Source of the DNA: a bacterium
Lineage (GTDB): Bacteria; UBA8248; JACPRG01; G963555815
Assembly (NCBI GenBank): GCA_965261595.1
Contig: CBDHDG010000004.1
Span: 544,001-608,000, forward strand
DNA length: 64,000 bases
Direction: 5' to 3'
Of the stretch, positions 1 to 64,000 are shown in pieces. Position 1 is the stretch's first letter. The number at the start of each line of letters is the position of its first letter. The notes under the pieces were generated by a model. It had not been told where the DNA came from. It did not search any database and was given only the letters and a program-made list of their open reading frames with translations. A program made the position numbers and the translations under genes.

Positions 1-743
1 CCGCCGTCGACGGGCAGGCTTACGCCGTGGACGAATCGGGCCGCGTCGGAGGCCAGAAAGACTACGGCGGGCGCCACGTCGGCGGGTTGCCCGATCCGGC
101 CGAAGGGCGTCGAGTCGACGGCGAACTTCACGAATTCCGGGTCCTTGTGGAGCTCTACGCTCATGGCCGTGGCAATCTCGCCCGGGGCGATGGCGTTCAC
201 GCGGATGCCCTCCCCCGCCAGCTCCGCCGTCATCGCCTTGGTCATCAACTCGATCGCACCCTTGGTGGCGCAATAGGCCACCGACTCCGGGAAGGAACGA
301 TGCCCGGCGATGGAGGAGGTGAAGATGATGACCCCTCCGTTGCGGAGTTGGGGAAGCGCCAACTGGACCATCTCGAACGGGGCCCGGACATGCGTCACCC
401 ACTGCCGGTCGAGGCTTTCCAGCGGGAAGGTCTCAAATGGGCCGTATTCATGGATCCCCGCGTTGTTGACGAGGACGTTGAAGGCGCCGAAGACTTCGAC
501 CGCCTTCGAGACAATCGACTCCGGCGCGCCCGGCGCCGTCAGGTCCGCCTGAAAGACGCGGCACTCGCCTCCCTGCTCGCCGATCTCGCGCGCCACGCCT
601 TCGAGGCGCTCCTGATTCCGTCCGACGGCGAACACGCGCGCGCCCGCGGCCGCCATCTGCCGGGCGATCTCCGCGCCGATGCCCGAGCTCGCCCCCGTCA
701 CAACAGCCGTTTTCGACGTCAGCTCAAATTGGGAATTCGCCAT
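1..743 (-). CDS. SDR family NAD(P)-dependent oxidoreductase (3' end runs off window)
   Basis: Not in the ORF track. Manual translation from ATG 743 gives MANSQFELTSKTAVVTGASSGIG (TGxxxGIG), NNAG, YCATK (YxxxK) and C-terminal FLASDAARFVHGVSLPVDGG. Confidence 0.9.
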   Translation of the reverse strand, partial: MANSQFELTSKTAVVTGASSGIGAEIARQMAAAGARVFAVGRNQERLEGVAREIGEQGGECRVFQADLTAPGAPESIVSKAVEVFGAFNVLVNNAGIHEYGPFETFPLESLDRQWVTHVRAPFEMVQLALPQLRNGGVIIFTSSIAGHRSFPESVAYCATKGAIELMTKAMTAELAGEGIRVNAIAPGEIATAMSVELHKDPEFVKFAVDSTPFGRIGQPADVAPAVVFLASDAARFVHGVSLPVDG

Positions 744-779
744 TGGACCCGTCCCCCCCCCCCACGCTGTTCTCCCGGC

Positions 780-1997
780 TCAGTTCCACCATCGCTTGGG
801 ACAAGCGGCGGTCAACACCTCGCACCCATCGGCGGTAATCCGCACGTCCTGCTCGAAGCCCGCCGCACCCACCTCGGGACGCCCCACGAGGGCCTCCACC
901 GCGATGGTCATGTTCTCCTCCAGCACCGTTTCCTCTCCCTCGATGATCCAGGGGGGCTCCAGCCCCACGCCGATGCCGTGGCCGAAGGCCGGGAAAAGCT
1001 CGCCGAACTCGGTCCCCGCTCCCTCGGACCCCGCCCGGTGTGAGGCGAACCCGTTCTCCACCAGCCAGGAAGACCCCTGCTGGTACATCGCGTCAACGGT
1101 GATTCCCGGCTTGATGATCTCGATGATGCTCTCGACCACTCCGATGGGGGCCTCCAAGACCTCCCGCTGCGCGTCGGTGGGCCTGCCGCCGACGAGGTTC
1201 GAGCGGACAAGGTCGGTGTAGTAGCACTCGACCGGACCCCAGGCGTCTACGTGAACGATGTCCCCGTCTTCCAGTTTGCGCTCGTAGTCCCATGCGGGGA
1301 TGCCGAACCGCTCAAAGCGGTGGGAATTGGGGCCAGAGGCGACGGCCACGTCATAAGGAAACCCGCCGTGGGCCGCAAAGTATTTCAACCCTTCCCCCAC
1401 GAAGTCTCCTTCCGTCTTACCCGCCTGGACGGCCTCCATCATGGTGCGCATCCACTCAACGCCCACCGCCGCCGCGTGCTTCATGATCGCGATCTCGCCG
1501 CCGCTCTTCACCCTTCGCAGCGTCTCTAGAATGTCGTCGGCGGGCTCCGTTTTCAGGGAATGCCCGAGCGTCTCTTCCATGAGCTGGAAACTGTGATGGA
1601 GCAGACATTCCCTTCCGACCAGCCCGAGCTTGGCCTTGGCCAACCCGGTTTCTTTCAAAACTTCCGCTGTCTTCCGGGGGACCTTCAAGGTCGACCGTAC
1701 GTCATCGACAAACGTCTTCGCTTTCGGGTAATCGGGTAGATCGACGACGAGAACGGGGTCGGCGTCCACCGGCAGGATCAGCGCGCTGTACGATCGGGCC
1801 GTCCAGATCGGGGTTTCCGAATTGTGCGGGAAGGGAGAGTGATGATTGGTCAGGTAGAGAACATCACCGTAGTAGTCGACGGTCGACCCGCCCCGCGACC
1901 ACACCAGAAGTCCGTCCAAACCTCGTTCCTTGGCGGCTGTCACCGCTTTCCGTCTGCGATCCGCGAATTCTTCCGCCGGAATTTCCAAACTTTTCAC
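780..1997 (-). CDS. M24 (Xaa-Pro peptidase/creatinase-like) family hydrolase
   Basis: Creatinase-type N-domain plus pita-bread metal ligands: HVD, TDLVR, GHGIG, VEA, FEQD. Confidence 0.88.
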   Translation of the reverse strand: MKSLEIPAEEFADRRRKAVTAAKERGLDGLLVWSRGGSTVDYYGDVLYLTNHHSPFPHNSETPIWTARSYSALILPVDADPVLVVDLPDYPKAKTFVDDVRSTLKVPRKTAEVLKETGLAKAKLGLVGRECLLHHSFQLMEETLGHSLKTEPADDILETLRRVKSGGEIAIMKHAAAVGVEWMRTMMEAVQAGKTEGDFVGEGLKYFAAHGGFPYDVAVASGPNSHRFERFGIPAWDYERKLEDGDIVHVDAWGPVECYYTDLVRSNLVGGRPTDAQREVLEAPIGVVESIIEIIKPGITVDAMYQQGSSWLVENGFASHRAGSEGAGTEFGELFPAFGHGIGVGLEPPWIIEGEETVLEENMTIAVEALVGRPEVGAAGFEQDVRITADGCEVLTAACPKRWWN

Positions 1998-2051
1998 ACC
2001 GTCACCTCATTTCCGAACCCGCTGCTTGGGCCGTAAGCAGTGCTCAACGTT

Positions 2052-3059
2052 TCACGATGATCCGGGGATTCCCGCCTGCTCGAGGATGGCGGCCAGATTT
2101 CCTCCCAGAATTTTCTGGCGTTCCGCATCGGGCAGGGTTTGCAGGGCGGGAAGCGCCAATTCGCCCTCCGGATCCCCAACCTCGAAAGGATAGTCCGTTC
2201 CGAAAACCACTCGATCCGCACCGACCCGATCGATCAAAAACTGAAGGGATGCGCTGCCAGCGAGGAGACAATCATAGTAGAGCTGTCCGAGGTATTCCGC
2301 GGGCGGCTTTGAGATATTCGCATGGCAGGCCGGATTTGCTTCATAGGCGGAGGCGAAGTACCCGAGGTTGATCCGATCCCCGAGAAAGGGAAGCGTCCCC
2401 CCGCCATGAGCGAGGACCAGTTTCAAGCCCGGATGCCGTTCGAGGACACCCGCGTAGATCAGGCGCGCGGCGGCGATGGTCGTCTCTGTCGGAAAGGCCA
2501 CGGTGGTATTGAGGGTATAATCCTCGAGGCTCGCATGAGAGAGGCTCGGACTCGGATGCATGAAGACCAGCAATCCCATATCAGCCAGCGCGGCGAACAT
2601 CGGTTCAAAATCAGGCTCATCCAGGAACCGGCCGGCCGCGTGCGTATTGATGGCCGCCCCCTTGAAGCCGTGCGACTCGACGGCGCGCCGCAATTCATCG
2701 GGGATGAGAGAGGGCTCCGCCAGACACAGAAGGGCCAGCCCTCCGAGGCGTCCGCCGGCCTCGTCGACGAGTTTCACCGTGTATTCATTGATTCGGCGCG
2801 TCTGCTCGACGCTCCCCGCCAGTTGCTGGTCGAGAAAAATCGAAACCGGCGACGATACCAGTTGGAGATCGACCTGTCTTTCCTCAAGGCTTTTGAGGCG
2901 GCCTTCCAAGTCGAAAAGCAGAGGGTCCAAAGGACCGTATTTCGGGTGCGCAAATCCCCCGCCTTCCAGTTTTTCCAAATGAAGGCCGAACCATGGGCTA
3001 CGCGCCATTTCGTTGGCAAGCTCATGGCTAATCGCATGGGCGTGGACATCGATGATCAT
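2052..3059 (-). CDS. Amidohydrolase_2 family protein (ACMSD-like decarboxylase/hydratase)
   Basis: Motifs IDVHAH, FMHP, AHGGG and FGTDYP. Confidence 0.88.
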   Translation of the reverse strand: MIIDVHAHAISHELANEMARSPWFGLHLEKLEGGGFAHPKYGPLDPLLFDLEGRLKSLEERQVDLQLVSSPVSIFLDQQLAGSVEQTRRINEYTVKLVDEAGGRLGGLALLCLAEPSLIPDELRRAVESHGFKGAAINTHAAGRFLDEPDFEPMFAALADMGLLVFMHPSPSLSHASLEDYTLNTTVAFPTETTIAAARLIYAGVLERHPGLKLVLAHGGGTLPFLGDRINLGYFASAYEANPACHANISKPPAEYLGQLYYDCLLAGSASLQFLIDRVGADRVVFGTDYPFEVGDPEGELALPALQTLPDAERQKILGGNLAAILEQAGIPGSS

Positions 3060-3552
3060 GCTGTCAACCGGCCTCTACTCTTCTTGGGCGCAAAAAACAA
3101 TCGCCCCTTGGGTTGAAAATTCGAGTTGCGCCCGAAGGCGGGGGGTCCGCGAAATCTTCCTGAAGTCTGCCACGGCGGATGGAAAGGCGTCAATCATTCG
3201 GGAGCCCGAAATCCACCCGGAATATTTTCCAACCCGGATCCCTGCCGCGCCGCGACCCAAACTCCGAATCGTGTCGGACGCTCGGAAAACCCCGCGCGAA
3301 CACCCGAGCAACCGGACCGGACTGTCCGGCGGCTTCGGTGCGGGATATTTCCCGGGAAAAGAGAGCACCTCCGGCAGCCGCGGAGAATGAAATGACTTAT
3401 GTGCACCCAATCGGAAACTCGTATACCATCATGGCATAGACTGAAAGAAATAATCCTTTCCCATGAATGCCGGATGGGAGAACGAAAGGCCGGGTCCGGG
3501 AAGCTTGATTCCTTCACGGCGACCTGTCCGAGAAAACGGGAGATGGCGTCCA

Positions 3553-4746
3553 ATGAGCACTCAAAAGACCTATTACACTCCGGATAACCTCAAATGGTAT
3601 GACCCGTTGCCGGCATCCCCCGCCGTCCGGGCGGGCGACCTCCTTTTTATTTCCGGGCAGGTGGCCTTGGACTCCGATTTCAAGCCTGTTTTCAATGGCG
3701 ACGTCTCCGCCCAGGCCCGGTATGCCTTCGACAACATCCGACAGATTTTGGAGATGGCGAACGGAACCCTCGACGACGTGGTCGAGTTGATGGTGTTCGT
3801 CAAAGACCCCCGGGACATGGACGCCATTTACGAAATCGCCCGGGAGCACTTCCAAAAAGACTACCCCGCCTGGACCCTGGTCGGAAGCCTCGGGTTCCAC
3901 AACAGCGAGTCCCTGGTCAGCATTCGGGCCATCGCCCATCTCGGGAAAGCCGAAAAGAAATGCTACACGCCCGATACGCTGAAGTGGTGGAAGAACCTCC
4001 CCGTCTCGGCCGGTTGCAAGAAAGGCGATCTGATGTTCATCTCCGGCCAGGTGGCCGCGGATGCGGACGGGATGATCGTGACCCCGGGGGATCACGCCGG
4101 CCAAGCCCGATTTGCCTTCAACCGCTTCAGGGAGATTGTCGAAATGGCCGGAGGCAAGATGGAGGACATCATCGATCTCATCTGCTTCTCCCGCGACCCG
4201 CGTGGAATGATTCCGGTCTGCGACACCTGGTGCAACGAATTCGTCAACGACTTGCCCTTCGATGAGATTGCGGCCTACACGGCCATCGGGACGACAGGCC
4301 TGTACGACCCCGGCATGATGAGCGCTAACCGGGCGATCGTCGATTTCAGCCCGGGCAAACGCATCGCCAAGACGCCCGCGAGCATTTGGTGGAAAATAAC
4401 GCCGATTTCAGGGGGATCGAAAAAAGAAGGGGGCCGGGTGATTGGGCTGGCCGGCCAGGTCGCCTCCGATGGAGACGGCTTCATCACAACACCGGGTGAT
4501 GTAAACGCGCAGGCCCGCTACGCCTTCAACCGCCTTCGGGAAGTATTGGCGGACTTCGGCGCGTCGATGGATAACATCATCGAGGTGATTTCCTTCCATA
4601 AAGACCCCCGCGATTGGGAAATCGTGATGGAAGTCGGACACGAGTTTTTCCAAAAAGATCAGGCCCCGGCCTGGACGCCCGTGGGCACGACCGGGCTCTT
4701 CAAAGAAGGATTTCTCCACGAGATTTATGCCTTGGCGATCATGTAA
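3553..4746 (+). CDS. Triple-domain Rid (YjgF/YER057c/UK114) family protein
   Basis: Three tandem repeats of (S/A)GQVA...QAR(Y/F)AF...DPR...(P)A(W/Y)T. Start set at ATG 3553 (MSTQKTYY) after GGGAGA. Confidence 0.88.
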   Translation: MSTQKTYYTPDNLKWYDPLPASPAVRAGDLLFISGQVALDSDFKPVFNGDVSAQARYAFDNIRQILEMANGTLDDVVELMVFVKDPRDMDAIYEIAREHFQKDYPAWTLVGSLGFHNSESLVSIRAIAHLGKAEKKCYTPDTLKWWKNLPVSAGCKKGDLMFISGQVAADADGMIVTPGDHAGQARFAFNRFREIVEMAGGKMEDIIDLICFSRDPRGMIPVCDTWCNEFVNDLPFDEIAAYTAIGTTGLYDPGMMSANRAIVDFSPGKRIAKTPASIWWKITPISGGSKKEGGRVIGLAGQVASDGDGFITTPGDVNAQARYAFNRLREVLADFGASMDNIIEVISFHKDPRDWEIVMEVGHEFFQKDQAPAWTPVGTTGLFKEGFLHEIYALAIM

Positions 4747-4825
4747 ACCTCCCTGCGGACCTCCGACCGGAACCTGGGAGGATCTTCGGCTCCAGCAGTC
4801 AAGGGCCGAACGAACCGAAGCCCCC

Positions 4826-4854
4826 TTGAATTCCAATAAGGGCTTAGCTATACT
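4826..4854 (+). promoter_or_regulatory. Putative sigma70 promoter for the DUF3179/ABC operon
   Basis: TTGAAT-N17-TATACT in an AT-rich intergenic patch. Confidence 0.55.
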
Positions 4855-5022
4855 CAGAAGATATTCGAGAAATATTTTCGATCGCATTGGGCCGGGGTTG
4901 GATTTGCATCCAACGGCTAGAGGGCGCCGTCGAACTCGCGGGCCTTGGTTAAATCCAACCTCGACACGGGTGGATGGTTTGCGAATTCAGGCAAGACTCG
5001 CTCAAAGAGGGGAGGACCTCAC

Positions 5023-6870
5023 TTGATTATCCAACGGTTCAAGAATGAGGAAGAGAAAAAGCTCTTGATCTCCCACGTCGCCGCCGAGTGGGATATGGCG
5101 AACGGCTTCTACACCACGCCCCGCATGAGAGATAAGTTTTTCTATCCGCTGACGGACCCGAAATGCGTCCCCGCGGCGGAGGCCGATCACATGCTGGACA
5201 CTGACCATGTGGTGGGCGTCCACCACAAGGGGAAAGCCCGGGCCTATGTTCTCTACATCCTGGACTACTACCACCACCTGAACGACGTGATTGAAGGAGA
5301 CCCTCTCGTCTTCAGCACGTGAGAACGCTGCGGAACGGGTAACGCATTCAGCGGTCTGCTGAACAACCAACGGCTTCAATGGGGACACTGCGGCATTCTT
5401 TTGGCCCAGGCGGGGGCGCGAGACCTGGGAACCGACAGCTATTGGTGGCCTTTGGAGGGTCTTTGTTACACAGGCGAATTCAAGGACGAGATGCTGGACC
5501 CCATCCCGGTGGTCCACTGCACCTGGGGCGAGTGGAAGGAAATGCACCCGGACACGGACGTCCTGGCGGCGCCGGAGGATCCGAATCACCGCGATCCCCG
5601 AGGTGGACACGGCTCAGAGGAGTATTGGGAGCGGCCCGGCATGGACCAGCTCTTCATTCACTCCCTGTTCAAGGGAGATCTCGACCGCCAGCTTCCGGAA
5701 AACGCGATGATCATGGGCATCAACCTGGCGAGAGGTCACCGGGCATACCCTCTGACGGACATCAAGCTGGAGGGAGGTCTCGTCAATGATGTCCTGGGCG
5801 ATGTCCCTCTCCTCCTGCTTTCCGGGCCTTCCCCCGAGAGCTTCTATTCCGGGGCCTTTGACCGAAGGGTCGGAGACCGGGTCCTTGAGTTTGAGGTCCG
5901 GGACGCGAGAATCGTCGACAAACAAACCGGCAGCACGTGGACCTCGGAAGGGTGCGCCGCCGAAGGCGAGCTGAAGGGAACTGAGCTTCAGCCCATCCAC
6001 AACATGCTCACCCGGTGGCATTCATGGATCTACTCGCACCCTGAAACGGAGATTTTCAGAACGGAATTGCGGGAGGCCCCCAATGTCAAAACGGGAATCT
6101 TTGAAAAGATCATTGAGGGGCTCCGCGAGGCGCTGAACGATGTCCGGGTCGAAAGGGAACTCCTCAACCTTGAACGCCCACTCGAATCCGACCGGGGACT
6201 GGTTGTTCACATAGACGGCGACCGCTTCCTTCTTCACCACTTCACCAGTGAGACGGCCGCGCGGGACCACGCCTATTTCGCAAAGAAGGCCGTTCGCGCG
6301 GGGTTGTACGTCCTCCAGTCCGACCCCGAGCGGCAATTTGCGGACATCGCCCTGAACAACTCCCTGCTCCCGGACGAGGAGATCCAGTGGTCGAACCTTG
6401 TGGGAAACAAGGACTTCGAGAGCCGGTTTCAACGCTCGACGCCCGAAGAAGACGGGGGGGGAGACTACCCCGGTTTCAGCGACATCCTCGCCGGGCTCAA
6501 CGAGAACGGGATCGACTGTTTCCCCGGAGCGCCCGAGATGCACACGGACATCGTGAATTGGTCGCCCTGGGGGACCTACGTCGGCCTCCGGCCGGGGGAG
6601 GAGAACTGGTTCGTCGTGACCATCGATACGATGGACCCCTTCGAGATCCACCGTTTCAAAACGGTCGAGGCGGCCGATGAATTCGTAGCGTTCGTGAAAC
6701 ACGCCTTCCGGATCGGGCGGTATGCGTTTTACTCGACTCCCCTGGACCGGTTCACCCTCCCGAGGTTCCGGATGGTGGACAAGCCGGAGGAGCGGGTGGA
6801 CTGGTCGGCGTTTCTGGAGGACGACGAATTCAAGGCCGTCCTCCGCAAGATCATCCAAGATGAGCGTTGA
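5023..6870 (+). CDS. DUF3179-domain selenoprotein (Sec at UGA 5320-5322) with a duplicated C-terminal domain
   Basis: ORFs 4945-5322 and 5401-6870 are in the same frame and separated only by TGA: PLVFST-U-ERC-GTGNAF, matching the DUF3179 CxxC motif. RBS GGAGG 5011-5015 precedes TTG 5023; product 615 aa. Other DUF3179 motifs: ARAY..L, NDV, TWGEWKEMHPDT. Confidence 0.85.
5347..5363 (+). promoter_or_regulatory. Bacterial SECIS-like hairpin
   Basis: TTCAGC-GGTCT-GCTGAA: perfect 6-bp stem with a G-led loop about 30 nt 3' of the UGA. Its GGUCUGC core matches the apical part of the E. coli fdhF SECIS as recalled. Confidence 0.75.
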
Positions 6871-7053
6871 GCGCGGAAGACGGTTTTGGCCGGACGCGAC
6901 GGAGGCGTCCGACCCGCCGGTCGGGCGGTCGGGCCGGGTTTCCGGCTCAGAGCCGCCCCGGTGCAAAGCCGAACGGCGATTCCGCCTCCTTGACCCTTGT
7001 TCCCGGAACATTGCGTTCAAGGCGGCGACCTGAAAGGGAGTGAGATCGGCGAA

Positions 7054-8046
7054 ATGAATACAAGCGGCGCCGGAAGCCCGGCGTTCGTGATCCGATCACT
7101 GGGGTCGATTCGCCCCCTGGCCCACCGTCTGTTCATGGGCGTCGGCGCGCTTCCCGTGGTGATCGTCGTCCTGGGTGTGATCTTCTGGTACTTTCAGCCC
7201 AGGTTTCTGTCCCAGACCAATCTGATCAACGTCGCCCGGCAAGGCTCCTTCCTGGCCATCGCGGCCTGTGCGCAGATGTTCCCCATCCTCTCCGGGGGCT
7301 TCGACCTTTCGGTGGGGGCGATCTTCGCGCTGGTCAGCGTCATCATGGCCCAGTTGACGCTGGAGGTGGGGATGGCCTGGGGGGCCGCGGTCGCCCTGTG
7401 CGCCGCCGGTCTCGTGGGCTTGTTCAACGGGCTGGTGATCTCCACCTTCCGGGTTTCCCCGTTTGTCGTCACCCTCGGAACCCTCTCGGCGGTCCGGGGG
7501 GTGGCGCTCATCTTGGCCAATGGACAGCCGATCTTCGGCATGCCAAAGCACTTCTCCTTCCTCGGGGCGGGCTACGTGGGGCCGATTCCCATCCCCGTTA
7601 TCGTGGGGGCGGCGGTGTTTTTGGTCGGCTATTTCCTGTTGAGGTGGACGCGGTTCGGGCGCTACATGTACGCCATCGGCGGCAACGAGGAAGCGGCCCG
7701 CATCTCCGGAATCCACATCAAGCGGTACACGACCCTGGCGTACGTCGCGTGCAGCCTTCTCAGCGGAATCGCCGGCGTGGTGCTGAGCTCGCGCGTCCGA
7801 TCGGGTCAGCCGACGCTGGGGGACGGCATGGAGCTGGAATCCATCGCGGCGGTCGTCATCGGGGGCGTGGCCCTCGGCGGAGGGTCGGGCACGCTCCCGG
7901 GCGTCCTGTACGGAGCGATCATCCTCAGCGTCATCCAGAACGGCCTCAATCTCATGAACGTTTCCACCTTCACGCAGTATGTCGTGATCGGGATGATCAT
8001 CACCGTTGCGGTCATCTTCGACCGTCTCCGCCACTCGCAGCACTGA
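7054..8046 (+). CDS. Monosaccharide (RbsC-like) ABC transporter permease
   Basis: GGFDLSVG, AIGGNEEAARISGI and ELESIAAVVIGG motifs; hydrophobic. Confidence 0.92.
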   Translation: MNTSGAGSPAFVIRSLGSIRPLAHRLFMGVGALPVVIVVLGVIFWYFQPRFLSQTNLINVARQGSFLAIAACAQMFPILSGGFDLSVGAIFALVSVIMAQLTLEVGMAWGAAVALCAAGLVGLFNGLVISTFRVSPFVVTLGTLSAVRGVALILANGQPIFGMPKHFSFLGAGYVGPIPIPVIVGAAVFLVGYFLLRWTRFGRYMYAIGGNEEAARISGIHIKRYTTLAYVACSLLSGIAGVVLSSRVRSGQPTLGDGMELESIAAVVIGGVALGGGSGTLPGVLYGAIILSVIQNGLNLMNVSTFTQYVVIGMIITVAVIFDRLRHSQH

Positions 8047-8132
8047 TGAGAGAAAGGGGCAAGGTCCGGCAGAGAGGAGAACCCGACGCAGGTTCTTGTT
8101 GAAACTCACAACCGCAAGAGGAGGGCGTACGA

Positions 8133-9188
8133 ATGCCGAAGTTGAAAAAACGCAGCGCCAGATGTTGGATCGGTCTCGCTTTGGCCTTGGGGTTCATCTT
8201 GAGCCTGACGGCGACAGCCCGGAACGTCGGGGCCGCAGGGGATGAGTGGCGGCCGAAAGACGGCTCGGAATGGGTCCGGCCGAAGGCCAAGAAGAAATAC
8301 ACAATCGGCGCGCTGATCCCGAGCCTTCAATCCCAGTACTGGGTCAACGTCGCCTATGGCCTCTTTGACGAGGCCAAGCAACTCGGTGTGACGCTGAAGT
8401 TCGCCGCCACGGCCAGCTACTCGCAGTACGCCAAACAGGTCAACTACATGGAGGACATGATCGCCTCGGGCGTGGACGCCATCGTTCTCGCGGCCGCCAG
8501 CAGCGACGCCATGGTGGGACCGGTGGATCAGGCGATCGCCAAGGGCATCAAGGTGATCCTCGTCGTTCAGAACATCCGCAGCGACAACTGGACGGCGCGC
8601 GTCGTGAGCGACCACTTCGCGCTGGGCTACCGGACCGGTGAAGTCCTGGCCAAGCTCATGAAGGGCCATGGGGAAATCATCGCGCTCAACGGCCCCCCCG
8701 GCCAGGACTGGTCCACCGCCCGCCGCAAGGGCCTGGCGGCCGTCCTGAAAAAGAACCCGTGCATCACGCTGAAGGGCGAGCGCTGGATGGGGGTCGCCCG
8801 GGATGAGGGCCTGCGGCACACCGAAGACTTCCTCCAGACCTTTCCCAAGATCACCGGCATCTGGGCTGCCGTTGACATCGCGCTGATGGGGGCGGTGGAC
8901 GCCGTTCAGGCCTCCGGCATCAAGCGGAAGATCTTCATGTCTTCGGCCTCGGGGACGCAAGGCGCGCTGGAGATGCTGAAGAAGGGAGAGATCGACTTCG
9001 ACCTGGGCGAAGGCCCCATCTGGCTGGGGCGTTGGTCCCTCGGCACGGCGGTCAAGATCCTGAACGGAGAAAAGCCGCCCCGGACGACGTACGTCCCCTT
9101 CCCGGAATTCACGCGGGACAACACCAGCAAGTGGCCCGAGATGACGAAATCCGAGTGGGCTCCGAAAGGTTGGAAGATTCCCCGGTAG
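8133..9188 (+). CDS. Sugar-type ABC transporter periplasmic binding protein (RbsB/TorT-like)
   Basis: Signal peptide; SGVDAIVL and LNGPPG..S.AR motifs; lies between permease and ATPase. Confidence 0.9.
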   Translation: MPKLKKRSARCWIGLALALGFILSLTATARNVGAAGDEWRPKDGSEWVRPKAKKKYTIGALIPSLQSQYWVNVAYGLFDEAKQLGVTLKFAATASYSQYAKQVNYMEDMIASGVDAIVLAAASSDAMVGPVDQAIAKGIKVILVVQNIRSDNWTARVVSDHFALGYRTGEVLAKLMKGHGEIIALNGPPGQDWSTARRKGLAAVLKKNPCITLKGERWMGVARDEGLRHTEDFLQTFPKITGIWAAVDIALMGAVDAVQASGIKRKIFMSSASGTQGALEMLKKGEIDFDLGEGPIWLGRWSLGTAVKILNGEKPPRTTYVPFPEFTRDNTSKWPEMTKSEWAPKGWKIPR

Positions 9189-9436
9189 GGAACCGATACG
9201 GTGCGGAATTCAGCAAAGGATTTCAGTTTCGCCCGTTGAGCGGATGAGTGCTTCGGCCGGGGGGCCATTGGCCCCCCGGCCCTTGTTTCAGATCCAATCT
9301 CCCCTTGAACCATTGGTGTTGTACAGGTATTTCTGAATGCCCCCCGAACTTTTCCCGGTTTGGGACCGATTCATAAAGATTGGACCTCGGACCGGGGGTC
9401 TCTTTTACCGGGTTCAGCGGTGAAACGAGAATCGAA

Positions 9437-10966
9437 ATGGAAAAAGAAACCCGTCCCTTACTGCATCTAAGCGGGATCGTAAAACGGTTCCCCGGAGTCC
9501 TCGCGCTGAGCGGCGTGGATTTCGATTTGGAACCGGGCGAGGTGCACGTGCTGCTGGGGGAGAACGGCGCCGGAAAGAGCACCCTGATTAAGATCATCTC
9601 CGGCGTGTACACCCCCGATGAAGGCGAGGTTCGCTTCAACGGGGAACCCGTGAAAATCGATAACCCACACGACGCCATGGCCCGCGGCATCGCGACCATC
9701 CATCAGGAATTCAGCTTGGTCCCGGACATGACGGTCGCAGAGAATATCTCCCTGGGCAAAGAGCCGACCCGGGGAAACGTCTTCATCAAGTCCAAGGAAA
9801 TGGTGAAGACGGCCGGCGAGATCCTGCGGAAGCTGGGACTCGAGCTGCACCCCCAGCGAAAGGTCCGCGCCCTTCGCATCGGCGAGCAGCAGATGGTCGA
9901 AATCGCCAAGGCCCTTTCCATCGAGTCGAGGGTCTTGATCCTGGATGAGCCCACCGCCGCCCTCACCGACAAAGAGATCGAGCACCTGTTCGAGATCATT
10001 CAGGGGCTGAAGCGTCAAGGCGTCGGGATCATCTACATCTCCCACCGGCTGGAAGAGATCCGGGAGATCGGCGATCGGGTGACAGTCCTTCGGGACGGTC
10101 GGCGCGTCGGAACCCGGAAGCTCGCGGACACCAATGTGGACGAGCTCATCTCCATGATCGTGGGAGAGGAAATCAAGGAAAAATTCCCAAAGAAGCCGGC
10201 GCCGGTGGGCCGGGAGTTGATGCGGGTCGAGGGCCTCACGGCGGACGGCGATTTCTCAGGCATCTCCTTTTCGGTGTTCGAGGGAGAGGTGCTGGGGTTC
10301 GCAGGACTGCTGGGCGCCGGCCACAAGGAGTTGGTTCGCGCGATCATCGGGCTTTCCCCTTATCGGAGCGGTCGAATCCTCATCTCGGGCAAGCCGGTGA
10401 AGATCACCCAACCGGCCGACGCGATCCGCCGCGGCATGACCTACCTCCCCGCCGACCGAAAGATGGAGGGATTGGTCCTCCCCCTGTCCGTGAAGGACAA
10501 CATCTCGCTGGCCGGCCTCAAGCAATTCGTCCGGGGCGGCCTGCTTAATCTCAAACGGGAGCACCAGACCGCAGGCGACTACTTCGACCGGCTCGGAATC
10601 AAGGCCCCCGGCATCCAGACCCTGGTTCGTTTCCTCTCCGGAGGGAACCAACAAAAGGTCGTCCTGGCCCGGTCCCTGTGCAGTCAAAGCCGAATCTTCC
10701 TGTTCGATGAGCCGACACGGGGCATCGATGTCGGGGCCAAAGTCGAGATTTATCACCTCATCAACGAGCTCGCCAAACAGGGGTCCGCGGTGATCCTCGT
10801 CTCCTCCGAGCTTCCCGAGATTCTCGGCATGTGCGACCGGATCCTGGTGATCCGCGAAGGAAAGCTCATCCGCGAATTCCCGCGCGCCGAAGCCACCCAG
10901 GAGCGAATCCTGCAAACCTTCTTCAGCAAAAATCCTCAGACCGCGGGAACCGCGCGGGAAGCCTGA
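9437..10966 (+). CDS. Sugar ABC transporter ATP-binding protein (RbsA-like, two ABC domains)
   Basis: GENGAGKST, LDEPT, LSGGNQQK and DEPTRGIDVGAK. Confidence 0.94.
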   Translation: MEKETRPLLHLSGIVKRFPGVLALSGVDFDLEPGEVHVLLGENGAGKSTLIKIISGVYTPDEGEVRFNGEPVKIDNPHDAMARGIATIHQEFSLVPDMTVAENISLGKEPTRGNVFIKSKEMVKTAGEILRKLGLELHPQRKVRALRIGEQQMVEIAKALSIESRVLILDEPTAALTDKEIEHLFEIIQGLKRQGVGIIYISHRLEEIREIGDRVTVLRDGRRVGTRKLADTNVDELISMIVGEEIKEKFPKKPAPVGRELMRVEGLTADGDFSGISFSVFEGEVLGFAGLLGAGHKELVRAIIGLSPYRSGRILISGKPVKITQPADAIRRGMTYLPADRKMEGLVLPLSVKDNISLAGLKQFVRGGLLNLKREHQTAGDYFDRLGIKAPGIQTLVRFLSGGNQQKVVLARSLCSQSRIFLFDEPTRGIDVGAKVEIYHLINELAKQGSAVILVSSELPEILGMCDRILVIREGKLIREFPRAEATQERILQTFFSKNPQTAGTAREA

Positions 10967-11140
10967 GAATCTCCTCAGCGCCGCTGGATACGACCATCGC
11001 CGTCGGCCGGATGCTTCCGGGGGAGTGTTCGAGCGGCATCCGAAGCCGAGGGAGCGCCCGGTTCACGCGGAGCGCCCCCATATCCGGGGCCGGCTGGACC
11101 ACGGGGAGCGCGAGCGGCCGGGCTTTCGAAGCTGTGACCG

Positions 11141-13465
11141 TCAGTGTGAGGCCCGGTCCGCCCCGCCCTCCAGCGCCCCCAGGACCCGTTCCGGCGTCAA
11201 GGGGATCGTCTTGATCTGCACGCCGAGGGCGTCATAAACGGCGTTGGCGATGGCGGCGGCCGTGGGCGCCAGACCGGGCTCGCCCACCCCCTTGGCCCCG
11301 TAGGGCCCCTCGGGGTGAGCCTCCTCCACGAGGATCGGGACCAGGGGCGGCAGGTCCAGCGTGCAGGGGATCTTGTAGTCTATCAGGTTCGGGTTCAACA
11401 CCCTCCCATCCTCCAAGGACATCTCCTCGAACAGCGCCGTTCCGATCCCCTGCCCCAGGGCCCCTTCAACCTGCCCGGTGCACCCGTTGGGGTTGATGGC
11501 CCGGCCCACGTCATGGGCCGCGCTGAGTTTGAGGATTTGGACCTCACCCGTCTCCTCATCCACCTCGACCTCCGCTGCCTGGGCGGCGAACATCCAGAAG
11601 ACCGCCGGCTTGTCTCCCTGCCCCGTTTCGGGATCGAGAAGCGTGCCGTCCACCGGCGTGTAATGACCGCGGCCGAGGACGGGTCCCCCAACGACGCGCC
11701 CGTCCGGACCGTAAACCCCCATGGACACATCGGCGAAAGAGACCGAGCGCTCGGGCGCCCCCCGGGGGTGGATCCTCCCGTCCCGTGCTTCCAGGTCCTC
11801 CGGCGCGGCCTCCAGCAGGACCGCCGCGGCGCGGAAGAGCTGCTGCTTGGCGTCTCCGGCGGCCAGGCGCACCGCGTTGCCGTCGAAGAAGGTCGTCTTG
11901 CTGGCGGAGGTCTCCCACCCGTACGGGGTCATAGCGGTATCGGGTTGTCCCATCGAGATCCTCCGGGGGTCGAGGCCCAGGACTTCCGCCGCGATCTGCC
12001 GCAGGATGGTGTGAGCGCCCTGGCCGTGCTCCACCGCGCTGGAGAGAAGGACCGCGCTTCCGTCTTCATTGATCTTGATGGCCGATTGGACGTGCGCTCC
12101 GGTGACGGTGAACTTCGACATGCAGGCCAGCCCCCGTCCGCGTCGTTTCCCCGCCCGCTCCACCGTCTCGTCCGGACCGCCGAGCCCGTCCGCGGCCCGG
12201 CGGATGCATTCCTTGAGCCCGACGCTCACGAGGGTCTGCCCGGTCGGCGTGAGGTCACCGGTCTCCACCCCGTTCCGCAGTCTGAGCTCGACGGGGTCCA
12301 TCCCAAGCTCCCGGGCGATGCGATCGACCTGACCCTCGTACCCGAAACAGGTCTCCGGGACGCCGAATCCCCGGTAGGCCCCCGCCACCGGCTTGTTGGT
12401 GTAAACGCAGTAGGAATCGATCCGGACGTTGGGAATCCGGTAGGGGCCGGACGCCGAGTAGCCCGCGTTTCGGGAGATGAGGACCTCATAGTCGCCGTAG
12501 GCCCCCGCTTCCCAGAGAAGACGAACCTCACGGGCCAGAAAATCCCCGTTGGACCCGACGCCCGTCTTGTACGTGATCCGGGCGGGCTGGCGCACGAAGG
12601 TGCAGGTGAACTCCTCCTCTCTGGACATCTCCAGACGCACGGGGCGGTGGTTGCATCTCAGGGAGAGGGCCCCGGCGAGGATCTCGATGACGCCGCTGAT
12701 CTTGCCGCCGAACGCGCCGCCGACGTACGAGCACACGATGCGGACATCGCTCTGGGGAAGCTTCAGCCCCTTGGCCACTTGTTCCCGGGTCAGGTAGGGG
12801 CCCTGGGTGTTGCTCCACAGGGTGAGCTTTCCCTGCGGGGAGAACTGCGCGACACAGGCGTGGGGCTCCAGGGGGCAGTGCTGGACCATGGGGATCTCGA
12901 AGGTATCCTCGAAGATGCGGTCCGATCGCCGGAATCCCCCCTCCACGTCCCCCCGGCGGAGCTTGAAATGGTTGCAGATATTGGTTCCCGGGACCGGAGC
13001 GAAGAGCTTCCGGTTGCACGCGTATTGGCCGAGGTCGGGATGCAGGAGGGGTGCGTCGGGGGCTGCGGCCTCGACGGGATCGAACAGCGGCGGAAGTTCT
13101 TCGTACTCGACCTGGATCAGATCCAGGGCTTCTAGGGCGGCGTCTTCGTCGACGGCGGCCACGCCGGCCACCGCCTCGCCCACGTAACGAACGCGGTCCA
13201 CGGCGTAAATGGGCTGATCGGCCAGCATCATCCCCCAATTCGAATCGGGGTGGTCCGCTCCCGTAACGACCGCCCGGACTCCCGGCAGACGCTTCGCCCG
13301 CTCCGTATCGACGCGCAGAACCCGGGCATGGGGCAAGGGGCTTCTCAGGATCTTCGCGTGGAGCATCCCGGGCCGGACCACGTCCGTCCCGTACACCGCC
13401 ACCCCGCTCGCCTTGTCGTAACCGTCCCCCCGCTCGTAGGAGGCCCCGATCCAGGTTGATTTCAT
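11141..13465 (-). CDS. Xanthine dehydrogenase-family molybdopterin-binding (large) subunit
   Basis: GMLHAKILRSP, GGAFGGK, AYRGFG and GPYGAKGVGE. True start MKSTWIG at 13465 after GGAGGGGGAG. Confidence 0.92.
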   Translation of the reverse strand: MKSTWIGASYERGDGYDKASGVAVYGTDVVRPGMLHAKILRSPLPHARVLRVDTERAKRLPGVRAVVTGADHPDSNWGMMLADQPIYAVDRVRYVGEAVAGVAAVDEDAALEALDLIQVEYEELPPLFDPVEAAAPDAPLLHPDLGQYACNRKLFAPVPGTNICNHFKLRRGDVEGGFRRSDRIFEDTFEIPMVQHCPLEPHACVAQFSPQGKLTLWSNTQGPYLTREQVAKGLKLPQSDVRIVCSYVGGAFGGKISGVIEILAGALSLRCNHRPVRLEMSREEEFTCTFVRQPARITYKTGVGSNGDFLAREVRLLWEAGAYGDYEVLISRNAGYSASGPYRIPNVRIDSYCVYTNKPVAGAYRGFGVPETCFGYEGQVDRIARELGMDPVELRLRNGVETGDLTPTGQTLVSVGLKECIRRAADGLGGPDETVERAGKRRGRGLACMSKFTVTGAHVQSAIKINEDGSAVLLSSAVEHGQGAHTILRQIAAEVLGLDPRRISMGQPDTAMTPYGWETSASKTTFFDGNAVRLAAGDAKQQLFRAAAVLLEAAPEDLEARDGRIHPRGAPERSVSFADVSMGVYGPDGRVVGGPVLGRGHYTPVDGTLLDPETGQGDKPAVFWMFAAQAAEVEVDEETGEVQILKLSAAHDVGRAINPNGCTGQVEGALGQGIGTALFEEMSLEDGRVLNPNLIDYKIPCTLDLPPLVPILVEEAHPEGPYGAKGVGEPGLAPTAAAIANAVYDALGVQIKTIPLTPERVLGALEGGADRASH

Positions 13466-13506
13466 CGTCTCTCCCCCTCCCCCTCCCCTGTCGGCCGCGT
13501 GCGCTG

Positions 13507-14700
13507 TCATTCCCCCCGATCCCTCCAGAACCGGCAGTAGGCGTGATACAGGAGCGACGAGGCGTTTTTCCGCCAACACCGGAGAGAATCTTTCCCTTCG
13601 TGCATCAGGCAGAGGTTGCACGAGGTGCAATCGACGAGCCCGCGTCGCCCGTTTCGGATCTGGTCCACGATATCGGGTTCCCGAATATAGGTCCGGGCCA
13701 TGGCCAGAAAGTCGGCGTCGCCCGAAGAGAGGACCCGCTCCATGGTTTCCGTTGTCCTCAGCCCGCCCACGAGGATCACGGGAATCCCGAGCCGCTTCTT
13801 CATGGCCCGCGCGTACGGCAGAAAGTACGCCTCTCGGCCCGGAGGGGAAGCCAAGCGGTGAAAGAGCCAGTCCCGCGCGGCCCTTCCAGGACCGACGCCG
13901 ATGTATTCCCCGCAACTGTCGCTCTCCTTCTCCATCACGCCGCAAGAGACCTCGATGGCGTCCAGCCCCATCTCCTCCAGCGCAGCGGCCAGATCGACGC
14001 TCTCCGCGACGGTGAGACCCCCCTCGACGGTATCGGCCACGCCCAGTTTCAGCGTCACGGGGATGTCCGGACCCACGACCTCGCGGACCTTCCGGTACAC
14101 CGCAAAGAGAAACCGGCTGCGGCGCTCCGGGTCGCCTCCCCATTCATCCTCCCGGCGGTTGGCGTGGGGCGAGTTGAACTCGCTGGCGAGATACCCGTTC
14201 GCGCTGTGGATGTGAACCCCATCGAATCCGGCTTCGACCGCCCGGTTCGCCCCTCTTCCGAACGCCTCAATCATCTCCTCGATCTGCCGGGGGGTGATCT
14301 CGGCCGGCAGGCGATCGGTCAGGGCGTTGGGGATGACCGAAGGGGCGATGGGCGTGACGGCGGGAACACGGCACTGGCTTCCCGTGTGGGCAAGCTGGGC
14401 GAAGATCCTTCCGCCCTCCCGGTGGACCGTCTGGGCCAACTGGGTGAGGCCGGGTGTGAGGTCGTCATCGTAGATGCCCGTCTGCCGGTGAAAATACTGG
14501 CCCGACGGGTGGATGTAGAGGTGGCAGGTGAAGAGGAGTCCCACACCGCCTCGGGCAAGGTCCCGGTAGAGTGTCTTGAGGTCCTCGGTGACCTCCCCCC
14601 GATCGGAGGCCATGGTCTCCGAGGTCGCCGCCCGGATGAAGCGGTTCTTCAGCGTCAATGAGCCGATCCGGCCCGGTTCGAAGAAGGTGGTTGCCGTCAT
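13507..14700 (-). CDS. NADH:flavin oxidoreductase (Old Yellow Enzyme family)
   Basis: LKNRF, AGFDGVHIHSANGYL, NRREDEWGG and C-terminal CxxCNxC. Confidence 0.92.
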   Translation of the reverse strand: MTATTFFEPGRIGSLTLKNRFIRAATSETMASDRGEVTEDLKTLYRDLARGGVGLLFTCHLYIHPSGQYFHRQTGIYDDDLTPGLTQLAQTVHREGGRIFAQLAHTGSQCRVPAVTPIAPSVIPNALTDRLPAEITPRQIEEMIEAFGRGANRAVEAGFDGVHIHSANGYLASEFNSPHANRREDEWGGDPERRSRFLFAVYRKVREVVGPDIPVTLKLGVADTVEGGLTVAESVDLAAALEEMGLDAIEVSCGVMEKESDSCGEYIGVGPGRAARDWLFHRLASPPGREAYFLPYARAMKKRLGIPVILVGGLRTTETMERVLSSGDADFLAMARTYIREPDIVDQIRNGRRGLVDCTSCNLCLMHEGKDSLRCWRKNASSLLYHAYCRFWRDRGE

Positions 14701-14773
14701 CTCCCGCGCCTCCCCAAAGGGCCACTTCCCTTCCACGGCTCACCGAGCCCACCGTCTGACAGAGCCCACCGGC

Positions 14774-15481
14774 TCATAGGGCGCGAAGGATGCTCTCTTT
14801 CGCGTTGAGAACATGACGCTCCATGGTTTCCGCCGCCTTGGCGGAATCCCCCGACTCCAAATACCGGAGGATCTTCCGATGCTCCTTGTACGCCATGGAG
14901 ACCGGCCGCCGGACCTGCGCCACGTCCAGGTGAATCACGCGCTCCATCCGGTCGAGGACCTGTTCCGTGGCGTCGAAGAGGAGGCGGTTTTTCGCCGCTC
15001 CCGCGATGAGCTCATGGAATCGGCGATTCAATTTCGGGAACTCGGTCAGGACGCCCTCGTCCTCGAATCTCGACGTGGATTCCACGACCCTGCGCAGGGC
15101 CTCCAGCTCTTCCTTGCCGATCCGCTTGGCGGCCAGCCCGGCCGTCCCCCGCTCGATGACGCACCGAAGCTCGAGGGTCTCGAGGACGTCCTGCAGACTG
15201 ATGGGCGAAATCTGATACCCGCGGCCGTGGAGGGACTCGACAAACCCGCCCCGTTGAAGTCAGGCCAGAGCCTCCCGCACCGGGGTCTTGCTGACCCCGA
15301 ACCGATCGGCGAGACTTCCCTCCAGAATGATTTCGCCCGGGGGGAACTGGGTCCGGATGATCTCCTGCTTGAGCTCGGAATAGACCCGCTCTTTGAGCGA
15401 CAGGGCCGAGCCCGCCCCCGTTTGTGACCTCAAGCCGCGCCCCCTTCGGCGCGGCGTTCTCGTGCGGGTCGCGTTTTTCAT
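14774..15481 (-). pseudogene. GntR/FCD transcriptional regulator with an internal nonsense codon
   Basis: The HTH (LADRFGVSKTPVREALA) reads through TGA 15260-15262 in frame into LQRGGFVESLHGRGY and the FCD domain (NRRFH...EH). Confidence 0.85.
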
Positions 15482-15687
15482 TTCCGACCGATCTCAGCCC
15501 TCGGGATGAAATCCGCCATGGGTCATCCCCCGGGCAAAGCAAGACTTCCGGGAACGGCCCGATTGCCGGGGCCCCCGGTTCGCGCCCGCACCGGACTCCC
15601 GGACGCAAGGACGCATGACCCCAGGGCGCAAAGCGGATCCTTTCGCGATTCTCCAGCGGAATTATAACACTGGTCGAAGGGCGAGAA

Positions 15688-15722
15688 ATATCTTGAGCTA
15701 ATATCAGAAAGATATGTATACT
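15688..15722 (+). promoter_or_regulatory. Putative promoter/operator upstream of the second Rid gene
   Basis: TTGAGC-N18-TATACT overlapped by the inverted repeat ATATCTT-N14-AAGATAT, in the gntR/rid divergent gap. Confidence 0.45.
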
Positions 15723-15784
15723 ATTTTTCAGTTCGTTCGAATTTCAGCCATCTTCACCCAACCCATCCAAGGCGGAGGCTGACT

Positions 15785-17050
15785 GTGGGCAAAGAACTGA
15801 TCGAGGCGGATTCCGCGCCGAGGTCCCTGCTGCATGCCCCTCAGGCCGTGCGCAGCGGACCCCTTGTCTTTGTCTCGGGTCTCTACGCGACGGACTTCCA
15901 GACGGGCATCCCCGTCCACTCCAACCCGAACTTCCCCTTCGCGGGGAAAACCGACATCGAGCTTCAAACCGGGTACATCCTGGACAACCTTCAGACGATT
16001 CTCCGCGCGGCCGGGACGGACCTGGACCAGGTGGTCAAGACCGAGGTCTTCCTGACCGATCCCCCCCTGCTTCCCTGGATGGAGGAGGTCTGGCGGGAGC
16101 GGTTTCCCCGGGCCCCCCCGGCCCGGACCCTCATCGAAGTGGGAGACGAGCACATCATTCCCGGGGCGCTGATCGAGGTCTACGCCATCGCCGTCGTCCC
16201 GGACGCGAATACCCGCAAAGAGGTCATCTCGCCCGCGGGTTTCCCCAACGTCCGCGAGCACTGCTCCCCGGCCGTAAAGGCCGGTCCCTTCCTGTTCCAC
16301 TCGGGCCTTCCCGCCACGGACTTCGAGACCGGCATCCCCGTCGGGAAAGATCCAAAATTCCCTTATTACCGGAACAACGCCGAGGACCAGGCGGAGTACG
16401 TCCTGTCCAACATGGAAAGATGCGCCCAGGCCGCGGGGACGACGCTTCAGAACGCCGTCAAGTCACAGCACTATCACGTGGACCGCAACGATTTCCACGA
16501 TATCGACCGCGTCTGGAAAAAGTACATGAACGTTCCGCCGCCGCGAAGCTCGATGGAGATCAAGGGGTTCATGGTGCCGGGGGCGCTCACAACGGCCAAC
16601 CTGATCACCCTCATTCCGGACGAAACCCACCAAAAGCGGGAGGTTCTGTACGACGAGCAGTTTCACCCGGGCATGCGGGGCGTGCATTTTTCGCCAGCTG
16701 TCGAGGCGGGGGAATGGCTCTTCCTGGCGGGTCAGGTCGCCAGCGACTTCAAGGAGCCCGTGTACGGCGTCCACCCGGGAATGCCCCACCACGGTGTCGA
16801 CATCGCGATCCAGACCGAGTACACCCTGAAGAACCTTCAAGCGCTCCTGGAGCACTGCGGGGCAACGCTCGACGATGTCGTCGCGGCCCACATCTACCTC
16901 CTGGAGCCCAGGAGAGACTACCGGGGCTTCGAGCGCGTCTGGCGCCGATTCGTCCCCGACAATCCCCCCGCCCTGACGGTCATTCCCAGTACGGGGATCA
17001 TGTTCCACGGCCCGTTGATCGAGATCGATTTCATCGCGCGCAGAGGATGA
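15785..17050 (+). CDS. Triple-domain Rid family protein
   Basis: Three repeats of (P)AV..G...F.(S/A)G..A.DF...Q..Y.L.N...PP. Confidence 0.88.
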   Translation: MGKELIEADSAPRSLLHAPQAVRSGPLVFVSGLYATDFQTGIPVHSNPNFPFAGKTDIELQTGYILDNLQTILRAAGTDLDQVVKTEVFLTDPPLLPWMEEVWRERFPRAPPARTLIEVGDEHIIPGALIEVYAIAVVPDANTRKEVISPAGFPNVREHCSPAVKAGPFLFHSGLPATDFETGIPVGKDPKFPYYRNNAEDQAEYVLSNMERCAQAAGTTLQNAVKSQHYHVDRNDFHDIDRVWKKYMNVPPPRSSMEIKGFMVPGALTTANLITLIPDETHQKREVLYDEQFHPGMRGVHFSPAVEAGEWLFLAGQVASDFKEPVYGVHPGMPHHGVDIAIQTEYTLKNLQALLEHCGATLDDVVAAHIYLLEPRRDYRGFERVWRRFVPDNPPALTVIPSTGIMFHGPLIEIDFIARRG

Positions 17051-17188
17051 AGAAGGCTCTGCGGGAGAGCCACCCGCCCCCGCGAGATCGTGCGTCCATT
17101 TTCCGGGAGGAATTCCATGAAACCGAAAGCCGTTTAGTCCAGTGGACCGCCCCTGGGTTATTGGACACTCGGGTGAGGGTATTCGACC

Positions 17189-18097
17189 TCATGCGGCCTC
17201 CGCAACTTGAGCGAGTTTTTCCTGCCTTGCCTGGGCCGGCGTTCGGTAGCCGTAGCCCTCGAGAATCCAATGATGGTTGTACAGGTTCTTGAACTCAAGC
17301 AGCGCCCACCGCAGTTCCTCTACGGTGGCGAAAGAGCGCACCCACAGGAGATTCTCCTTCAAGATGCGGATGAACCACTCACAGTAGCCATTTCCCTCGG
17401 GCGCCCGCACGAAGCTGGGCGAACTGGTCATGCCCAGGTAGGCGATCTCCCGCTGAAAGTCATCGGACAGATAGGCGGGGCCGTGGTCGTGACGAACTTT
17501 AAGCCCCTCGGCGACGTCCGCCTCCAAGCCGGCGAAGCGCTCGGCGACCCCCTGCCGGATCGGCTCCAGGGCCTCGAAGCGGTTGCCGCTCTTGGCCGCA
17601 TGGATCCCCACGCAGTCCACCGAGCAGTGATCCACCGCCACGAACACCGAGGCCATCCCCTCCTCGGTGGTCACCGTCGTCGTCATGTCCGTGCCCCACA
17701 CTCGGTCGGGCCGCTCGGTGCGGATGGTCCCGTTGTGGGCCTTGGGACCTCGGGGTTTGCCCACCCGGTGGGGGGCCTGAAGCCCCGCCTCCCGCATCAG
17801 GCGACGCACCCGCTCCTTGCTGGTGCGGATGCCCGCGAAGCGCAGCCTCGCCCACACCTTGCGGTAGCCCTCGCCATGGAAGGGAGAGTCCTCCAGGACC
17901 TGCCGGATGTGGCCGAGGAGTTCCGCATCGGTGCACGGGCCCACAGGGCCGCGCTTATTGGGCGTGGGGCGTTCATGAACGGGGACCGCCTCTCGCCGCC
18001 GTTGCGCGTAGACCGTGGAGCGCGCCAAGCCCCAAAGGGCGCACACCCGCTTCAGGCCGTAGGCTCTGCCCGTGGAGGTGAAGCGGGCCTGACTCAT
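17189..18097 (-). CDS. IS3-family transposase OrfB (DDE)
   Basis: WGTDMT, HDHG and NGYCE; ATGA overlap with orfA. Confidence 0.9.
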   Translation of the reverse strand: MSQARFTSTGRAYGLKRVCALWGLARSTVYAQRRREAVPVHERPTPNKRGPVGPCTDAELLGHIRQVLEDSPFHGEGYRKVWARLRFAGIRTSKERVRRLMREAGLQAPHRVGKPRGPKAHNGTIRTERPDRVWGTDMTTTVTTEEGMASVFVAVDHCSVDCVGIHAAKSGNRFEALEPIRQGVAERFAGLEADVAEGLKVRHDHGPAYLSDDFQREIAYLGMTSSPSFVRAPEGNGYCEWFIRILKENLLWVRSFATVEELRWALLEFKNLYNHHWILEGYGYRTPAQARQEKLAQVAEAA

Positions 18098-18480
18098 CGC
18101 CTCCACCTCCTGCCGGCTAAAGGGCGGCCGGCCTCCAGGCGGTCGATCTTCTCCCGCAGGACCTCGCCCTCCATCGTGAGTTCGCCCACCTTGGCCTTGA
18201 GCCGGGCGTTCTCCTCGTCCCGCTCATCCGCCGGGCGGGCTTTGAGCGCCGCCTCGCCCCCGCGAAGGAACGCCTCGCGCCAGGCGGAAAGCCGAGCCGC
18301 TGTCGTGCCCAACTCGCGGCAGAGCGTCTCCAGGCTCTCGCCCCGCAAAAGACGCAGGACCGCCTCCCGCTTGCGCTGGCAGGAGAACCGACCCCGCTCA
18401 CTGCGATGCCCTGGGGCCTTGGCTCCGTTCGCCCTGCGGGCGCCCTCCGCCAAAGCCCCCTCTTGCTTTTGTTCGTTCAT
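18094..18480 (-). CDS. IS3-family transposase OrfA
   Basis: HTH plus leucine-zipper-like LKAKVGELTME. Confidence 0.85.
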   Translation of the reverse strand: MNEQKQEGALAEGARRANGAKAPGHRSERGRFSCQRKREAVLRLLRGESLETLCRELGTTAARLSAWREAFLRGGEAALKARPADERDEENARLKAKVGELTMEGEVLREKIDRLEAGRPLAGRRWRR

Positions 18481-18667
18481 CGCGACACCCCTTTCTCCAT
18501 GAATCATGGATCAATCGAGTGTCCAACAAAACCCTAGAGCGGGGGACCAGCGCCCCACACCCCGGCGCATTACATGGTCTTTTGGCAGATCGAGGCACGC
18601 TTTGATCCCAAGTAATGATCCCAAAAGAAAGGGAATTATATAGATAAGTGGCACGCTCCCTGCTAGG

Positions 18668-18874
18668 CTAGGAGGGGCGTGAAAGGCTGGCTCTCTTGGG
18701 CTTCTCCAGGTAGGCGACTTCGACGGGACGGGTCAGGGCGCGCATGACTTCGGTCGGCGTGGGCACCGACCCGTCCGCGTTCCTCAGCACCGTCTGTTCT
18801 TCCTGCTCGGCCTTCGTCGGCTGGTACTCCGGGTGGGTCAGCTTGATAGGCTTCCGCTTGCCCTTGGTCTTCAT
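18668..18874 (-). CDS. Small hypothetical passenger protein
   Basis: RBS GAGGAG before ATG; 68 aa; inside the IS1595 element. Confidence 0.55.
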   Translation of the reverse strand: MKTKGKRKPIKLTHPEYQPTKAEQEEQTVLRNADGSVPTPTEVMRALTRPVEVAYLEKPKRASLSRPS

Positions 18875-18895
18875 CGGGTTTTCTCCTCGCAGGGA

Positions 18896-19647
18896 TCACT
18901 TGGCCTTGTTGGCATTCGACCACTCTTCTCCGCCTTTGCTGATCTTCGTCGTACTCATCCGGAAGATCATTTTCATGTCTTCGTTCAACTCGATTTCCCC
19001 TGAGGCCGTGATCGCGCAGGGCTTCCCCATAAAGCCTGTGATGCAGTGTTCGTTGAAGAACGAAATAAACTGCTGGCGATCTTTACGGCCCATCCGGTCA
19101 ATGAGCGTCTTCAGCTTGTACCCATCATCGTCGATGGTGATGTAGTCGTCCGCCGTCAGTTTTTCCTGAAGGTTCCGGGTTTTGCCGTCTACCGTGATCT
19201 CATGGCCGTACTTTGGAAAATCGAACGCATACTCGGACAGTTTGACAGGAACCGGTGCCGAGAAAGCTGGAAGCGTGAATGCAACCGCCAGGAAAGGCAA
19301 CAGTACGCCTATCGAGGCTGACGGGGTGCGATCCAAGAGTGCCAGGATGCCACCCAGCAAGGCGAGGGCCATGAAGATGGCGACAATCGTTCCGCCTACG
19401 ACCGCCGTGATGAGGGACACGACCACGAGCAGCCAAGCGGAGAGCTTGCCCTTGGCGGCAATGGTGGCGGTGCCGAGCCCGATGACCAAGAACGAGCAGA
19501 ACACGCCGGCCCAGCCGAGGCCGACTACCGTGCTTGCTCCTTCCGCTTCGAGGGCAGAGCCACCCCGCCCACGAACAGAGTGATGAAAGCGGCGATCACG
19601 CCCAAGGTGCCCGCTACGACTCCGATGATTCCTCCGGCCTTCTTCAT
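18896..19647 (-). pseudogene. Frameshifted membrane protein (multi-TM N-terminus, soluble C-terminus)
   Basis: ATG 19647 after GGGAGG gives MKKAGGIIGVVAGTLGVIAAFITLFVGG. A one-base shift near 19560 continues SALEAEGASTVVGLGWAGVFCSF into ORF 18896-19504. Confidence 0.65.
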
Positions 19648-20066
19648 GTCATGCCTCCCGTTGGTTCGGATCAATGTCCCGGCGAGGTTGCCGGGACTCC
19701 CGTTGGATGCGTTCGGGTGCGAGACTAGGAAGGGTGGGCGGAGATGTCAACCGGAAACGCGGAGGTTGATGACCGGGAAGGTCGAGATTTTTTCACGGTA
19801 CACGTTGTGTCGTACAACGTCGCGTGCTCCATTCACATCACAACCCACGGGCGCACAAGAGGGTCAGAATCCTCTCGAACGGAAGGCGGTTTCGTGTTAA
19901 CAGTGGGGTCATGCCTCACGAGAGAGGGGGGGGTTGACCAATGCCGATCTTCATTATTGTGCTGGACGAAGATATTCCCGATGATGCCGTAGGGGCAGTC
20001 TCCCCCGCTCTAGGGTTTTGTTGGACACTCGATTGATCCATGATTCATGGAGAAAGGGGTGTCGCG

Positions 20067-20453
20067 ATGAACGAACAAAAGCAAGAGGGGGCTTTGGCGG
20101 AGGGCGCCCGCAGGGCGAACGGAGCCAAGGCCCCAGGGCATCGCAGTGAGCGGGGTCGGTTCTCCTGCCAGCGCAAGCGGGAGGCGGTCCTGCGTCTTTT
20201 GCGGGGCGAGAGCCTGGAGACGCTCTGCCGCGAGTTGGGCACGACAGCGGCTCGGCTTTCCGCCTGGCGCGAGGCGTTCCTTCGCGGGGGCGAGGCGGCG
20301 CTCAAAGCCCGCCCGGCGGATGAGCGGGCCGAGGAGAACGCCCGGCTCAAGGCCAAGGTGGGCGAACTCACGATGGAGGGCGAGGTCCTGCGGGAGAAGA
20401 TCGACCGCCTGGAGGCCGGCCGCCCTTTAGCCGGCAGGAGGTGGAGGCGATGA
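20067..20453 (+). CDS. IS3-family transposase OrfA
   Basis: As copy 1. Confidence 0.85.
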   Translation: MNEQKQEGALAEGARRANGAKAPGHRSERGRFSCQRKREAVLRLLRGESLETLCRELGTTAARLSAWREAFLRGGEAALKARPADERAEENARLKAKVGELTMEGEVLREKIDRLEAGRPLAGRRWRR

Positions 20454-21358
20454 GTCAGGCCCGCTTCACCTCCACGGGCAGAGCCTACGGCCTGAAGCGG
20501 GTGTGCGCCCTTTGGGGCTTGGCGCGCTCCACGGTCTACGCGCAACGGCGGCGAGAGGCGGTCCCCGTTCATGAACGCCCCACGCCCAATAAGCGCGGCC
20601 CTGTGGGCCCGTGCACCGATGCGGAACTCCTCGGCCACATCCGGCAGGTCCTGGAGGACTCTCCCTTCCATGGCGAGGGCTACCGCAAGGTGTGGGCGAG
20701 GCTGCGCTTCGCGGGCATCCGCACCAGCAAGGAGCGGGTGCGTCGCCTGATGCGGGAGGCGGGGCTTCAGGCCCCCCACCGGGTGGGCAAACCCCGAGGT
20801 CCCAAGGCCCACAACGGGACCATCCGCACCGAGCGGCCCGACCGAATGTGGGGCACGGACATGACGACGACGGTGACCACCGAGGAGGGGGTGGCCTCGG
20901 TGTTCGTGGCGGTGGATCACTGCTCGGTGGACTGCGTGGGGATCCATGCGGCCAAGAGCGGCAACCGCTTCGAGGCCCTGGAGCCGATCCGGCAGGGGGT
21001 CGCCGAGCGCTTCGCCGGCTTGGAGGCGGACGTCGCCGAGGGGCTTAAAGTTCGTCACGACCACGGCCCCGCCTATCTGTCCGATGACTTTCAGCGGGAG
21101 ATCGCCTACCTGGGCATGACCAGTTCGCCCAGCTTCGTGCGGGCGCCCGAGGGAAATGGCTACTGTGAGTGGTTTATCCGCATCTTGAAGGAGAATCTCC
21201 TGTGGGTGCGCTCTTTCGCCACCGTAGAGGAACTGCGGTGGGCGCTGCTTGAGTTCAAAAACCTGTACAACCATCATTGGATTCTCGAGGGCTACGGCTA
21301 CCGAACGCCGGCCCAGGCAAGGCAGGAAAAACTCGCTCAAGTTGCGGAGGCCGCATGA
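20450..21358 (+). CDS. IS3-family transposase OrfB
   Basis: As copy 1. Confidence 0.9.
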   Translation: MSQARFTSTGRAYGLKRVCALWGLARSTVYAQRRREAVPVHERPTPNKRGPVGPCTDAELLGHIRQVLEDSPFHGEGYRKVWARLRFAGIRTSKERVRRLMREAGLQAPHRVGKPRGPKAHNGTIRTERPDRMWGTDMTTTVTTEEGVASVFVAVDHCSVDCVGIHAAKSGNRFEALEPIRQGVAERFAGLEADVAEGLKVRHDHGPAYLSDDFQREIAYLGMTSSPSFVRAPEGNGYCEWFIRILKENLLWVRSFATVEELRWALLEFKNLYNHHWILEGYGYRTPAQARQEKLAQVAEAA

Positions 21359-21632
21359 GGTCGAATACCCTCACCCGAGTGTCCAATAACCCAGGGGCGG
21401 TCCAAGTCACCGAAAAAATCGAGGCGCACTACCCCAACCATTACGACTTTTCCAACAGGGTCTATCTTGTTTCGGGAGAGCTTACCGAGACGATTGCTGA
21501 AAACATCGGCATCAAGGGGGCTCAGCAGGTCGACGCCGCGACCGGCGCAGTCTTCAAGTTGAATGGCGCATATTCAGGCTACACGTCGCCGTCCCTTTGG
21601 GAGTGGCTTACGGAAGCTGAAAGTCGGAAGTA

Positions 21633-21860
21633 ATGGCGGTTCGGCGACCTCCCGGCGGACCCCCGCCACAGGAAGGCGACCGTGAGGATAGGGAAGATAT
21701 CGCAGTCAAAGTTGCCGTTCTTGGACAAAGAGTCACCGGCCTCCGCAATGATCTCGACAAGCATTATCCCACCAAGTTCCAGGTAGTCATGGGCGCGCTA
21801 GTCTCTATTGCCACGGCACTTTCCTTGGTCTTCGCATACCTCAAATGGATTTCCGCTTGA
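21633..21860 (+). CDS. Small protein with a C-terminal TM helix
   Basis: TAATG coupling to the upstream gene; coiled-coil-like segment then a hydrophobic tail. Confidence 0.5.
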   Translation: MAVRRPPGGPPPQEGDREDREDIAVKVAVLGQRVTGLRNDLDKHYPTKFQVVMGALVSIATALSLVFAYLKWISA

Positions 21861-21911
21861 TGCCATGGGCGGCTTGGATATCCGCTATAATTCCCCAGCC
21901 AAGCCGCCTCC

Positions 21912-22899
21912 CTAGAACACGTCGCTCCCCGGCGCGGTCAGCACCGGAGCGAGCTTGGGGGCAATCAGGTCATCGTACTTCAACCGCCGTCCGACCGTGC
22001 CCCGGAACACGGCGACCATCTGGGCAACCGTATCCTCATTCCGCAGATTGTGGCGTCCCGAGAACTCCGTCACGTACCTGTCCAGGTGCTCGGGACTCAT
22101 GCGGTGGTACACCCCGTGGTAGCCCCTCTTGAGCATGGACCAAAAGGACTCGATACCGTTCGTGTGGGCCTGTCCGTCCACGTACTCGCCCACGGAGTGC
22201 TTGACCGTCTCGTGGTTCGGCAGGCCGTAATACCCGCCGTGGTCATCGGTGTACACCTTCGCGTCGGGTGCCACCTGCCCCAAGCACGAAACCCTGCAAC
22301 GTGGGCGCGTCCGTCCTGTCTATCGTCATGGCGGTGACCCAGTTGGTGTCCCGGTCCTTCATGCCGATAACCGCCTTCTTGCCAACAGGCCCACGACCCT
22401 TGTTGATCTTCTTGACGCCATGCTTGTTGCGTTCCTTGCCACCCATGTAGGTCTCGTCTACTTCAACCGGTCCGGTGAACGCAAACCCTTCGTCATGCAC
22501 CCATGCCTCGCGGAGCCGGTGGGCAAGATGCCAGCTCGTCTTTTGAGTCCGGTTCAGGTCCCGGTGCAGCTTCATGGACGACACGCCCTTGAGGTTCGTA
22601 CAGAACAGGTACACGGCAATGGCCCACTCCCGATAGGTGACCTTCGACGATTCCATGACGGTGCCGGTCTTCACACTGAACTTCTGCCGGCATCCCTTGA
22701 CTTGGCACCGGTACGGCATGGTCTTGTGACCGGTCGGGTGCTGCACCTTGTCCGAGTCGCACACTGGGCAACGCGGGCCATCGGGCCACCGCACTTCGGC
22801 AATCCACTTCTCCGCCGTCTCGTTGTCGGGGAACATCTCGGTGAACTGGACGAATCCGAGTCCTACGCGGTGGGCTTTTCCAGGTGCTTTGTGTGCCAT
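21912..22899 (-). pseudogene. IS1595-family transposase, frameshifted
   Basis: Zn ribbon CPVC...C..C, VEVDETYMGG, VYTDD and HTNGIESFWS; an extra G near 22280 splits the ORF. Confidence 0.9.
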
Positions 22900-23095
22900 C
22901 TCCCTTGACCTCCTACAGATAATCCTATAGGAAAGTGGCACGGATGTTAAGGGGGAAATGCCACTTATCTATATAATTCCCCTTCGAATGTGTGCAAAAT
23001 GCACCGAACACAATTATAATCTTGTGAAGGCCCGACTGAAGTAGGTCAGTTGTGAAACGGTAAAGGGATGGAACAGGGAAGAAAGCTGAACGAAA

Positions 23096-23695
23096 ATGAG
23101 CGCCAAGGACGCAAGAGAAAATCGAGGCTCCGTAGGCCGGCCGACGAAACTGACGCCGGAGGTTGCCGACCGTATCGTTGAGGCCATGTCTCTCGGACTT
23201 TCGTACAAGGATGCTGCACGAGCCGGAGGCGTTTCGGAACAAACACTTATCGAATGGCGGGCCCGTGGGGAGCTTGAGCCGGAATCCCCATATACCGAAT
23301 TACTTGAGCGGATCGAGGGGGCCGTACAGGAAACCGGCGTTGAATACCTGAATGCGATCAAGCGGTCGATCCTGGAATCGACCACGATCACGAAAACGCA
23401 CGTCCGCACCCTTGAAGACGGGTCCAAGATGGAGGAGATCACCAAAGAAGAGCGCCCCCCGGGTATCAAGGGCGCAATGTGGTGGCTTGAGCGCCGCTTT
23501 CCTGATCCCTTTGCCCGAAGGATTGCGCATGGCGGAAAGGTTGGAATCGAGACACCCCCGAAGCGGAAGGTCACCATCAAGCTTGTGAGCCCGGACGGGA
23601 CGACCGAGGCGTTTGAGCAAACGGGCGGGGAATCTACAAAGAGCAACGTGTCGCCGAATCGTCTGACATCTACAGACGGCAGGAGGATCTCTTAA
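23096..23695 (+). CDS. Phage terminase small subunit-like HTH protein
   Basis: GRPTKLTPEV...AARAGGVSEQTLIEW HTH and AMWWLERR motif. Confidence 0.65.
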   Translation: MSAKDARENRGSVGRPTKLTPEVADRIVEAMSLGLSYKDAARAGGVSEQTLIEWRARGELEPESPYTELLERIEGAVQETGVEYLNAIKRSILESTTITKTHVRTLEDGSKMEEITKEERPPGIKGAMWWLERRFPDPFARRIAHGGKVGIETPPKRKVTIKLVSPDGTTEAFEQTGGESTKSNVSPNRLTSTDGRRIS

Positions 23696-24189
23696 GTGCA
23701 TCTCACTCAAGAGAATCGGAATTATGAGTTATGGGCTTTTAGGTGGTTACCCTTTGTCCTCTTCCCCTCCAGTATCTCTCCCACCATCAGTATCTGCGTC
23801 CGGACTGTATTTGACCCCATCAACTTCCAGGTCCCCCTCCTGCGCCCATATCCCTGTGAAAATTCCCGTCCTTCGTTGGCCCCAGAGGGTCCATAATAAT
23901 CAAACCCGCCATGAGCGCCTCGTCATTGTCCAGAACGCCTTGCATGGCGCGCAGGTCTCGGATGGTAACGTGCTTACCTCCTTTCAAACGCGGCGGTGCA
24001 TCGGACCTCTCGGCCCCTCAAAAATTCAACGCCCGCCGCCTCGCACGCCACCTCGATGCGGTGCTCGTATTTCCCCACCCTTCCGTCTGTGTCGTAAATC
24101 ACCACAGCAGGCTTCTTGCCGGTCAGCCAAGCGAAGAACAAGGTGGACCGCCCCTGGGTTATTGGACACTCGGGTGAGGGTATTCGACC

Positions 24190-25098
24190 TCATGCGGCCT
24201 CCGCAACTTGAGCGAGTTTTTCCTGCCTTGCCTGGGCCGGCGTTCGGTAGCCGTAGCCCTCGAGAATCCAATGATGGTTGTACAGGTTCTTGAACTCAAG
24301 CAGCGCCCACCGCAGTTCCTCTACGGTGGCGAAAGAGCGCACCCACAGGAGATTCTCCTTCAAGATGCGGATGAACCACTCACAGTAGCCATTTCCCTCG
24401 GGCGCCCGCACGAAGCTGGGCGAACTGGTCATGCCCAGGTAGGCGATCTCCCGCTGAAAGTCATCGGACAGATAGGCGGGGCCGTGGTCGTGACGAACTT
24501 TAAGCCCCTCGGCGACGTCCGCCTCCAAGCCGGCGAAGCGCTCGGCGACCCCCTGCCGGATCGGCTCCAGGGCCTCGAAGCGGTTGCCGCTCTTGGCCGC
24601 ATGGATCCCCACGCAGTCCACCGAGCAGTGATCCACCGCCACGAACACCGAGGCCATCCCCTCCTCGGTGGTCACCGTCGTCGTCATGTCCGTGCCCCAC
24701 ATTCGGTCGGGCCGCTCGGTGCGGATGGTCCCGTTGTGGGCCTTGGGACCTCGGGGTTTGCCCACCCGGTGGGGGGCCTGAAGCCCCGCCTCCCGCATCA
24801 GGCGACGCACCCGCTCCTTGCTGGTGCGGATGCCCGCGAAGCGCAGCCTCGCCCACACCTTGCGGTAGCCCTCGCCATGGAAGGGAGAGTCCTCCAGGAC
24901 CTGCCGGATGTGGCCGAGGAGTTCCGCATCGGTGCACGGGCCCACAGGGCCGCGCTTATTGGGCGTGGGGCGTTCATGAACGGGGACCGCCTCTCGCCGC
25001 CGTTGCGCGTAGACCGTGGAGCGCGCCAAGCCCCAAAGGGCGCACACCCGCTTCAGGCCGTAGGCTCTGCCCGTGGAGGTGAAGCGGGCCTGACTCAT
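24190..25098 (-). CDS. IS3-family transposase OrfB
   Basis: As copy 1. Confidence 0.9.
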   Translation of the reverse strand: MSQARFTSTGRAYGLKRVCALWGLARSTVYAQRRREAVPVHERPTPNKRGPVGPCTDAELLGHIRQVLEDSPFHGEGYRKVWARLRFAGIRTSKERVRRLMREAGLQAPHRVGKPRGPKAHNGTIRTERPDRMWGTDMTTTVTTEEGMASVFVAVDHCSVDCVGIHAAKSGNRFEALEPIRQGVAERFAGLEADVAEGLKVRHDHGPAYLSDDFQREIAYLGMTSSPSFVRAPEGNGYCEWFIRILKENLLWVRSFATVEELRWALLEFKNLYNHHWILEGYGYRTPAQARQEKLAQVAEAA

Positions 25099-25481
25099 CG
25101 CCTCCACCTCCTGCCGGCTAAAGGGCGGCCGGCCTCCAGGCGGTCGATCTTCTCCCGCAGGACCTCGCCCTCCATCGTGAGTTCGCCCACCTTGGCCTTG
25201 AGCCGGGCGTTCTCCTCGTCCCGCTCATCCGCCGGGCGGGCTTTGAGCGCCGCCTCGCCCCCGCGAAGGAACGCCTCGCGCCAGGCGGAAAGCCGAGCCG
25301 CTGTCGTGCCCAACTCGCGGCAGAGCGTCTCCAGGCTCTCGCCCCGCAAAAGACGCAGGACCGCCTCCCGCTTGCGCTGGCAGGAGAACCGACCCCGCTC
25401 ACTGCGATGCCCTGGGGCCTTGGCTCCGTTCGCCCTGCGGGCGCCCTCCGCCAAAGCCCCCTCTTGCTTTTGTTCGTTCAT
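25095..25481 (-). CDS. IS3-family transposase OrfA
   Basis: As copy 1. Confidence 0.85.
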   Translation of the reverse strand: MNEQKQEGALAEGARRANGAKAPGHRSERGRFSCQRKREAVLRLLRGESLETLCRELGTTAARLSAWREAFLRGGEAALKARPADERDEENARLKAKVGELTMEGEVLREKIDRLEAGRPLAGRRWRR

Positions 25482-25969
25482 CGCGACACCCCTTTCTCCA
25501 TGAATCATGGATCAATCGAGTGTCCAACAAAACCCTAGAGCGGGGGAAAGGCTTGTTGCACGCTGTCCAGACTGCTCCGCTTGTCCAGGCCGCCTTCGTA
25601 CACTGTGGTATCGGTTTCACAGTCCACTCTCACGTATCCTTTGCCGTTGGGATAGGTGTATTCGTGTCGCACCTCGGTTCTCCCTCCCAGACGGGCGCAA
25701 AATTCCCTGTTGTAATCGTCTTCCTTTTTCTTCTGCTGGGTCGCCCCGATGGATGGGATCAGAACACAACACACCGCCCCAGGATGAGACACCGGACTCT
25801 CATGTCAATACTCCCGTTCCTCTGGTGAAGGGGTTGAAGGGTTATTCCTTAATCGCCCTACGCGCGCGCGTGTGAAGTTATATGGAAAAACCGTTCACCC
25901 CTTTCCCCCGCTCTAGGGTTTTGTTGGACACTCGATTGATCCATGATTCATGGAGAAAGGGGTGTCGCG

Positions 25970-26356
25970 ATGAACGAACAAAAGCAAGAGGGGGCTTTGG
26001 CGGAGGGCGCCCGCAGGGCGAACGGAGCCAAGGCCCCAGGGCATCGCAGTGAGCGGGGTCGGTTCTCCTGCCAGCGCAAGCGGGAGGCGGTCCTGCGTCT
26101 TTTGCGGGGCGAGAGCCTGGAGACGCTCTGCCGCGAGTTGGGCACGACAGCGGCTCGGCTTTCCGCCTGGCGCGAGGCGTTCCTTCGCGGGGGCGAGGCG
26201 GCGCTCAAAGCTCGCCCGGCGGATGAGCGGGCCGAGGAGAACGCCCGGCTCAAGGCCAAGGTGGGCGAACTCACGATGGAGGGCGAGGTCCTGCGGGAGA
26301 AGATCGACCGCCTGGAGGCCGGCCGCCCTTTAGCCGGCAGGAGGTGGAGGCGATGA
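25970..26356 (+). CDS. IS3-family transposase OrfA
   Basis: As copy 1. Confidence 0.85.
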   Translation: MNEQKQEGALAEGARRANGAKAPGHRSERGRFSCQRKREAVLRLLRGESLETLCRELGTTAARLSAWREAFLRGGEAALKARPADERAEENARLKAKVGELTMEGEVLREKIDRLEAGRPLAGRRWRR

Positions 26357-27261
26357 GTCAGGCCCGCTTCACCTCCACGGGCAGAGCCTACGGCCTGAAG
26401 CGGGTGTGCGCCCTTTGGGGCTTGGCGCGCTCCACGGTCTACGCGCAACGGCGGCGAGAGGCGGTCCCCGTTCATGAACGCCCCACGCCCAATAAGCGCG
26501 GCCCTGTGGGCCCGTGCACCGATGCGGAACTCCTCGGCCACATCCGGCAGGTCCTGGAGGACTCTCCCTTCCATGGCGAGGGCTACCGCAAGGTGTGGGC
26601 GAGGCTGCGCTTCGCGGGCATCCGCACCAGCAAGGAGCGGGTGCGTCGCCTGATGCGGGAGGCGGGGCTTCAGGCCCCCCACCGGGTGGGCAAACCCCGA
26701 GGTCCCAAGGCCCACAACGGGACCATCCGCACCGAGCGGCCCGACCGAATGTGGGGCACGGACATGACGACGACGGTGACCACCGAGGAGGGGGTGGCCT
26801 CGGTGTTCGTGGCGGTGGATCACTGCTCGGTGGACTGCGTGGGGATCCATGCGGCCAAGAGCGGCAACCGCTTCGAGGCCCTGGAGCCGATCCGGCAGGG
26901 GGTCGCCGAGCGCTTCGCCGGCTTGGAGGCGGACGTCGCCGAGGGGCTTAAAGTTCGTCACGACCACGGCCCCGCCTATCTGTCCGATGACTTTCAGCGG
27001 GAGATCACCTACCTGGGCATGACCAGTTCGCCCAGCTTCGTGCGGGCGCCCGAGGGAAATGGCTACTGTGAGTGGTTTATCCGCATCTTGAAGGAGAATC
27101 TCCTGTGGGTGCGCTCTTTCGCCACCGTAGAGGAACTGCGGTGGGCGCTGCTTGAGTTCAAGAACCTGTACAACCATCATTGGATTCTCGAGGGCTACGG
27201 CTACCGAACGCCGGCCCAGGCAAGGCAGGAAAAACTCGCTCAAGTTGCGGAGGCCGCATGA
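26353..27261 (+). CDS. IS3-family transposase OrfB
   Basis: As copy 1. Confidence 0.9.
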   Translation: MSQARFTSTGRAYGLKRVCALWGLARSTVYAQRRREAVPVHERPTPNKRGPVGPCTDAELLGHIRQVLEDSPFHGEGYRKVWARLRFAGIRTSKERVRRLMREAGLQAPHRVGKPRGPKAHNGTIRTERPDRMWGTDMTTTVTTEEGVASVFVAVDHCSVDCVGIHAAKSGNRFEALEPIRQGVAERFAGLEADVAEGLKVRHDHGPAYLSDDFQREITYLGMTSSPSFVRAPEGNGYCEWFIRILKENLLWVRSFATVEELRWALLEFKNLYNHHWILEGYGYRTPAQARQEKLAQVAEAA

Positions 27262-27273
27262 GGTCGAATACCC

Positions 27274-28569
27274 TCACCCGAGTGTCCAATAACCCAGGGG
27301 CGGTCCACCTTCACCCTGTTCACCCACAATCGCCACGGTGTAAACATTGCCGCGTTTCCCGTGACGCTTCTCCACTCGGCGGCCCATCCAGATCCCCCAT
27401 GCCGTCCGGCTCACGGCGCGGACGCCTTCGGCCTGGCACCAATCCTGATAGTCCTTGAAAAGAAACCGCGATGGCGTTTCCGTAATTTCCGATCGCTCGC
27501 ACCTGGCCTCGAACCAGCCGGTCAGGGTGTCGGTTGATTCAAAATAGGCCGCCGTTGCGTCCAGGACAGCACGACAATCGCGCAGGCCGCCGGCAGCGTA
27601 TGACATGGCCCCCTGCACGATCCACCGGAGCACGCCCGGCAATTCATCTGAGCGCAGCCGCGCCGGCAGCTTCGGGTCTGGCCTTTCGGGCTTCGCCTCA
27701 AACGGCCAAAGGCGCAGGCGGCGTCGCAGTGCATTGTCGACCATTCGCACGGAAGGCGGCTCGTTTGTGAGAATCCAGATGGTCGCTGCGGGCCTGAATT
27801 CGAAAAAATCTTGCCTCATGAACCGAGCCGGGAGAGTATCGCCGCCACTCAGGGCTTTGAGAGTTTCGCCCCTAAACGTGCCTCCCGTCACCTCCGGCGC
27901 GACGACATAGCGTTTGCCGAAAAGGCCGGCGATTCCGGTCGGATGCTGCTCGAATCTGGCATTGAGCACCGACGCAGGCAGGACGCCAGCGTAAGAGCCG
28001 AGGGCGGTGCTGATGGTATCGGCGCACGTAGTTTTGCCCGCACCGCCGTCGCCAGCCACGACATTCACACGGTGGTCCTCGTTGTGCCCACACGCCGACG
28101 CCCCCACCGCAACCTGAAGGGCGCGCGCCATCTTGTCATCACCGCCGCACCATTCCAACGCTAGTTTTTCCCAAAGTTCTGAAATTTCATCACCGAGGTC
28201 GCACCCTGTTGACATCGTGATCCAATCATCCAGTCGCTGTTCACGCTCTTCGCCCGTGGTGAGATCAACAACCCTACCGCCCAGAAGGCCGAGGAGATTG
28301 GGGTTCGCGTCCCAGTCATCTTGGCGGAGGAGTTCGCCGGCCAGGCCTAGTGCGCCCCTGCAATGCGAAACCCGAAGCCATTGGGACCGAACCTTGGCCG
28401 AAATAGTAGCCTCAATGACGTTGGCCATGTCGTTGAGCGGAGCGCAGGATTCAGTCCAGCAACCGCGCTCCCACGCCATCCAGCGGCCCCGTTTCGGATG
28501 AAAGCGGCGGTTGTCTCTGTGAACGGCTACGAATTGTTGGGCGAAGCTGACGTGATGTGGTTTCATCAC
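27274..28569 (-). CDS. Phage/plasmid primase-helicase, P4/D5 family (D5_N + SF3 helicase)
   Basis: WDANP..L...VDLTTG, Walker A GDGGAGKTT, LKALSGGD..ARFMRQDFF and TNEPP...DNALRRR. The last 6 native codons are replaced by IS sequence. Confidence 0.88.
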   Translation of the reverse strand: MMKPHHVSFAQQFVAVHRDNRRFHPKRGRWMAWERGCWTESCAPLNDMANVIEATISAKVRSQWLRVSHCRGALGLAGELLRQDDWDANPNLLGLLGGRVVDLTTGEEREQRLDDWITMSTGCDLGDEISELWEKLALEWCGGDDKMARALQVAVGASACGHNEDHRVNVVAGDGGAGKTTCADTISTALGSYAGVLPASVLNARFEQHPTGIAGLFGKRYVVAPEVTGGTFRGETLKALSGGDTLPARFMRQDFFEFRPAATIWILTNEPPSVRMVDNALRRRLRLWPFEAKPERPDPKLPARLRSDELPGVLRWIVQGAMSYAAGGLRDCRAVLDATAAYFESTDTLTGWFEARCERSEITETPSRFLFKDYQDWCQAEGVRAVSRTAWGIWMGRRVEKRHGKRGNVYTVAIVGEQGEGGPPLGYWTLG

Positions 28570-28763
28570 GCTTCGCGCTTTTCGCCCGCCGCGCGGGGTC
28601 GGGAGTCGAGAAAATCCTTGACTTCAGATTCCCGCCACCGAACCGCCCTTTGGCCGACGCGAATTGGCTCAGGAAAATCAGCCTCGCGCATTAGCCGATA
28701 AATCGCCGAACGCGAGATTTTGCAGATTTCCTCAACTTCGTCGCGCTTAAGCATTTTGTACAT
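28566..28763 (-). CDS. alpA: AlpA-family phage regulatory protein
   Basis: ISRSAIYRLM...FPEPIRVGQRAVRWRESEV; ATGA-coupled to the helicase. Confidence 0.88.
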   Translation of the reverse strand: MYKMLKRDEVEEICKISRSAIYRLMREADFPEPIRVGQRAVRWRESEVKDFLDSRPRAAGEKREA

Positions 28764-29094
28764 CTTTTCGTTCCTCCGGGTTTCGGGTTTGCCTTCACTT
28801 TCCCTGAAGTTACTTCACCGATCCCGGATGTGTCATCCTAGCTTTTTGACCGCGTTGTGTAGGACAAGAGCGGATCGTGCTTTCCCCAAATCCGCTCTGT
28901 GTTCTTGTAGGCTTTGAGCGTCGCCCCAAAGACCGCCCGGCCAACAACATCGCAAGCCGAACCGCCTTCGGCGCAGCATAGCTCCGGTCCGCCCCCGTTT
29001 CGTGTCGGCGGTAGGTCGTAGAGCGTACTCCCCCGCTCTAGGGTTTTGTTGGACACTCGATTGATCCATGATTCATGGAGAAAGGGGTGTCGCG

Positions 29095-29481
29095 ATGAAC
29101 GAACAAAAGCAAGAGGGGGCTTTGGCGGAGGGCGCCCGCAGGGCGAACGGAGCCAAGGCCCCAGGGCATCGCAGTGAGCGGGGTCGGTTCTCCTGCCAGC
29201 GCAAGCGGGAGGCGGTCCTGCGTCTTTTGCGGGGCGAGAGCCTGGAGACGCTCTGCCGCGAGTTGGGCACGACAGCGGCTCGGCTTTCCGCCTGGCGCGA
29301 GGCGTTCCTTCGCGGGGGCGAGGCGGCGCTCAAAGCTCGCCCGGCGGATGAGCGGGACGAGGAGAACGCCCGGCTCAAGGCCAAGGTGGGCGAACTCACG
29401 ATGGAGGGCGAGGTCCTGCGGGAGAAGATCGACCGCCTGGAGGCCGGCCGCCCTTTAGCCGGCAGGAGGTGGAGGCGATGA
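29095..29481 (+). CDS. IS3-family transposase OrfA
   Basis: As copy 1. Confidence 0.85.
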   Translation: MNEQKQEGALAEGARRANGAKAPGHRSERGRFSCQRKREAVLRLLRGESLETLCRELGTTAARLSAWREAFLRGGEAALKARPADERDEENARLKAKVGELTMEGEVLREKIDRLEAGRPLAGRRWRR

Positions 29482-30386
29482 GTCAGGCCCGCTTCACCTC
29501 CACGGGCAGAGCCTACGGCCTGAAGCGGGTGTGCGCCCTTTGGGGCTTGGCGCGCTCCACGGTCTACGCGCAACGGCGGCGAGAGGCGGTCCCCGTTCAT
29601 GAACGCCCCACGCCCAATAAGCGCGGCCCTGTGGGCCCGTGCACCGATGCGGAACTCCTCGGTCACATCCGGCAGGTCCTGGAGGACTCTCCCTTCCATG
29701 GCGAGGGCTACCGCAAGGTGTGGGCGAGGCTGCGCTTCGCGGGCATCCGCACCAGCAAGGAGCGGGTGCGTCGCCTGATGCGGGAGGCGGGGCTTCAGGC
29801 CCCCCACCGGGTGGGCAAACCCCGAGGTCCCAAGGCCCACAACGGGACCATCCGCACCGAGCGGCCCGACCGAATGTGGGGCACGGACATGACGACGACG
29901 GTGACCACCGAGGAGGGGATGGCCTCGGTGTTCGCGGCGGTGGATCACTGCTCGGTGGACTGCGTGGGGATCCATGCGGCCAAGAGCGGCAACCGCTTCG
30001 AGGCCCTGGAGCCGATCCGGCAGGGGGTCGCCGAGCGCTTCGCCGGCTTGGAGGCGGACGTCGCCGAGGGGCTTAAAGTTCGTCACGACCACGGCCCCGC
30101 CTATCTGTCCGATGACTTTCAGCGGGAGATCGCCTACCTGGGCATGACCAGTTCGCCCAGCTTCGTGCGGGCGCCCGAGGGAAATGGCTACTGTGAGTGG
30201 TTCATCCGCATCTTGAAGGAGAATCTCCTGTGGGTGCGCTCTTTCGCCACCGTAGAGGAACTGCGGTGGGCGCTGCTTGAGTTCAAGAACCTGTACAACC
30301 ATCATTGGATTCTCGAGGGCTACGGCTACCGAACGCCGGCCCAGGCAAGGCAGGAAAAACTCGCTCAAGTTGCGGAGGCCGCATGA
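29478..30386 (+). CDS. IS3-family transposase OrfB
   Basis: As copy 1. Confidence 0.9.
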   Translation: MSQARFTSTGRAYGLKRVCALWGLARSTVYAQRRREAVPVHERPTPNKRGPVGPCTDAELLGHIRQVLEDSPFHGEGYRKVWARLRFAGIRTSKERVRRLMREAGLQAPHRVGKPRGPKAHNGTIRTERPDRMWGTDMTTTVTTEEGMASVFAAVDHCSVDCVGIHAAKSGNRFEALEPIRQGVAERFAGLEADVAEGLKVRHDHGPAYLSDDFQREIAYLGMTSSPSFVRAPEGNGYCEWFIRILKENLLWVRSFATVEELRWALLEFKNLYNHHWILEGYGYRTPAQARQEKLAQVAEAA

Positions 30387-30506
30387 GGTCGAATACCCTC
30401 ACCCGAGTGTCCAATAACCCAGGGGCGGTCCACGTGAGACTTCCAGGAAATGTTAAGATGTGATTTGGACCTATGCTTTGATCGCCCTGCCTTACGGAGA
30501 ATCGGA

Positions 30507-30839
30507 ATGACCCGGTCCCCAGCGTTAACGCCCGAGCTCCTCGACGATTTGGTGGAGCGCATCGTTGAGGCCGTTCATCCCCGGCGGATCATCCTGTTCG
30601 GGTCAGGGGCGAGAGGCGAAATGGGGCCGAACAGTGATTTGGACCTTCTGGTCGTGATGAAGGACAGCACGCATCGGAGGCGGACGGAGGGGCGGCTCTA
30701 CCGGGAGCTGTCAGGTTTGGGAGTCGCGAAAGACCTTGTGGTCGTCACCGAATCGGACGTGCGGCAGTTCGCGGACGAACCATCCCTGGTGATTTCCCCC
30801 GCGCTGAAGGAAGGAAGGGAATTATACCGTGCCCCCTGA
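30507..30839 (+). CDS. Minimal nucleotidyltransferase (MNT) antitoxin
   Basis: IILFGSGARG...SDLDLLVV (GS-x10-DxD). Confidence 0.88.
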   Translation: MTRSPALTPELLDDLVERIVEAVHPRRIILFGSGARGEMGPNSDLDLLVVMKDSTHRRRTEGRLYRELSGLGVAKDLVVVTESDVRQFADEPSLVISPALKEGRELYRAP

Positions 30840-31236
30840 GCGGCCTGTTCCGGGTTCCCCGGCGGATTGGCTTCAGCGGGCGCGGAGCGATCTTGCGCTG
30901 GCCGGGGTTTCATTGCCGGATGACGCCTTCTACGAGGACCTTTGTTTCCACGCCCAGCAAGCGGCGGAAAAGGCGATCAAGGGGGTCTATCGCGCCCATC
31001 AACGCGAGTTTCGATACACGCACGACATCGCCGCTCTCCTAAATGGCTTGAAAGGGGAAGGCATCGAGATTCCCGAAGAACTTCAAGAGGCCGTAGAGCT
31101 GACAGGGTTTGCGCGGCAAGCACGCTACCCCGGGACCAGAGAACCCACAACGGAAGCGGAATACCGGCGCGCCGTCACCCAGGCGGAAGCGGTCGTCCGC
31201 TGGGCCGAATCGCTGGTTGGAGGGCGGGCGTCCTGA
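30829..31236 (+). CDS. HEPN domain protein (toxin partner of MNT)
   Basis: CFHAQQAAEKAIK, THDI and RYP; overlaps the MNT gene. Confidence 0.88.
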   Translation: MPPERPVPGSPADWLQRARSDLALAGVSLPDDAFYEDLCFHAQQAAEKAIKGVYRAHQREFRYTHDIAALLNGLKGEGIEIPEELQEAVELTGFARQARYPGTREPTTEAEYRRAVTQAEAVVRWAESLVGGRAS

Positions 31237-31586
31237 GGCATGGGCGACGCATGCGGGACCCGATACGCGACCGGGTGAGGGGAAATCAAGGGGAATGAAG
31301 GGGTTTGAAGGGGTTCCCGGACCATCCACAGAGATTCCGGCCATCCCGAGACGTTCGAATTGGGACGCTCATCGTCTTTGAGTGAGGTTGTCATGGCACA
31401 AATTTGTGTTTGACCTTAATTCCATATCTGAATGAAAATGCTGACAACGTTTTTCTATTTCCCAAAGTTCATGAGACTTCCGGGAAATGTTAAGATGTAA
31501 GACTTGACCCCATGCCTGACCAAAGTTTGGTCCACCGGTACCAATTCGAAAATTTTTTCTAAACCCGATAAGGTGTCGCGATGAAC

Positions 31587-33019
31587 GAGGGTATGCCAAA
31601 CTTAGTTGAAAATTGACGGAGCGCTCCCCCGTGGTGGAGTTGGGTTGTGTGAGATGCACATCCACCCACCGAAGGAAAGGAGACGCTCCATGAACACGGT
31701 GCGACGAGGGAAGAGGCAGGTCAAGGGTGAAGAGCCGAAGCGGGTCACGTTGGCGGATTTTGCGCTGCATGCTCCGGTGGACACGTTGGTCGAGTTGATC
31801 CAGGCGTTGATCCCTTTGGGGTTGATGGCGGTGGGGGATTGCCTGAAGGCGGACGTGGCACGCTTGGCGGGGGCGCGCTGCCGTCGTGGGGACGGCTTGG
31901 CCGGTCACGTGCGGTGGGGCCGTCAGCGAGGCTCGGTGTATTTGGCCGATCAGAAGCTGCCCATCCAGGTTCCTCGGGTCAGAAATCGCCTCACCGGCCA
32001 GGAGGCGCCGCTGGAGACGTACACGCGCTTGCAGAGGCCGCGCGGGGCCGATGCCGGGCTGTTCCGCCGGGTGCTGAAGGGGCTGAGTTGTCGGGACTAT
32101 GAGGGATGCGCCGAGGCGGCGCCCGAGGCCTTTGGGCTTTCCCCCTCGGCGGTCTCGCGCCGCTTCATCCGGGCCAGCGCCCGCAAGCTCAAAGAGCTCT
32201 GCGAGCGCCCCCCCTGCAAGGGTATGACTTCGTGGGCCTGGTCCTGGACGGCAAGCGCTTTGAGGACGACCTCATGGTGATTGCCCTGGGCATCACGGTT
32301 CAGGGCGAAAAGGTGGTGTTGGGGTTTGTTCAGACCGGGACCGGGACCGAGCGGGCGTTGACGGCGTTTTTGCGGGAGTTGGTGGAGCGGGGGCTGCGCT
32401 CTGAGGCAGGTCTGCTCTGTGTGATCGACGGCTCCAAGGGCCTTCGGGCGGCGATCCGGCGGGTTTTTGAGGCACACGCGGTGGTGCAGCGCTGCCAGTG
32501 GCATAAGCGCGAGGGCGTGCTCAGCCACCTGCCCAAGGGCCGGCAGGGGCGCATCGGGCGGAAACTCCAGGCGGCTTATGATGAGCCCACTTACGAGGGG
32601 GCCAAGGGGGCGCTCGGGAGGCTTCGCAAAGAGCTTGAGCTGCTCAACCGCTCGGCGGTGAAGAGCCTGGACGAAGGCCTGGAGGAGACCTTGACGCTCC
32701 ATCGCCTGGTGGTCTTTCCCATCTTGGGGAGAAGCCTGAAGACGACGAACTGCTTGGAGTCGATCATGTCGCTCATTGCTCAGCGAACGGACAGGGTGGA
32801 CCACTGGCGCAACAGCGACCAGAAGCAGCGCTGGGTGGCCACGGCGCTCCTCGACATCGAGCCTCGGCTGAACCGGATCCAGGGCTGCCGGCATCTGCCG
32901 GCCTTGAGGGCCGCCATCCGCTCTACGCTCGGCCTTCGGGCTGACAGCAACGAGCGCGAGGTGGCCTAACATGCACCCAGGGGTCACTCCGGAATTTCAA
33001 CTAAGAATGGCATTGACTC
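31587..33019 (+). mobile_element. IS256-family insertion sequence
   Basis: Imperfect IRs GAGGGTATGCCAAACTTAGTTGAAA and TTTCAACTAAGAATGGCATTGACTC; 8-bp TSD CGATGAAC (31579-31586 / 33020-33027). Confidence 0.9.
31690..32969 (+). pseudogene. IS256 (Mutator-type) transposase, frameshifted
   Basis: VPRVR, LDG, IDGSKGL, QRCQWHK and TTNCLES; shift in the C7 run near 32210. Confidence 0.88.
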
Positions 33020-33021
33020 CG

Positions 33022-33780
33022 ATGAACCTCAAGGACAAGGTCGTCATCATTACTGGCGCTACACGCGGAATTGGAAAAGGTTACGCTGAGTCTGTTGCAG
33101 CAAAAGGAGGTAAAGTCATTGTTTCTGACATCCTTGACGGGGAGAGCGTCGCGGAATCGATCTGCAAGTCGGGCGGAGAGGCAATGTATGTCTGGGCCGA
33201 CATGTCGGACGAAGATAGCGTGAACCATCTCGCTGGGATCACGCACGACCGGTACGGTCGCATCGATGGGTTGGTGAACAATGCCGCAATATTCGCCAAC
33301 ATTCGGTATTGTCCCTTCGACGAGATCACGGTTGAAGAATGGGACGCCGTCATGGCGGTCAACGTCAAGGGGGTTTGGCTCGCTTCCAAGGCGGTGTATC
33401 CTTACATGAAGGCCCAGGGGGCGGGGAAGATCGTCAATATCGCCTCCGGAGTTCCGTTCAAGGGAACGCCTATCTTCGCTCACTACACGGTGTCGAAAGG
33501 GGCCGTGATGACGCTAACGCGGGTGTTGGCGAGGTCGATGGGTAAGGATGGTATCTGCGTCAATACGCTGGCTCCGGGTTTGACGCGAAGTGAGAGTCTG
33601 GCGGAATTGCATCAGGAACGGCTGGACCGGGATGATGCCATTGAAATCCAGATGCGGGCGATCCCGCGCAGCGAGCGGCCCGAAGACTTGGTGGGAGCCC
33701 TCGTCTTCCTCCTTTCAGAGGCCGCCGACTTCATCACCGGCCAGACCCTCCTGGTCGATGGCGGGTCATTCATGAATTAG
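33022..33780 (+). CDS. SDR family oxidoreductase
   Basis: TGATRGIG, NNAA, YTVSK and TGQTLLVDGG; the ATG lies inside the IS256 TSD. Confidence 0.92.
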   Translation: MNLKDKVVIITGATRGIGKGYAESVAAKGGKVIVSDILDGESVAESICKSGGEAMYVWADMSDEDSVNHLAGITHDRYGRIDGLVNNAAIFANIRYCPFDEITVEEWDAVMAVNVKGVWLASKAVYPYMKAQGAGKIVNIASGVPFKGTPIFAHYTVSKGAVMTLTRVLARSMGKDGICVNTLAPGLTRSESLAELHQERLDRDDAIEIQMRAIPRSERPEDLVGALVFLLSEAADFITGQTLLVDGGSFMN

Positions 33781-33985
33781 CGACTCCCGCCCATGGCCCA
33801 GGCATTTTGGGTCTCATGTCAAGGCCCAACACCCTGGATATCCTTTTGGCCGGCGGTCCAAAACGTCCGGTGGTGGTTCGAGAAAAATTTCACTGCGAGT
33901 TTCGTTTTGTGCTAAACCATTGATCTAAGCAAATAGACAGGAAAATTCATGAGAAGGTTCGTGAGGAATAGAGGGGGGCCTCCCC

Positions 33986-34645
33986 ATGGTCATGGACAGC
34001 AGAGAGTTCGCCATCCGCGTCATCTCCAATTCGGATAAGTACGCCGAGCGCCTTCGCGAGAAGGCGCTGGATCCGGTCACTTATCTGGACCGGGATAATC
34101 TCGTGATGATCTACAAGCGGCGGATGTGGTACGAGTACCACCTTGGGGTTCTGCCTCCAGCCAAGCAGATCACCCAGCTCTCCCCTGAGGATCTGGATCT
34201 CCGGTGGCTGCTGACCGAACAGCTCACGGAGGAGTACCACCATTCGAAGGTTTTCTCCGATATATTGAAAGAGATGGGAGAAGATCCGGATATCACCCAT
34301 TTTGAGACCCGGCCGGAATACCATGAAGTCGTGCACCACACCCTTGACTTCGACACACCATGGGAAATTGCCGCGTCCCTTCAGGTCACTGGAGAGGTCA
34401 TGCTGATCTCCATTCTCAAATGGCTACAGGGACTCGTGGAGCCTCGGATCTCCGATATCATCGAGAATGAGGTTCTTATTCACGAGGGAAAGCACGTCCG
34501 GTTTGGCCGAATGATCCTGGAGCGTTTCGCGACGACGGAAGAACGGCAACGGCGAGTCGTCGAGATTTCGGAGACGAAATTTGAAAGCCTCTGTACTGCC
34601 CACGATGTCAAGTTCTATGGCACCATCAAGACGGAAGTGGACTGA
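33986..34645 (+). CDS. Ferritin-like (putative di-iron) protein
   Basis: Two ExxH motifs (EEYHH, HEGKH) with upstream glutamates; helical character. Confidence 0.7.
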   Translation: MVMDSREFAIRVISNSDKYAERLREKALDPVTYLDRDNLVMIYKRRMWYEYHLGVLPPAKQITQLSPEDLDLRWLLTEQLTEEYHHSKVFSDILKEMGEDPDITHFETRPEYHEVVHHTLDFDTPWEIAASLQVTGEVMLISILKWLQGLVEPRISDIIENEVLIHEGKHVRFGRMILERFATTEERQRRVVEISETKFESLCTAHDVKFYGTIKTEVD

Positions 34646-34819
34646 GCTGAGGTCGCGTCATAAAGGAGAGACGGCAGCATGTGGGAGGAGGTCAAAGAGA
34701 AGATCGACCATGCCGCCCAAATCTTGATGGACCAGATGGAAGCGTCCGGCAAGCCCTATCCGGCTGACGTCTATGGACCGCCCCTGGGTTATTGGACACT
34801 CGGGTGAGGGTATTCGACC

Positions 34820-35728
34820 TCATGCGGCCTCCGCAACTTGAGCGAGTTTTTCCTGCCTTGCCTGGGCCGGCGTTCGGTAGCCGTAGCCCTCGAGAATCCA
34901 ATGATGGTTGTACAGGTTCTTGAACTCAAGCAGCGCCCACCGCAGTTCCTCTACGGTGGCGAAAGAGCGCACCCACAGGAGATTCTCCTTCAAGATGCGG
35001 ATAAACCACTCACAGTAGCCATTTCCCTCGGGCGCCCGCACGAAGCTGGGCGAACTGGTCATGCCCAGGTAGGCGATCTCCCGCTGAAAGTCATCGGACA
35101 GATAGGCGGGGCCGTGGTCGTGACGAACTTTAAGCCCCTCGGCGACGTCCGCCTCCAAGCCGGCGAAGCGCTCGGCGACCCCCTGCCGGATCGGCTCCAG
35201 GGCCTCGAAGCGGTTGCCGCTCTTGGCCGCATGGATCCCCACGCAGTCCACCGAGCAGTGATCCACCGCCACGAACACCGAGGCCACCCCCTCCTCGGTG
35301 GTCACCGTCGTCGTCATGTCCGTGCCCCACATTCGGTCGGGCCGCTCGGTGCGGATGGTCCCGTTGTGGGCCTTGGGACCTCGGGGTTTGCCCACCCGGT
35401 GGGGGGCCTGAAGCCCCGCCTCCCGCATCAGGCGACGCACCCGCTCCTTGCTGGTGCGGATGCCCGCGAAGCGCAGCCTCGCCCACACCTTGCGGTAGCC
35501 CTCGCCATGGAAGGGAGAGTCCTCCAGGACCTGCCGGATGTGGCCGAGGAGTTCCGCATCGGTGCACGGGCCCACAGGGCCGCGCTTATTGGGCGTGGGG
35601 CGTTCATGAACGGGGACCGCCTCTCGCCGCCGTTGCGCGTAGACCGTGGAGCGCGCCAAGCCCCAAAGGGCGCACACCCGCTTCAGGCCGTAGGCTCTGC
35701 CCGTGGAGGTGAAGCGGGCCTGACTCAT
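34820..35728 (-). CDS. IS3-family transposase OrfB
   Basis: As copy 1. Confidence 0.9.
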   Translation of the reverse strand: MSQARFTSTGRAYGLKRVCALWGLARSTVYAQRRREAVPVHERPTPNKRGPVGPCTDAELLGHIRQVLEDSPFHGEGYRKVWARLRFAGIRTSKERVRRLMREAGLQAPHRVGKPRGPKAHNGTIRTERPDRMWGTDMTTTVTTEEGVASVFVAVDHCSVDCVGIHAAKSGNRFEALEPIRQGVAERFAGLEADVAEGLKVRHDHGPAYLSDDFQREIAYLGMTSSPSFVRAPEGNGYCEWFIRILKENLLWVRSFATVEELRWALLEFKNLYNHHWILEGYGYRTPAQARQEKLAQVAEAA

Positions 35729-36111
35729 CGCCTCCACCTCCTGCCGGCTAAAGGGCGGCCGGCCTCCAGGCGGTCGATCTTCTCCCGCAGGACCTCGCCC
35801 TCCATCGTGAGTTCGCCCACCTTGGCCTTGAGCCGGGCGTTCTCCTCGGCCCGCTCATCCGCCGGGCGGGCTTTGAGCGCCGCCTCGCCCCCGCGAAGGA
35901 ACGCCTCGCGCCAGGCGGAAAGCCGAGCCGCTGTCGTGCCCAACTCGCGGCAGAGCGTCTCCAGGCTCTCGCCCCGCAAAAGACGCAGGACCGCCTCCCG
36001 CTTGCGCTGGCAGGAGAACCGACCCCGCTCACTGCGATGCCCTGGGGCCTTGGCTCCGTTCGCCCTGCGGGCGCCCTCCGCCAAAGCCCCCTCTTGCTTT
36101 TGTTCGTTCAT
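35725..36111 (-). CDS. IS3-family transposase OrfA
   Basis: As copy 1. Confidence 0.85.
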   Translation of the reverse strand: MNEQKQEGALAEGARRANGAKAPGHRSERGRFSCQRKREAVLRLLRGESLETLCRELGTTAARLSAWREAFLRGGEAALKARPADERAEENARLKAKVGELTMEGEVLREKIDRLEAGRPLAGRRWRR

Positions 36112-36457
36112 CGCGACACCCCTTTCTCCATGAATCATGGATCAATCGAGTGTCCAACAAAACCCTAGAGCGGGGGATCTACATCATCTGGAACGACTTG
36201 GCATATCTGCAATACGTGTTGGATGTGAAGGTCGAGTATTGGGGGTCCAAAGAGCGTTGACGCTTCCGTCACCCGCTGATGACAGTAAATCGATCGGAAG
36301 CGCTTCCAGCGTGGGCATTAGGGTTTATGTTTATGTGTGACAGTTTGGGGCTCCAGGGTGGACGCCCCGTGGAAGGAGAGGGTGGGGGAAGACGTATTTG
36401 CAATCCGGCGCCACACGGAGATCACGGTAATTCTCCAAATGCGAGGGGGGAAATCTA

Positions 36458-37486
36458 ATGAGGAAAATTCGAGATCAGTTAGCCCTAAGGCTTTGTGTAT
36501 GTCTTCTGTTTACCCTGGCGTGGGGGATCTGGAATTGCGTACCTCCAGTCAGTGCGGGAGAGAAGGTGACTCTCCAAGCAGCCTGGATCATCGATGGGGC
36601 CCTGTCCGGATTCTATCTCGCCGTCGATAAAGGATATATGAAAAAAGCGAACATTGATCTTTCCATAACACGGGGCTTCGGTTCTTCTGATACGACCAAA
36701 AAGGTAGCCACGAGAGCGGCGTTATTCGGACAGGCGGACACGGGGGCATTGGTTGTCGGTCGAAGCCAAGGGTTGAAGGCCAAGTCCTTGCTGATGTACT
36801 CCAACCATTCCATGTACGGCATCTGGGCGCTCAAAGGCTCAGGAATCACGAAGCCAAAGGACCTCGTGGGAAAGAAGTGGGGGACCACGGCCGGGGACGT
36901 AACGCGGACACTATTCCCCGCTTTTGCAAGCGTGAATGGGTTTCAGCCGGAAGCCGTGAAAACCGTCCTGATGGACCCTGCTTCTCTGAGCGCCAGTCTA
37001 TTGAGTGGAAAGGTGGATGCCATAGCAAGCTTCCTGGTTCGAGGTCCGGTTCTCAACGCGATGGCCGGCAAGCAGGGCAAAAGCGTGGTCTCTATCCCCT
37101 GGCACAAGTGGGGCATCTCGATGTATTCGCTCGGGGTCATCGCGAGAGACGAAACCGTCGCGTCCAGGGCAAATTTCGTTCGAGGCTTCATTCAGGCGAC
37201 TCAGAAGGGGATCAAACACGAGATCGAAAACCCGGAAGATGCCGTCGCGGCACTGGTTCGGCGACACCCGGAACGGAGCCGGGATTTGGCGCTGAAAACC
37301 CTGAAGATATATCATGCCCATCTTTTGACCCCGAGCGTGTACGAAAGAGGAATTGGCTTTATCGACCGGAAGAAGATGGAGTACACCCGGGATCTGATCA
37401 CCAAGCATCAGGGACTCAAGGTGAAGGTTCCCGTGGATGACCTGTTCACGAACAAATTCCTCAATCCGGTGAAGCCGAAGAAATAG
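36458..37486 (+). CDS. ABC transporter substrate-binding protein, NMT1/THI5-like
   Basis: Signal peptide; FYLAVDKGY, RGFGSSD, GITKPKDLVGKK and LFTNKFL. Confidence 0.85.
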   Translation: MRKIRDQLALRLCVCLLFTLAWGIWNCVPPVSAGEKVTLQAAWIIDGALSGFYLAVDKGYMKKANIDLSITRGFGSSDTTKKVATRAALFGQADTGALVVGRSQGLKAKSLLMYSNHSMYGIWALKGSGITKPKDLVGKKWGTTAGDVTRTLFPAFASVNGFQPEAVKTVLMDPASLSASLLSGKVDAIASFLVRGPVLNAMAGKQGKSVVSIPWHKWGISMYSLGVIARDETVASRANFVRGFIQATQKGIKHEIENPEDAVAALVRRHPERSRDLALKTLKIYHAHLLTPSVYERGIGFIDRKKMEYTRDLITKHQGLKVKVPVDDLFTNKFLNPVKPKK

Positions 37487-37777
37487 GCGAACTGAAAGGG
37501 GACGGAATTCACGGCTTTCAAGCTCAAGGAGACGTCTTGATTCCGAAGGGAAAATTCGGACGGGATGGACTCGTCCGATGAGCAACGAGAGAATGGAAGC
37601 AAGGGTGGCTGATACCCGAGGGTTTCCCAAATCAGATTAAGTGCCTGTTGGAGGACTGCTTGCGATGTCCGGAAGGATCTCGCGAGCAGTCCTTTCATTT
37701 TTCAAGGCTGCAATACAGGCGGGTCTGGATTGACAGGTCATCCCCAAGCGCCTTGAGCCAAGGCAGAGGGAAACCGG

Positions 37778-39232
37778 ATGCCGAAATCGAAAGTCGACTT
37801 TCTGTTCAAGCACGCTGTTATTGTAACCCTGAACCCCGGCAGGGATATTCTCTGGGACGGGGCCATCGCCCTCCGTGCGAAGAAAATTATCGATGTGGGT
37901 CCAACTACTTCCCTCATGCGAAAGTATGAGGGAAAAATCCAAGTGGATGCCCGGCAGAAGCTCATCCTCCCCGGTCTTGTCAATGCCCACAATCATATAT
38001 TCGGCGCTTTGTGCCGGGGGTTGGTCAACGACCATCCCTTGATCCCCTGGCTCAATAAGAAGGTGTATCTCACCTCGAACGGATTGGATGAGGAATGCTA
38101 TTACCTGAGCACCCTCCTGCTCGGGATTGAAATGTTGAAGACCGGCACGACTTGCGTTGTTGACTGCGGGACCATGCCCGGGCTTGAAAGGAGCGCCGTT
38201 CGGGGGATTCAGGAAATCGGAATGAAAGCCGTTCTCGCCCGAACCATGGTGGACATAACGGGAAATGACCCCACCCAACCCTACCGACAGAAGCAGACGA
38301 CGCAGAAAACCATTCGAGACGCAGAGCGGTTTGTGAGGGAACACCATGGTGACGCCGAAGAGAGAATCCAGGCTTGGTTCTGTCCCATCCAGACTTGGTG
38401 CATATCCGATCGGCTTTGCAGAAAGACCATTGACCTTGCCGAAAAGTATGATTCGGGATTTGCCACCCACGCTTCTGTGGATCGGGCGGAAGTGGAACTG
38501 TGTCGGGAACGCTTCGGCCACACACCCATCGAGCGGTTTCATCGACTCGGCGTCCTGGGTCCCCGCCTCCTCACCGCACACATGGGCTGGGCCACGGAGA
38601 ATGAAATCGACCGAATCCTCAAGTCCGGGACTCATGTCGTTCACTGCCCAAGCTCCAGCATGAAATGCGCCTCGGGGGCGCTCAGTCACGGCAAGATTCC
38701 TTTGATGGAAGCATTGGGGGCCAACATCGCTCTTGGGACGGACGGGCCGGCCGCCGGAAATTACCAGGACATGTTTCGGGTGATGTATCTCGCAGCCGTC
38801 GGCCACAAGGAAGCACATCTGGACTCTCGTGTGATCCCCCCCGAAATCGCTCTGGAGTGGGGGACCCTCAATGGTGCGAAGGCTGTGGGATGGGGAGATC
38901 GAATTGGCTCCCTGGAGAAGGGGAAGCGGGCGGACCTGGCGATCCTGAATCTCAAGCGGTCCGAATTTGTTCCTCTCCATCCCGCCACGCTACTCCCAAA
39001 CCTCATCTACGCAGCGACTGGCAACTGCGTGGAGACCGTTTTTGTGGATGGCAAGGTCCTGGTCGAAGACGGACGAGTGACGACCGTGGATGAAGATGAG
39101 GTCATCGATCGAATTTCTCATTACACGGATCACTTCGTCGGCCTCGCCCAGAATTGGGAGAAACAGCATGCTAATGGAAAGTCACAGCATGCTAATGGAA
39201 AGTCATGGTTGGGGTCAGGTCTTACATTCTAA
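37778..39232 (+). CDS. Metal-dependent amidohydrolase (SsnA/MtaD/AtzA-like deaminase family)
   Basis: PGLVNAHNH, AHMGW, HCPSSSMK, LGTDG and GSLEKGKRADL. Confidence 0.9.
   Translation: MPKSKVDFLFKHAVIVTLNPGRDILWDGAIALRAKKIIDVGPTTSLMRKYEGKIQVDARQKLILPGLVNAHNHIFGALCRGLVNDHPLIPWLNKKVYLTSNGLDEECYYLSTLLLGIEMLKTGTTCVVDCGTMPGLERSAVRGIQEIGMKAVLARTMVDITGNDPTQPYRQKQTTQKTIRDAERFVREHHGDAEERIQAWFCPIQTWCISDRLCRKTIDLAEKYDSGFATHASVDRAEVELCRERFGHTPIERFHRLGVLGPRLLTAHMGWATENEIDRILKSGTHVVHCPSSSMKCASGALSHGKIPLMEALGANIALGTDGPAAGNYQDMFRVMYLAAVGHKEAHLDSRVIPPEIALEWGTLNGAKAVGWGDRIGSLEKGKRADLAILNLKRSEFVPLHPATLLPNLIYAATGNCVETVFVDGKVLVEDGRVTTVDEDEVIDRISHYTDHFVGLAQNWEKQHANGKSQHANGKSWLGSGLTF
39164..39205 (+). repeat. 21-bp tandem duplication (QHANGKS x2)
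   Basis: CAGCATGCTAATGGAAAGTCA occurs twice in tandem. Confidence 0.9.
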
Positions 39233-39697
39233 CATTTTGTTCCCTACAGAAGTGTGGCGGGCCGGGACCCGCTGCCCCGATAGATTCATTCGGGGGCACG
39301 CTTGGACCGGCTCCTACGACGAAAAATCCCCGGCTGGCCGTAGGGAAGAGTCTTCGGCCGGCTGGCTGCCCCGACCCGACCGGAAAAAAGGCCGTTGCGT
39401 GCATTCGCGACGTTCAGCCGGATAAGGCCGCCAATGGCGATTTGTCCGGGGCGCGAGCCGGGAGACCATCGATTAGTGTGTGGGATGGGTCTGGGATGGC
39501 GTCAGACCTTGACTTTGCGCTTTAGCCGTATGTTTCTCACAACCAGGAGGGGGGGATACCCGACCTCGTGCCTCAATTGGGCACGAACTCGTAGCGGAGT
39601 GCAAAGTCCAGATCTGTCCCCCACTTTCCCGGATACCTTTTTCTATCCCAAAGTCGGCGCGAAATACGGAAAATGTTAGAATGTAAGACCTGACCCC
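39211..39697. repeat. MITE/REP-like unit bounded by a perfect 28-bp inverted repeat
   Basis: GGGGTCAGGTCTTACATTCTAACATTTT (39211-39238) and its reverse complement (39670-39697). Confidence 0.8.
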
Positions 39698-40378
39698 GTG
39701 CCCGTGGGAGAACCCGGATTGACTGCTGACGACAAAAGAGCCCGCGAAGTGGTTGAGGATTTTGTTATCCCCAAGGGGTCTGGGAAAGCATTCTTCCTCC
39801 AGAAAGGTCAGGCCCTGCGCATCACAGCTCACGAGGGGAAACAGGTAGCGGACGTCAAATTCATCAATGCTAACGATCACAGGGAGCAGGTTTGTGCGTG
39901 GTGGTCATCTTGTCTCAACTCTGAGCGTCCGAGCGGAGAAATCCTCGGAGGCGCCAAAAGAGTAAAAGAGCTGTACTCGAAACCACCCTGGGAACGAGTG
40001 ATGCTTCGCGTGATAGATGACAAGGTAGGAGACCATCTCTTCAACGGTTCCTGTTCACCGAAGGTCCGAGAGCTGATGCCTGGGGACGAGTATCTGGGCA
40101 ACAAGACTTGTGTCGAGCTTTTCGCGGAGTGCCTGGCGCCACATGGGATCGGGCTCGAGGATCTCGAAGGGTCCGGCACCTTCAACGTATTCATGCCCGT
40201 GCGCTTCAAGGATGACGACAACGGCGCCTGGGTGTTTCTTCCCCCGTCGTGCGAAAAGGGCGACTACATAGAGTTCCTGGCGGAGATGGACATCCTGGTT
40301 GCCGCAACATCATGCCCTCAAGTGAACGTCATCAACGACTACGACCCAAAGGCCATGAAGTACGAGATCCTGGCCTGA
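39698..40378 (+). CDS. DUF1989 / urea carboxylase-associated family protein
   Basis: G.AF.L.KGQ.LRI...G.QVAD, FNVFM and GDYIEFLAEMDILVAATSCP. Confidence 0.82.
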   Translation: MPVGEPGLTADDKRAREVVEDFVIPKGSGKAFFLQKGQALRITAHEGKQVADVKFINANDHREQVCAWWSSCLNSERPSGEILGGAKRVKELYSKPPWERVMLRVIDDKVGDHLFNGSCSPKVRELMPGDEYLGNKTCVELFAECLAPHGIGLEDLEGSGTFNVFMPVRFKDDDNGAWVFLPPSCEKGDYIEFLAEMDILVAATSCPQVNVINDYDPKAMKYEILA

Positions 40379-40454
40379 CAGGATACCCGAGTGGTCTTGT
40401 GAATCCGTCAACAAAAGTTGGACCCTTGTCCCTTCCCGGAGGAGGACATCATCG

Positions 40455-41233
40455 ATGGCTTTTCAAGGAGAATACCCAATCACCGAGGAAGAGCTCTACC
40501 ACTACCGTGAGCCTGGGGATTTCTACCCGCGCGAAGAGCAGATGATAAAGATGGCTCGGGATATTTTTTATGATGAGGGGTCCGGCGCTGATCGTTCTCT
40601 GTTTCTTCCAATCAAACCGGAGAAGACGGCTTTTTTGATGGTGGACACCCAGAACGACGTGGTCAGGCCGGATGCCCCTCTCTTTTGCCCGGATGGGCAC
40701 AGGATGATTCCGAGAGTCAAGAGGGTCTTGGAGCGATGTCGGGAGGTGGGAATCCGGCCGATATTCATCGAGCACTGCCACGATCCCCGGGTCGGGGGGC
40801 GATACTGGGATCTCGGCCACAGAAGATATTTCCCCCGGCTCGTGGAACGTTTCATCAACAAGAGACAGGCGGTATACGGAACCGAGGAAGTAAAAACCTT
40901 TCCTGCGATAGCTCCACGACCGGATGAGAAAGTTGTTTATAAGCATCGGTGGGACGGGTTCATCGGAACCGATCTCGATGTGGCCCTGAGGGGCATGGGC
41001 GCGGATACTTTGATTTTCAGTGGAGTTTTCGCTAGCAGTGTGTCGAGTCAACGGCCCGGCATGCGGCTGAGCTTGAATACAAGGTCATCTATGCCGGCGA
41101 CCTGGTCGCGAGCCACCTGCCTGAGCAGCATCAGGCCGTGCTTGGGAGAATTCGGTGTATCTTTGGCCTTGTCATGAGCTCGGAAGAGATCCTGGCTGAG
41201 TTGGCCAAGCTACCCGAGTTGAAAGGTGAGTAA
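40455..41233 (+). pseudogene. Isochorismatase-family cysteine hydrolase, frameshifted
   Basis: VDTQND and KHRWDGF.GTDL; a 1-nt deletion near 41034 puts QCVESTARHA (catalytic Cys) out of frame. Confidence 0.85.
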
Positions 41234-41301
41234 CGTCATCAGACCCCGGCGACTGCGTGATCAACGCTGTTCCGTCATTCCCGGTTCCAGAAGAGTCAAA
41301 T

Positions 41302-41396
41302 GGGTCAAGTCTTTTGTAGATAGAAATGAGGCCCAATGACTTTCATTTGCGTCTTGAATCTTCAAAAGAAAAATGAGCCGACAAAAGATTTGACCC
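41302..41396. repeat. Short inverted-repeat unit related to the GGGTCA(G/A)GTCTT family
   Basis: GGGTCAAGTCTTTTGT ... ACAAAAGATTTGACCC (one mismatch). Confidence 0.6.
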
Positions 41397-41544
41397 CTCT
41401 GTTCTTTTAAGCAGAAATAAGTCTGGTGTCCCCCCGATGCCCCCCGGAGGCCGGCTAACCACTCCCTTGGGGCATCCCTGTACTTCCGGACATCGGGGAG
41501 CAGAGACTAACTCAAAATGTGGTGCAACTTTAGGGACAGGTCAA

Positions 41545-41970
41545 TCAGCCTCCCGTCCCACTGACGGACTCCTCCGCCGTCAACGTGTCGAGTTCCGTCG
41601 GAACCTCACCACCTGTCTGCTGGTTCTCGTTGATCTCTTCGTCAGGGATAGGATCGGGATCGGCGTCGGCGGTCGACACATCGGGCGGCGGCTGCCCCGT
41701 GGCATCGGCGATTTCATCCGCCGCGTCGGGAACCTCGGCCGCCACGCCGGCGGCGATGTCCGCCGCCGCGGCGCCGACGGCGGATGCGAGCTCCTCCGGA
41801 GTCGCCGTCTCCATTGTCACTCCCTCGGGGAGACCTGCCTCGATGTCGGCGGCGAGATCTTGGGCCTCAGCCAACTGAATATTGCCCACCAAACCCACCC
41901 CGAGCACCAGCGACAGGACGACACAGACCAGCAAGGGGATTCTTCGACATTTCCCGGCGAATCGGTCCAT
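41545..41970 (-). CDS. Acidic, Ala-rich exported hypothetical protein
   Basis: Signal-like hydrophobic stretch ending AEA-Q; low-complexity acidic body; start uncertain. Confidence 0.55.
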   Translation of the reverse strand: MDRFAGKCRRIPLLVCVVLSLVLGVGLVGNIQLAEAQDLAADIEAGLPEGVTMETATPEELASAVGAAAADIAAGVAAEVPDAADEIADATGQPPPDVSTADADPDPIPDEEINENQQTGGEVPTELDTLTAEESVSGTGG

Positions 41971-42447
41971 CTTCTGTGCCTCCTTAGGCCCCAACGGAAT
42001 CACGACCGTCATCCTTTATGTTAGAGTATATGGTTGCTCACTGATTAAGATTACGACAGTACACCCCTTTTATAAACCAGAATCCCCACAAAATCAATAG
42101 AAAAGAGATCCGAATCTTCCCGCGATTTTTCGGGGATCACTCACCCAAGGGAATCGCCCGGCTTGTCAATATCGGGGACCGCGTTCCCCCCCCCTCCCCC
42201 CCGGTCCGTACAGAATGGAGAGAATTCTCACATGGGGCCGGTTCACCCTGGAGTCGTCCAACCCGCGGGTCGGTCGACCCCTCGGCTGAGATAACGGCCG
42301 CGAGGCGTTTTGCCGCATGTGCGATCCACCCTCGGCTCCAGCGTAAAGTTGCGATGTACGAGGGAATTCCAGCAGGTTGCGGAAAAACGATTTCGGCATG
42401 GCCCCTTGCACCTTTTCGGGTGCGAATTCTTCTCAATCGCGACCGTT

Positions 42448-42565
42448 GTAGGGGAGGGCCTTGCGCCCTCCCGCCTTTCACGAGAGGAGGATAACCCATG
42501 GATTCATTGGTCCTTCCATCGATGACCCATCGAGCCCCCGCGGGAGCCCCAAGGGACTCCCCTAC
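42448..42565. repeat. Inverted pair of GTAG-type REP palindromes (REPIN-like)
   Basis: GTAG-GGGAGGGC-cttgc-GCCCTCCC (42448-42472) and the reverse-strand GTAG-GGGAGTCCCTTGGGGCTCCC (42542-42565). Confidence 0.65.
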
Positions 42566-42692
42566 ATCTTGAAAGCGGGATGTCTTGGAAATCCGTTGCG
42601 GGGATACCCATCTTGGGGGGGGGGTCTCCCCCGCTCTAGGGTTTTGTTGGACACTCGATTGATCCATGATTCATGGAGAAAGGGGTGTCGCG

Positions 42693-43079
42693 ATGAACGA
42701 ACAAAAGCAAGAGGGGGCTTTGGCGGAGGGCGCCCGTAGGGCGAACGGAGCCAAGGCCCCAGGGCATCGCAGTGAGCGGGGTCGGTTCTCCTGCCAGCGC
42801 AAGCGGGAGGCGGTCCTGCGTCTTTTGCGGGGCGAGAGCCTGGAGACGCTCTGCCGCGAGTTGGGCACGACAGCGGCTCGGCTTTCCGCCTGGCGCGAGG
42901 CGTTCCTTCGCGGGGGCGAGGCGGCGCTCAAAGCCCGCCCGGCGGATGAGCGGGACGAGGAGAACGCCCGGCTCAAGGCCAAGGTGGGCGAACTCACGAT
43001 GGAGGGCGAGGTCCTGCGGGAGAAGATCGACCGCCTGGAGGCCGGCCGCCCTTTAGCCGGCAGGAGGTGGAGGCGATGA
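42693..43079 (+). CDS. IS3-family transposase OrfA
   Basis: As copy 1. Confidence 0.85.
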   Translation: MNEQKQEGALAEGARRANGAKAPGHRSERGRFSCQRKREAVLRLLRGESLETLCRELGTTAARLSAWREAFLRGGEAALKARPADERDEENARLKAKVGELTMEGEVLREKIDRLEAGRPLAGRRWRR

Positions 43080-43984
43080 GTCAGGCCCGCTTCACCTCCA
43101 CGGGCAGAGCCTACGGCCTGAAGCGGGTGTGCGCCCTTTGGGGCTTGGCGCGCTCCACGGTCTACGCGCAACGGCGGCGAGAGGCGGTCCCCGTTCATGA
43201 ACGCCCCACGCCCAATAAGCGCGGCCCTGTGGGCCCGTGCACCGATGCGGAACTCCTCGGCCACATCCGGCAGGTCCTGGAGGACTCTCCCTTCCATGGC
43301 GAGGGCTACCGCAAGGTGTGGGCGAGGCTGCGCTTCGCGGGCATCCGCACCAGCAAGGAGCGGGTGCGTCGCCTGATGCGGGAGGCGGGGCTTCAGGCCC
43401 CCCACCGGGTGGGCAAACCCCGAGGTCCCAAGGCCCACAACGGGACCATCCGCACCGAGCGGCCCGACCGAATGTGGGGCACGGACATGACGACGACGGT
43501 GACCACCGAGGAGGGGATGGCCTCGGTGTTCGTGGCGGTGGATCACTGCTCGGTGGACTGCGTGGGGATCCATGCGGCCAAGAGCGGCAACCGCTTCGAG
43601 GCCCTGGAGCCGATCCGGCAGGGGGTCGCCGAGCGCTTCGCCGGCTTGGAGGCGGACGTCGCCGAGGGGCTTAAAGTTCGTCACGACCACGGCCCCGCCT
43701 ATCTGTCCGATGACTTTCAGCGGGAGATCGCCTACCTGGGCATGACCAGTTCGCCCAGCTTCGTGCGGGCGCCCGAGGGAAATGGCTACTGTGAGTGGTT
43801 TATCCGCATCTTGAAGGAGAATCTCCTGTGGGTGCGCTCTTTCGCCACCGTAGAGGAACTGCGGTGGGCGCTGCTTGAGTTCAAGAACCTGTATAACCAT
43901 CATTGGATTCTCGAGGGCTACGGCTACCGAACGCCGGCCCAGGCAAGGCAGGAAAAACTCGCTCAAGTTGCGGAGGCCGCATGA
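43076..43984 (+). CDS. IS3-family transposase OrfB
   Basis: As copy 1. Confidence 0.9.
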   Translation: MSQARFTSTGRAYGLKRVCALWGLARSTVYAQRRREAVPVHERPTPNKRGPVGPCTDAELLGHIRQVLEDSPFHGEGYRKVWARLRFAGIRTSKERVRRLMREAGLQAPHRVGKPRGPKAHNGTIRTERPDRMWGTDMTTTVTTEEGMASVFVAVDHCSVDCVGIHAAKSGNRFEALEPIRQGVAERFAGLEADVAEGLKVRHDHGPAYLSDDFQREIAYLGMTSSPSFVRAPEGNGYCEWFIRILKENLLWVRSFATVEELRWALLEFKNLYNHHWILEGYGYRTPAQARQEKLAQVAEAA

Positions 43985-44779
43985 GGTCGAATACCCTCAC
44001 CCGAGTGTCCAATAACCCAGGGGCGGTCCAGTTGGCCGCAATCAAGCGGGCTCTGCTGGCCGACAAATCACACGCTCACATTCTTGCGACAAAATTTGGG
44101 ATACAGAAGGCATGAACTTCTTTCCCGGTCTGGGGATGCTCCAGACGTGACGCGCCAGGCGAGAAAACCCGCCGACACCGGAGGCGATGGACAAAATATT
44201 CGGGAGCGCCCGCTGACAGCAAGGCGGGCACGAAAATTCCGGGCTCTGCTGGCAAATCCGGCCTGCGTAGACACGTTCTGCGCAACCCCTTGCATCCCGG
44301 TGCTTTGCATGGGCCGCGCTGCGGTCGCCCGTAAGGGCAGCGGCTGGAAGTGGACTGATCGACACTTCTAGGGCCTGATGGTCGGCAGGCAGGGGAACCG
44401 AGTACGCGGTCCGAATTTTCGGGCTCCTCTTGATCGGAGGCAACATGCAGACCTTACATGGTGTGCATAAAGCGGAAAGGGGAGCATTGTGCCTTTTCAC
44501 CTCCATCCCCCAAAATGGAGCCGGCGAGAAGACTTTACGTCCACCGGCTGTCGCCCACCTCAGGGCGGGGGACGACAGCCCTAAACTGTCCACTGAAACG
44601 GGGTAACTCCAGATTCGGTCTTGTCGAACGCTCCGCCCTGTCCGGTAATCGAGTTGCGAAGCCCGCCATGCGTAATAGACCCGCCGTAGCCGGTCCGGCC
44701 CCCGGACGATACGGAGTACCTTCCCTCCCCCCGATAGGCTTCAATCGCCCGTTTCAGCTTTTCGATTTGTCGCCACATG

Positions 44780-44980
44780 TCAGCCTTGCGCGGCTCCGGT
44801 TTCTTCAAGTATTTGCCAAACCCGCTCGCGTAAGTTGCGCCGGACCTCTAGGGCCTCTTCGGATGGGGGCTCGACGCCGGGGATTTCCTTGATACTGCCA
44901 TCCGGGTTCAGGACCGTCACAACCCATTCGTCCGTCAGCCGTTCCCTTGCGCGTCTCCGTTCTTCGCTTTCCTTGACCAT
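44780..44980 (-). CDS. Small hypothetical protein (prophage/satellite remnant)
   Basis: AGGGG RBS and ATG; 66 aa with plausible composition. Confidence 0.4.
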   Translation of the reverse strand: MVKESEERRRARERLTDEWVVTVLNPDGSIKEIPGVEPPSEEALEVRRNLRERVWQILEETGAAQG

Positions 44981-45409
44981 GCGCTTTCCCCTATTTCGCC
45001 ATCCTTTTCAGGTCCCCGAGGACGAGTTTTTGGATCGTCTTATCGCTCCCTCATCCCGAAGCGTCCAATTTTACCATACGGCGGACCTCACGAATCCGCA
45101 GGCGGTATCCGGGAGGGATGATCATCTCCGCTTCGTCCGCGTTCGTGACGATTGCGGGCGTCCCCTCCGATAGATTCCCCATTGAAACATAATCCGGCAG
45201 TTTCACATGCTTTTCGAACAGCCCCTCGATCGATTTCCAGACCTTTCCCCCCATTTCCTTGGCGGTCGCGTTCGGGTCTGAGAAGGCATCAATGCCCCAC
45301 ACCTCTTCCCCTTTCAGCGATGGGCTTCGACTTGGGTGGCCTCTTCGGTTTCGAGAATTTCGTCGGCTTCGGGGCCTTCGGAGGCTTCGGCGGCGGGGCG
45401 AAGGAAAGG

Positions 45410-45753
45410 CTTCCGCACCTCAAAGGGACTGGCAGGCGTCACGCCTGGGGCCGATGCCGCCCGAATCAATGGCTACGATCCGTAAGGACGCATTCGAGGC
45501 GGTCCTGGCCGCATGCAGAACCCCTCCGAGCCTGTTTGTCGATAGCGATGGAACATCACAACACGAGGCCGTGAGACGGTGGCATTTGGGAGCGGTGTTG
45601 CCGCTCGCAAAGTTGCTCGAACATGAATTGACAATGAAGCTGGAAACGCCGGTTGAACTCAAATTCGATTCCTATGCTTTGGACATGGTGTTCGCGGGAA
45701 ACCGTGGTCGCCAAGCTCGCGCAAGCGGGCGTTCCGATGGCGACCGCGCTTGA
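45410..45753 (+). pseudogene. C-terminal fragment of a phage portal-like protein
   Basis: APQRDWQASRLGP.PP...VLAAC..PPSLF...PLAKLLEHEL..KL resembles portal C-termini; N-terminus absent. Confidence 0.45.
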
Positions 45754-45770
45754 GGCGGTGGGGTTGAACG

Positions 45771-46154
45771 GTGACTAGCACCTGTACGATTCCCGGATGT
45801 GAAAGGAAGATGGCCGCGCGTGGGCTTTGCCATACTCATTGGGCGCTGTGGAAGAAACGGGGCGATCCCCTTGCGCCACGCCTCTCGGCTCCCTACTGGA
45901 CCCTGGAGGAAGATCGGAAACTGTACGACTTGATCCGCGATACTCCCGGCGGAATCGGACGGGCTGGGCAAGGGGAGGTTGCCGAATTGGCCGTGCATCT
46001 GGAACGGTCGGTTTCCGCCTGTCCACTCGCCTGTCTTATCTCCGATGGCGGCGAAGGACGGCACTCGGGCTTTAGACCCCATCATTTGCGTGGGAAAAAT
46101 AGTGGTAACATGACCGTCTGGAATTATCTAAGTTGTATATATTCAATAAGTTAA
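45771..46154 (+). CDS. Phage-type protein with N-terminal C-x4-C...C-x2-H zinc finger (possibly degraded)
   Basis: CTIPGCERKMAARGLCHTHW...GDPL, as found ahead of phage HNH/HTH domains. Confidence 0.45.
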   Translation: MTSTCTIPGCERKMAARGLCHTHWALWKKRGDPLAPRLSAPYWTLEEDRKLYDLIRDTPGGIGRAGQGEVAELAVHLERSVSACPLACLISDGGEGRHSGFRPHHLRGKNSGNMTVWNYLSCIYSIS

Positions 46155-46162
46155 ACTATATA

Positions 46163-46185
46163 TTCGATCCCGGTATCCTCCACCA
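46163..46185 (+). other. att core: isolated 3' end of a tRNA-Ala-like gene
   Basis: TTCGATC-CCGGT-ATCCTCC-A-CCA: T loop, 3' T stem, acceptor strand with U70, discriminator A and CCA. No 5' half upstream. Confidence 0.7.
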
Positions 46186-46213
46186 TTTAAATTCAATATG
46201 TTACAGCACACCT

Positions 46214-46861
46214 CTAATTCGCCGCCGGTTTTTCTGTGACCATTTTGTGACCACTTTCCTGTAATTTCGGCTCTTCAAGAAACGTTTCCTGAAGCTTTAC
46301 GGACGCCGCCGGGTTGGTCTCTTCCATGAGATGACCGTACAGGTCGAGAGTCATTCTGATGGAAGCATGCCCCATCTGCGCCTGAATATATTTTGGGTGA
46401 TGGCCCGCATGAATCATCAAAGCCGCGTAGCTGTCACGCAAAGAATGGAATGGAAGGTCGCGCAATCCCGCCCGCCTGAGCGTCGGTTTGAATTCACGGC
46501 TGCGGAGATTGTTCGGGTTCATCGGCTTCCCGTTCGCCTGGGGAAAAACTAGGTCCCCCGCGAATCGGCTTGGGGACTCTCTCAGCGCCTGGGCCAGCAT
46601 CGGCGCCATGTCGATATCCCGCCGACTGCTCGCGCTCTTCGGCTCTATGAATGCCCCCTTGTAAAGACCGCGTCTTACCCGGATCTGCATCGAAGCGAAG
46701 TCTATGCAGTCCCAATGCAACGCCAAAAGTTCCCCCTGCCGCATTCCCGTCAGGATCGCACAGAGAAAGAAGGTGCGCAAATTCGGGCTGGCATGATCCT
46801 GGAATAGTCTCAGTTCTTGTGTCCTGAGAAAATCCTTTTCTTCCGTGACCACTTTGACAGG
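46214..46861 (-). pseudogene. Tyrosine integrase, N-terminus removed at the adjacent IS
   Basis: TGMRQGELLAL, FHSLRDSYA and QMGHASIRMTLDLYGH. Confidence 0.88.
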
Positions 46862-48132
46862 GGACCTGCCCCCCTGAAACCGGTCCGGTTTGAGAGTTAG
46901 GATTTTCGCACGGCTTTCGGGACTGGATTGGCCTAGAAAGGGGGCAATGATGAGTCGGAAGCGATTCACCGCGGAGCAGATCATCCACAAGCTTCGTCAG
47001 GCCGAGGTGGAGTTGGCCAATGGGCAGAGGATGGCTCAGGTCTGCAAGACGCTGGGGATCTCCGAGCAGACCTATTACCGGTGGCGGCGGGAGTACGGAG
47101 GCCTGCGCCTGGACCAGGCGAAACGACTGAAGACACTGGAGCAGGAAAACGCCCGGCTAAAGAAGCTGGTGGCCGAGCAGGCCCTGGATAACGCCATCTT
47201 GAAGGAGGCCTCCCAGGGAAACTTCTGAGCCCGCCTGCGCGGCGGCGGGCGATGGAGCATGTGCGGGAGAAGCTGAGCGTGTCCGAACGTCGCGCCTGCC
47301 GGGTGCTGGGTCAGGCCCGCTCGACTCAGCGGCGCTCTGCCCAGGTCCCTGACGATGAGGCCCGTTTGGTGGCGCGGGTGACAGAGCTGGCGAGCGAGTA
47401 CGGACGGTACGGCTACCGGAGGATAACGGCTCTGTTGGAAAGAGAAGGCTGGCGAGTGAATCACAAGGGGGTGGAGCGGATCTGGCGCCAGGAAGGCCTG
47501 AAGGCGCCGAAGAGACAGCCCAAGCGAGGGCGTTTATGGCTGAACGACGGCTCTTGTGTTCGCAAGCGTCCGTCTTATCGGAATCATGTGTGGTCCTACG
47601 ACTTCCTGGCCGCGAGGACGCACGATGGGCGGCCTTTACGGATGCTGGCTGTGATGGATGAGTTGACCCGGGAGCGCTTGGCCCTTGATGTAGAGAGAAG
47701 ACTCAACTCCGAGGACGTCCTGGACCGCCTCACCGAGTTGTTCGTCCGGCGTGGCCTGCCGGCTTATATCCGCTCGGACAACGGGGCGGAGTTCACGGCG
47801 AATGCGGTGAGAGGGTGGCTCACCCGTCTTGGGGTGAGAACGCTTTACATCGAGCGGGGCAGTCCCTGGGAGAACGGCTATGTGGAGTCCTTCATCGGCA
47901 AGCTGCGCGATGAGCTGCTCAACGGGGAGATCTTCTACACCCTGACAGAGGCCAAGGTGTTGGTGGAGAGATGGCGACAACTCTACAACCGGGTAAGGCC
48001 CCATAGTGCCTTGGGCTACCGGCCCCCGGCGCCGGAGGCCATCGAACCAATGCCTCCGGGCATCCCTACACTTTCGGATATCGGGGAGAAGAGACTAACT
48101 CAAAAAGTGGTACAACTTTAGGGGGCGGGTTA
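46862..48132 (+). mobile_element. Second IS3-family element (IS407-like group)
   Basis: Ends GGACCTGCCCCCC and GGGGGCGGGTTA; orfA/orfB joined at the slippery site GGGAAAC (~47216); no TSD. Confidence 0.85.
46947..48121 (+). CDS. IS3-family transposase OrfAB (programmed -1 frameshift)
   Basis: orfA 46947-47228 MSRKRFTAEQII; orfB with WSYDF, RSDNGAEF and SPWENGYVESF. Confidence 0.88.
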
Positions 48133-48234
48133 CGCATCAATGCCTCGTGGTTCCGCGCGGCGCACCGGGACCGGGACCCGCCCGACAGTTGGGACTTCAC
48201 CCTGGGCTTCCGTTTCGCCAAGAACGCCCCTTAA
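48133..48234 (+). pseudogene. C-terminal remnant of an FGE-sulfatase (SUMF1)-like protein
   Basis: RINASWFRAAHRDRDPPDSWDFTLGFRFAKNAP*, abutting the IS end. Confidence 0.5.
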
Positions 48235-48271
48235 AGCGCCCTCTGTCTTTGCACACTTTCCGGGGGTTCAT

Positions 48272-50326
48272 TCAAGGGATGCCCTTGGCCGTGCCCGCGT
48301 GTAGCCTCCCCCCCCCCTTCCCTTTCTTGCCAATGTGGTAATTGTGGCAGGTCAGACAGCCCTCCGGCGCCTCCGCCTTTTTGTGGCAGGCGGCGCACTC
48401 GGCTTTTTTGATCCGCTTGAAGTTCCCGTTATATTTCGCGGGATTGAAATCCTTGTACAGGTCCGCTGTATTGCGACCCGGGCGATGGCACGTGAAACAC
48501 CCCTTCCCGTCGCCCAGCGTCAGGTGCGGCGCATGGATGAAGCGGTTGAAATCCTTTCCATCGCTTCCCAGCCGCTTCTCCTCCCAGTTCACCCGGCGAA
48601 CGCCTCCGATCTTGTCAACGCTGTGGCACTTCCCGCACAGGTTCGGCAACGAGGCGGCGTCGGTCAAAGCGGTAAAAATCTTCTCCAGCGCCGAACCCCT
48701 CCGGCCCTTGACACTGAGGTCCAACCAGCCACGAACGAAGCGGTCCGCGTGACCCGTGGGCCGATAAATCAGCGAAAAATCCTCCCGGCGCCAGGCGTCC
48801 GCGGCGCTCGACCCCTCGTCGGAAGAAGCTTTCGCCTGTCTGTCTTTCTTGCCTCCCTCTCCGCCATCGGACTTCTTCTTCTCCGCCGCCTTCCAGCGGG
48901 CCATCTCGGGTTCAAGCTTGGGCAACCAGGATCGCTGGGCCTTCCGGACGACCTGAACGGGCATTTGCATGATCAGTCCAAGGGTCTCCCCTTCACTCAA
49001 TGATCGTCCAAGCGCCTTCACCAGCCGGTCTCTAAAGCCCTGCTGTCCTTTGATGGACAGGTCAAAGAGGAGCGCCTTCACCAGCCGGGCGAGCCGTCCG
49101 GCCGCGACCACTTGCTTCTCGTCGTCATCGTCATCCAGCGCCGCCTCCACCTTCGCAAAGCCGGGGTCCGACGCGAGGAGAAGACCCATAAAAGCGGTGA
49201 TTTCTTTCTCCTGGGCGTCCTCCGGCCATTCCCCCACATCCACATCGGCATCCCGGAGGGTGTCGAGATCAAGGGCCGGCAGCGTGAAGATGGGGATGCC
49301 CTCGGCGCGGATATCCGCCTCATGGCAGAAGGCGCAGCTTTCTCCGAACCCTTTCATCAACATCTCGCCGCCGGCGGGGGACCGCTCGTGGCAACGCCCG
49401 CAAGGGAGCGGATCGCCCTTTTTGAGCAGGCCTTTTTTTCTGAAGTGTTTGGGATGGGAAACGTGATCGAAGATCAGCCGAGTCCGCCGCCCATATGGAA
49501 AACGCGTGAATTCGGGGTGACTTGTCCCGAAGTCGCCATACGGGTGGGCATGGCAGGCTTGGCATCGCCGATTGTCCATGGCCGTCAGGTCGAACTTCCT
49601 GCCGCGGTGTTCTTTATGGCATACGGCGCACGCCAACTTCGCCCCGCCGGTTTGCCCCCCCCTCAAATCGAGCAGGAAGCCAGGAATAGGGCCGGTGAGC
49701 CGCCGGCCGGGGGGGGGGCGCTTCCGGATTTTCGAGGTGATCCGAGCCAACTTCTCGGGCGAAGACGTGTGCGGCCTCAGGGCCTGATCGCCCAGGGTGT
49801 GGCAGCCCAGACAAAGCCCGCTGTCATCCCGCGCGGATCCGGACGTCATGGCGGCCCGGACCCACTTCGTCAAGCCCCCTTGAAACACCGCGTGGCAATT
49901 CTCGCAGCGTCGTCCGACCGTGCCGTGGTGCACGGTCAACGGGCCCGGTGAGATGAATTCCCGACCGGCATCGCCAGAGAGGAGCAGGAAGATGAGGCCG
50001 AACATGAGCGCCGACGCCCAGCGCGAGAGCGCCCCGCGGCGGGCCCTTGCGTTCAGAACCGGCCGGCAGGGCGGAACGACACTTGAGCAAGCGCCGTCGG
50101 GCAGCGGGCCCGCATCGCACGCCCCGCCGAAGGCGCTCGCACGCGCACATTTCCACCGGGCTCCGTTTTTTTTGGGCGCGCACTCGCGAGCGGCCATGCA
50201 CCGGCCCTTGCGATCCGGTCCGATGCCGCAGGCCTTCCCCTCGGCCGCCCATCCGCAGACCCACTTCTGGGTCGGGCGCTCGTAATGAGATTGATCGAAC
50301 CTGTAATCTTGCAAGCGCCGGCTCAT
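48272..50326 (-). CDS. Membrane-anchored decaheme c-type cytochrome
   Basis: 10 CxxCH motifs (CENCH, CLGCH, CAVCH, CQACH, CGRCH, CAFCH, CGKCH, CFTCH, CAACH, CLTCH). Cys-rich N-terminus then a TM helix; ATGA-coupled to the upstream gene. Confidence 0.88.
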   Translation of the reverse strand: MSRRLQDYRFDQSHYERPTQKWVCGWAAEGKACGIGPDRKGRCMAARECAPKKNGARWKCARASAFGGACDAGPLPDGACSSVVPPCRPVLNARARRGALSRWASALMFGLIFLLLSGDAGREFISPGPLTVHHGTVGRRCENCHAVFQGGLTKWVRAAMTSGSARDDSGLCLGCHTLGDQALRPHTSSPEKLARITSKIRKRPPPGRRLTGPIPGFLLDLRGGQTGGAKLACAVCHKEHRGRKFDLTAMDNRRCQACHAHPYGDFGTSHPEFTRFPYGRRTRLIFDHVSHPKHFRKKGLLKKGDPLPCGRCHERSPAGGEMLMKGFGESCAFCHEADIRAEGIPIFTLPALDLDTLRDADVDVGEWPEDAQEKEITAFMGLLLASDPGFAKVEAALDDDDDEKQVVAAGRLARLVKALLFDLSIKGQQGFRDRLVKALGRSLSEGETLGLIMQMPVQVVRKAQRSWLPKLEPEMARWKAAEKKKSDGGEGGKKDRQAKASSDEGSSAADAWRREDFSLIYRPTGHADRFVRGWLDLSVKGRRGSALEKIFTALTDAASLPNLCGKCHSVDKIGGVRRVNWEEKRLGSDGKDFNRFIHAPHLTLGDGKGCFTCHRPGRNTADLYKDFNPAKYNGNFKRIKKAECAACHKKAEAPEGCLTCHNYHIGKKGKGGGRLHAGTAKGIP

Positions 50327-51144
50327 GGATTTCCAACCGAGAAGGCGTAGACGAAGACGACGTGCGCAAGGGCCAGGATCAACAGGCAGTAGGTCAGCGG
50401 AACATGGAAAAACAGCCACCGCTTCAGCATCGCTTGCAGGGCGTACTGGTGGTCCAGGTGATCTTTTTGCCGCACGAGCTCAACCAAGTCGTCCATGTGG
50501 CGCTTTTGTTTCTCGTTCAGATAACGCCGCAAACCGGCGCTATCCTCCAAAAGAGCGTGGAGAGGGCCGTTCGACTGCAAGAGGTGCAACCAGAAGTTGC
50601 GCGGGCCGGCGAAGAAAGGCAAGAGCCGGTCGGCGTAAAAGTCCGCGATCGTCGTCGACTTCCCTTCCTCGGCGGATCGAACGACCAGGGCCTCCGCCTC
50701 CTCCCGCAACCGGCGGCGAAGCTCGGGGATTCGCTCGAAGATGACCTCTTCCCCATGACGGGCGAGACGGGGCGCGAATCGTCGTGAGATCCGAAGGCCG
50801 AACACGCCGCTGGCCGCCGCGCCCAGATACAACAGGGCCAGCGTTGTCTCCAAAGGCCCGTTCGGCGCCCGGAACCCCACGTGAAGCAGGAACAGGAGAA
50901 TCGAGAACCACCCGACATTCAAGTGGACCTGGAGCCAGACGGAGGAAGACCCAAGCGGAAGAAAGGGAAGTTTTTTGCGGACGTTATAGACGGCGAGGAA
51001 GACGATGGCCGCCAGCAGAACCGAGCCGCTCAGAAATTGGGAGCGCAGAAGGGTCGAAGAATATGCGCGATCAACCGCAAGGGCGAGAAGGGAGAAAACG
51101 ATGAGGATCGACAAGCTGAGCCACCGGCGGGCGGCGAAGGTCAT
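50323..51144 (-). CDS. Multi-pass membrane protein with His residues in TM helices (cytochrome b-like partner)
   Basis: WLQVH, LLHVG, WLFFHVP and LAHV; ATG 51144 overlaps the reconstructed stop of the Fe-S gene. Confidence 0.75.
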   Translation of the reverse strand: MTFAARRWLSLSILIVFSLLALAVDRAYSSTLLRSQFLSGSVLLAAIVFLAVYNVRKKLPFLPLGSSSVWLQVHLNVGWFSILLFLLHVGFRAPNGPLETTLALLYLGAAASGVFGLRISRRFAPRLARHGEEVIFERIPELRRRLREEAEALVVRSAEEGKSTTIADFYADRLLPFFAGPRNFWLHLLQSNGPLHALLEDSAGLRRYLNEKQKRHMDDLVELVRQKDHLDHQYALQAMLKRWLFFHVPLTYCLLILALAHVVFVYAFSVGNP

Positions 51145-51228
51145 CACCGGTTGACCCATTTCAAAAGGGACTTATATATTTGGGTTAATATCGGAGGTAT
51201 AGACTCAAAATTCGAGAAAGGAAAACCA

Positions 51229-51546
51229 TCATGAGTCAAGATCTTTCAGATTACAAATCGCATCCTGAAGGGCTTCAACGAGACCCTGTGCTTGCTCAAT
51301 CGTTAGGCCATAAGGCGGAGAACTGGACGTTGGTTCGGAAGATCTCGTTATCGGAAGAGGAGCTGAATCAATCAATACGAGAATTTTGCGAATGCCTGCA
51401 TGTTGAAGGACGCGAAGATTTGATATGACATGAATGTCATCCGAATCGATCAAGGGCACCATAACTATCTCTCTCCCTGGACGCACCTTCGCCCTTGACA
51501 AGAGGGGAGAGAATCCGCATGTTTGGGAGTACTTGGTTTCTCCCAT
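51229..51546 (-). CDS. Hypothetical passenger protein
   Basis: ORF inside the element with an amphipathic C-terminal helix; start uncertain. Confidence 0.35.
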   Translation of the reverse strand: MGETKYSQTCGFSPLLSRAKVRPGREIVMVPLIDSDDIHVISNLRVLQHAGIRKILVLIDSAPLPITRSSEPTSSSPPYGLTIEQAQGLVEALQDAICNLKDLDS

Positions 51547-51621
51547 ATACGGATTCTCAGTATTGAGAGCCCCGCATGGCCGCGGGGCTCTCGCACGTCT
51601 GGCGACGATTATACCATAGGC

Positions 51622-52746
51622 CTACTGCTTCCCAGCCCCGAAGGCCCCAAGAAATACGGCGTCACTTCCACCGTGTGTTGAGAACTCTCCCCCGAACGTT
51701 CCCGCCACCAACCGTGGGTCCCCTTCGGCATCCTGAATACTGGAGAATCGGCCTCCCCAGCTCCCGCTCGAGTTTCTCACTGGTGTATCTTGGCTCGTCG
51801 CGGTCACATTGTTCTGGGTGAAAGAGCCATCATTAGATATCGGAGCCGCGCCGAGCCTAACCTCGAAGTCCGACGGGACACTATAAAACCCAACGGTTCT
51901 CCCGGTGACACCATCCTGGGCCGCACCGCTGAGCAGAATGCCCCCATCGCAACCGACGCATCCGCTGATCGTCATGTTGCCGAAGTCCGCGGTGAGCTTG
52001 GCGATACCGGAAAATTCCCCCACTGCTGCGCTCCCGACGGAGAACCCGGATGAAAGGGCTTCAGTGCCATAGATGATGGCATACATCCCTGCGGCCGTAC
52101 CCCTGTAGCTCGCGGTTCCTTGAATCGGTAGAGTCGCTGGATTCGACGAGTCGATCTCAGGGCCGTCAATGAACGCGCCCACTCCGACATTCGTGACCTC
52201 GCCAGCCAAGACATTCCCTTCAACGTTCAACCAGTAGCCGCCGGCCAGGTAATCATTGGTATTGCCGTCAGCCCAATCGACAGCCACCCTTCCTATCGTG
52301 ATCGAGAAGCTGGTGTCGGCGCTTCCCGAGATATCGATAACACCCCAATCGCGACCCGATCTGCCTTCCAGGCCTAAAATGGAGGGTCCAACGCCCTGAT
52401 CCTCGACTGCTTTAGCCGTGTCGAGCCTGATCGGACCTCCGGCAGCACGTTGCGCCGACACGGTCAGTCTCTGGCCGTTGAAGCTCGATGATATTCCTGT
52501 CAACGTTTCGTTCGACTGGAATACGCTGCCGAACCGGGGCCGGGAGTTCGCGGCGCGCGCCGCCTCGTCGAGAATTTCTTCCGGATCGGACGTCTGAATG
52601 TCTCTCGTTGAAATCTCTGGTGGCGGTGGTTCGACCGGTGCCGACGGCGTCATTTCAGCTGGGTGCAGCGATGAGCCTCCGCCCCCTCCACCGCCACAAC
52701 CGAAAAGCAGAATCGCTGTGAACAGAATCGCTACGATGTGTCTCAT
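51622..52746 (-). CDS. Surface lipoprotein with TbpB-like C-terminal barrel
   Basis: Lipobox LFG-C, poly-Gly linker, GTASYRG.AAG, LTADF, GSWGGRF and GAFGA. Confidence 0.75.
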   Translation of the reverse strand: MRHIVAILFTAILLFGCGGGGGGGSSLHPAEMTPSAPVEPPPPEISTRDIQTSDPEEILDEAARAANSRPRFGSVFQSNETLTGISSSFNGQRLTVSAQRAAGGPIRLDTAKAVEDQGVGPSILGLEGRSGRDWGVIDISGSADTSFSITIGRVAVDWADGNTNDYLAGGYWLNVEGNVLAGEVTNVGVGAFIDGPEIDSSNPATLPIQGTASYRGTAAGMYAIIYGTEALSSGFSVGSAAVGEFSGIAKLTADFGNMTISGCVGCDGGILLSGAAQDGVTGRTVGFYSVPSDFEVRLGAAPISNDGSFTQNNVTATSQDTPVRNSSGSWGGRFSSIQDAEGDPRLVAGTFGGEFSTHGGSDAVFLGAFGAGKQ

Positions 52747-53012
52747 GGAATTCTCCATCCTGATGAATTTCACCGTGCCGGGCACACACGTGCCGGTCCG
52801 TTGCCAACACCTCCAGGAAACCTGATACCCCCGTCTATTCACCGGGCCTTGGGAGCTACCCCGAGCCGGACAGAGGGCTGTTGCATTCAGCGGGTAACCC
52901 GGCGAAGCCGGATTCCGACAGATGTTGGCTGGAGAAAAGTCTAGGTTCCCCCGCTCTAGGGTTTTGTTGGACACTCGATTGATCCATGATTCATGGAGAA
53001 AGGGGTGTCGCG

Positions 53013-53399
53013 ATGAACGAACAAAAGCAAGAGGGGGCTTTGGCGGAGGGCGCCCGCAGGGCGAACGGAGCCAAGGCCCCAGGGCATCGCAGTGAGCGGG
53101 GTCGGTTCTCCTGCCAGCGCAAGCGGGAGGCGGTCCTGCGTCTTTTGCGGGGCGAGAGCCTGGAGACGCTCTGCCGCGAGTTGGGCACGACAGCGGCTCG
53201 GCTTTCCGCCTGGCGCGAGGCGTTCCTTCGCGGGGGCGAGGCGGCGCTCAAAGCTCGCCCGGCGGATGAGCGGGCCGAGGAGAACGCCCGGCTCAAGGCC
53301 AAGGTGGGCGAACTCACGATGGAGGGCGAGGTCCTGCGGGAGAAGATCGACCGCCTGGAGGCCGGCCGCCCTTTAGCCGGCAGGAGGTGGAGGCGATGA
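53013..53399 (+). CDS. IS3-family transposase OrfA
   Basis: As copy 1. Confidence 0.85.
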   Translation: MNEQKQEGALAEGARRANGAKAPGHRSERGRFSCQRKREAVLRLLRGESLETLCRELGTTAARLSAWREAFLRGGEAALKARPADERAEENARLKAKVGELTMEGEVLREKIDRLEAGRPLAGRRWRR

Positions 53400-54304
53400 G
53401 TCAGGCCCGCTTCACCTCCACGGGCAGAGCCTACGGCCTGAAGCGGGTGTGCGCCCTTTGGGGCTTGGCGCGCTCCACGGTCTACGCGCAACGGCGGCGA
53501 GAGGCGGTCCCCGTTCATGAACGCCCCACGCCCAATAAGCGCGGCCCTGTGGGCCCGTGCACCGATGCGGAACTCCTCGGTCACATCCGGCAGGTCCTGG
53601 AGGACTCTCCCTTCCATGGCGAGGGCTACCGCAAGGTGTGGGCGAGGCTGCGCTTCGCGGGCATCCGCACCAGCAAGGAGCGGGTGCGTCGCCTGATGCG
53701 GGAGGCGGGGCTTCAGGCCCCCCACCGGGTGGGCAAACCCCGAGGTCCCAAGGCCCACAACGGGACCATCCGCACCGAGCGGCCCGACCGAATGTGGGGC
53801 ACGGACATGACGACGACGGTGACCACCGAGGAGGGGATGGCCTCGGTGTTCGTGGCGGTGGATCACTGCTCGGTGGACTGCGTGGGGATCCATGCGGCCA
53901 AGAGCGGCAACCGCTTCGAGGCCCTGGAGCCGATCCGGCAGGGGGTCGCCGAGCGCTTCGCCGGCTTGGAGGCGGACGTCGCCGAGGGGCTTAAAGTTCG
54001 TCACGACCACGGCCCCGCCTATCTGTCCGATGACTTTCAGCGGGAGATCGCCTACCTGGGCATGACCAGTTCGCCCAGCTTCGTGCGGGCGCCCGAGGGA
54101 AATGGCTACTGTGAGTGGTTCATCCGCATCTTGAAGGAGAATCTCCTGTGGGTGCGCTCTTTCGCCACCGTAGAGGAACTGCGGTGGGCGCTGCTTGAGT
54201 TCAAGAACCTGTACAACCATCATTGGATTCTCGAGGGCTACGGCTACCGAACGCCGGCCCAGGCAAGGCAGGAAAAACTCGCTCAAGTTGCGGAGGCCGC
54301 ATGA
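53396..54304 (+). CDS. IS3-family transposase OrfB
   Basis: As copy 1. Confidence 0.9.
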   Translation: MSQARFTSTGRAYGLKRVCALWGLARSTVYAQRRREAVPVHERPTPNKRGPVGPCTDAELLGHIRQVLEDSPFHGEGYRKVWARLRFAGIRTSKERVRRLMREAGLQAPHRVGKPRGPKAHNGTIRTERPDRMWGTDMTTTVTTEEGMASVFVAVDHCSVDCVGIHAAKSGNRFEALEPIRQGVAERFAGLEADVAEGLKVRHDHGPAYLSDDFQREIAYLGMTSSPSFVRAPEGNGYCEWFIRILKENLLWVRSFATVEELRWALLEFKNLYNHHWILEGYGYRTPAQARQEKLAQVAEAA

Positions 54305-54407
54305 GGTCGAATACCCTCACCCGAGTGTCCAATAACCCAGGGGCGGTCCAAGGTCAGGGTGATGGGAGAGTCAATGAGATTGGCCAATCTTATTTGTGGC
54401 AGTGTCG

Positions 54408-56137
54408 TCACATTAGCCCAAATATATAAGTCCCTTTCAAAAGCCCATCCCCATCCCGCAAGTCCATGCGAATCAACGCATCGTGCGGGCAGGCCCGCTG
54501 GCAGGCGGGGCCGCCCATCTGGTCGATGCACAGGTCGCATTTCGTCGCCTTCTCAATCGGAAGGTTCGTTTCCTGGTCCAAGAAGAGGTTTCCTTTCGGG
54601 TCTTGGATCGGGACCATCCGGATGTTGTCATAGGGACAACTGTTCGCGCAGGTCGAGCACCCGATGCAGGTGGCGTCGTTGATGACGACCTGCCCGCCAT
54701 CGCGGTCGCGATGGATCGCTCCAGTCGGGCAACCAATCATACACACCGGATCGATGCAGTGCATGCACGCGCTCGCGATCATGTAACGGCCGTCCCGCTT
54801 CCCGTGTCGGATGAAGCGCGGGTTGTTGTCGTGCGTCTCCGCGCAGGCCCGGACACATTCGTCGCACCGGGTGCATCGATCCAGGTCGATGACCATGGCG
54901 GCCATCCCGTTGATGAACCGGTTGTCGACGAGAAACTCTTGGAAGCCGATTTCAAGCTCCGCGCCTTTTCGCGCGTCCCGCCAGGCCGATCGGGCGGCCG
55001 GACGAGGCGTGACCCTCGGCGGGAGCGTCTCCTTCGGCAGCGTCGGGAGGACATACTTCTCAATGATGGCCGTCGGCACACGTAAAACACCGACGAATCC
55101 CACGGCCCGCAAGGTCTTTTGAAGAGGAACCGCCTCGCCGAATTGCCAGTTGTGGGCGATTTCCTCGAAGCCGAACGTCGCCCCCCGGCCCAGATAGCTG
55201 ACCGTCCGGTGGCCGCTTTCGATGACCTCGGAGAGTCGCGCGAAACCCGTGCGGATCAGAATCAACCCGTCGGCGTAGTGCCCCTCCTGGGCGATGACGG
55301 GTTCGTCCTCAAGCCGCTCGGCCGCCTCTTTGGCGGCCAGGGACTTGAACGTTCCATACCAGTCGAAGGTCCCATATGTCTCGAAAAGGACGCTGTCCGC
55401 GACCACCTTTTGGTCTTCCTCGTTGAGCCGGCGGAACTCGGGAAGCTCATTCAGATAGACTTTCAGGCTGCGTTCCCGGTAGAGCCGATCGATGTATTTC
55501 CGCACCCCGTCGTCCCAGCGCCGGATATCGCGCAGCCCCTGCCATCGAACCTCGAGGAGCACGCACTCGCCGTCGGCGAAGACCGTCGGCGTCCGCGGGT
55601 GCCGGCCCAACGCCGCAAGTTCGCCGAACAACGTGCCCGCATGAAGGGGGGTGCTTTTGTATCGATCCAAAATGGCGGGTACGTCCTGAAGGAAAATACG
55701 CGTGTCCCGGCCCTCGCCCGACTGGGCGAAACCGCCGGACCTGTTGTGTTTCACCCGCTCCGGACTTCGGGAAGCCGGGGGTTCGACCAAAGCTGGCCGA
55801 GGGCCCGGAAGAAACCTTTCCCCTGGGGCTCGCGCCGTCCGAGGAGCGACTCCTCCAGAGGATCGATGGCGACGCGGACGGACCCCTCCAGGACCAGGAA
55901 GGCGGAATGTCCGTAATCTCCCCGGCGCACGATGATCTCGCCGTCATGGCACCTCAGGATGCGCGAGTCGTTCTTCAGGATGTCGCGAATCGGCGCGCCC
56001 GGAGGGAAGTTGGCGAGATCGACTTGATCGAGCGGCGGCTTCGTCAAGAGCCAATCGATGTCCGCGTCGGACATTTCGGCCGAAAACGGCTCGTCCCGCA
56101 TCTGAGGGCGCTTTATGGCTAGGGGTTCAGCCGGCAT
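54408..56137 (-). pseudogene. Tandem cNMP-binding + DmsB/NrfC-like 4x[4Fe-4S] protein, frameshifted
   Basis: FGELAAL..HPR and FGFEE; CxxCxxCxxxC, CMHC..PVC..GCP, CIGCSTCANSCP and KCDLC...PAC..ACP; shift near 55760. Confidence 0.85.
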
Positions 56138-56174
56138 GCGAGGCAATCTTGCGATTCGGGTGGAACTGCCCGGG

Positions 56175-57219
56175 CTATGGCGCTGGAGTCCCCTTGTACG
56201 CATTCGCTTGGGGAATCATCGGATCCAGGGCCGCCCACGCATCGCCGTTCGAGGGGTCAGACAGCTTCTTCGCCCCCTCGGGAACCTTCTCGGCGGCCGC
56301 AAGAAGAGCGTCTGAATGATTCGGTTTGAGCTCCACCGCGGACACGGCGGCCAGGATCGCGTCGATCTCGGTCACCTTGACCAGCCCAGCCGCACGTTTC
56401 AGGGACTCGATTGCGGCCGCCGCGCGCGCCGCCATCCTCTGGGCGTACACCCCATCGGCGCCGGCCTTGGCCAACCCGCGCAGGTTGTACTCCAGCTTCA
56501 CAGCCTGGCCGACGAGAAAGAGAACCCGCTTGACCTCCACCGAGGCCTCGGCGTTCCGCTTTCCTTCAGAGGCGACGAAGTTGTGGAGGACCTCGCCCTG
56601 CGACCATGCGACGAGCTCGAAATCGCTTCCGGGCGGATGGCTCCCCACGTTCACCAGCTTCTCATTGGGGACGGTGTGGCACCCCAAACAGCCCGAGGCG
56701 AGACGAGTAGATCTCGACGGGCCGGATCATGCCGGCCGCTTTTATTTTCGCGAGCCGCATTTCTCTGTGCCCGGGGGTTTCATCTTTTTTTGCTATGTTG
56801 TCGTCGTCCCCGAATTTCTGATGAACGTCCACCCAGTCAACGGCCGCCCCGTGGCAGGACTCGCAGGAGACGCCCGCAATGGCTTTTGTCCGATTCCCTC
56901 TCGGTATCGAGGTGTAGTGGCAGCCCGCGCAAAAACCCCGTTTGATGAGCCTGACGTTCATCGCCTTGGCGATCTTTCGGCTCACCTTGCGCCGCGGATT
57001 CTTCGTCAAACTCCGGAATCCTTTGGCGTGCTTTGACGCCTTCCACGCTTTCACCGCGGACTCATGGCATTGGCCGCACTTTTTGGGTCCGACCACCTTC
57101 TTCGGGTCCGGGGCGGCCGTGGCTGTCCCCGCCAGTGCGCCGCACACCAGACCCAAGGCGGCGGCGATCCAAAGGCGGCGGCATCCCAAACCCAACAGGA
57201 AATATTTTCCGCTAAACAT
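56175..57219 (-). pseudogene. Tetraheme cytochrome c554-family protein, frameshifted
   Basis: Signal peptide; CGQCH, CAGCH, CESCHG, and CLGCH after a 1-nt insertion near 56706. Confidence 0.85.
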
Positions 57220-57359
57220 CACTGACCCTCTATCGTTTGCGCCGGATATCAATGCCTGAAAACGGGCAATTTTTGGTATCCAGCTTCAAATGCCAATTTG
57301 CCGTTCCGCAATTTAGGCCATCAGGGTGTGCTGTCGGGTCTCCGCCCAGCCGTTTAAAG

Positions 57360-57375
57360 AGCACAAATTGTGCCA
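57360..57375 (-). promoter_or_regulatory. Putative sigma54 promoter for the leftward cytochrome operon
   Basis: TGGCACAATTTGTGCT (GG-N10-GC), about 140 bp upstream of the c554-like gene. Confidence 0.55.
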
Positions 57376-57442
57376 CAAATCCGCGTCCCCCCGCAAGCTA
57401 TTTTGCCCCAGCGCCTTATGAGACTCGCATGCGGGGAAACGC

Positions 57443-58733
57443 TCACGCCTCCAACGTCAGATCGGCCTTGGGGACGGAAATACAAGTCAGACAGGATCCT
57501 TCCTCCGGAATCGCGCCGGGCTCCTGAAGGTAGTCCACCTCCCCTTCTTTCACAGCCGTAAGACAGGTTCCGCAATTTCCCGCCTGGCAGCCGGAGTTCA
57601 TGGCGATTCCGTTGCTGAGGGCGAAGTCCAGAAGGGAGCCGATCGAGTGATCCCAAGGCAGGGTTTTGTCGCTTTTGGCGAACGTGACTTCAATCCCGGG
57701 CCCGGCTTCCGCCTCGGGCGCCCCGGGCGGGGTCCCCTTCTTTTTCACGCCGGCGGGCCCGAAGGCCTCGTGGTGGACCCTGCTCTCGGGCACGCCCCAC
57801 TCATCGAGCTGCTTGGTGATCGCGTCCATCATGGGGCCCGGCCCGCAGATATAGAAGTCATAGTTGTTCGAGGGAAGCAGCCGTTTGAAGAGATCGACCC
57901 CCACCCACCCGCTGTGGCAGTGGTCCCCGCCCTCCACGTCGCCCTCCTCGGGCTCGCTGTAACACACATGGAGGCGGACGTTCTCGTTCTCGGCCGCGAT
58001 CCGCTCGAGGTGCTCTTTGAAGATGCACTCCTTCCCGTTCCGCACGCCCAAGAACATCCACGCCTCGCGCCGCGATCCCGACTGGACGACGGCGTTCAAT
58101 ATGCTCAGAAGCGGAGTGATTCCAATTCCGCCGGCGATCAGGACGATCGGACGCGATTCGCTCATGTCGATATAGAAAACCCCCCTCGGCGCCATGACGT
58201 CGAGGATGTCGCCCTCTTTCAAGCGGTCGTGGAAGAAGCTGGAGGCCGCCCCGGGCGGCGCGTCGGGCTGATCAGGGGGCGGCGGGATTTTTTTGATGGT
58301 GACGCGGTACTGGATTGGAGGAATTCGCGCAATCCGACAGCGAATAGCACCGGACCACCTTCCTCTCGTCACTTTGACCCTCCCCATGGAGGTTGAGGTC
58401 GAATGTGAGGTATTGGCCCGGTTTGAATGAGGGCAGCGGCTTTCCATCGTGCGGCGCGAGGAGGAAAGAGTAGACGTCCCGGCATTCCGGAACTTTTTTC
58501 TGGATCCGGAATTTTCGGTTGCCGGCCGAAGCGTGCTCACCGCTCGCAACCTCGCCGGCGACGCCTTTGGCAATCTCGACCTGGCGACGGAGCAACTCCC
58601 GCGCGAGCCTTTGCTGGCCCCTGTCGTGGGCCAGCCGATTCAGCGACGAGAACAAGAGGATCGCAACCTGGATCAGGACCGCCGCAACGATGACGGCGCC
58701 CACGATTTGGATGACGTTGAGCGATGGCGTCAA
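57443..58733 (-). pseudogene. Membrane-anchored FAD/NAD(P)H oxidoreductase with C-terminal [2Fe-2S] ferredoxin, frameshifted
   Basis: N-terminal TM; FKPGQY, RCYSL, AGGIGITP, YICGPGPMM, EAFG and CQAGNCGTC...C; extra base near 58312. Confidence 0.87.
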
Positions 58734-59176
58734 GCCCGCCCTCCCTCCGATGTGATGCCCATAAACGGAATGAAGCCGGAACACGTTCGCGGAAAGAACA
58801 AAAGCGCCCAGCTCGTTGTCCTCCCAGTGCATATTATATTTGTTTCTTTCTGACTACCAGAGATTTGCAGCGGAACCGACGGCCGGGAGAGGGGAAGGGC
58901 CGGATTTCGGATTATCTCCACCATAACTCGGTGTTCTGTGATTCACATTCAGGCCGAACCCCCGCAAGTGATTGCGTTTGAACCCGGTGACCGGGAGGGG
59001 GGGGGAGGAAAATCCTCCGCAGGGAGAACAATCGTTCCGGGTTGTTTATCCAAAACATTGAAATTCTTTCGTACATCCCCCCCACGACCCAGGTGGGACA
59101 CGCAAAACGCGTGATGTCTGAGAGGAAACCGGCCACGACACGGCCAAACAGGCGGGACAGCCCAACACCCCCGGCG

Positions 59177-59192
59177 CGGAATCGAAATTGCA
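59177..59192 (+). promoter_or_regulatory. Possible sigma54 promoter for the rightward operon
   Basis: CGGAATCGAAATTGCA (GG-N10-GC with TTGCA). Confidence 0.35.
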
Positions 59193-59292
59193 TAATTCAA
59201 CAGATGGATTACAATACAAAGTGAGGAAGACAACCGACTGGACGACCGCACCCCAATCCAACATCCGGGCTTCCGGCCGCAGGGAGGTGAGA

Positions 59293-61163
59293 ATGCCACA
59301 ACCACGCTCGGTCGGAATCAGAGACATCCTCGGCATCGCTGCGGCGCTGGGTCTTTCATTCTTCCTGATCGCGACACCCGCGCGGGCCGCCTCCCCCTCC
59401 CCCACCGCGGAAAAACCCGCCAAACCGAAGGTTGAAAAATCCCTCCAGGGTCCGCGCCTGGCGCAGGGAGCCAAACCGGCAAAGTCAAACGGCGCGGAGA
59501 CGGACGCCCGGGCCGCCCACGCGGCCCTCCTTGCCGAAAGCAAGTATCCCTCGGCGGCGACGTGCGGATCCTGCCATCCGCAACACTACAACAAGAGTGG
59601 TCGGTCTCACAGCATTCATATTCTCAACTGAGTCCGATGTACATGGCTATCAACAACTTTCTCAATTCAGTGACCAGCGGGACCATGGGGGACTTCTGCC
59701 TGCGCTGCCACAGCCAGGTCGGCGCGAACCTCGGCGAATCGTCATTCATCTCCAACCTCGAGCGGCATCCAACCTCCCGGGAAGGCATCACCTGCGTGGT
59801 GTGTCACCGGACCAACAAGGTATACAACAAGGTCAGCGGACGCATCGCCCTGGTCGAGGGGAGCCTCCTCGACCCCGTCTATGGACCCACCGGCAACAAG
59901 GAGCTCGCCCGCGTTTTGAAAGAGGGGCGGTTCGAAACGAAGGACATCAAGAAACCGGGACGGAAGATCCACAGAAAGGCGATAAAATTTTCCGCGATCT
60001 CCTCCTCGACTTTCTGCGGCACCTGCCACGATGTCACCCTGGTCAACGGCTTCCGGTTGGAAGAGGCCTTCAGCGAATACCGGGTCTCACCGGCCGCCCG
60101 TCGCGGTGTCTCCTGTCAGGACTGCCACATGGGCAAGGTCCAGGGGGTCGCCGCGGGTTATAACCGCGGGCCCGCCGCGATTGTCGACGGCAAACCGACC
60201 CGGACGCGGAAGATCACCAACCACCTGTTCGCCGGGCCGGATTACTCGGTCATCCATCCGGGGATCTTTCCGCATAACACCGACGCCCAGCAGATGGCCA
60301 CGCTCCGGGAATGGCTCAAGTTCAATTACAAGGCAGGCTGGGGAACGGACAAGTTCGAGGACGACGCCGGTGACGACTACAAGTTCCCGGAGCGTTGGGA
60401 GTCGCTCGACGACCGATACGAAGCGCGTGATATCCTCGACTAACAGTTCAAGCGCCTCGAATGGGCGCGGGAAAAACGCCTGGAGCTCCTGCGCAACGGA
60501 TACCTCCTCGGCCCCATCGAGACCCTGCGTGCCGCCAAGGAAGGCATCGGCTTCCGAGTCCAGGTGAAAAACGCCACCGACGGACACAACGTGCCGACCG
60601 GCTTCACGGGCGAGCGTTTGGTGTGGCTCCAGGTGACGGTCATAGACCGCACGGGGGCCGTGATTTTCCGATCGGGAGATTTGGACCCCAACGGCGACCT
60701 GCGCGATGTCGAATCATCTTACGTCCACAACGGCGAGTTGCCGCTGGACCGCCAGCTCTTCAACCTCCAGTCGCGCTTCGTGGTCAAGAACCTTCGCGGC
60801 GGCGAGCGGGAGCGGGTGATCCCCATCCCCTACCCCATCAGCGCGCTGCCTTTCGTCCGGCCGTCCATCTTCTCCCTGATCCTCACGGGCGAGCCGACGA
60901 CGGAGCGAAACCACCGAAAAGGCATCGAGCCCCTGGGACACCGCTGGGCGAAATACCGGATCCCGGGCAAGGCCCTCACCGGGAAAGGCCCCTATCAGGC
61001 CAACGTCAAGCTCATGGCCGCCATGATACCGATCAATCTGGTTGCGGCCGTTCAAGGCGTGGGGTTCGATTTCAACATGAGCGCCCGCGCGGTGGGCGAC
61101 GCGGTGGTGGCCGGACACGACGTCCTCTGGGAAAAAAATGTCGCCTTCAAGATCGACCCCTAG
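59293..61163 (+). pseudogene. Periplasmic pentaheme c-type cytochrome (c554-like domains), frameshift plus nonsense
   Basis: CGSCH, CLRCH, CVVCH, CGTCH, CQDCH and GHNVPTG. Frameshift near 59592; in-frame TAA at 60441-60443 continues into ORF 60564-61163. Confidence 0.85.
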
Positions 61164-61257
61164 TAGAATCACCGAGATTCAGGGCGCTTGAGGACGCAGG
61201 CCCGTATCTGATATACAACGGGCTGGATGATAAGGTCCGCAATGGAGACTTTCGTGT

Positions 61258-62675
61258 ATGCGCCAATCGCCTAGACGCTTGCTTGGGCCGTTCCTTCCGG
61301 CGACGGGCGCCGTCGTCCGCCTCGCACTCGCCCTCCTTCTTTCCGGGGCGCTGTCGGCTTGCGGCGGGATATACCCTTTGAGCGAGACAACGAAGGTCAG
61401 CCGGCTTCCCGACAAACCCATCCGGTTCCGGACGAAAGGAGATATTCCGGATCGGCCTCCACTCATCCTGGAGCTGGGCGATCCCTTCCTGGCCCCGGGC
61501 AATCTCCGCGCCGGCTTCGAGCTGCCGACGGGCGCGGTGTGGCAACCGAGGCTCTGGGTGTTCGGGACTTTACGGACCGCGCTTCAGACCTTCGACAACG
61601 GCGTCACCCCGCCCACCCCGGAATGGGTGAACCGTTTTGACCTGTTCGCCAACCTCCAGCTGACGGGAACCGAAAAGATCGTCTTCGGCATCCGCCCCCT
61701 GGACAAAAACCGATTCAACGCCTTTTCCGGCTACGCCATTGAAGAGGACAGGGTCAAAAACGAGCTCAACGCGAACATCCGCACCTTCTTCTTTGAGGGC
61801 GACTTCGGAAGCCTGTTTCCAATCTGGACAAGCAGGGATTCCTCCCCATCGATCTCGGCTTTTCGATCGGCCGCCAGCCGCTCCTGTTCCAGGACGGCAT
61901 TCTGATCAACGACACCGTCGACTCGTTTGGGCTCGTCCGCAACAACGTTCGCCTTCCCGGCGTGTCGAACCTGCGCATCTCCGGCGTTTACGGGTGGGAC
62001 GAGCTCGACACCCGCAACGACCGACAGGCCTATATGTTGGGACTTTTCCTCGCGGCTGACATACCGACCAGCACGCTGGAGCTCGACGCCATCTACGTCA
62101 ACGAAGACCGGCCCGACAGGGGCTCTTTCCATGCCGGCTTCGCTACAACCCAAAGAATCGGGCACATCAGCACCACGTTCCGGGTCCTCGGCTCTTACGC
62201 CGAGGCCGAGAGCAACGCCCGTGTCGCGGACGGCGTCCTGTTGACTTCCGAGGTGTCGTGGACGCCGCAATCCTCGGACGACATCGTATACATCACCTCC
62301 TATGTGGCGATCGATAACTTCACGCAGGCGGGACGGGAGCCGATCGTCGGAGGTCCCTTGGCGGCGCTCGGGATTCTGTTCGCCTCACCGGGCCTCGGAA
62401 ACCATCTGTCCGAGCTTAGCAGCCTCACCAACGACATCGTGGGCGGCGCAGTCGGATACCAGGCGTTCTGGGACAACCACCGCCGCAACCTCGTCCTGGA
62501 GCTGGCGGGTCGAGCGGACACGAGCGGCGAAGGACTCAACGACTTCGCCTTGGGCTTTCAATTCCAACAGGCGTTTTTCCGGCGGATCCTCCTCCAGGTC
62601 GAAAGCTTCTACGCCGTTCAGGAAGATCGGGACGACGCTTACGGGGCCCGTTCGGAGATCCTCATCCAGTTCTAA
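61258..62675 (+). pseudogene. Putative outer-membrane beta-barrel/lipoprotein, frameshifted
   Basis: Lipobox-like LSA-C, alternating beta-strand pattern and C-terminal EILIQF; a 1-nt deletion near 61821 joins the two ORFs. Confidence 0.7.
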
Positions 62676-62834
62676 CGTTGCCGTTCCCGCCCTCGAACCT
62701 TTCTCCCGGCGCGAACCTCATTCCTATTCCACGCAAGTGATTTTCTACGGAGGCGGGAGCGGTCCGGCTGTCGGAAAGCGCCTCCCCTTCCCTCTCTCCT
62801 TCCCGCCCGCCCGGTCCCCAACGGTCACCCCGGA

Positions 62835-63212
62835 TCATCCCACTGGGGCGATGCGCGCCTCGTTGCGGATGAAGGGCTCAAAGACCGCCATCAGGGATGA
62901 AGGCCATTCCAGCTCGGCGCAGATCGCGAACATGTGCTCGACCCACGCGTCTCTTTGTGCGTCGGTGATTGGAAGCGGGTGGTGGGCGTTGATCAGGGAC
63001 CTGATGCCGCGCTGCCGCGTGTACTCCCGCGGGCCGCCGAGGACCTCGATCAAGAAGAGCGCCATGCGCCCGGCATGGTCCTCCTCCGGGTCCCGGAACA
63101 ATGGGTGCAGAAGCGGGTCCGCGAGGATGCGGTCGTAGAACTTCCCGGTCAGCCGGTGGATTCCCGCATCCCCGCCGGCCAATTCATAGAGGCTTTCCAC
63201 CACGGGAGACAT
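62835..63212 (-). CDS. Truncated (2/2) hemoglobin, group II-like
   Basis: SLYELAGG, FYDRI..DP.L..LF, LGGPREY, AH..LPIT and RDAW. Confidence 0.85.
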   Translation of the reverse strand: MSPVVESLYELAGGDAGIHRLTGKFYDRILADPLLHPLFRDPEEDHAGRMALFLIEVLGGPREYTRQRGIRSLINAHHPLPITDAQRDAWVEHMFAICAELEWPSSLMAVFEPFIRNEARIAPVG

Positions 63213-63276
63213 CCAACTCAGTCGGGGTCCAAGGGACCCGAAGCAATTTGAAACCCCGAACAATACACCTTAGCGG

Positions 63277-63750
63277 CTAGTGCGACCCGGAGACCGACAA
63301 CCCATGTTTTTCGAAATACTGCTGATGATAATCCTCCGCCGGGTAATACACCGAAGCGGCCGTGATCTCCGTCACGATGGGCCCGGGAAACCGGCCGGCT
63401 TTCTCGGCTTCCTCCTTCGACGCCCGGGCCGAGGCTTCCTGTTCCGGGCTGTGGAAGAAAGCGGCCGAGCGATATTGCGTGCCCACGTCCGGACCCTGCC
63501 GATTCAGCGTGGTCGGGTCGTGGTTGGCCCAGAACACGTCCAAAAGCTCGTCGTAGGAGACCACGGACGGGTCGAACTCCACCTCGACGACTTCAGCGTG
63601 CCCCGTCCGTCCCGTGCACACGTCCTGATAGGTCGGGTTCTCGATTGTCCCGCCGCTGTATCCGACGCTTGTCGATGTCACCCCCCGGACCTGCCGGAAC
63701 GCCGCCTCGACGCCCCAGAAACATCCCGCTCCAAACGTGGCCTTCTCCAT
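63277..63750 (-). CDS. msrA: Peptide-methionine (S)-S-oxide reductase
   Basis: [22 protein letters not shown] and AEDYHQQY. Confidence 0.96.
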
Positions 63751-63829
63751 GGACCGCTCCCTTCGTTTTGGAATCTCCGGCGAAGATGACCCGCCGATCT
63801 CCTCGGAGGCAATCCGAGCCGTCCGAGGC

Positions 63830-64000
63830 TTATCGGGCCATCCCCGCGTAATCCCAAGTCAACACGTTCACGGGGTCGAGACGGACCACCCGCGTCTTCC
63901 CGGCGCTGAGAATGCGGACATAAGGATGATCCTCCGACCCGCAGTGCCGATGCGCAAAGGCAATCTGGTAGGTGCGCAGGACATCGGGATCTTCCACAAC
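63830..64000 (-). CDS. Partial CDS (C-terminus), possibly pyridoxamine 5'-phosphate oxidase family
   Basis: VVEDPDVL...[20 protein letters not shown]. Confidence 0.45.

Follow-up and report, generated by a model that had tools for sequence, protein, structure and literature searches.

A conserved 17-kb gene island with a predicted DUF3179 selenoprotein and a CUT2-type importer in uncultured Nitrospinota-related bacteria

The window, a 64,000-nucleotide stretch of bacterial DNA, opens with a compact gene island. Pfam and NCBIfam profile searches of the open reading frames (ORFs) in positions 1–17050 confirmed the predicted gene content of 11 intact genes and one dead GntR gene within ∼17 kb (Table 1). 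The layout shows four transcription units about two divergent promoter regions. On its right, the island is bounded by the first of eight near-identical copies of a 1404-bp insertion sequence (IS) in the window (99.6–100% identity over 1404 bp by blastn). Two genes each encode three tandem Rid domains in a single chain (Pfam), as originally proposed; they bracket the segment from 3.5 to 17 kb but not the whole island, which extends three genes further left than Rid A. The SDR runs off the left window edge and lacks its C-terminal few residues (NCBIfam match of residues 8–247 to profile positions 2–245 of 249). The Rid A ORF is listed as 3463–4746, and we placed its start at 3553 by its homologues of ∼397 aa (at least 277 clusters at E ≤ 1e-10, mostly ∼397 aa among the matches listed). 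The true start of the permease is probably downstream of 6997. No oxygenase family was found among the ORFs of 1–17 kb by profile searches, and none of the 13 cluster proteins reached an NCBIfam equivalog cut-off.

Table 1. Features of the island and its right border, with positions in the window
Feature	Position	Strand	Basis or detail
SDR oxidoreductase	3–743	-	Pfam adh_short_C2, 6.8e-59
M24 metallohydrolase with Creatinase_N domain	780–1997	-	Pfam Peptidase_M24, 3.3e-29, and Creatinase_N
Amidohydro_2, ACMSD-type non-oxidative decarboxylase (predicted)	2052–3059	-	Pfam, 4.5e-37
GAAATATC motif, divergent Amidohydro_2/Rid A intergenic region	3344–3351	-	GAAATATY scan
Triple-Rid A (3x-Rid, 397 aa)	3553–4746	+	Three Pfam Ribonuc_L-PSP stretches
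Sigma-70-like promoter upstream of DUF3179	4826–4854	+	TTGAAT-17-TATACT; GAAATATT after it, 4869–4876
Long-form DUF3179 selenoprotein (predicted), 615 aa	5023–6870	+	Pfam DUF3179, 2.5e-39
In-frame UGA, predicted Sec (U100 of T-U-E-R-C-G)	5320–5322	+	Codon and Cys-column conservation
SECIS-like hairpin	5347–5363	+	Stem UUCAGC/GCUGAA, loop GGUCU; loop begins 30 nt past UGA
CUT2 ABC permease	6997–8046	+	BPD_transp_2, 8.9e-35
Periplasmic binding protein, Peripla_BP_4	8133–9188	+	Pfam, 1.1e-47
12-bp all-GC hairpin, binding-protein/ATPase intergenic region	9255–9281	+	Terminator-like scan
CUT2 ABC ATPase, two fused ABC domains	9380–10966	+	ABC_tran x2, 4.4e-56
Xanthine-dehydrogenase-family Mo-hydroxylase large subunit	11141–13510	-	Ald_Xan_dh_C, MoCoBD_1, MoCoBD_2
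Short OYE-family flavoprotein	13507–14736	-	Oxidored_FMN, 3.6e-62
GntR/FCD regulator pseudogene	14774–15481	-	FCD, 1.6e-25
GAAATATC (15685–15692) abutting sigma-70-like promoter (15693–15722), upstream of Rid B	15685–15722	+	TTGAGC-18-TATACT
Triple-Rid B, 421 aa	15785–17050	+	Three Ribonuc_L-PSP stretches
First IS copy of eight	17143–18546		blastn; HTH_21 and rve domains

To place the island among other genomes we scanned with a single peptide pattern, which returned five loci in four genomes; the sample is therefore small and made up of relatives. The whole gene set is found in only one of the five fetched loci. All 13 query pieces are colinear in L003, at 68–86% protein identity. L001 contains Rid A, DUF3179, the permease, the binding protein, the ATPase, and the Mo large subunit, and in place of the OYE it carries another Mo large subunit and an NMT1 protein. 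L004 encodes Rid B, a third 3x-Rid, DUF3179, the permease, a CN_hydrolase, the binding protein, and the ATPase, then SDR, M24, and Amidohydro_2, and has neither a Mo nor an OYE gene within 10 kb. L005 contains an ABC set with two DUF3179 genes after it. Beyond DUF3179, neither L002 nor L005 has much in common with the island. DUF3179 adjoins a CUT2 ABC set in four of the five loci and a 3x-Rid in three. Other neighbors include C-N hydrolases (CN_hydrolase, amidase, Amidohydro_1), Mo hydroxylases, and PNPOx-like proteins. The genes thus form a recurring unit, as the original prediction required, with the DUF3179–ABC core kept in L001, L004, and L005.

The DUF3179 gene is under its own promoter, directly ahead of the CUT2 ABC importer. 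Only two promoter-like sites occur in 17.2 kb, ahead of DUF3179 and Rid B, a count no higher than in shuffles (mean 2.9); both are conserved in L003, where the DUF3179 orthologue has a similar TTGAAC...TATACT and GGAAATATTTTT upstream and Rid B has a stretch near-identical to the motif–promoter stretch of the window. Three of the five GAAATATY matches in the window fall in the three cluster intergenic regions, and 0 of 100 shuffles reached five matches. In L003, two of three matches lie at equivalent places, although these counts are small. The GntR pseudogene shares 74% identity across 211 aa with the intact GntR of L003 (237 aa) and carries a single TGA (15260–15262) inside the HTH, opposite a Leu in L003. 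In the sister genomes, the GntR/FCD repressor probably governs all units via putative AGAAATAT(C/T)TT-like sites; in the window genome it is inactivated by the nonsense codon. With its regulator dead and a swarm of IS copies at its edge, the island may be decaying in this genome.

A possible but less probable explanation is that the 17 kb are juxtaposed independent modules. The true unit would then be only the DUF3179-Sec protein and the CUT2 importer, often with a 3x-Rid, and the SDR–M24–decarboxylase and GntR–OYE–Mo operons would act on other substrates and simply be neighbors in two related genomes. The units do lie on differing strands with their own promoters, and the DUF3179–ABC adjacency is the only one that holds in four of five loci. 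Moreover, the Mo/OYE unit accompanies this pair in the window and L003 but in no other locus, L001 having just the Mo subunit, and the SDR–M24 unit of L004 is on the other side in a changed order. Independent modules are nonetheless difficult to reconcile with the colinearity of L003 despite its protein divergence, with a GAAATATY-type motif common to all three intergenic regions (two of them in L003), or with the presence of SDR–M24–Amidohydro_2 near DUF3179 in three genomes (window, L003, and L004).

We favor a single catabolic island, and its importer and neighboring enzymes bear on the substrate. The permease is AraH/RbsC-like (86–87% identity in L001 and L003) and the ATPase AraG/XylG/RbsA-like (560–570 bits), both under NCBIfam cut-offs. 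The binding protein has an N-terminal hydrophobic leader (by eye); its best NCBIfam match is TorT (127 bits vs cut-off 200) and its best PDB match 2ioy (2e-33). It has substitutions at most of the polar positions that contact ribose in the ribose-binding protein. With these substitutions and neither a nucleosidase nor a sugar kinase in the cluster, the nucleoside-like substrate offered earlier as an example is unsupported. The SDR scores 231 bits against a cut-off of 215 for an NCBIfam glucose 1-dehydrogenase subfamily, and its orthologues are 83% (L003) and 81% (L004) identical. The M24 protein is under all NCBIfam cut-offs; its D251, D262, H, E, and E align with the metal ligands of the 1pv9 prolidase, all five of which are kept. 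Amidohydro_2 has an HAH motif at the N terminus, and its best PDB relatives are ACMSD (4e-37), uracil-5-carboxylate decarboxylase (5e-27), and 5-carboxyvanillate decarboxylase. Since it is closest to ACMSD/IDCase-type decarboxylases, we regard it as a putative decarboxylase and not a ring-opening amidohydrolase.

Some of these matches could also describe a sugar or sugar-acid locus, in which the CUT2 system imports a monosaccharide, the SDR is a sugar 1-dehydrogenase, and Amidohydro_2 is a lactonase. Arabinose, ribose, and xylose systems give the importer proteins their highest NCBIfam scores, the SDR exceeds its glucose 1-dehydrogenase cut-off, and some Amidohydro_2 members are sugar lactonases. 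However, every transporter score is under the equivalog cut-offs, the 38 PDB matches of Amidohydro_2 include no lactonases and place it closest to ACMSD/IDCase/LigW decarboxylases, and the binding protein has substitutions at most polar sugar-contact positions. Profile searches found no dehydratase, aldolase, kinase, or isomerase in the cluster, and the neighbors are C-N hydrolases, Rid proteins, and Mo hydroxylases. We consider a sugar locus improbable.

The catalytic Arg of Rid A is replaced by W/Y/W in domains 1/2/3 (alignment for domains 1 and 3, sequence reading for domain 2). PAW lies opposite PAR of 2dyy, and the domain 3 alignment is to YjgH. Rid B has R/R/L at this position, with PPARTLIEV opposite PARVAVEV of 2dyy, and its orthologues are 83.5% (L003) and 75% (L004) identical. 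The proposed role of imine deaminase is thus doubtful for Rid A, whereas Rid B keeps the Arg in domains 1 and 2. Three fused RidA domains have been named 3x-RidA (EF_0115) and treated as a subset within the RidA subfamily, in which Arg105 is essential (Niehaus et al. 2015, PMC4433059). The available text of that paper gives no function or gene context for 3x-RidA. Like it, Rid A and B each carry three Rid domains in tandem on a single polypeptide, presumably forming a covalently linked trimer, but they depart from the subfamily at Arg105 in all three domains (Rid A) or in domain 3 (Rid B). The likeness to EF_0115 is by description.

The Mo large subunit is closest to the 4-hydroxybenzoyl-CoA reductase alpha subunit (598 bits vs cut-off 994; 1rm6_A, 2.5e-115), and its start codon overlaps the stop codon of the OYE gene (ATGA, 13510–13507). 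No 2Fe-2S or FAD subunit genes were found among the window ORFs scanned or nearby in L001 and L003. The Mo enzyme is thus the large subunit alone, and it can act as proposed only if partner subunits are supplied by genes elsewhere. The short-form OYE has a C-terminal CxxCxxCx11C motif (window and L003) and lacks NAD(P)H/FAD domains. Its match to the FadH/BaiCD/mycofactocin OYE models (NCBIfam) is confined to their N-terminal half, and its PDB relatives are YqjM-type enzymes and 1ps9 FadH.

The DUF3179 long form has an inferred TTG start 7 nt downstream of a GGAGG, and its gene contains an in-frame TGA at codon 100. The Pfam match (residues 43–342) is continuous through this TGA. The TGA and both its flanks are kept in all eight DUF3179 copies (window and five fetched loci), down to 47–54% protein identity. 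In every one of the 17 full-length homologues the Sec column holds Cys, followed by a second Cys at +3 (CxxC), and CxxC is also found in most classical DUF3179 proteins aligned. A GGUCN-loop hairpin follows the TGA in all seven sequences folded alone (−6.8 to −13.5 kcal/mol, z −2.25 to −4.22) and in their RNAalifold consensus, which has no double compensations. The hairpin bases double as codons for conserved residues. TGA is not globally reassigned, since eight of the 10 intact cluster genes with a stop inside the window, and the dead GntR as well, use it as their ordinary stop. Recoding of UGA to selenocysteine in the long form is therefore a well-supported prediction, and the Sec reading in the original prediction is strongly backed. 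A true stop at 5320, leaving DUF3179 split or dead, or yielding a 99-aa peptide and a separately started 460–490-aa protein, would suit the annotation by gene callers, whose database entries for close homologues are 457–487 aa long and start past the TGA, the lack of an Rfam match for the hairpin, and the absence of Sec machinery or tRNA-Sec within the window, but is very improbable given the conserved TGA and flanks, its alignment to the first Cys of CxxC, the conserved hairpin, and the listing of DUF3179 as a selenoprotein family in the available text of two reviews of prokaryotic selenoproteomes (PMC9312934 and PMC13188914).

In those sources DUF3179 (PF11376) is tabulated as a UxxC/T family, with no function given in the available text; the window protein belongs to the same Pfam family, with Sec first in UxxC and CxxC in Cys homologues. 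Unlike classical members, it has a ∼270-aa C-terminal extension, which occurs in 58 representative clusters of 1.84 billion proteins (DUF3179 in 33 of 39 scanned). Classical members show signal or lipoprotein leaders, whereas no signal peptide is apparent by eye in the long form. Its AF2 model has pLDDT 84.8 and pTM 0.88, and no solved structural relative was found. The conserved operon link to a CUT2 importer is absent from the available text of papers mentioning DUF3179.

Several known pathways resemble parts of the island. RutC, the Rid protein of the Rut pyrimidine pathway, is the best NCBIfam match of Rid A (135 bits, under the cut-off of 169), but the RutA, B, D, F, and G families are all absent from the cluster (profile searches). 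In the 2-aminophenol/kynurenine branch, ACMSD is closest to Amidohydro_2 and 2-aminomuconate deaminase, itself of the Rid family (6izh, 7e-8), matches Rid B domain 1, a family-level similarity only; the cluster lacks a ring-cleavage dioxygenase or semialdehyde dehydrogenase. In the picolinate pic cluster and in nicotinate routes, among them the Eubacterium barkeri fermentation, Mo hydroxylases are found together with Amidohydro_2 decarboxylases. Such pyridine-carboxylate clusters combine water-based Mo-dependent hydroxylation, a Zn-type Amidohydro_2 decarboxylase, ring reduction, and hydrolytic C-N cleavage, and also carry a transporter and a GntR-type regulator. The likeness is one of gene families. 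The island has no equivalog match to any such enzyme (NCBIfam), no nearby FeS/FAD subunits, and no oxygenase, and it adds the DUF3179-Sec protein, the 3x-Rid proteins, and a sugar-type importer. A small keyword literature search gave no pathway with a matching gene set. Within that search, the pathway as a whole fits the original description as undescribed, but its unusual parts, the DUF3179 UxxC/T selenoprotein family and 3x-RidA, are already in print.

The families present would fit an oxygen-independent route of water-derived hydroxylation, flavin reduction, hydrolysis, and decarboxylation. The binding protein and importer would bring in the compound, the Mo large subunit would hydroxylate a C-H beside a ring nitrogen with water as the source, and the short FMN/[4Fe-4S]-type OYE would reduce an activated C=C. 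The ACMSD-type Amidohydro_2 would then take off a carboxyl group, and the di-metal M24 protein would hydrolyze an amide, as CN_hydrolase or amidase may do in sister loci. The SDR would oxidize or reduce a carbonyl or alcohol, and Rid B, with Arg in two of its three sites, would hydrolyze an imine or enamine; Rid A, with no Arg, would play a different role. The DUF3179 UxxC center is most likely a selenol/thiol redox couple whose target is the imported compound or an intermediate formed early on. Overall, we think there is an even chance that this is a conserved, probably co-regulated, oxygenase-free island by which uncultured Nitrospinota-related bacteria import and degrade a non-sugar nitrogenous organic acid.

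The first 17 kb of the window hold the gene set that the original prediction had claimed for them, as confirmed by an ORF listing and by Pfam and NCBIfam scans, and the count of 11 intact genes and one dead GntR gene is correct. Besides a second triple-Rid gene, Rid B, the island consists of three gene groups. SDR, M24 and Amidohydro_2 genes on the minus strand diverge from plus-strand genes for Rid A (a protein of three tandem Rid domains), a DUF3179 selenoprotein candidate and an importer, and the minus-strand GntR, OYE and Mo hydroxylase genes converge on the latter. The description of the island as bracketed by two triple-Rid genes applies to 3.5–17 kb only, and the rest of the island lies outside them. 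We give about even chances to the reading that the island is one co-regulated, oxygenase-free catabolic unit that handles a nitrogenous organic acid taken up by the importer. The best-fitting candidates for the substrate are pyridine- or pyrimidine-type carboxylates and cyclic amides or imino acids, and the order in which the enzymes would act is deduced from the chemistry of their families. None of the island proteins reaches an NCBIfam equivalog cut-off, and the literature searched, mostly outside subscription journals, contained nothing relevant on a pathway with this gene set.

Positions of the features discussed (window coordinates)
Feature	Position	Strand	Remark
SDR	3..743	-	nearly complete, cut by the window's left edge
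M24 hydrolase with Creatinase_N domain	780..1997	-	
Amidohydro_2	2052..3059	-	
Rid A, triple-Rid gene	start 3553	+	3553 rather than 3463, set by homologues of ~397 aa
DUF3179 gene	5023..6870	+	TGA interruption at 5320–5322
Hairpin after the TGA	5347..5363		stem UUCAGC/GCUGAA, loop GGUCU
CUT2-type permease	6997..8046	+	
Binding protein	8133..9188	+	
All-GC perfect 12-bp hairpin	9255..9281		between binding-protein and ATPase genes
Double ATPase	9380..10966	+	
Xanthine-dehydrogenase-family (Mo) large subunit	11141..13510	-	
ATGA overlap	13507..13510		OYE stop / Mo large-subunit start
OYE	13507..14736	-	
GntR/FCD gene	14774..15481	-	
Rid B, second triple-Rid gene	15785..17050	+	divergent from GntR gene
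1404-bp IS, eight copies	17143..18546, 20001..21404, 24143..25547, 25904..27308, 29029..30441, 34774..36177, 42627..44030, 52947..54350	both	
IS1595-type transposase fragment	22243..22968	-	
D5-like primase	27274..28623	-	
Mutator-type transposase fragment	32103..32969	+	
Second nitrogen-compound cluster	36431..41177	+	
Tyrosine integrase	46214..46996	-	
Second rve transposase	47192..48121	+	
Multihaem c-type cytochromes (several) and cNMP-binding 4Fe-4S protein	48272..50479, 56662..57285, 59436..60443, 54408..55943	-, -, +, -	
PNPOx-like gene, C-terminal end	63848..64000	-	

The expected co-occurrence of these genes in other genomes was borne out. Species-representative genomes were scanned with one peptide pattern, which gave five loci in four genomes (two loci in a Nitrospinota MAG, and one in each of two unclassified MAGs and a Dehalococcoidia MAG), and these were compared with the island by tblastn and Pfam. 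One of them, L003, retains 13 of the 13 query pieces at 68–86% identity with order and orientation unchanged, and its GntR gene is intact. L003 additionally has a PNPOx-like gene that separates the decarboxylase gene from Rid A, and an amidase and a CN_hydrolase gene on the left. L001, whose left side is cut by the contig end, contains Rid A, DUF3179, permease, binding protein, ATPase and Mo large subunit, followed by a further Mo large subunit and by an NMT1 protein. In L004, one lone Rid precedes Rid B and a third 3x-Rid; DUF3179, permease, CN_hydrolase, binding protein and ATPase come next, and after two small ORFs follow SDR, M24 and an Amidohydro_2 protein with 31% identity. L005 has a permease, binding protein, ATPase, another permease and two DUF3179 genes, of which the first seems to be disrupted. 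L002 has two tandem DUF3179 genes, with a complete Mo hydroxylase, a LigAB dioxygenase and a binding protein of the Bmp type nearby.

These loci bear on the main alternative, that only the DUF3179 gene and the importer, with or without a 3x-Rid gene, form a unit and that the flanking operons are separate. The DUF3179-Sec gene adjoins a CUT2 (sugar-type) ABC set in four of the five loci and a 3x-Rid gene in three, and lies near a Mo hydroxylase in three; the entire gene set is found in one, L003. We consider this alternative possible but somewhat unlikely.

Several features of the sister loci merit separate description. The tandem DUF3179-Sec genes of L002 (9689–11533 and 11756–13600 of that locus), each 70.1% identical to the window protein, are identical in the DNA flanking the TGA, so they look like a recent duplication; they stand beside the complete FeS-Mo-FAD hydroxylase, the Bmp/PnrA-type binding protein and LigAB. 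In L004, the DUF3179-linked importer has a CN_hydrolase gene (13253–14179 of that locus, plus strand) inserted between its permease and binding-protein genes, which ties C–N hydrolysis directly to that operon. No PNPOx-like gene is found at window 3060–3552, its position in L003, and the C-terminal end of such a gene, 67% identical to the L003 gene, lies at the right edge of the window. The island may have been rearranged in the window genome.

Co-regulation is suggested by short motifs shared among the intergenic regions. The octamer GAAATATY has five matches in 64 kb, a number reached in none of 100 shuffles, and three of the five fall in the cluster's three intergenic regions; in L003, two of the three matches are at equivalent places. 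This distribution suggests a shared operator, which we infer to be that of the GntR protein. The gene for this regulator matches an intact 237-aa orthologue at 74% identity over 211 residues, and its single defect is a TGA opposite a leucine of the helix-turn-helix, with the FCD domain intact. A consensus scan of 17.2 kb found only two promoter-like sites, both ahead of cluster genes (TTGAAT-17-TATACT upstream of DUF3179 and TTGAGC-18-TATACT upstream of Rid B); their number is not above that in shuffles, and both sites are nevertheless conserved in L003. A GntR-type palindrome, TNGTATACNA, had no matches in the five loci, and an 8-mer of the same idea with one mismatch allowed gave five matches against 2.95 expected, which is no enrichment; the idea was dropped because GTATAC is part of the −10 box TATACT. 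The GC hairpin ahead of the ATPase gene may be an attenuator within the operon, or a stabiliser favouring the binding-protein transcript.

The Mo protein, a large subunit of about 774 aa, contains the hammerhead and two Moco-binding domains in Pfam, matches 1rm6_A at 2.5e-115, and carries GGAFGGK and GVGEPG motifs. It is closest to the alpha subunit of 4-hydroxybenzoyl-CoA reductase (TIGR03194, 598 bits, far under the cut-off of 994.55). Genes for 2Fe-2S and FAD subunits were found neither in 1–17 kb nor beside the L001 and L003 orthologues, whereas in L002 the FeS, Mo and FAD genes stand together. The OYE protein has an Oxidored_FMN TIM barrel (3.6e-62, residues 18–364) and is a short form of about 397–409 aa that matches only the barrel half of FadH/BaiCD-type models (positions 2–347 of 645). 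FadH/BaiCD-type Fe-S flavoenzymes have FAD/NAD(P)H domains C-terminal to the barrel, which the window OYE lacks, although it does have the Cys motif. This C-terminal CxxCxxCx11C, kept in L003, we take to be the 4Fe-4S motif of these flavoenzymes. The OYE and Mo genes overlap by an ATGA, which suggests translational coupling; in L003 they are separated by a gap of ~55 nt.

The nearest relatives of the Amidohydro_2 protein (Pfam 4.5e-37) are ACMSD (4e-37), uracil-5-carboxylate decarboxylase and 5-carboxyvanillate decarboxylase, all of them non-oxidative decarboxylases. We looked in it for the ACMSD-type metal site (HxH...H...H...D) and recognised HAH, MHPS, AHGG and TDYP stretches by eye. In the M24 protein all five metal ligands (D, D, H, E, E) align with those of Pyrococcus prolidase 1pv9, by what we take to be the ligand numbering of that structure, and the protein is thus a di-metal amide hydrolase rather than creatinase-like.

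The importer fits the CUT2 architecture, with a BPD_transp_2 permease, a fused double ABC ATPase and a Peripla_BP_4 binding protein. The highest scores of its proteins are to arabinose, ribose and xylose systems, as a sugar locus would lead one to expect, and all of them miss the NCBIfam cut-offs; the best NCBIfam match of the binding protein is TorT (127 bits against a cut-off of 200). In an alignment with the ribose-binding protein 2ioy, the equivalents of D89, R90, N190, D215 and Q235 are substituted, and R141 and the aromatic pair are retained. Together with R141, the substituted residues are presumably the polar sugar contacts of 2ioy. With these contacts mostly substituted and no equivalog-level match to a known sugar system among the importer proteins, we regard a sugar locus as improbable.

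Each of Rid A and Rid B contains three Ribonuc_L-PSP stretches in Pfam. This architecture is already known: it was named ‘3x-RidA’ and presumed to be a covalently linked trimer (Niehaus et al. 2015, PMC4433059), and the accessible text of that paper gives no function for it. The same text reports that mutation of the catalytic Arg abolishes RidA activity (PMC4433059). We found the term 3x-RidA in no other source, in a search mostly outside subscription journals. At the position of this Arg (Arg105 of RidA/TdcF), Rid A has W, Y and W (domains 1 and 3 by alignment, the Tyr of domain 2 by reading the sequence), and Rid B has R, R and L. The original prediction had inferred a deamination and named Rid imine deaminases. 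This may hold for Rid B, since two of its three domains, 1 and 2, retain the Arg of the RidA subfamily, so that by its residues it may hydrolyse imines or enamines; Rid A, judged in the same way, probably does not. Rid A belongs to a widespread type, with homologues in at least 277 clusters at E≤1e-10. The best 120 clusters are mostly ~397 aa long with at least 48% identity, and their names, where given, are ‘Rid family hydrolase’ or ‘enamine deaminase RidA’. Sources of the homologues include Chloroflexi/Chloroflexota, Amycolatopsis, Gordonia, Alphaproteobacteria, Binatia and Nitrospinota; a plasmid collection searched in protein mode gave no match at 1e-20. Loss of the Arg at all three sites of so widespread a 3x-Rid type argues for a non-deaminase role, and we did not find this loss in print in a search that covered few subscription journals.

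The selenoprotein claim for the DUF3179 gene was upheld by several lines of evidence. When the TGA is read through, the Pfam DUF3179 profile matches in one stretch (residues 43–342, E 2.5e-39); otherwise the match breaks into two. The N- and C-terminal DUF3179 pieces are separated by exactly one codon in all five fetched loci, and that codon is TGA in eight of eight copies (the window, L001, L003, L004, and two each in L002 and L005), within the motif T-U-(E/D)-R-C-G. All 17 full-length long-form homologues have a Cys at the Sec column and a second Cys at +3, and most aligned classical DUF3179 proteins have CxxC at this position, so that an in-frame UGA stands opposite Cys in a protein conserved on both sides. 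Bacterial SECIS elements are stem-loops shortly 3′ of the UGA with a G in the apical loop. The hairpin listed in the table, whose loop starts 30 nt past the UGA, presumably fits this model and the E. coli fdhF element in its loop sequence and UGA distance. It is part of the consensus structure of seven sequences, each of which also folds singly to it (−6.8 to −13.5 kcal/mol, z −2.25 to −4.22).

A true stop at position 5320 would agree with some of the observations. The hairpin surfaced only through the alignment, a first fold of the 66 nt after the UGA being no better than shuffles (z +1.0). Its bases also encode conserved residues, and its pairs show no compensatory double changes in the seven-sequence alignment. 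A gathering-threshold Rfam scan of the whole window gave no matches, hence no curated SECIS or riboswitch there, and a tRNA scan of the window found no genes. Close database homologues of 457–487 aa begin after the TGA, which is how gene callers would annotate a Sec gene. TGA is the stop of eight of the ten intact cluster genes whose stop lies inside the window, and of the dead GntR gene, which excludes a general reassignment of TGA. Given the conservation of the codon and of the protein on either side of it, we consider a true stop very improbable. The family itself is already known and not new: ‘DUF3179 domain-containing protein’ (PF11376, motif UxxC/T) is listed among prokaryotic selenoproteins in two reviews (PMC9312934, PMC13188914), in their accessible text without a function.

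The window protein is a long form, in which ~270 residues without a Pfam family follow the DUF3179 domain, and by eye it lacks the hydrophobic leader of classical members. The C-terminal region matches 58 representative clusters at E≤0.001, from 1.84 billion proteins. Thirty-nine of these were scanned for domains (P0008 and 18 short ones were left out), and 33 contain DUF3179. Seventeen of the 33 have a profile match that starts no earlier than position 78, consistent with gene calls made after an in-frame stop, and 15 are full length. Three clusters bear an extra fused domain, namely a cyclophilin (P0160, 787 aa), GCV_H (P0171, 650 aa) and a two-module NRPS (P0173, 2721 aa), which may be gene-call read-throughs or true fusions. 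A search of the plasmid collection in protein mode with the selenoprotein gave one classical DUF3179 only, on a Thiothrix plasmid. AlphaFold2 yields a confident model (full length pLDDT 84.8, pTM 0.88; domain alone pLDDT 83.6). Foldseek searches of the PDB found nothing meaningful for the full-length model (best TMq 0.13; the lone match at E≤0.001 has TM 0.11) and no matches at E≤0.001 for the domain model. For the C-terminal region, the matches listed by the ESM Atlas included only a 630-aa DUF3179 cluster (0.77, below the meaningful level). A weak likeness of a ~100-residue sub-domain to Rieske domains recurs (5cxm_A, probability 0.91, TMt 0.59, 96 columns, E 0.22), and in this predicted model it is a lead only.

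Within the preferred reading of one catabolic unit, the UxxC centre of DUF3179 would serve as a redox component linked to the importer. A more specific and unlikely proposal pairs two roles: DUF3179 as a selenol reductase for the cargo of its own importer, and OYE as the electron partner of the Mo large subunit. A cytoplasmic DUF3179 would then carry out reductive C–N, N–O or S–S/Se–S cleavage, by analogy with glycine and proline reductases, and its UxxC centre would sit on the Rieske-like beta sub-domain. The short FMN/[4Fe-4S] OYE would replace the canonical 2Fe-2S and FAD subunits, and the hydroxylation of a heterocycle would be coupled to reduction of the ring of that one compound in a redox-neutral manner independent of oxygen and NAD(P)H.

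The island borders a region rich in mobile elements. Eight copies of a 1404-bp IS (HTH_21 and rve transposase, 305-aa ORF) share 99.6–100% identity; the first lies 93 bp past Rid B and the copies pepper the following 37 kb. This IS burst is very recent. With the primase, integrase and other transposase genes in the table, the region looks like a mobile-element graveyard beside the island. The second nitrogen-compound cluster encodes an NMT1-type binding protein, Amidohydro_1, DUF1989 and an isochorismatase-family protein, and three of these families also occur near DUF3179 elsewhere (NMT1 in L001 and L002, Amidohydro_1 in L004, DUF1989 in L005). The multihaem cytochromes, with the cNMP-binding 4Fe-4S protein, fit a lifestyle of respiration on metals or electrodes under anaerobic or microaerobic conditions.

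Genomes hold many uncharacterised catabolic islands, of which this is one. We did not find the conserved linkage of the long-form DUF3179 selenoprotein to these enzymes and a CUT2 importer in print, in a search mostly outside subscription journals. The conserved operon ties a Sec protein to one importer and to defined hydrolases, a decarboxylase and redox enzymes, and thereby offers a concrete way in: a ligand found for the binding protein, or for the FCD domain of an intact sister-genome regulator, would make the chemistry of the selenoprotein testable. If true, the reading of the island as one catabolic unit would give poorly known, uncultured lineages a further route for nitrogenous organic acids, one that does without oxygen.
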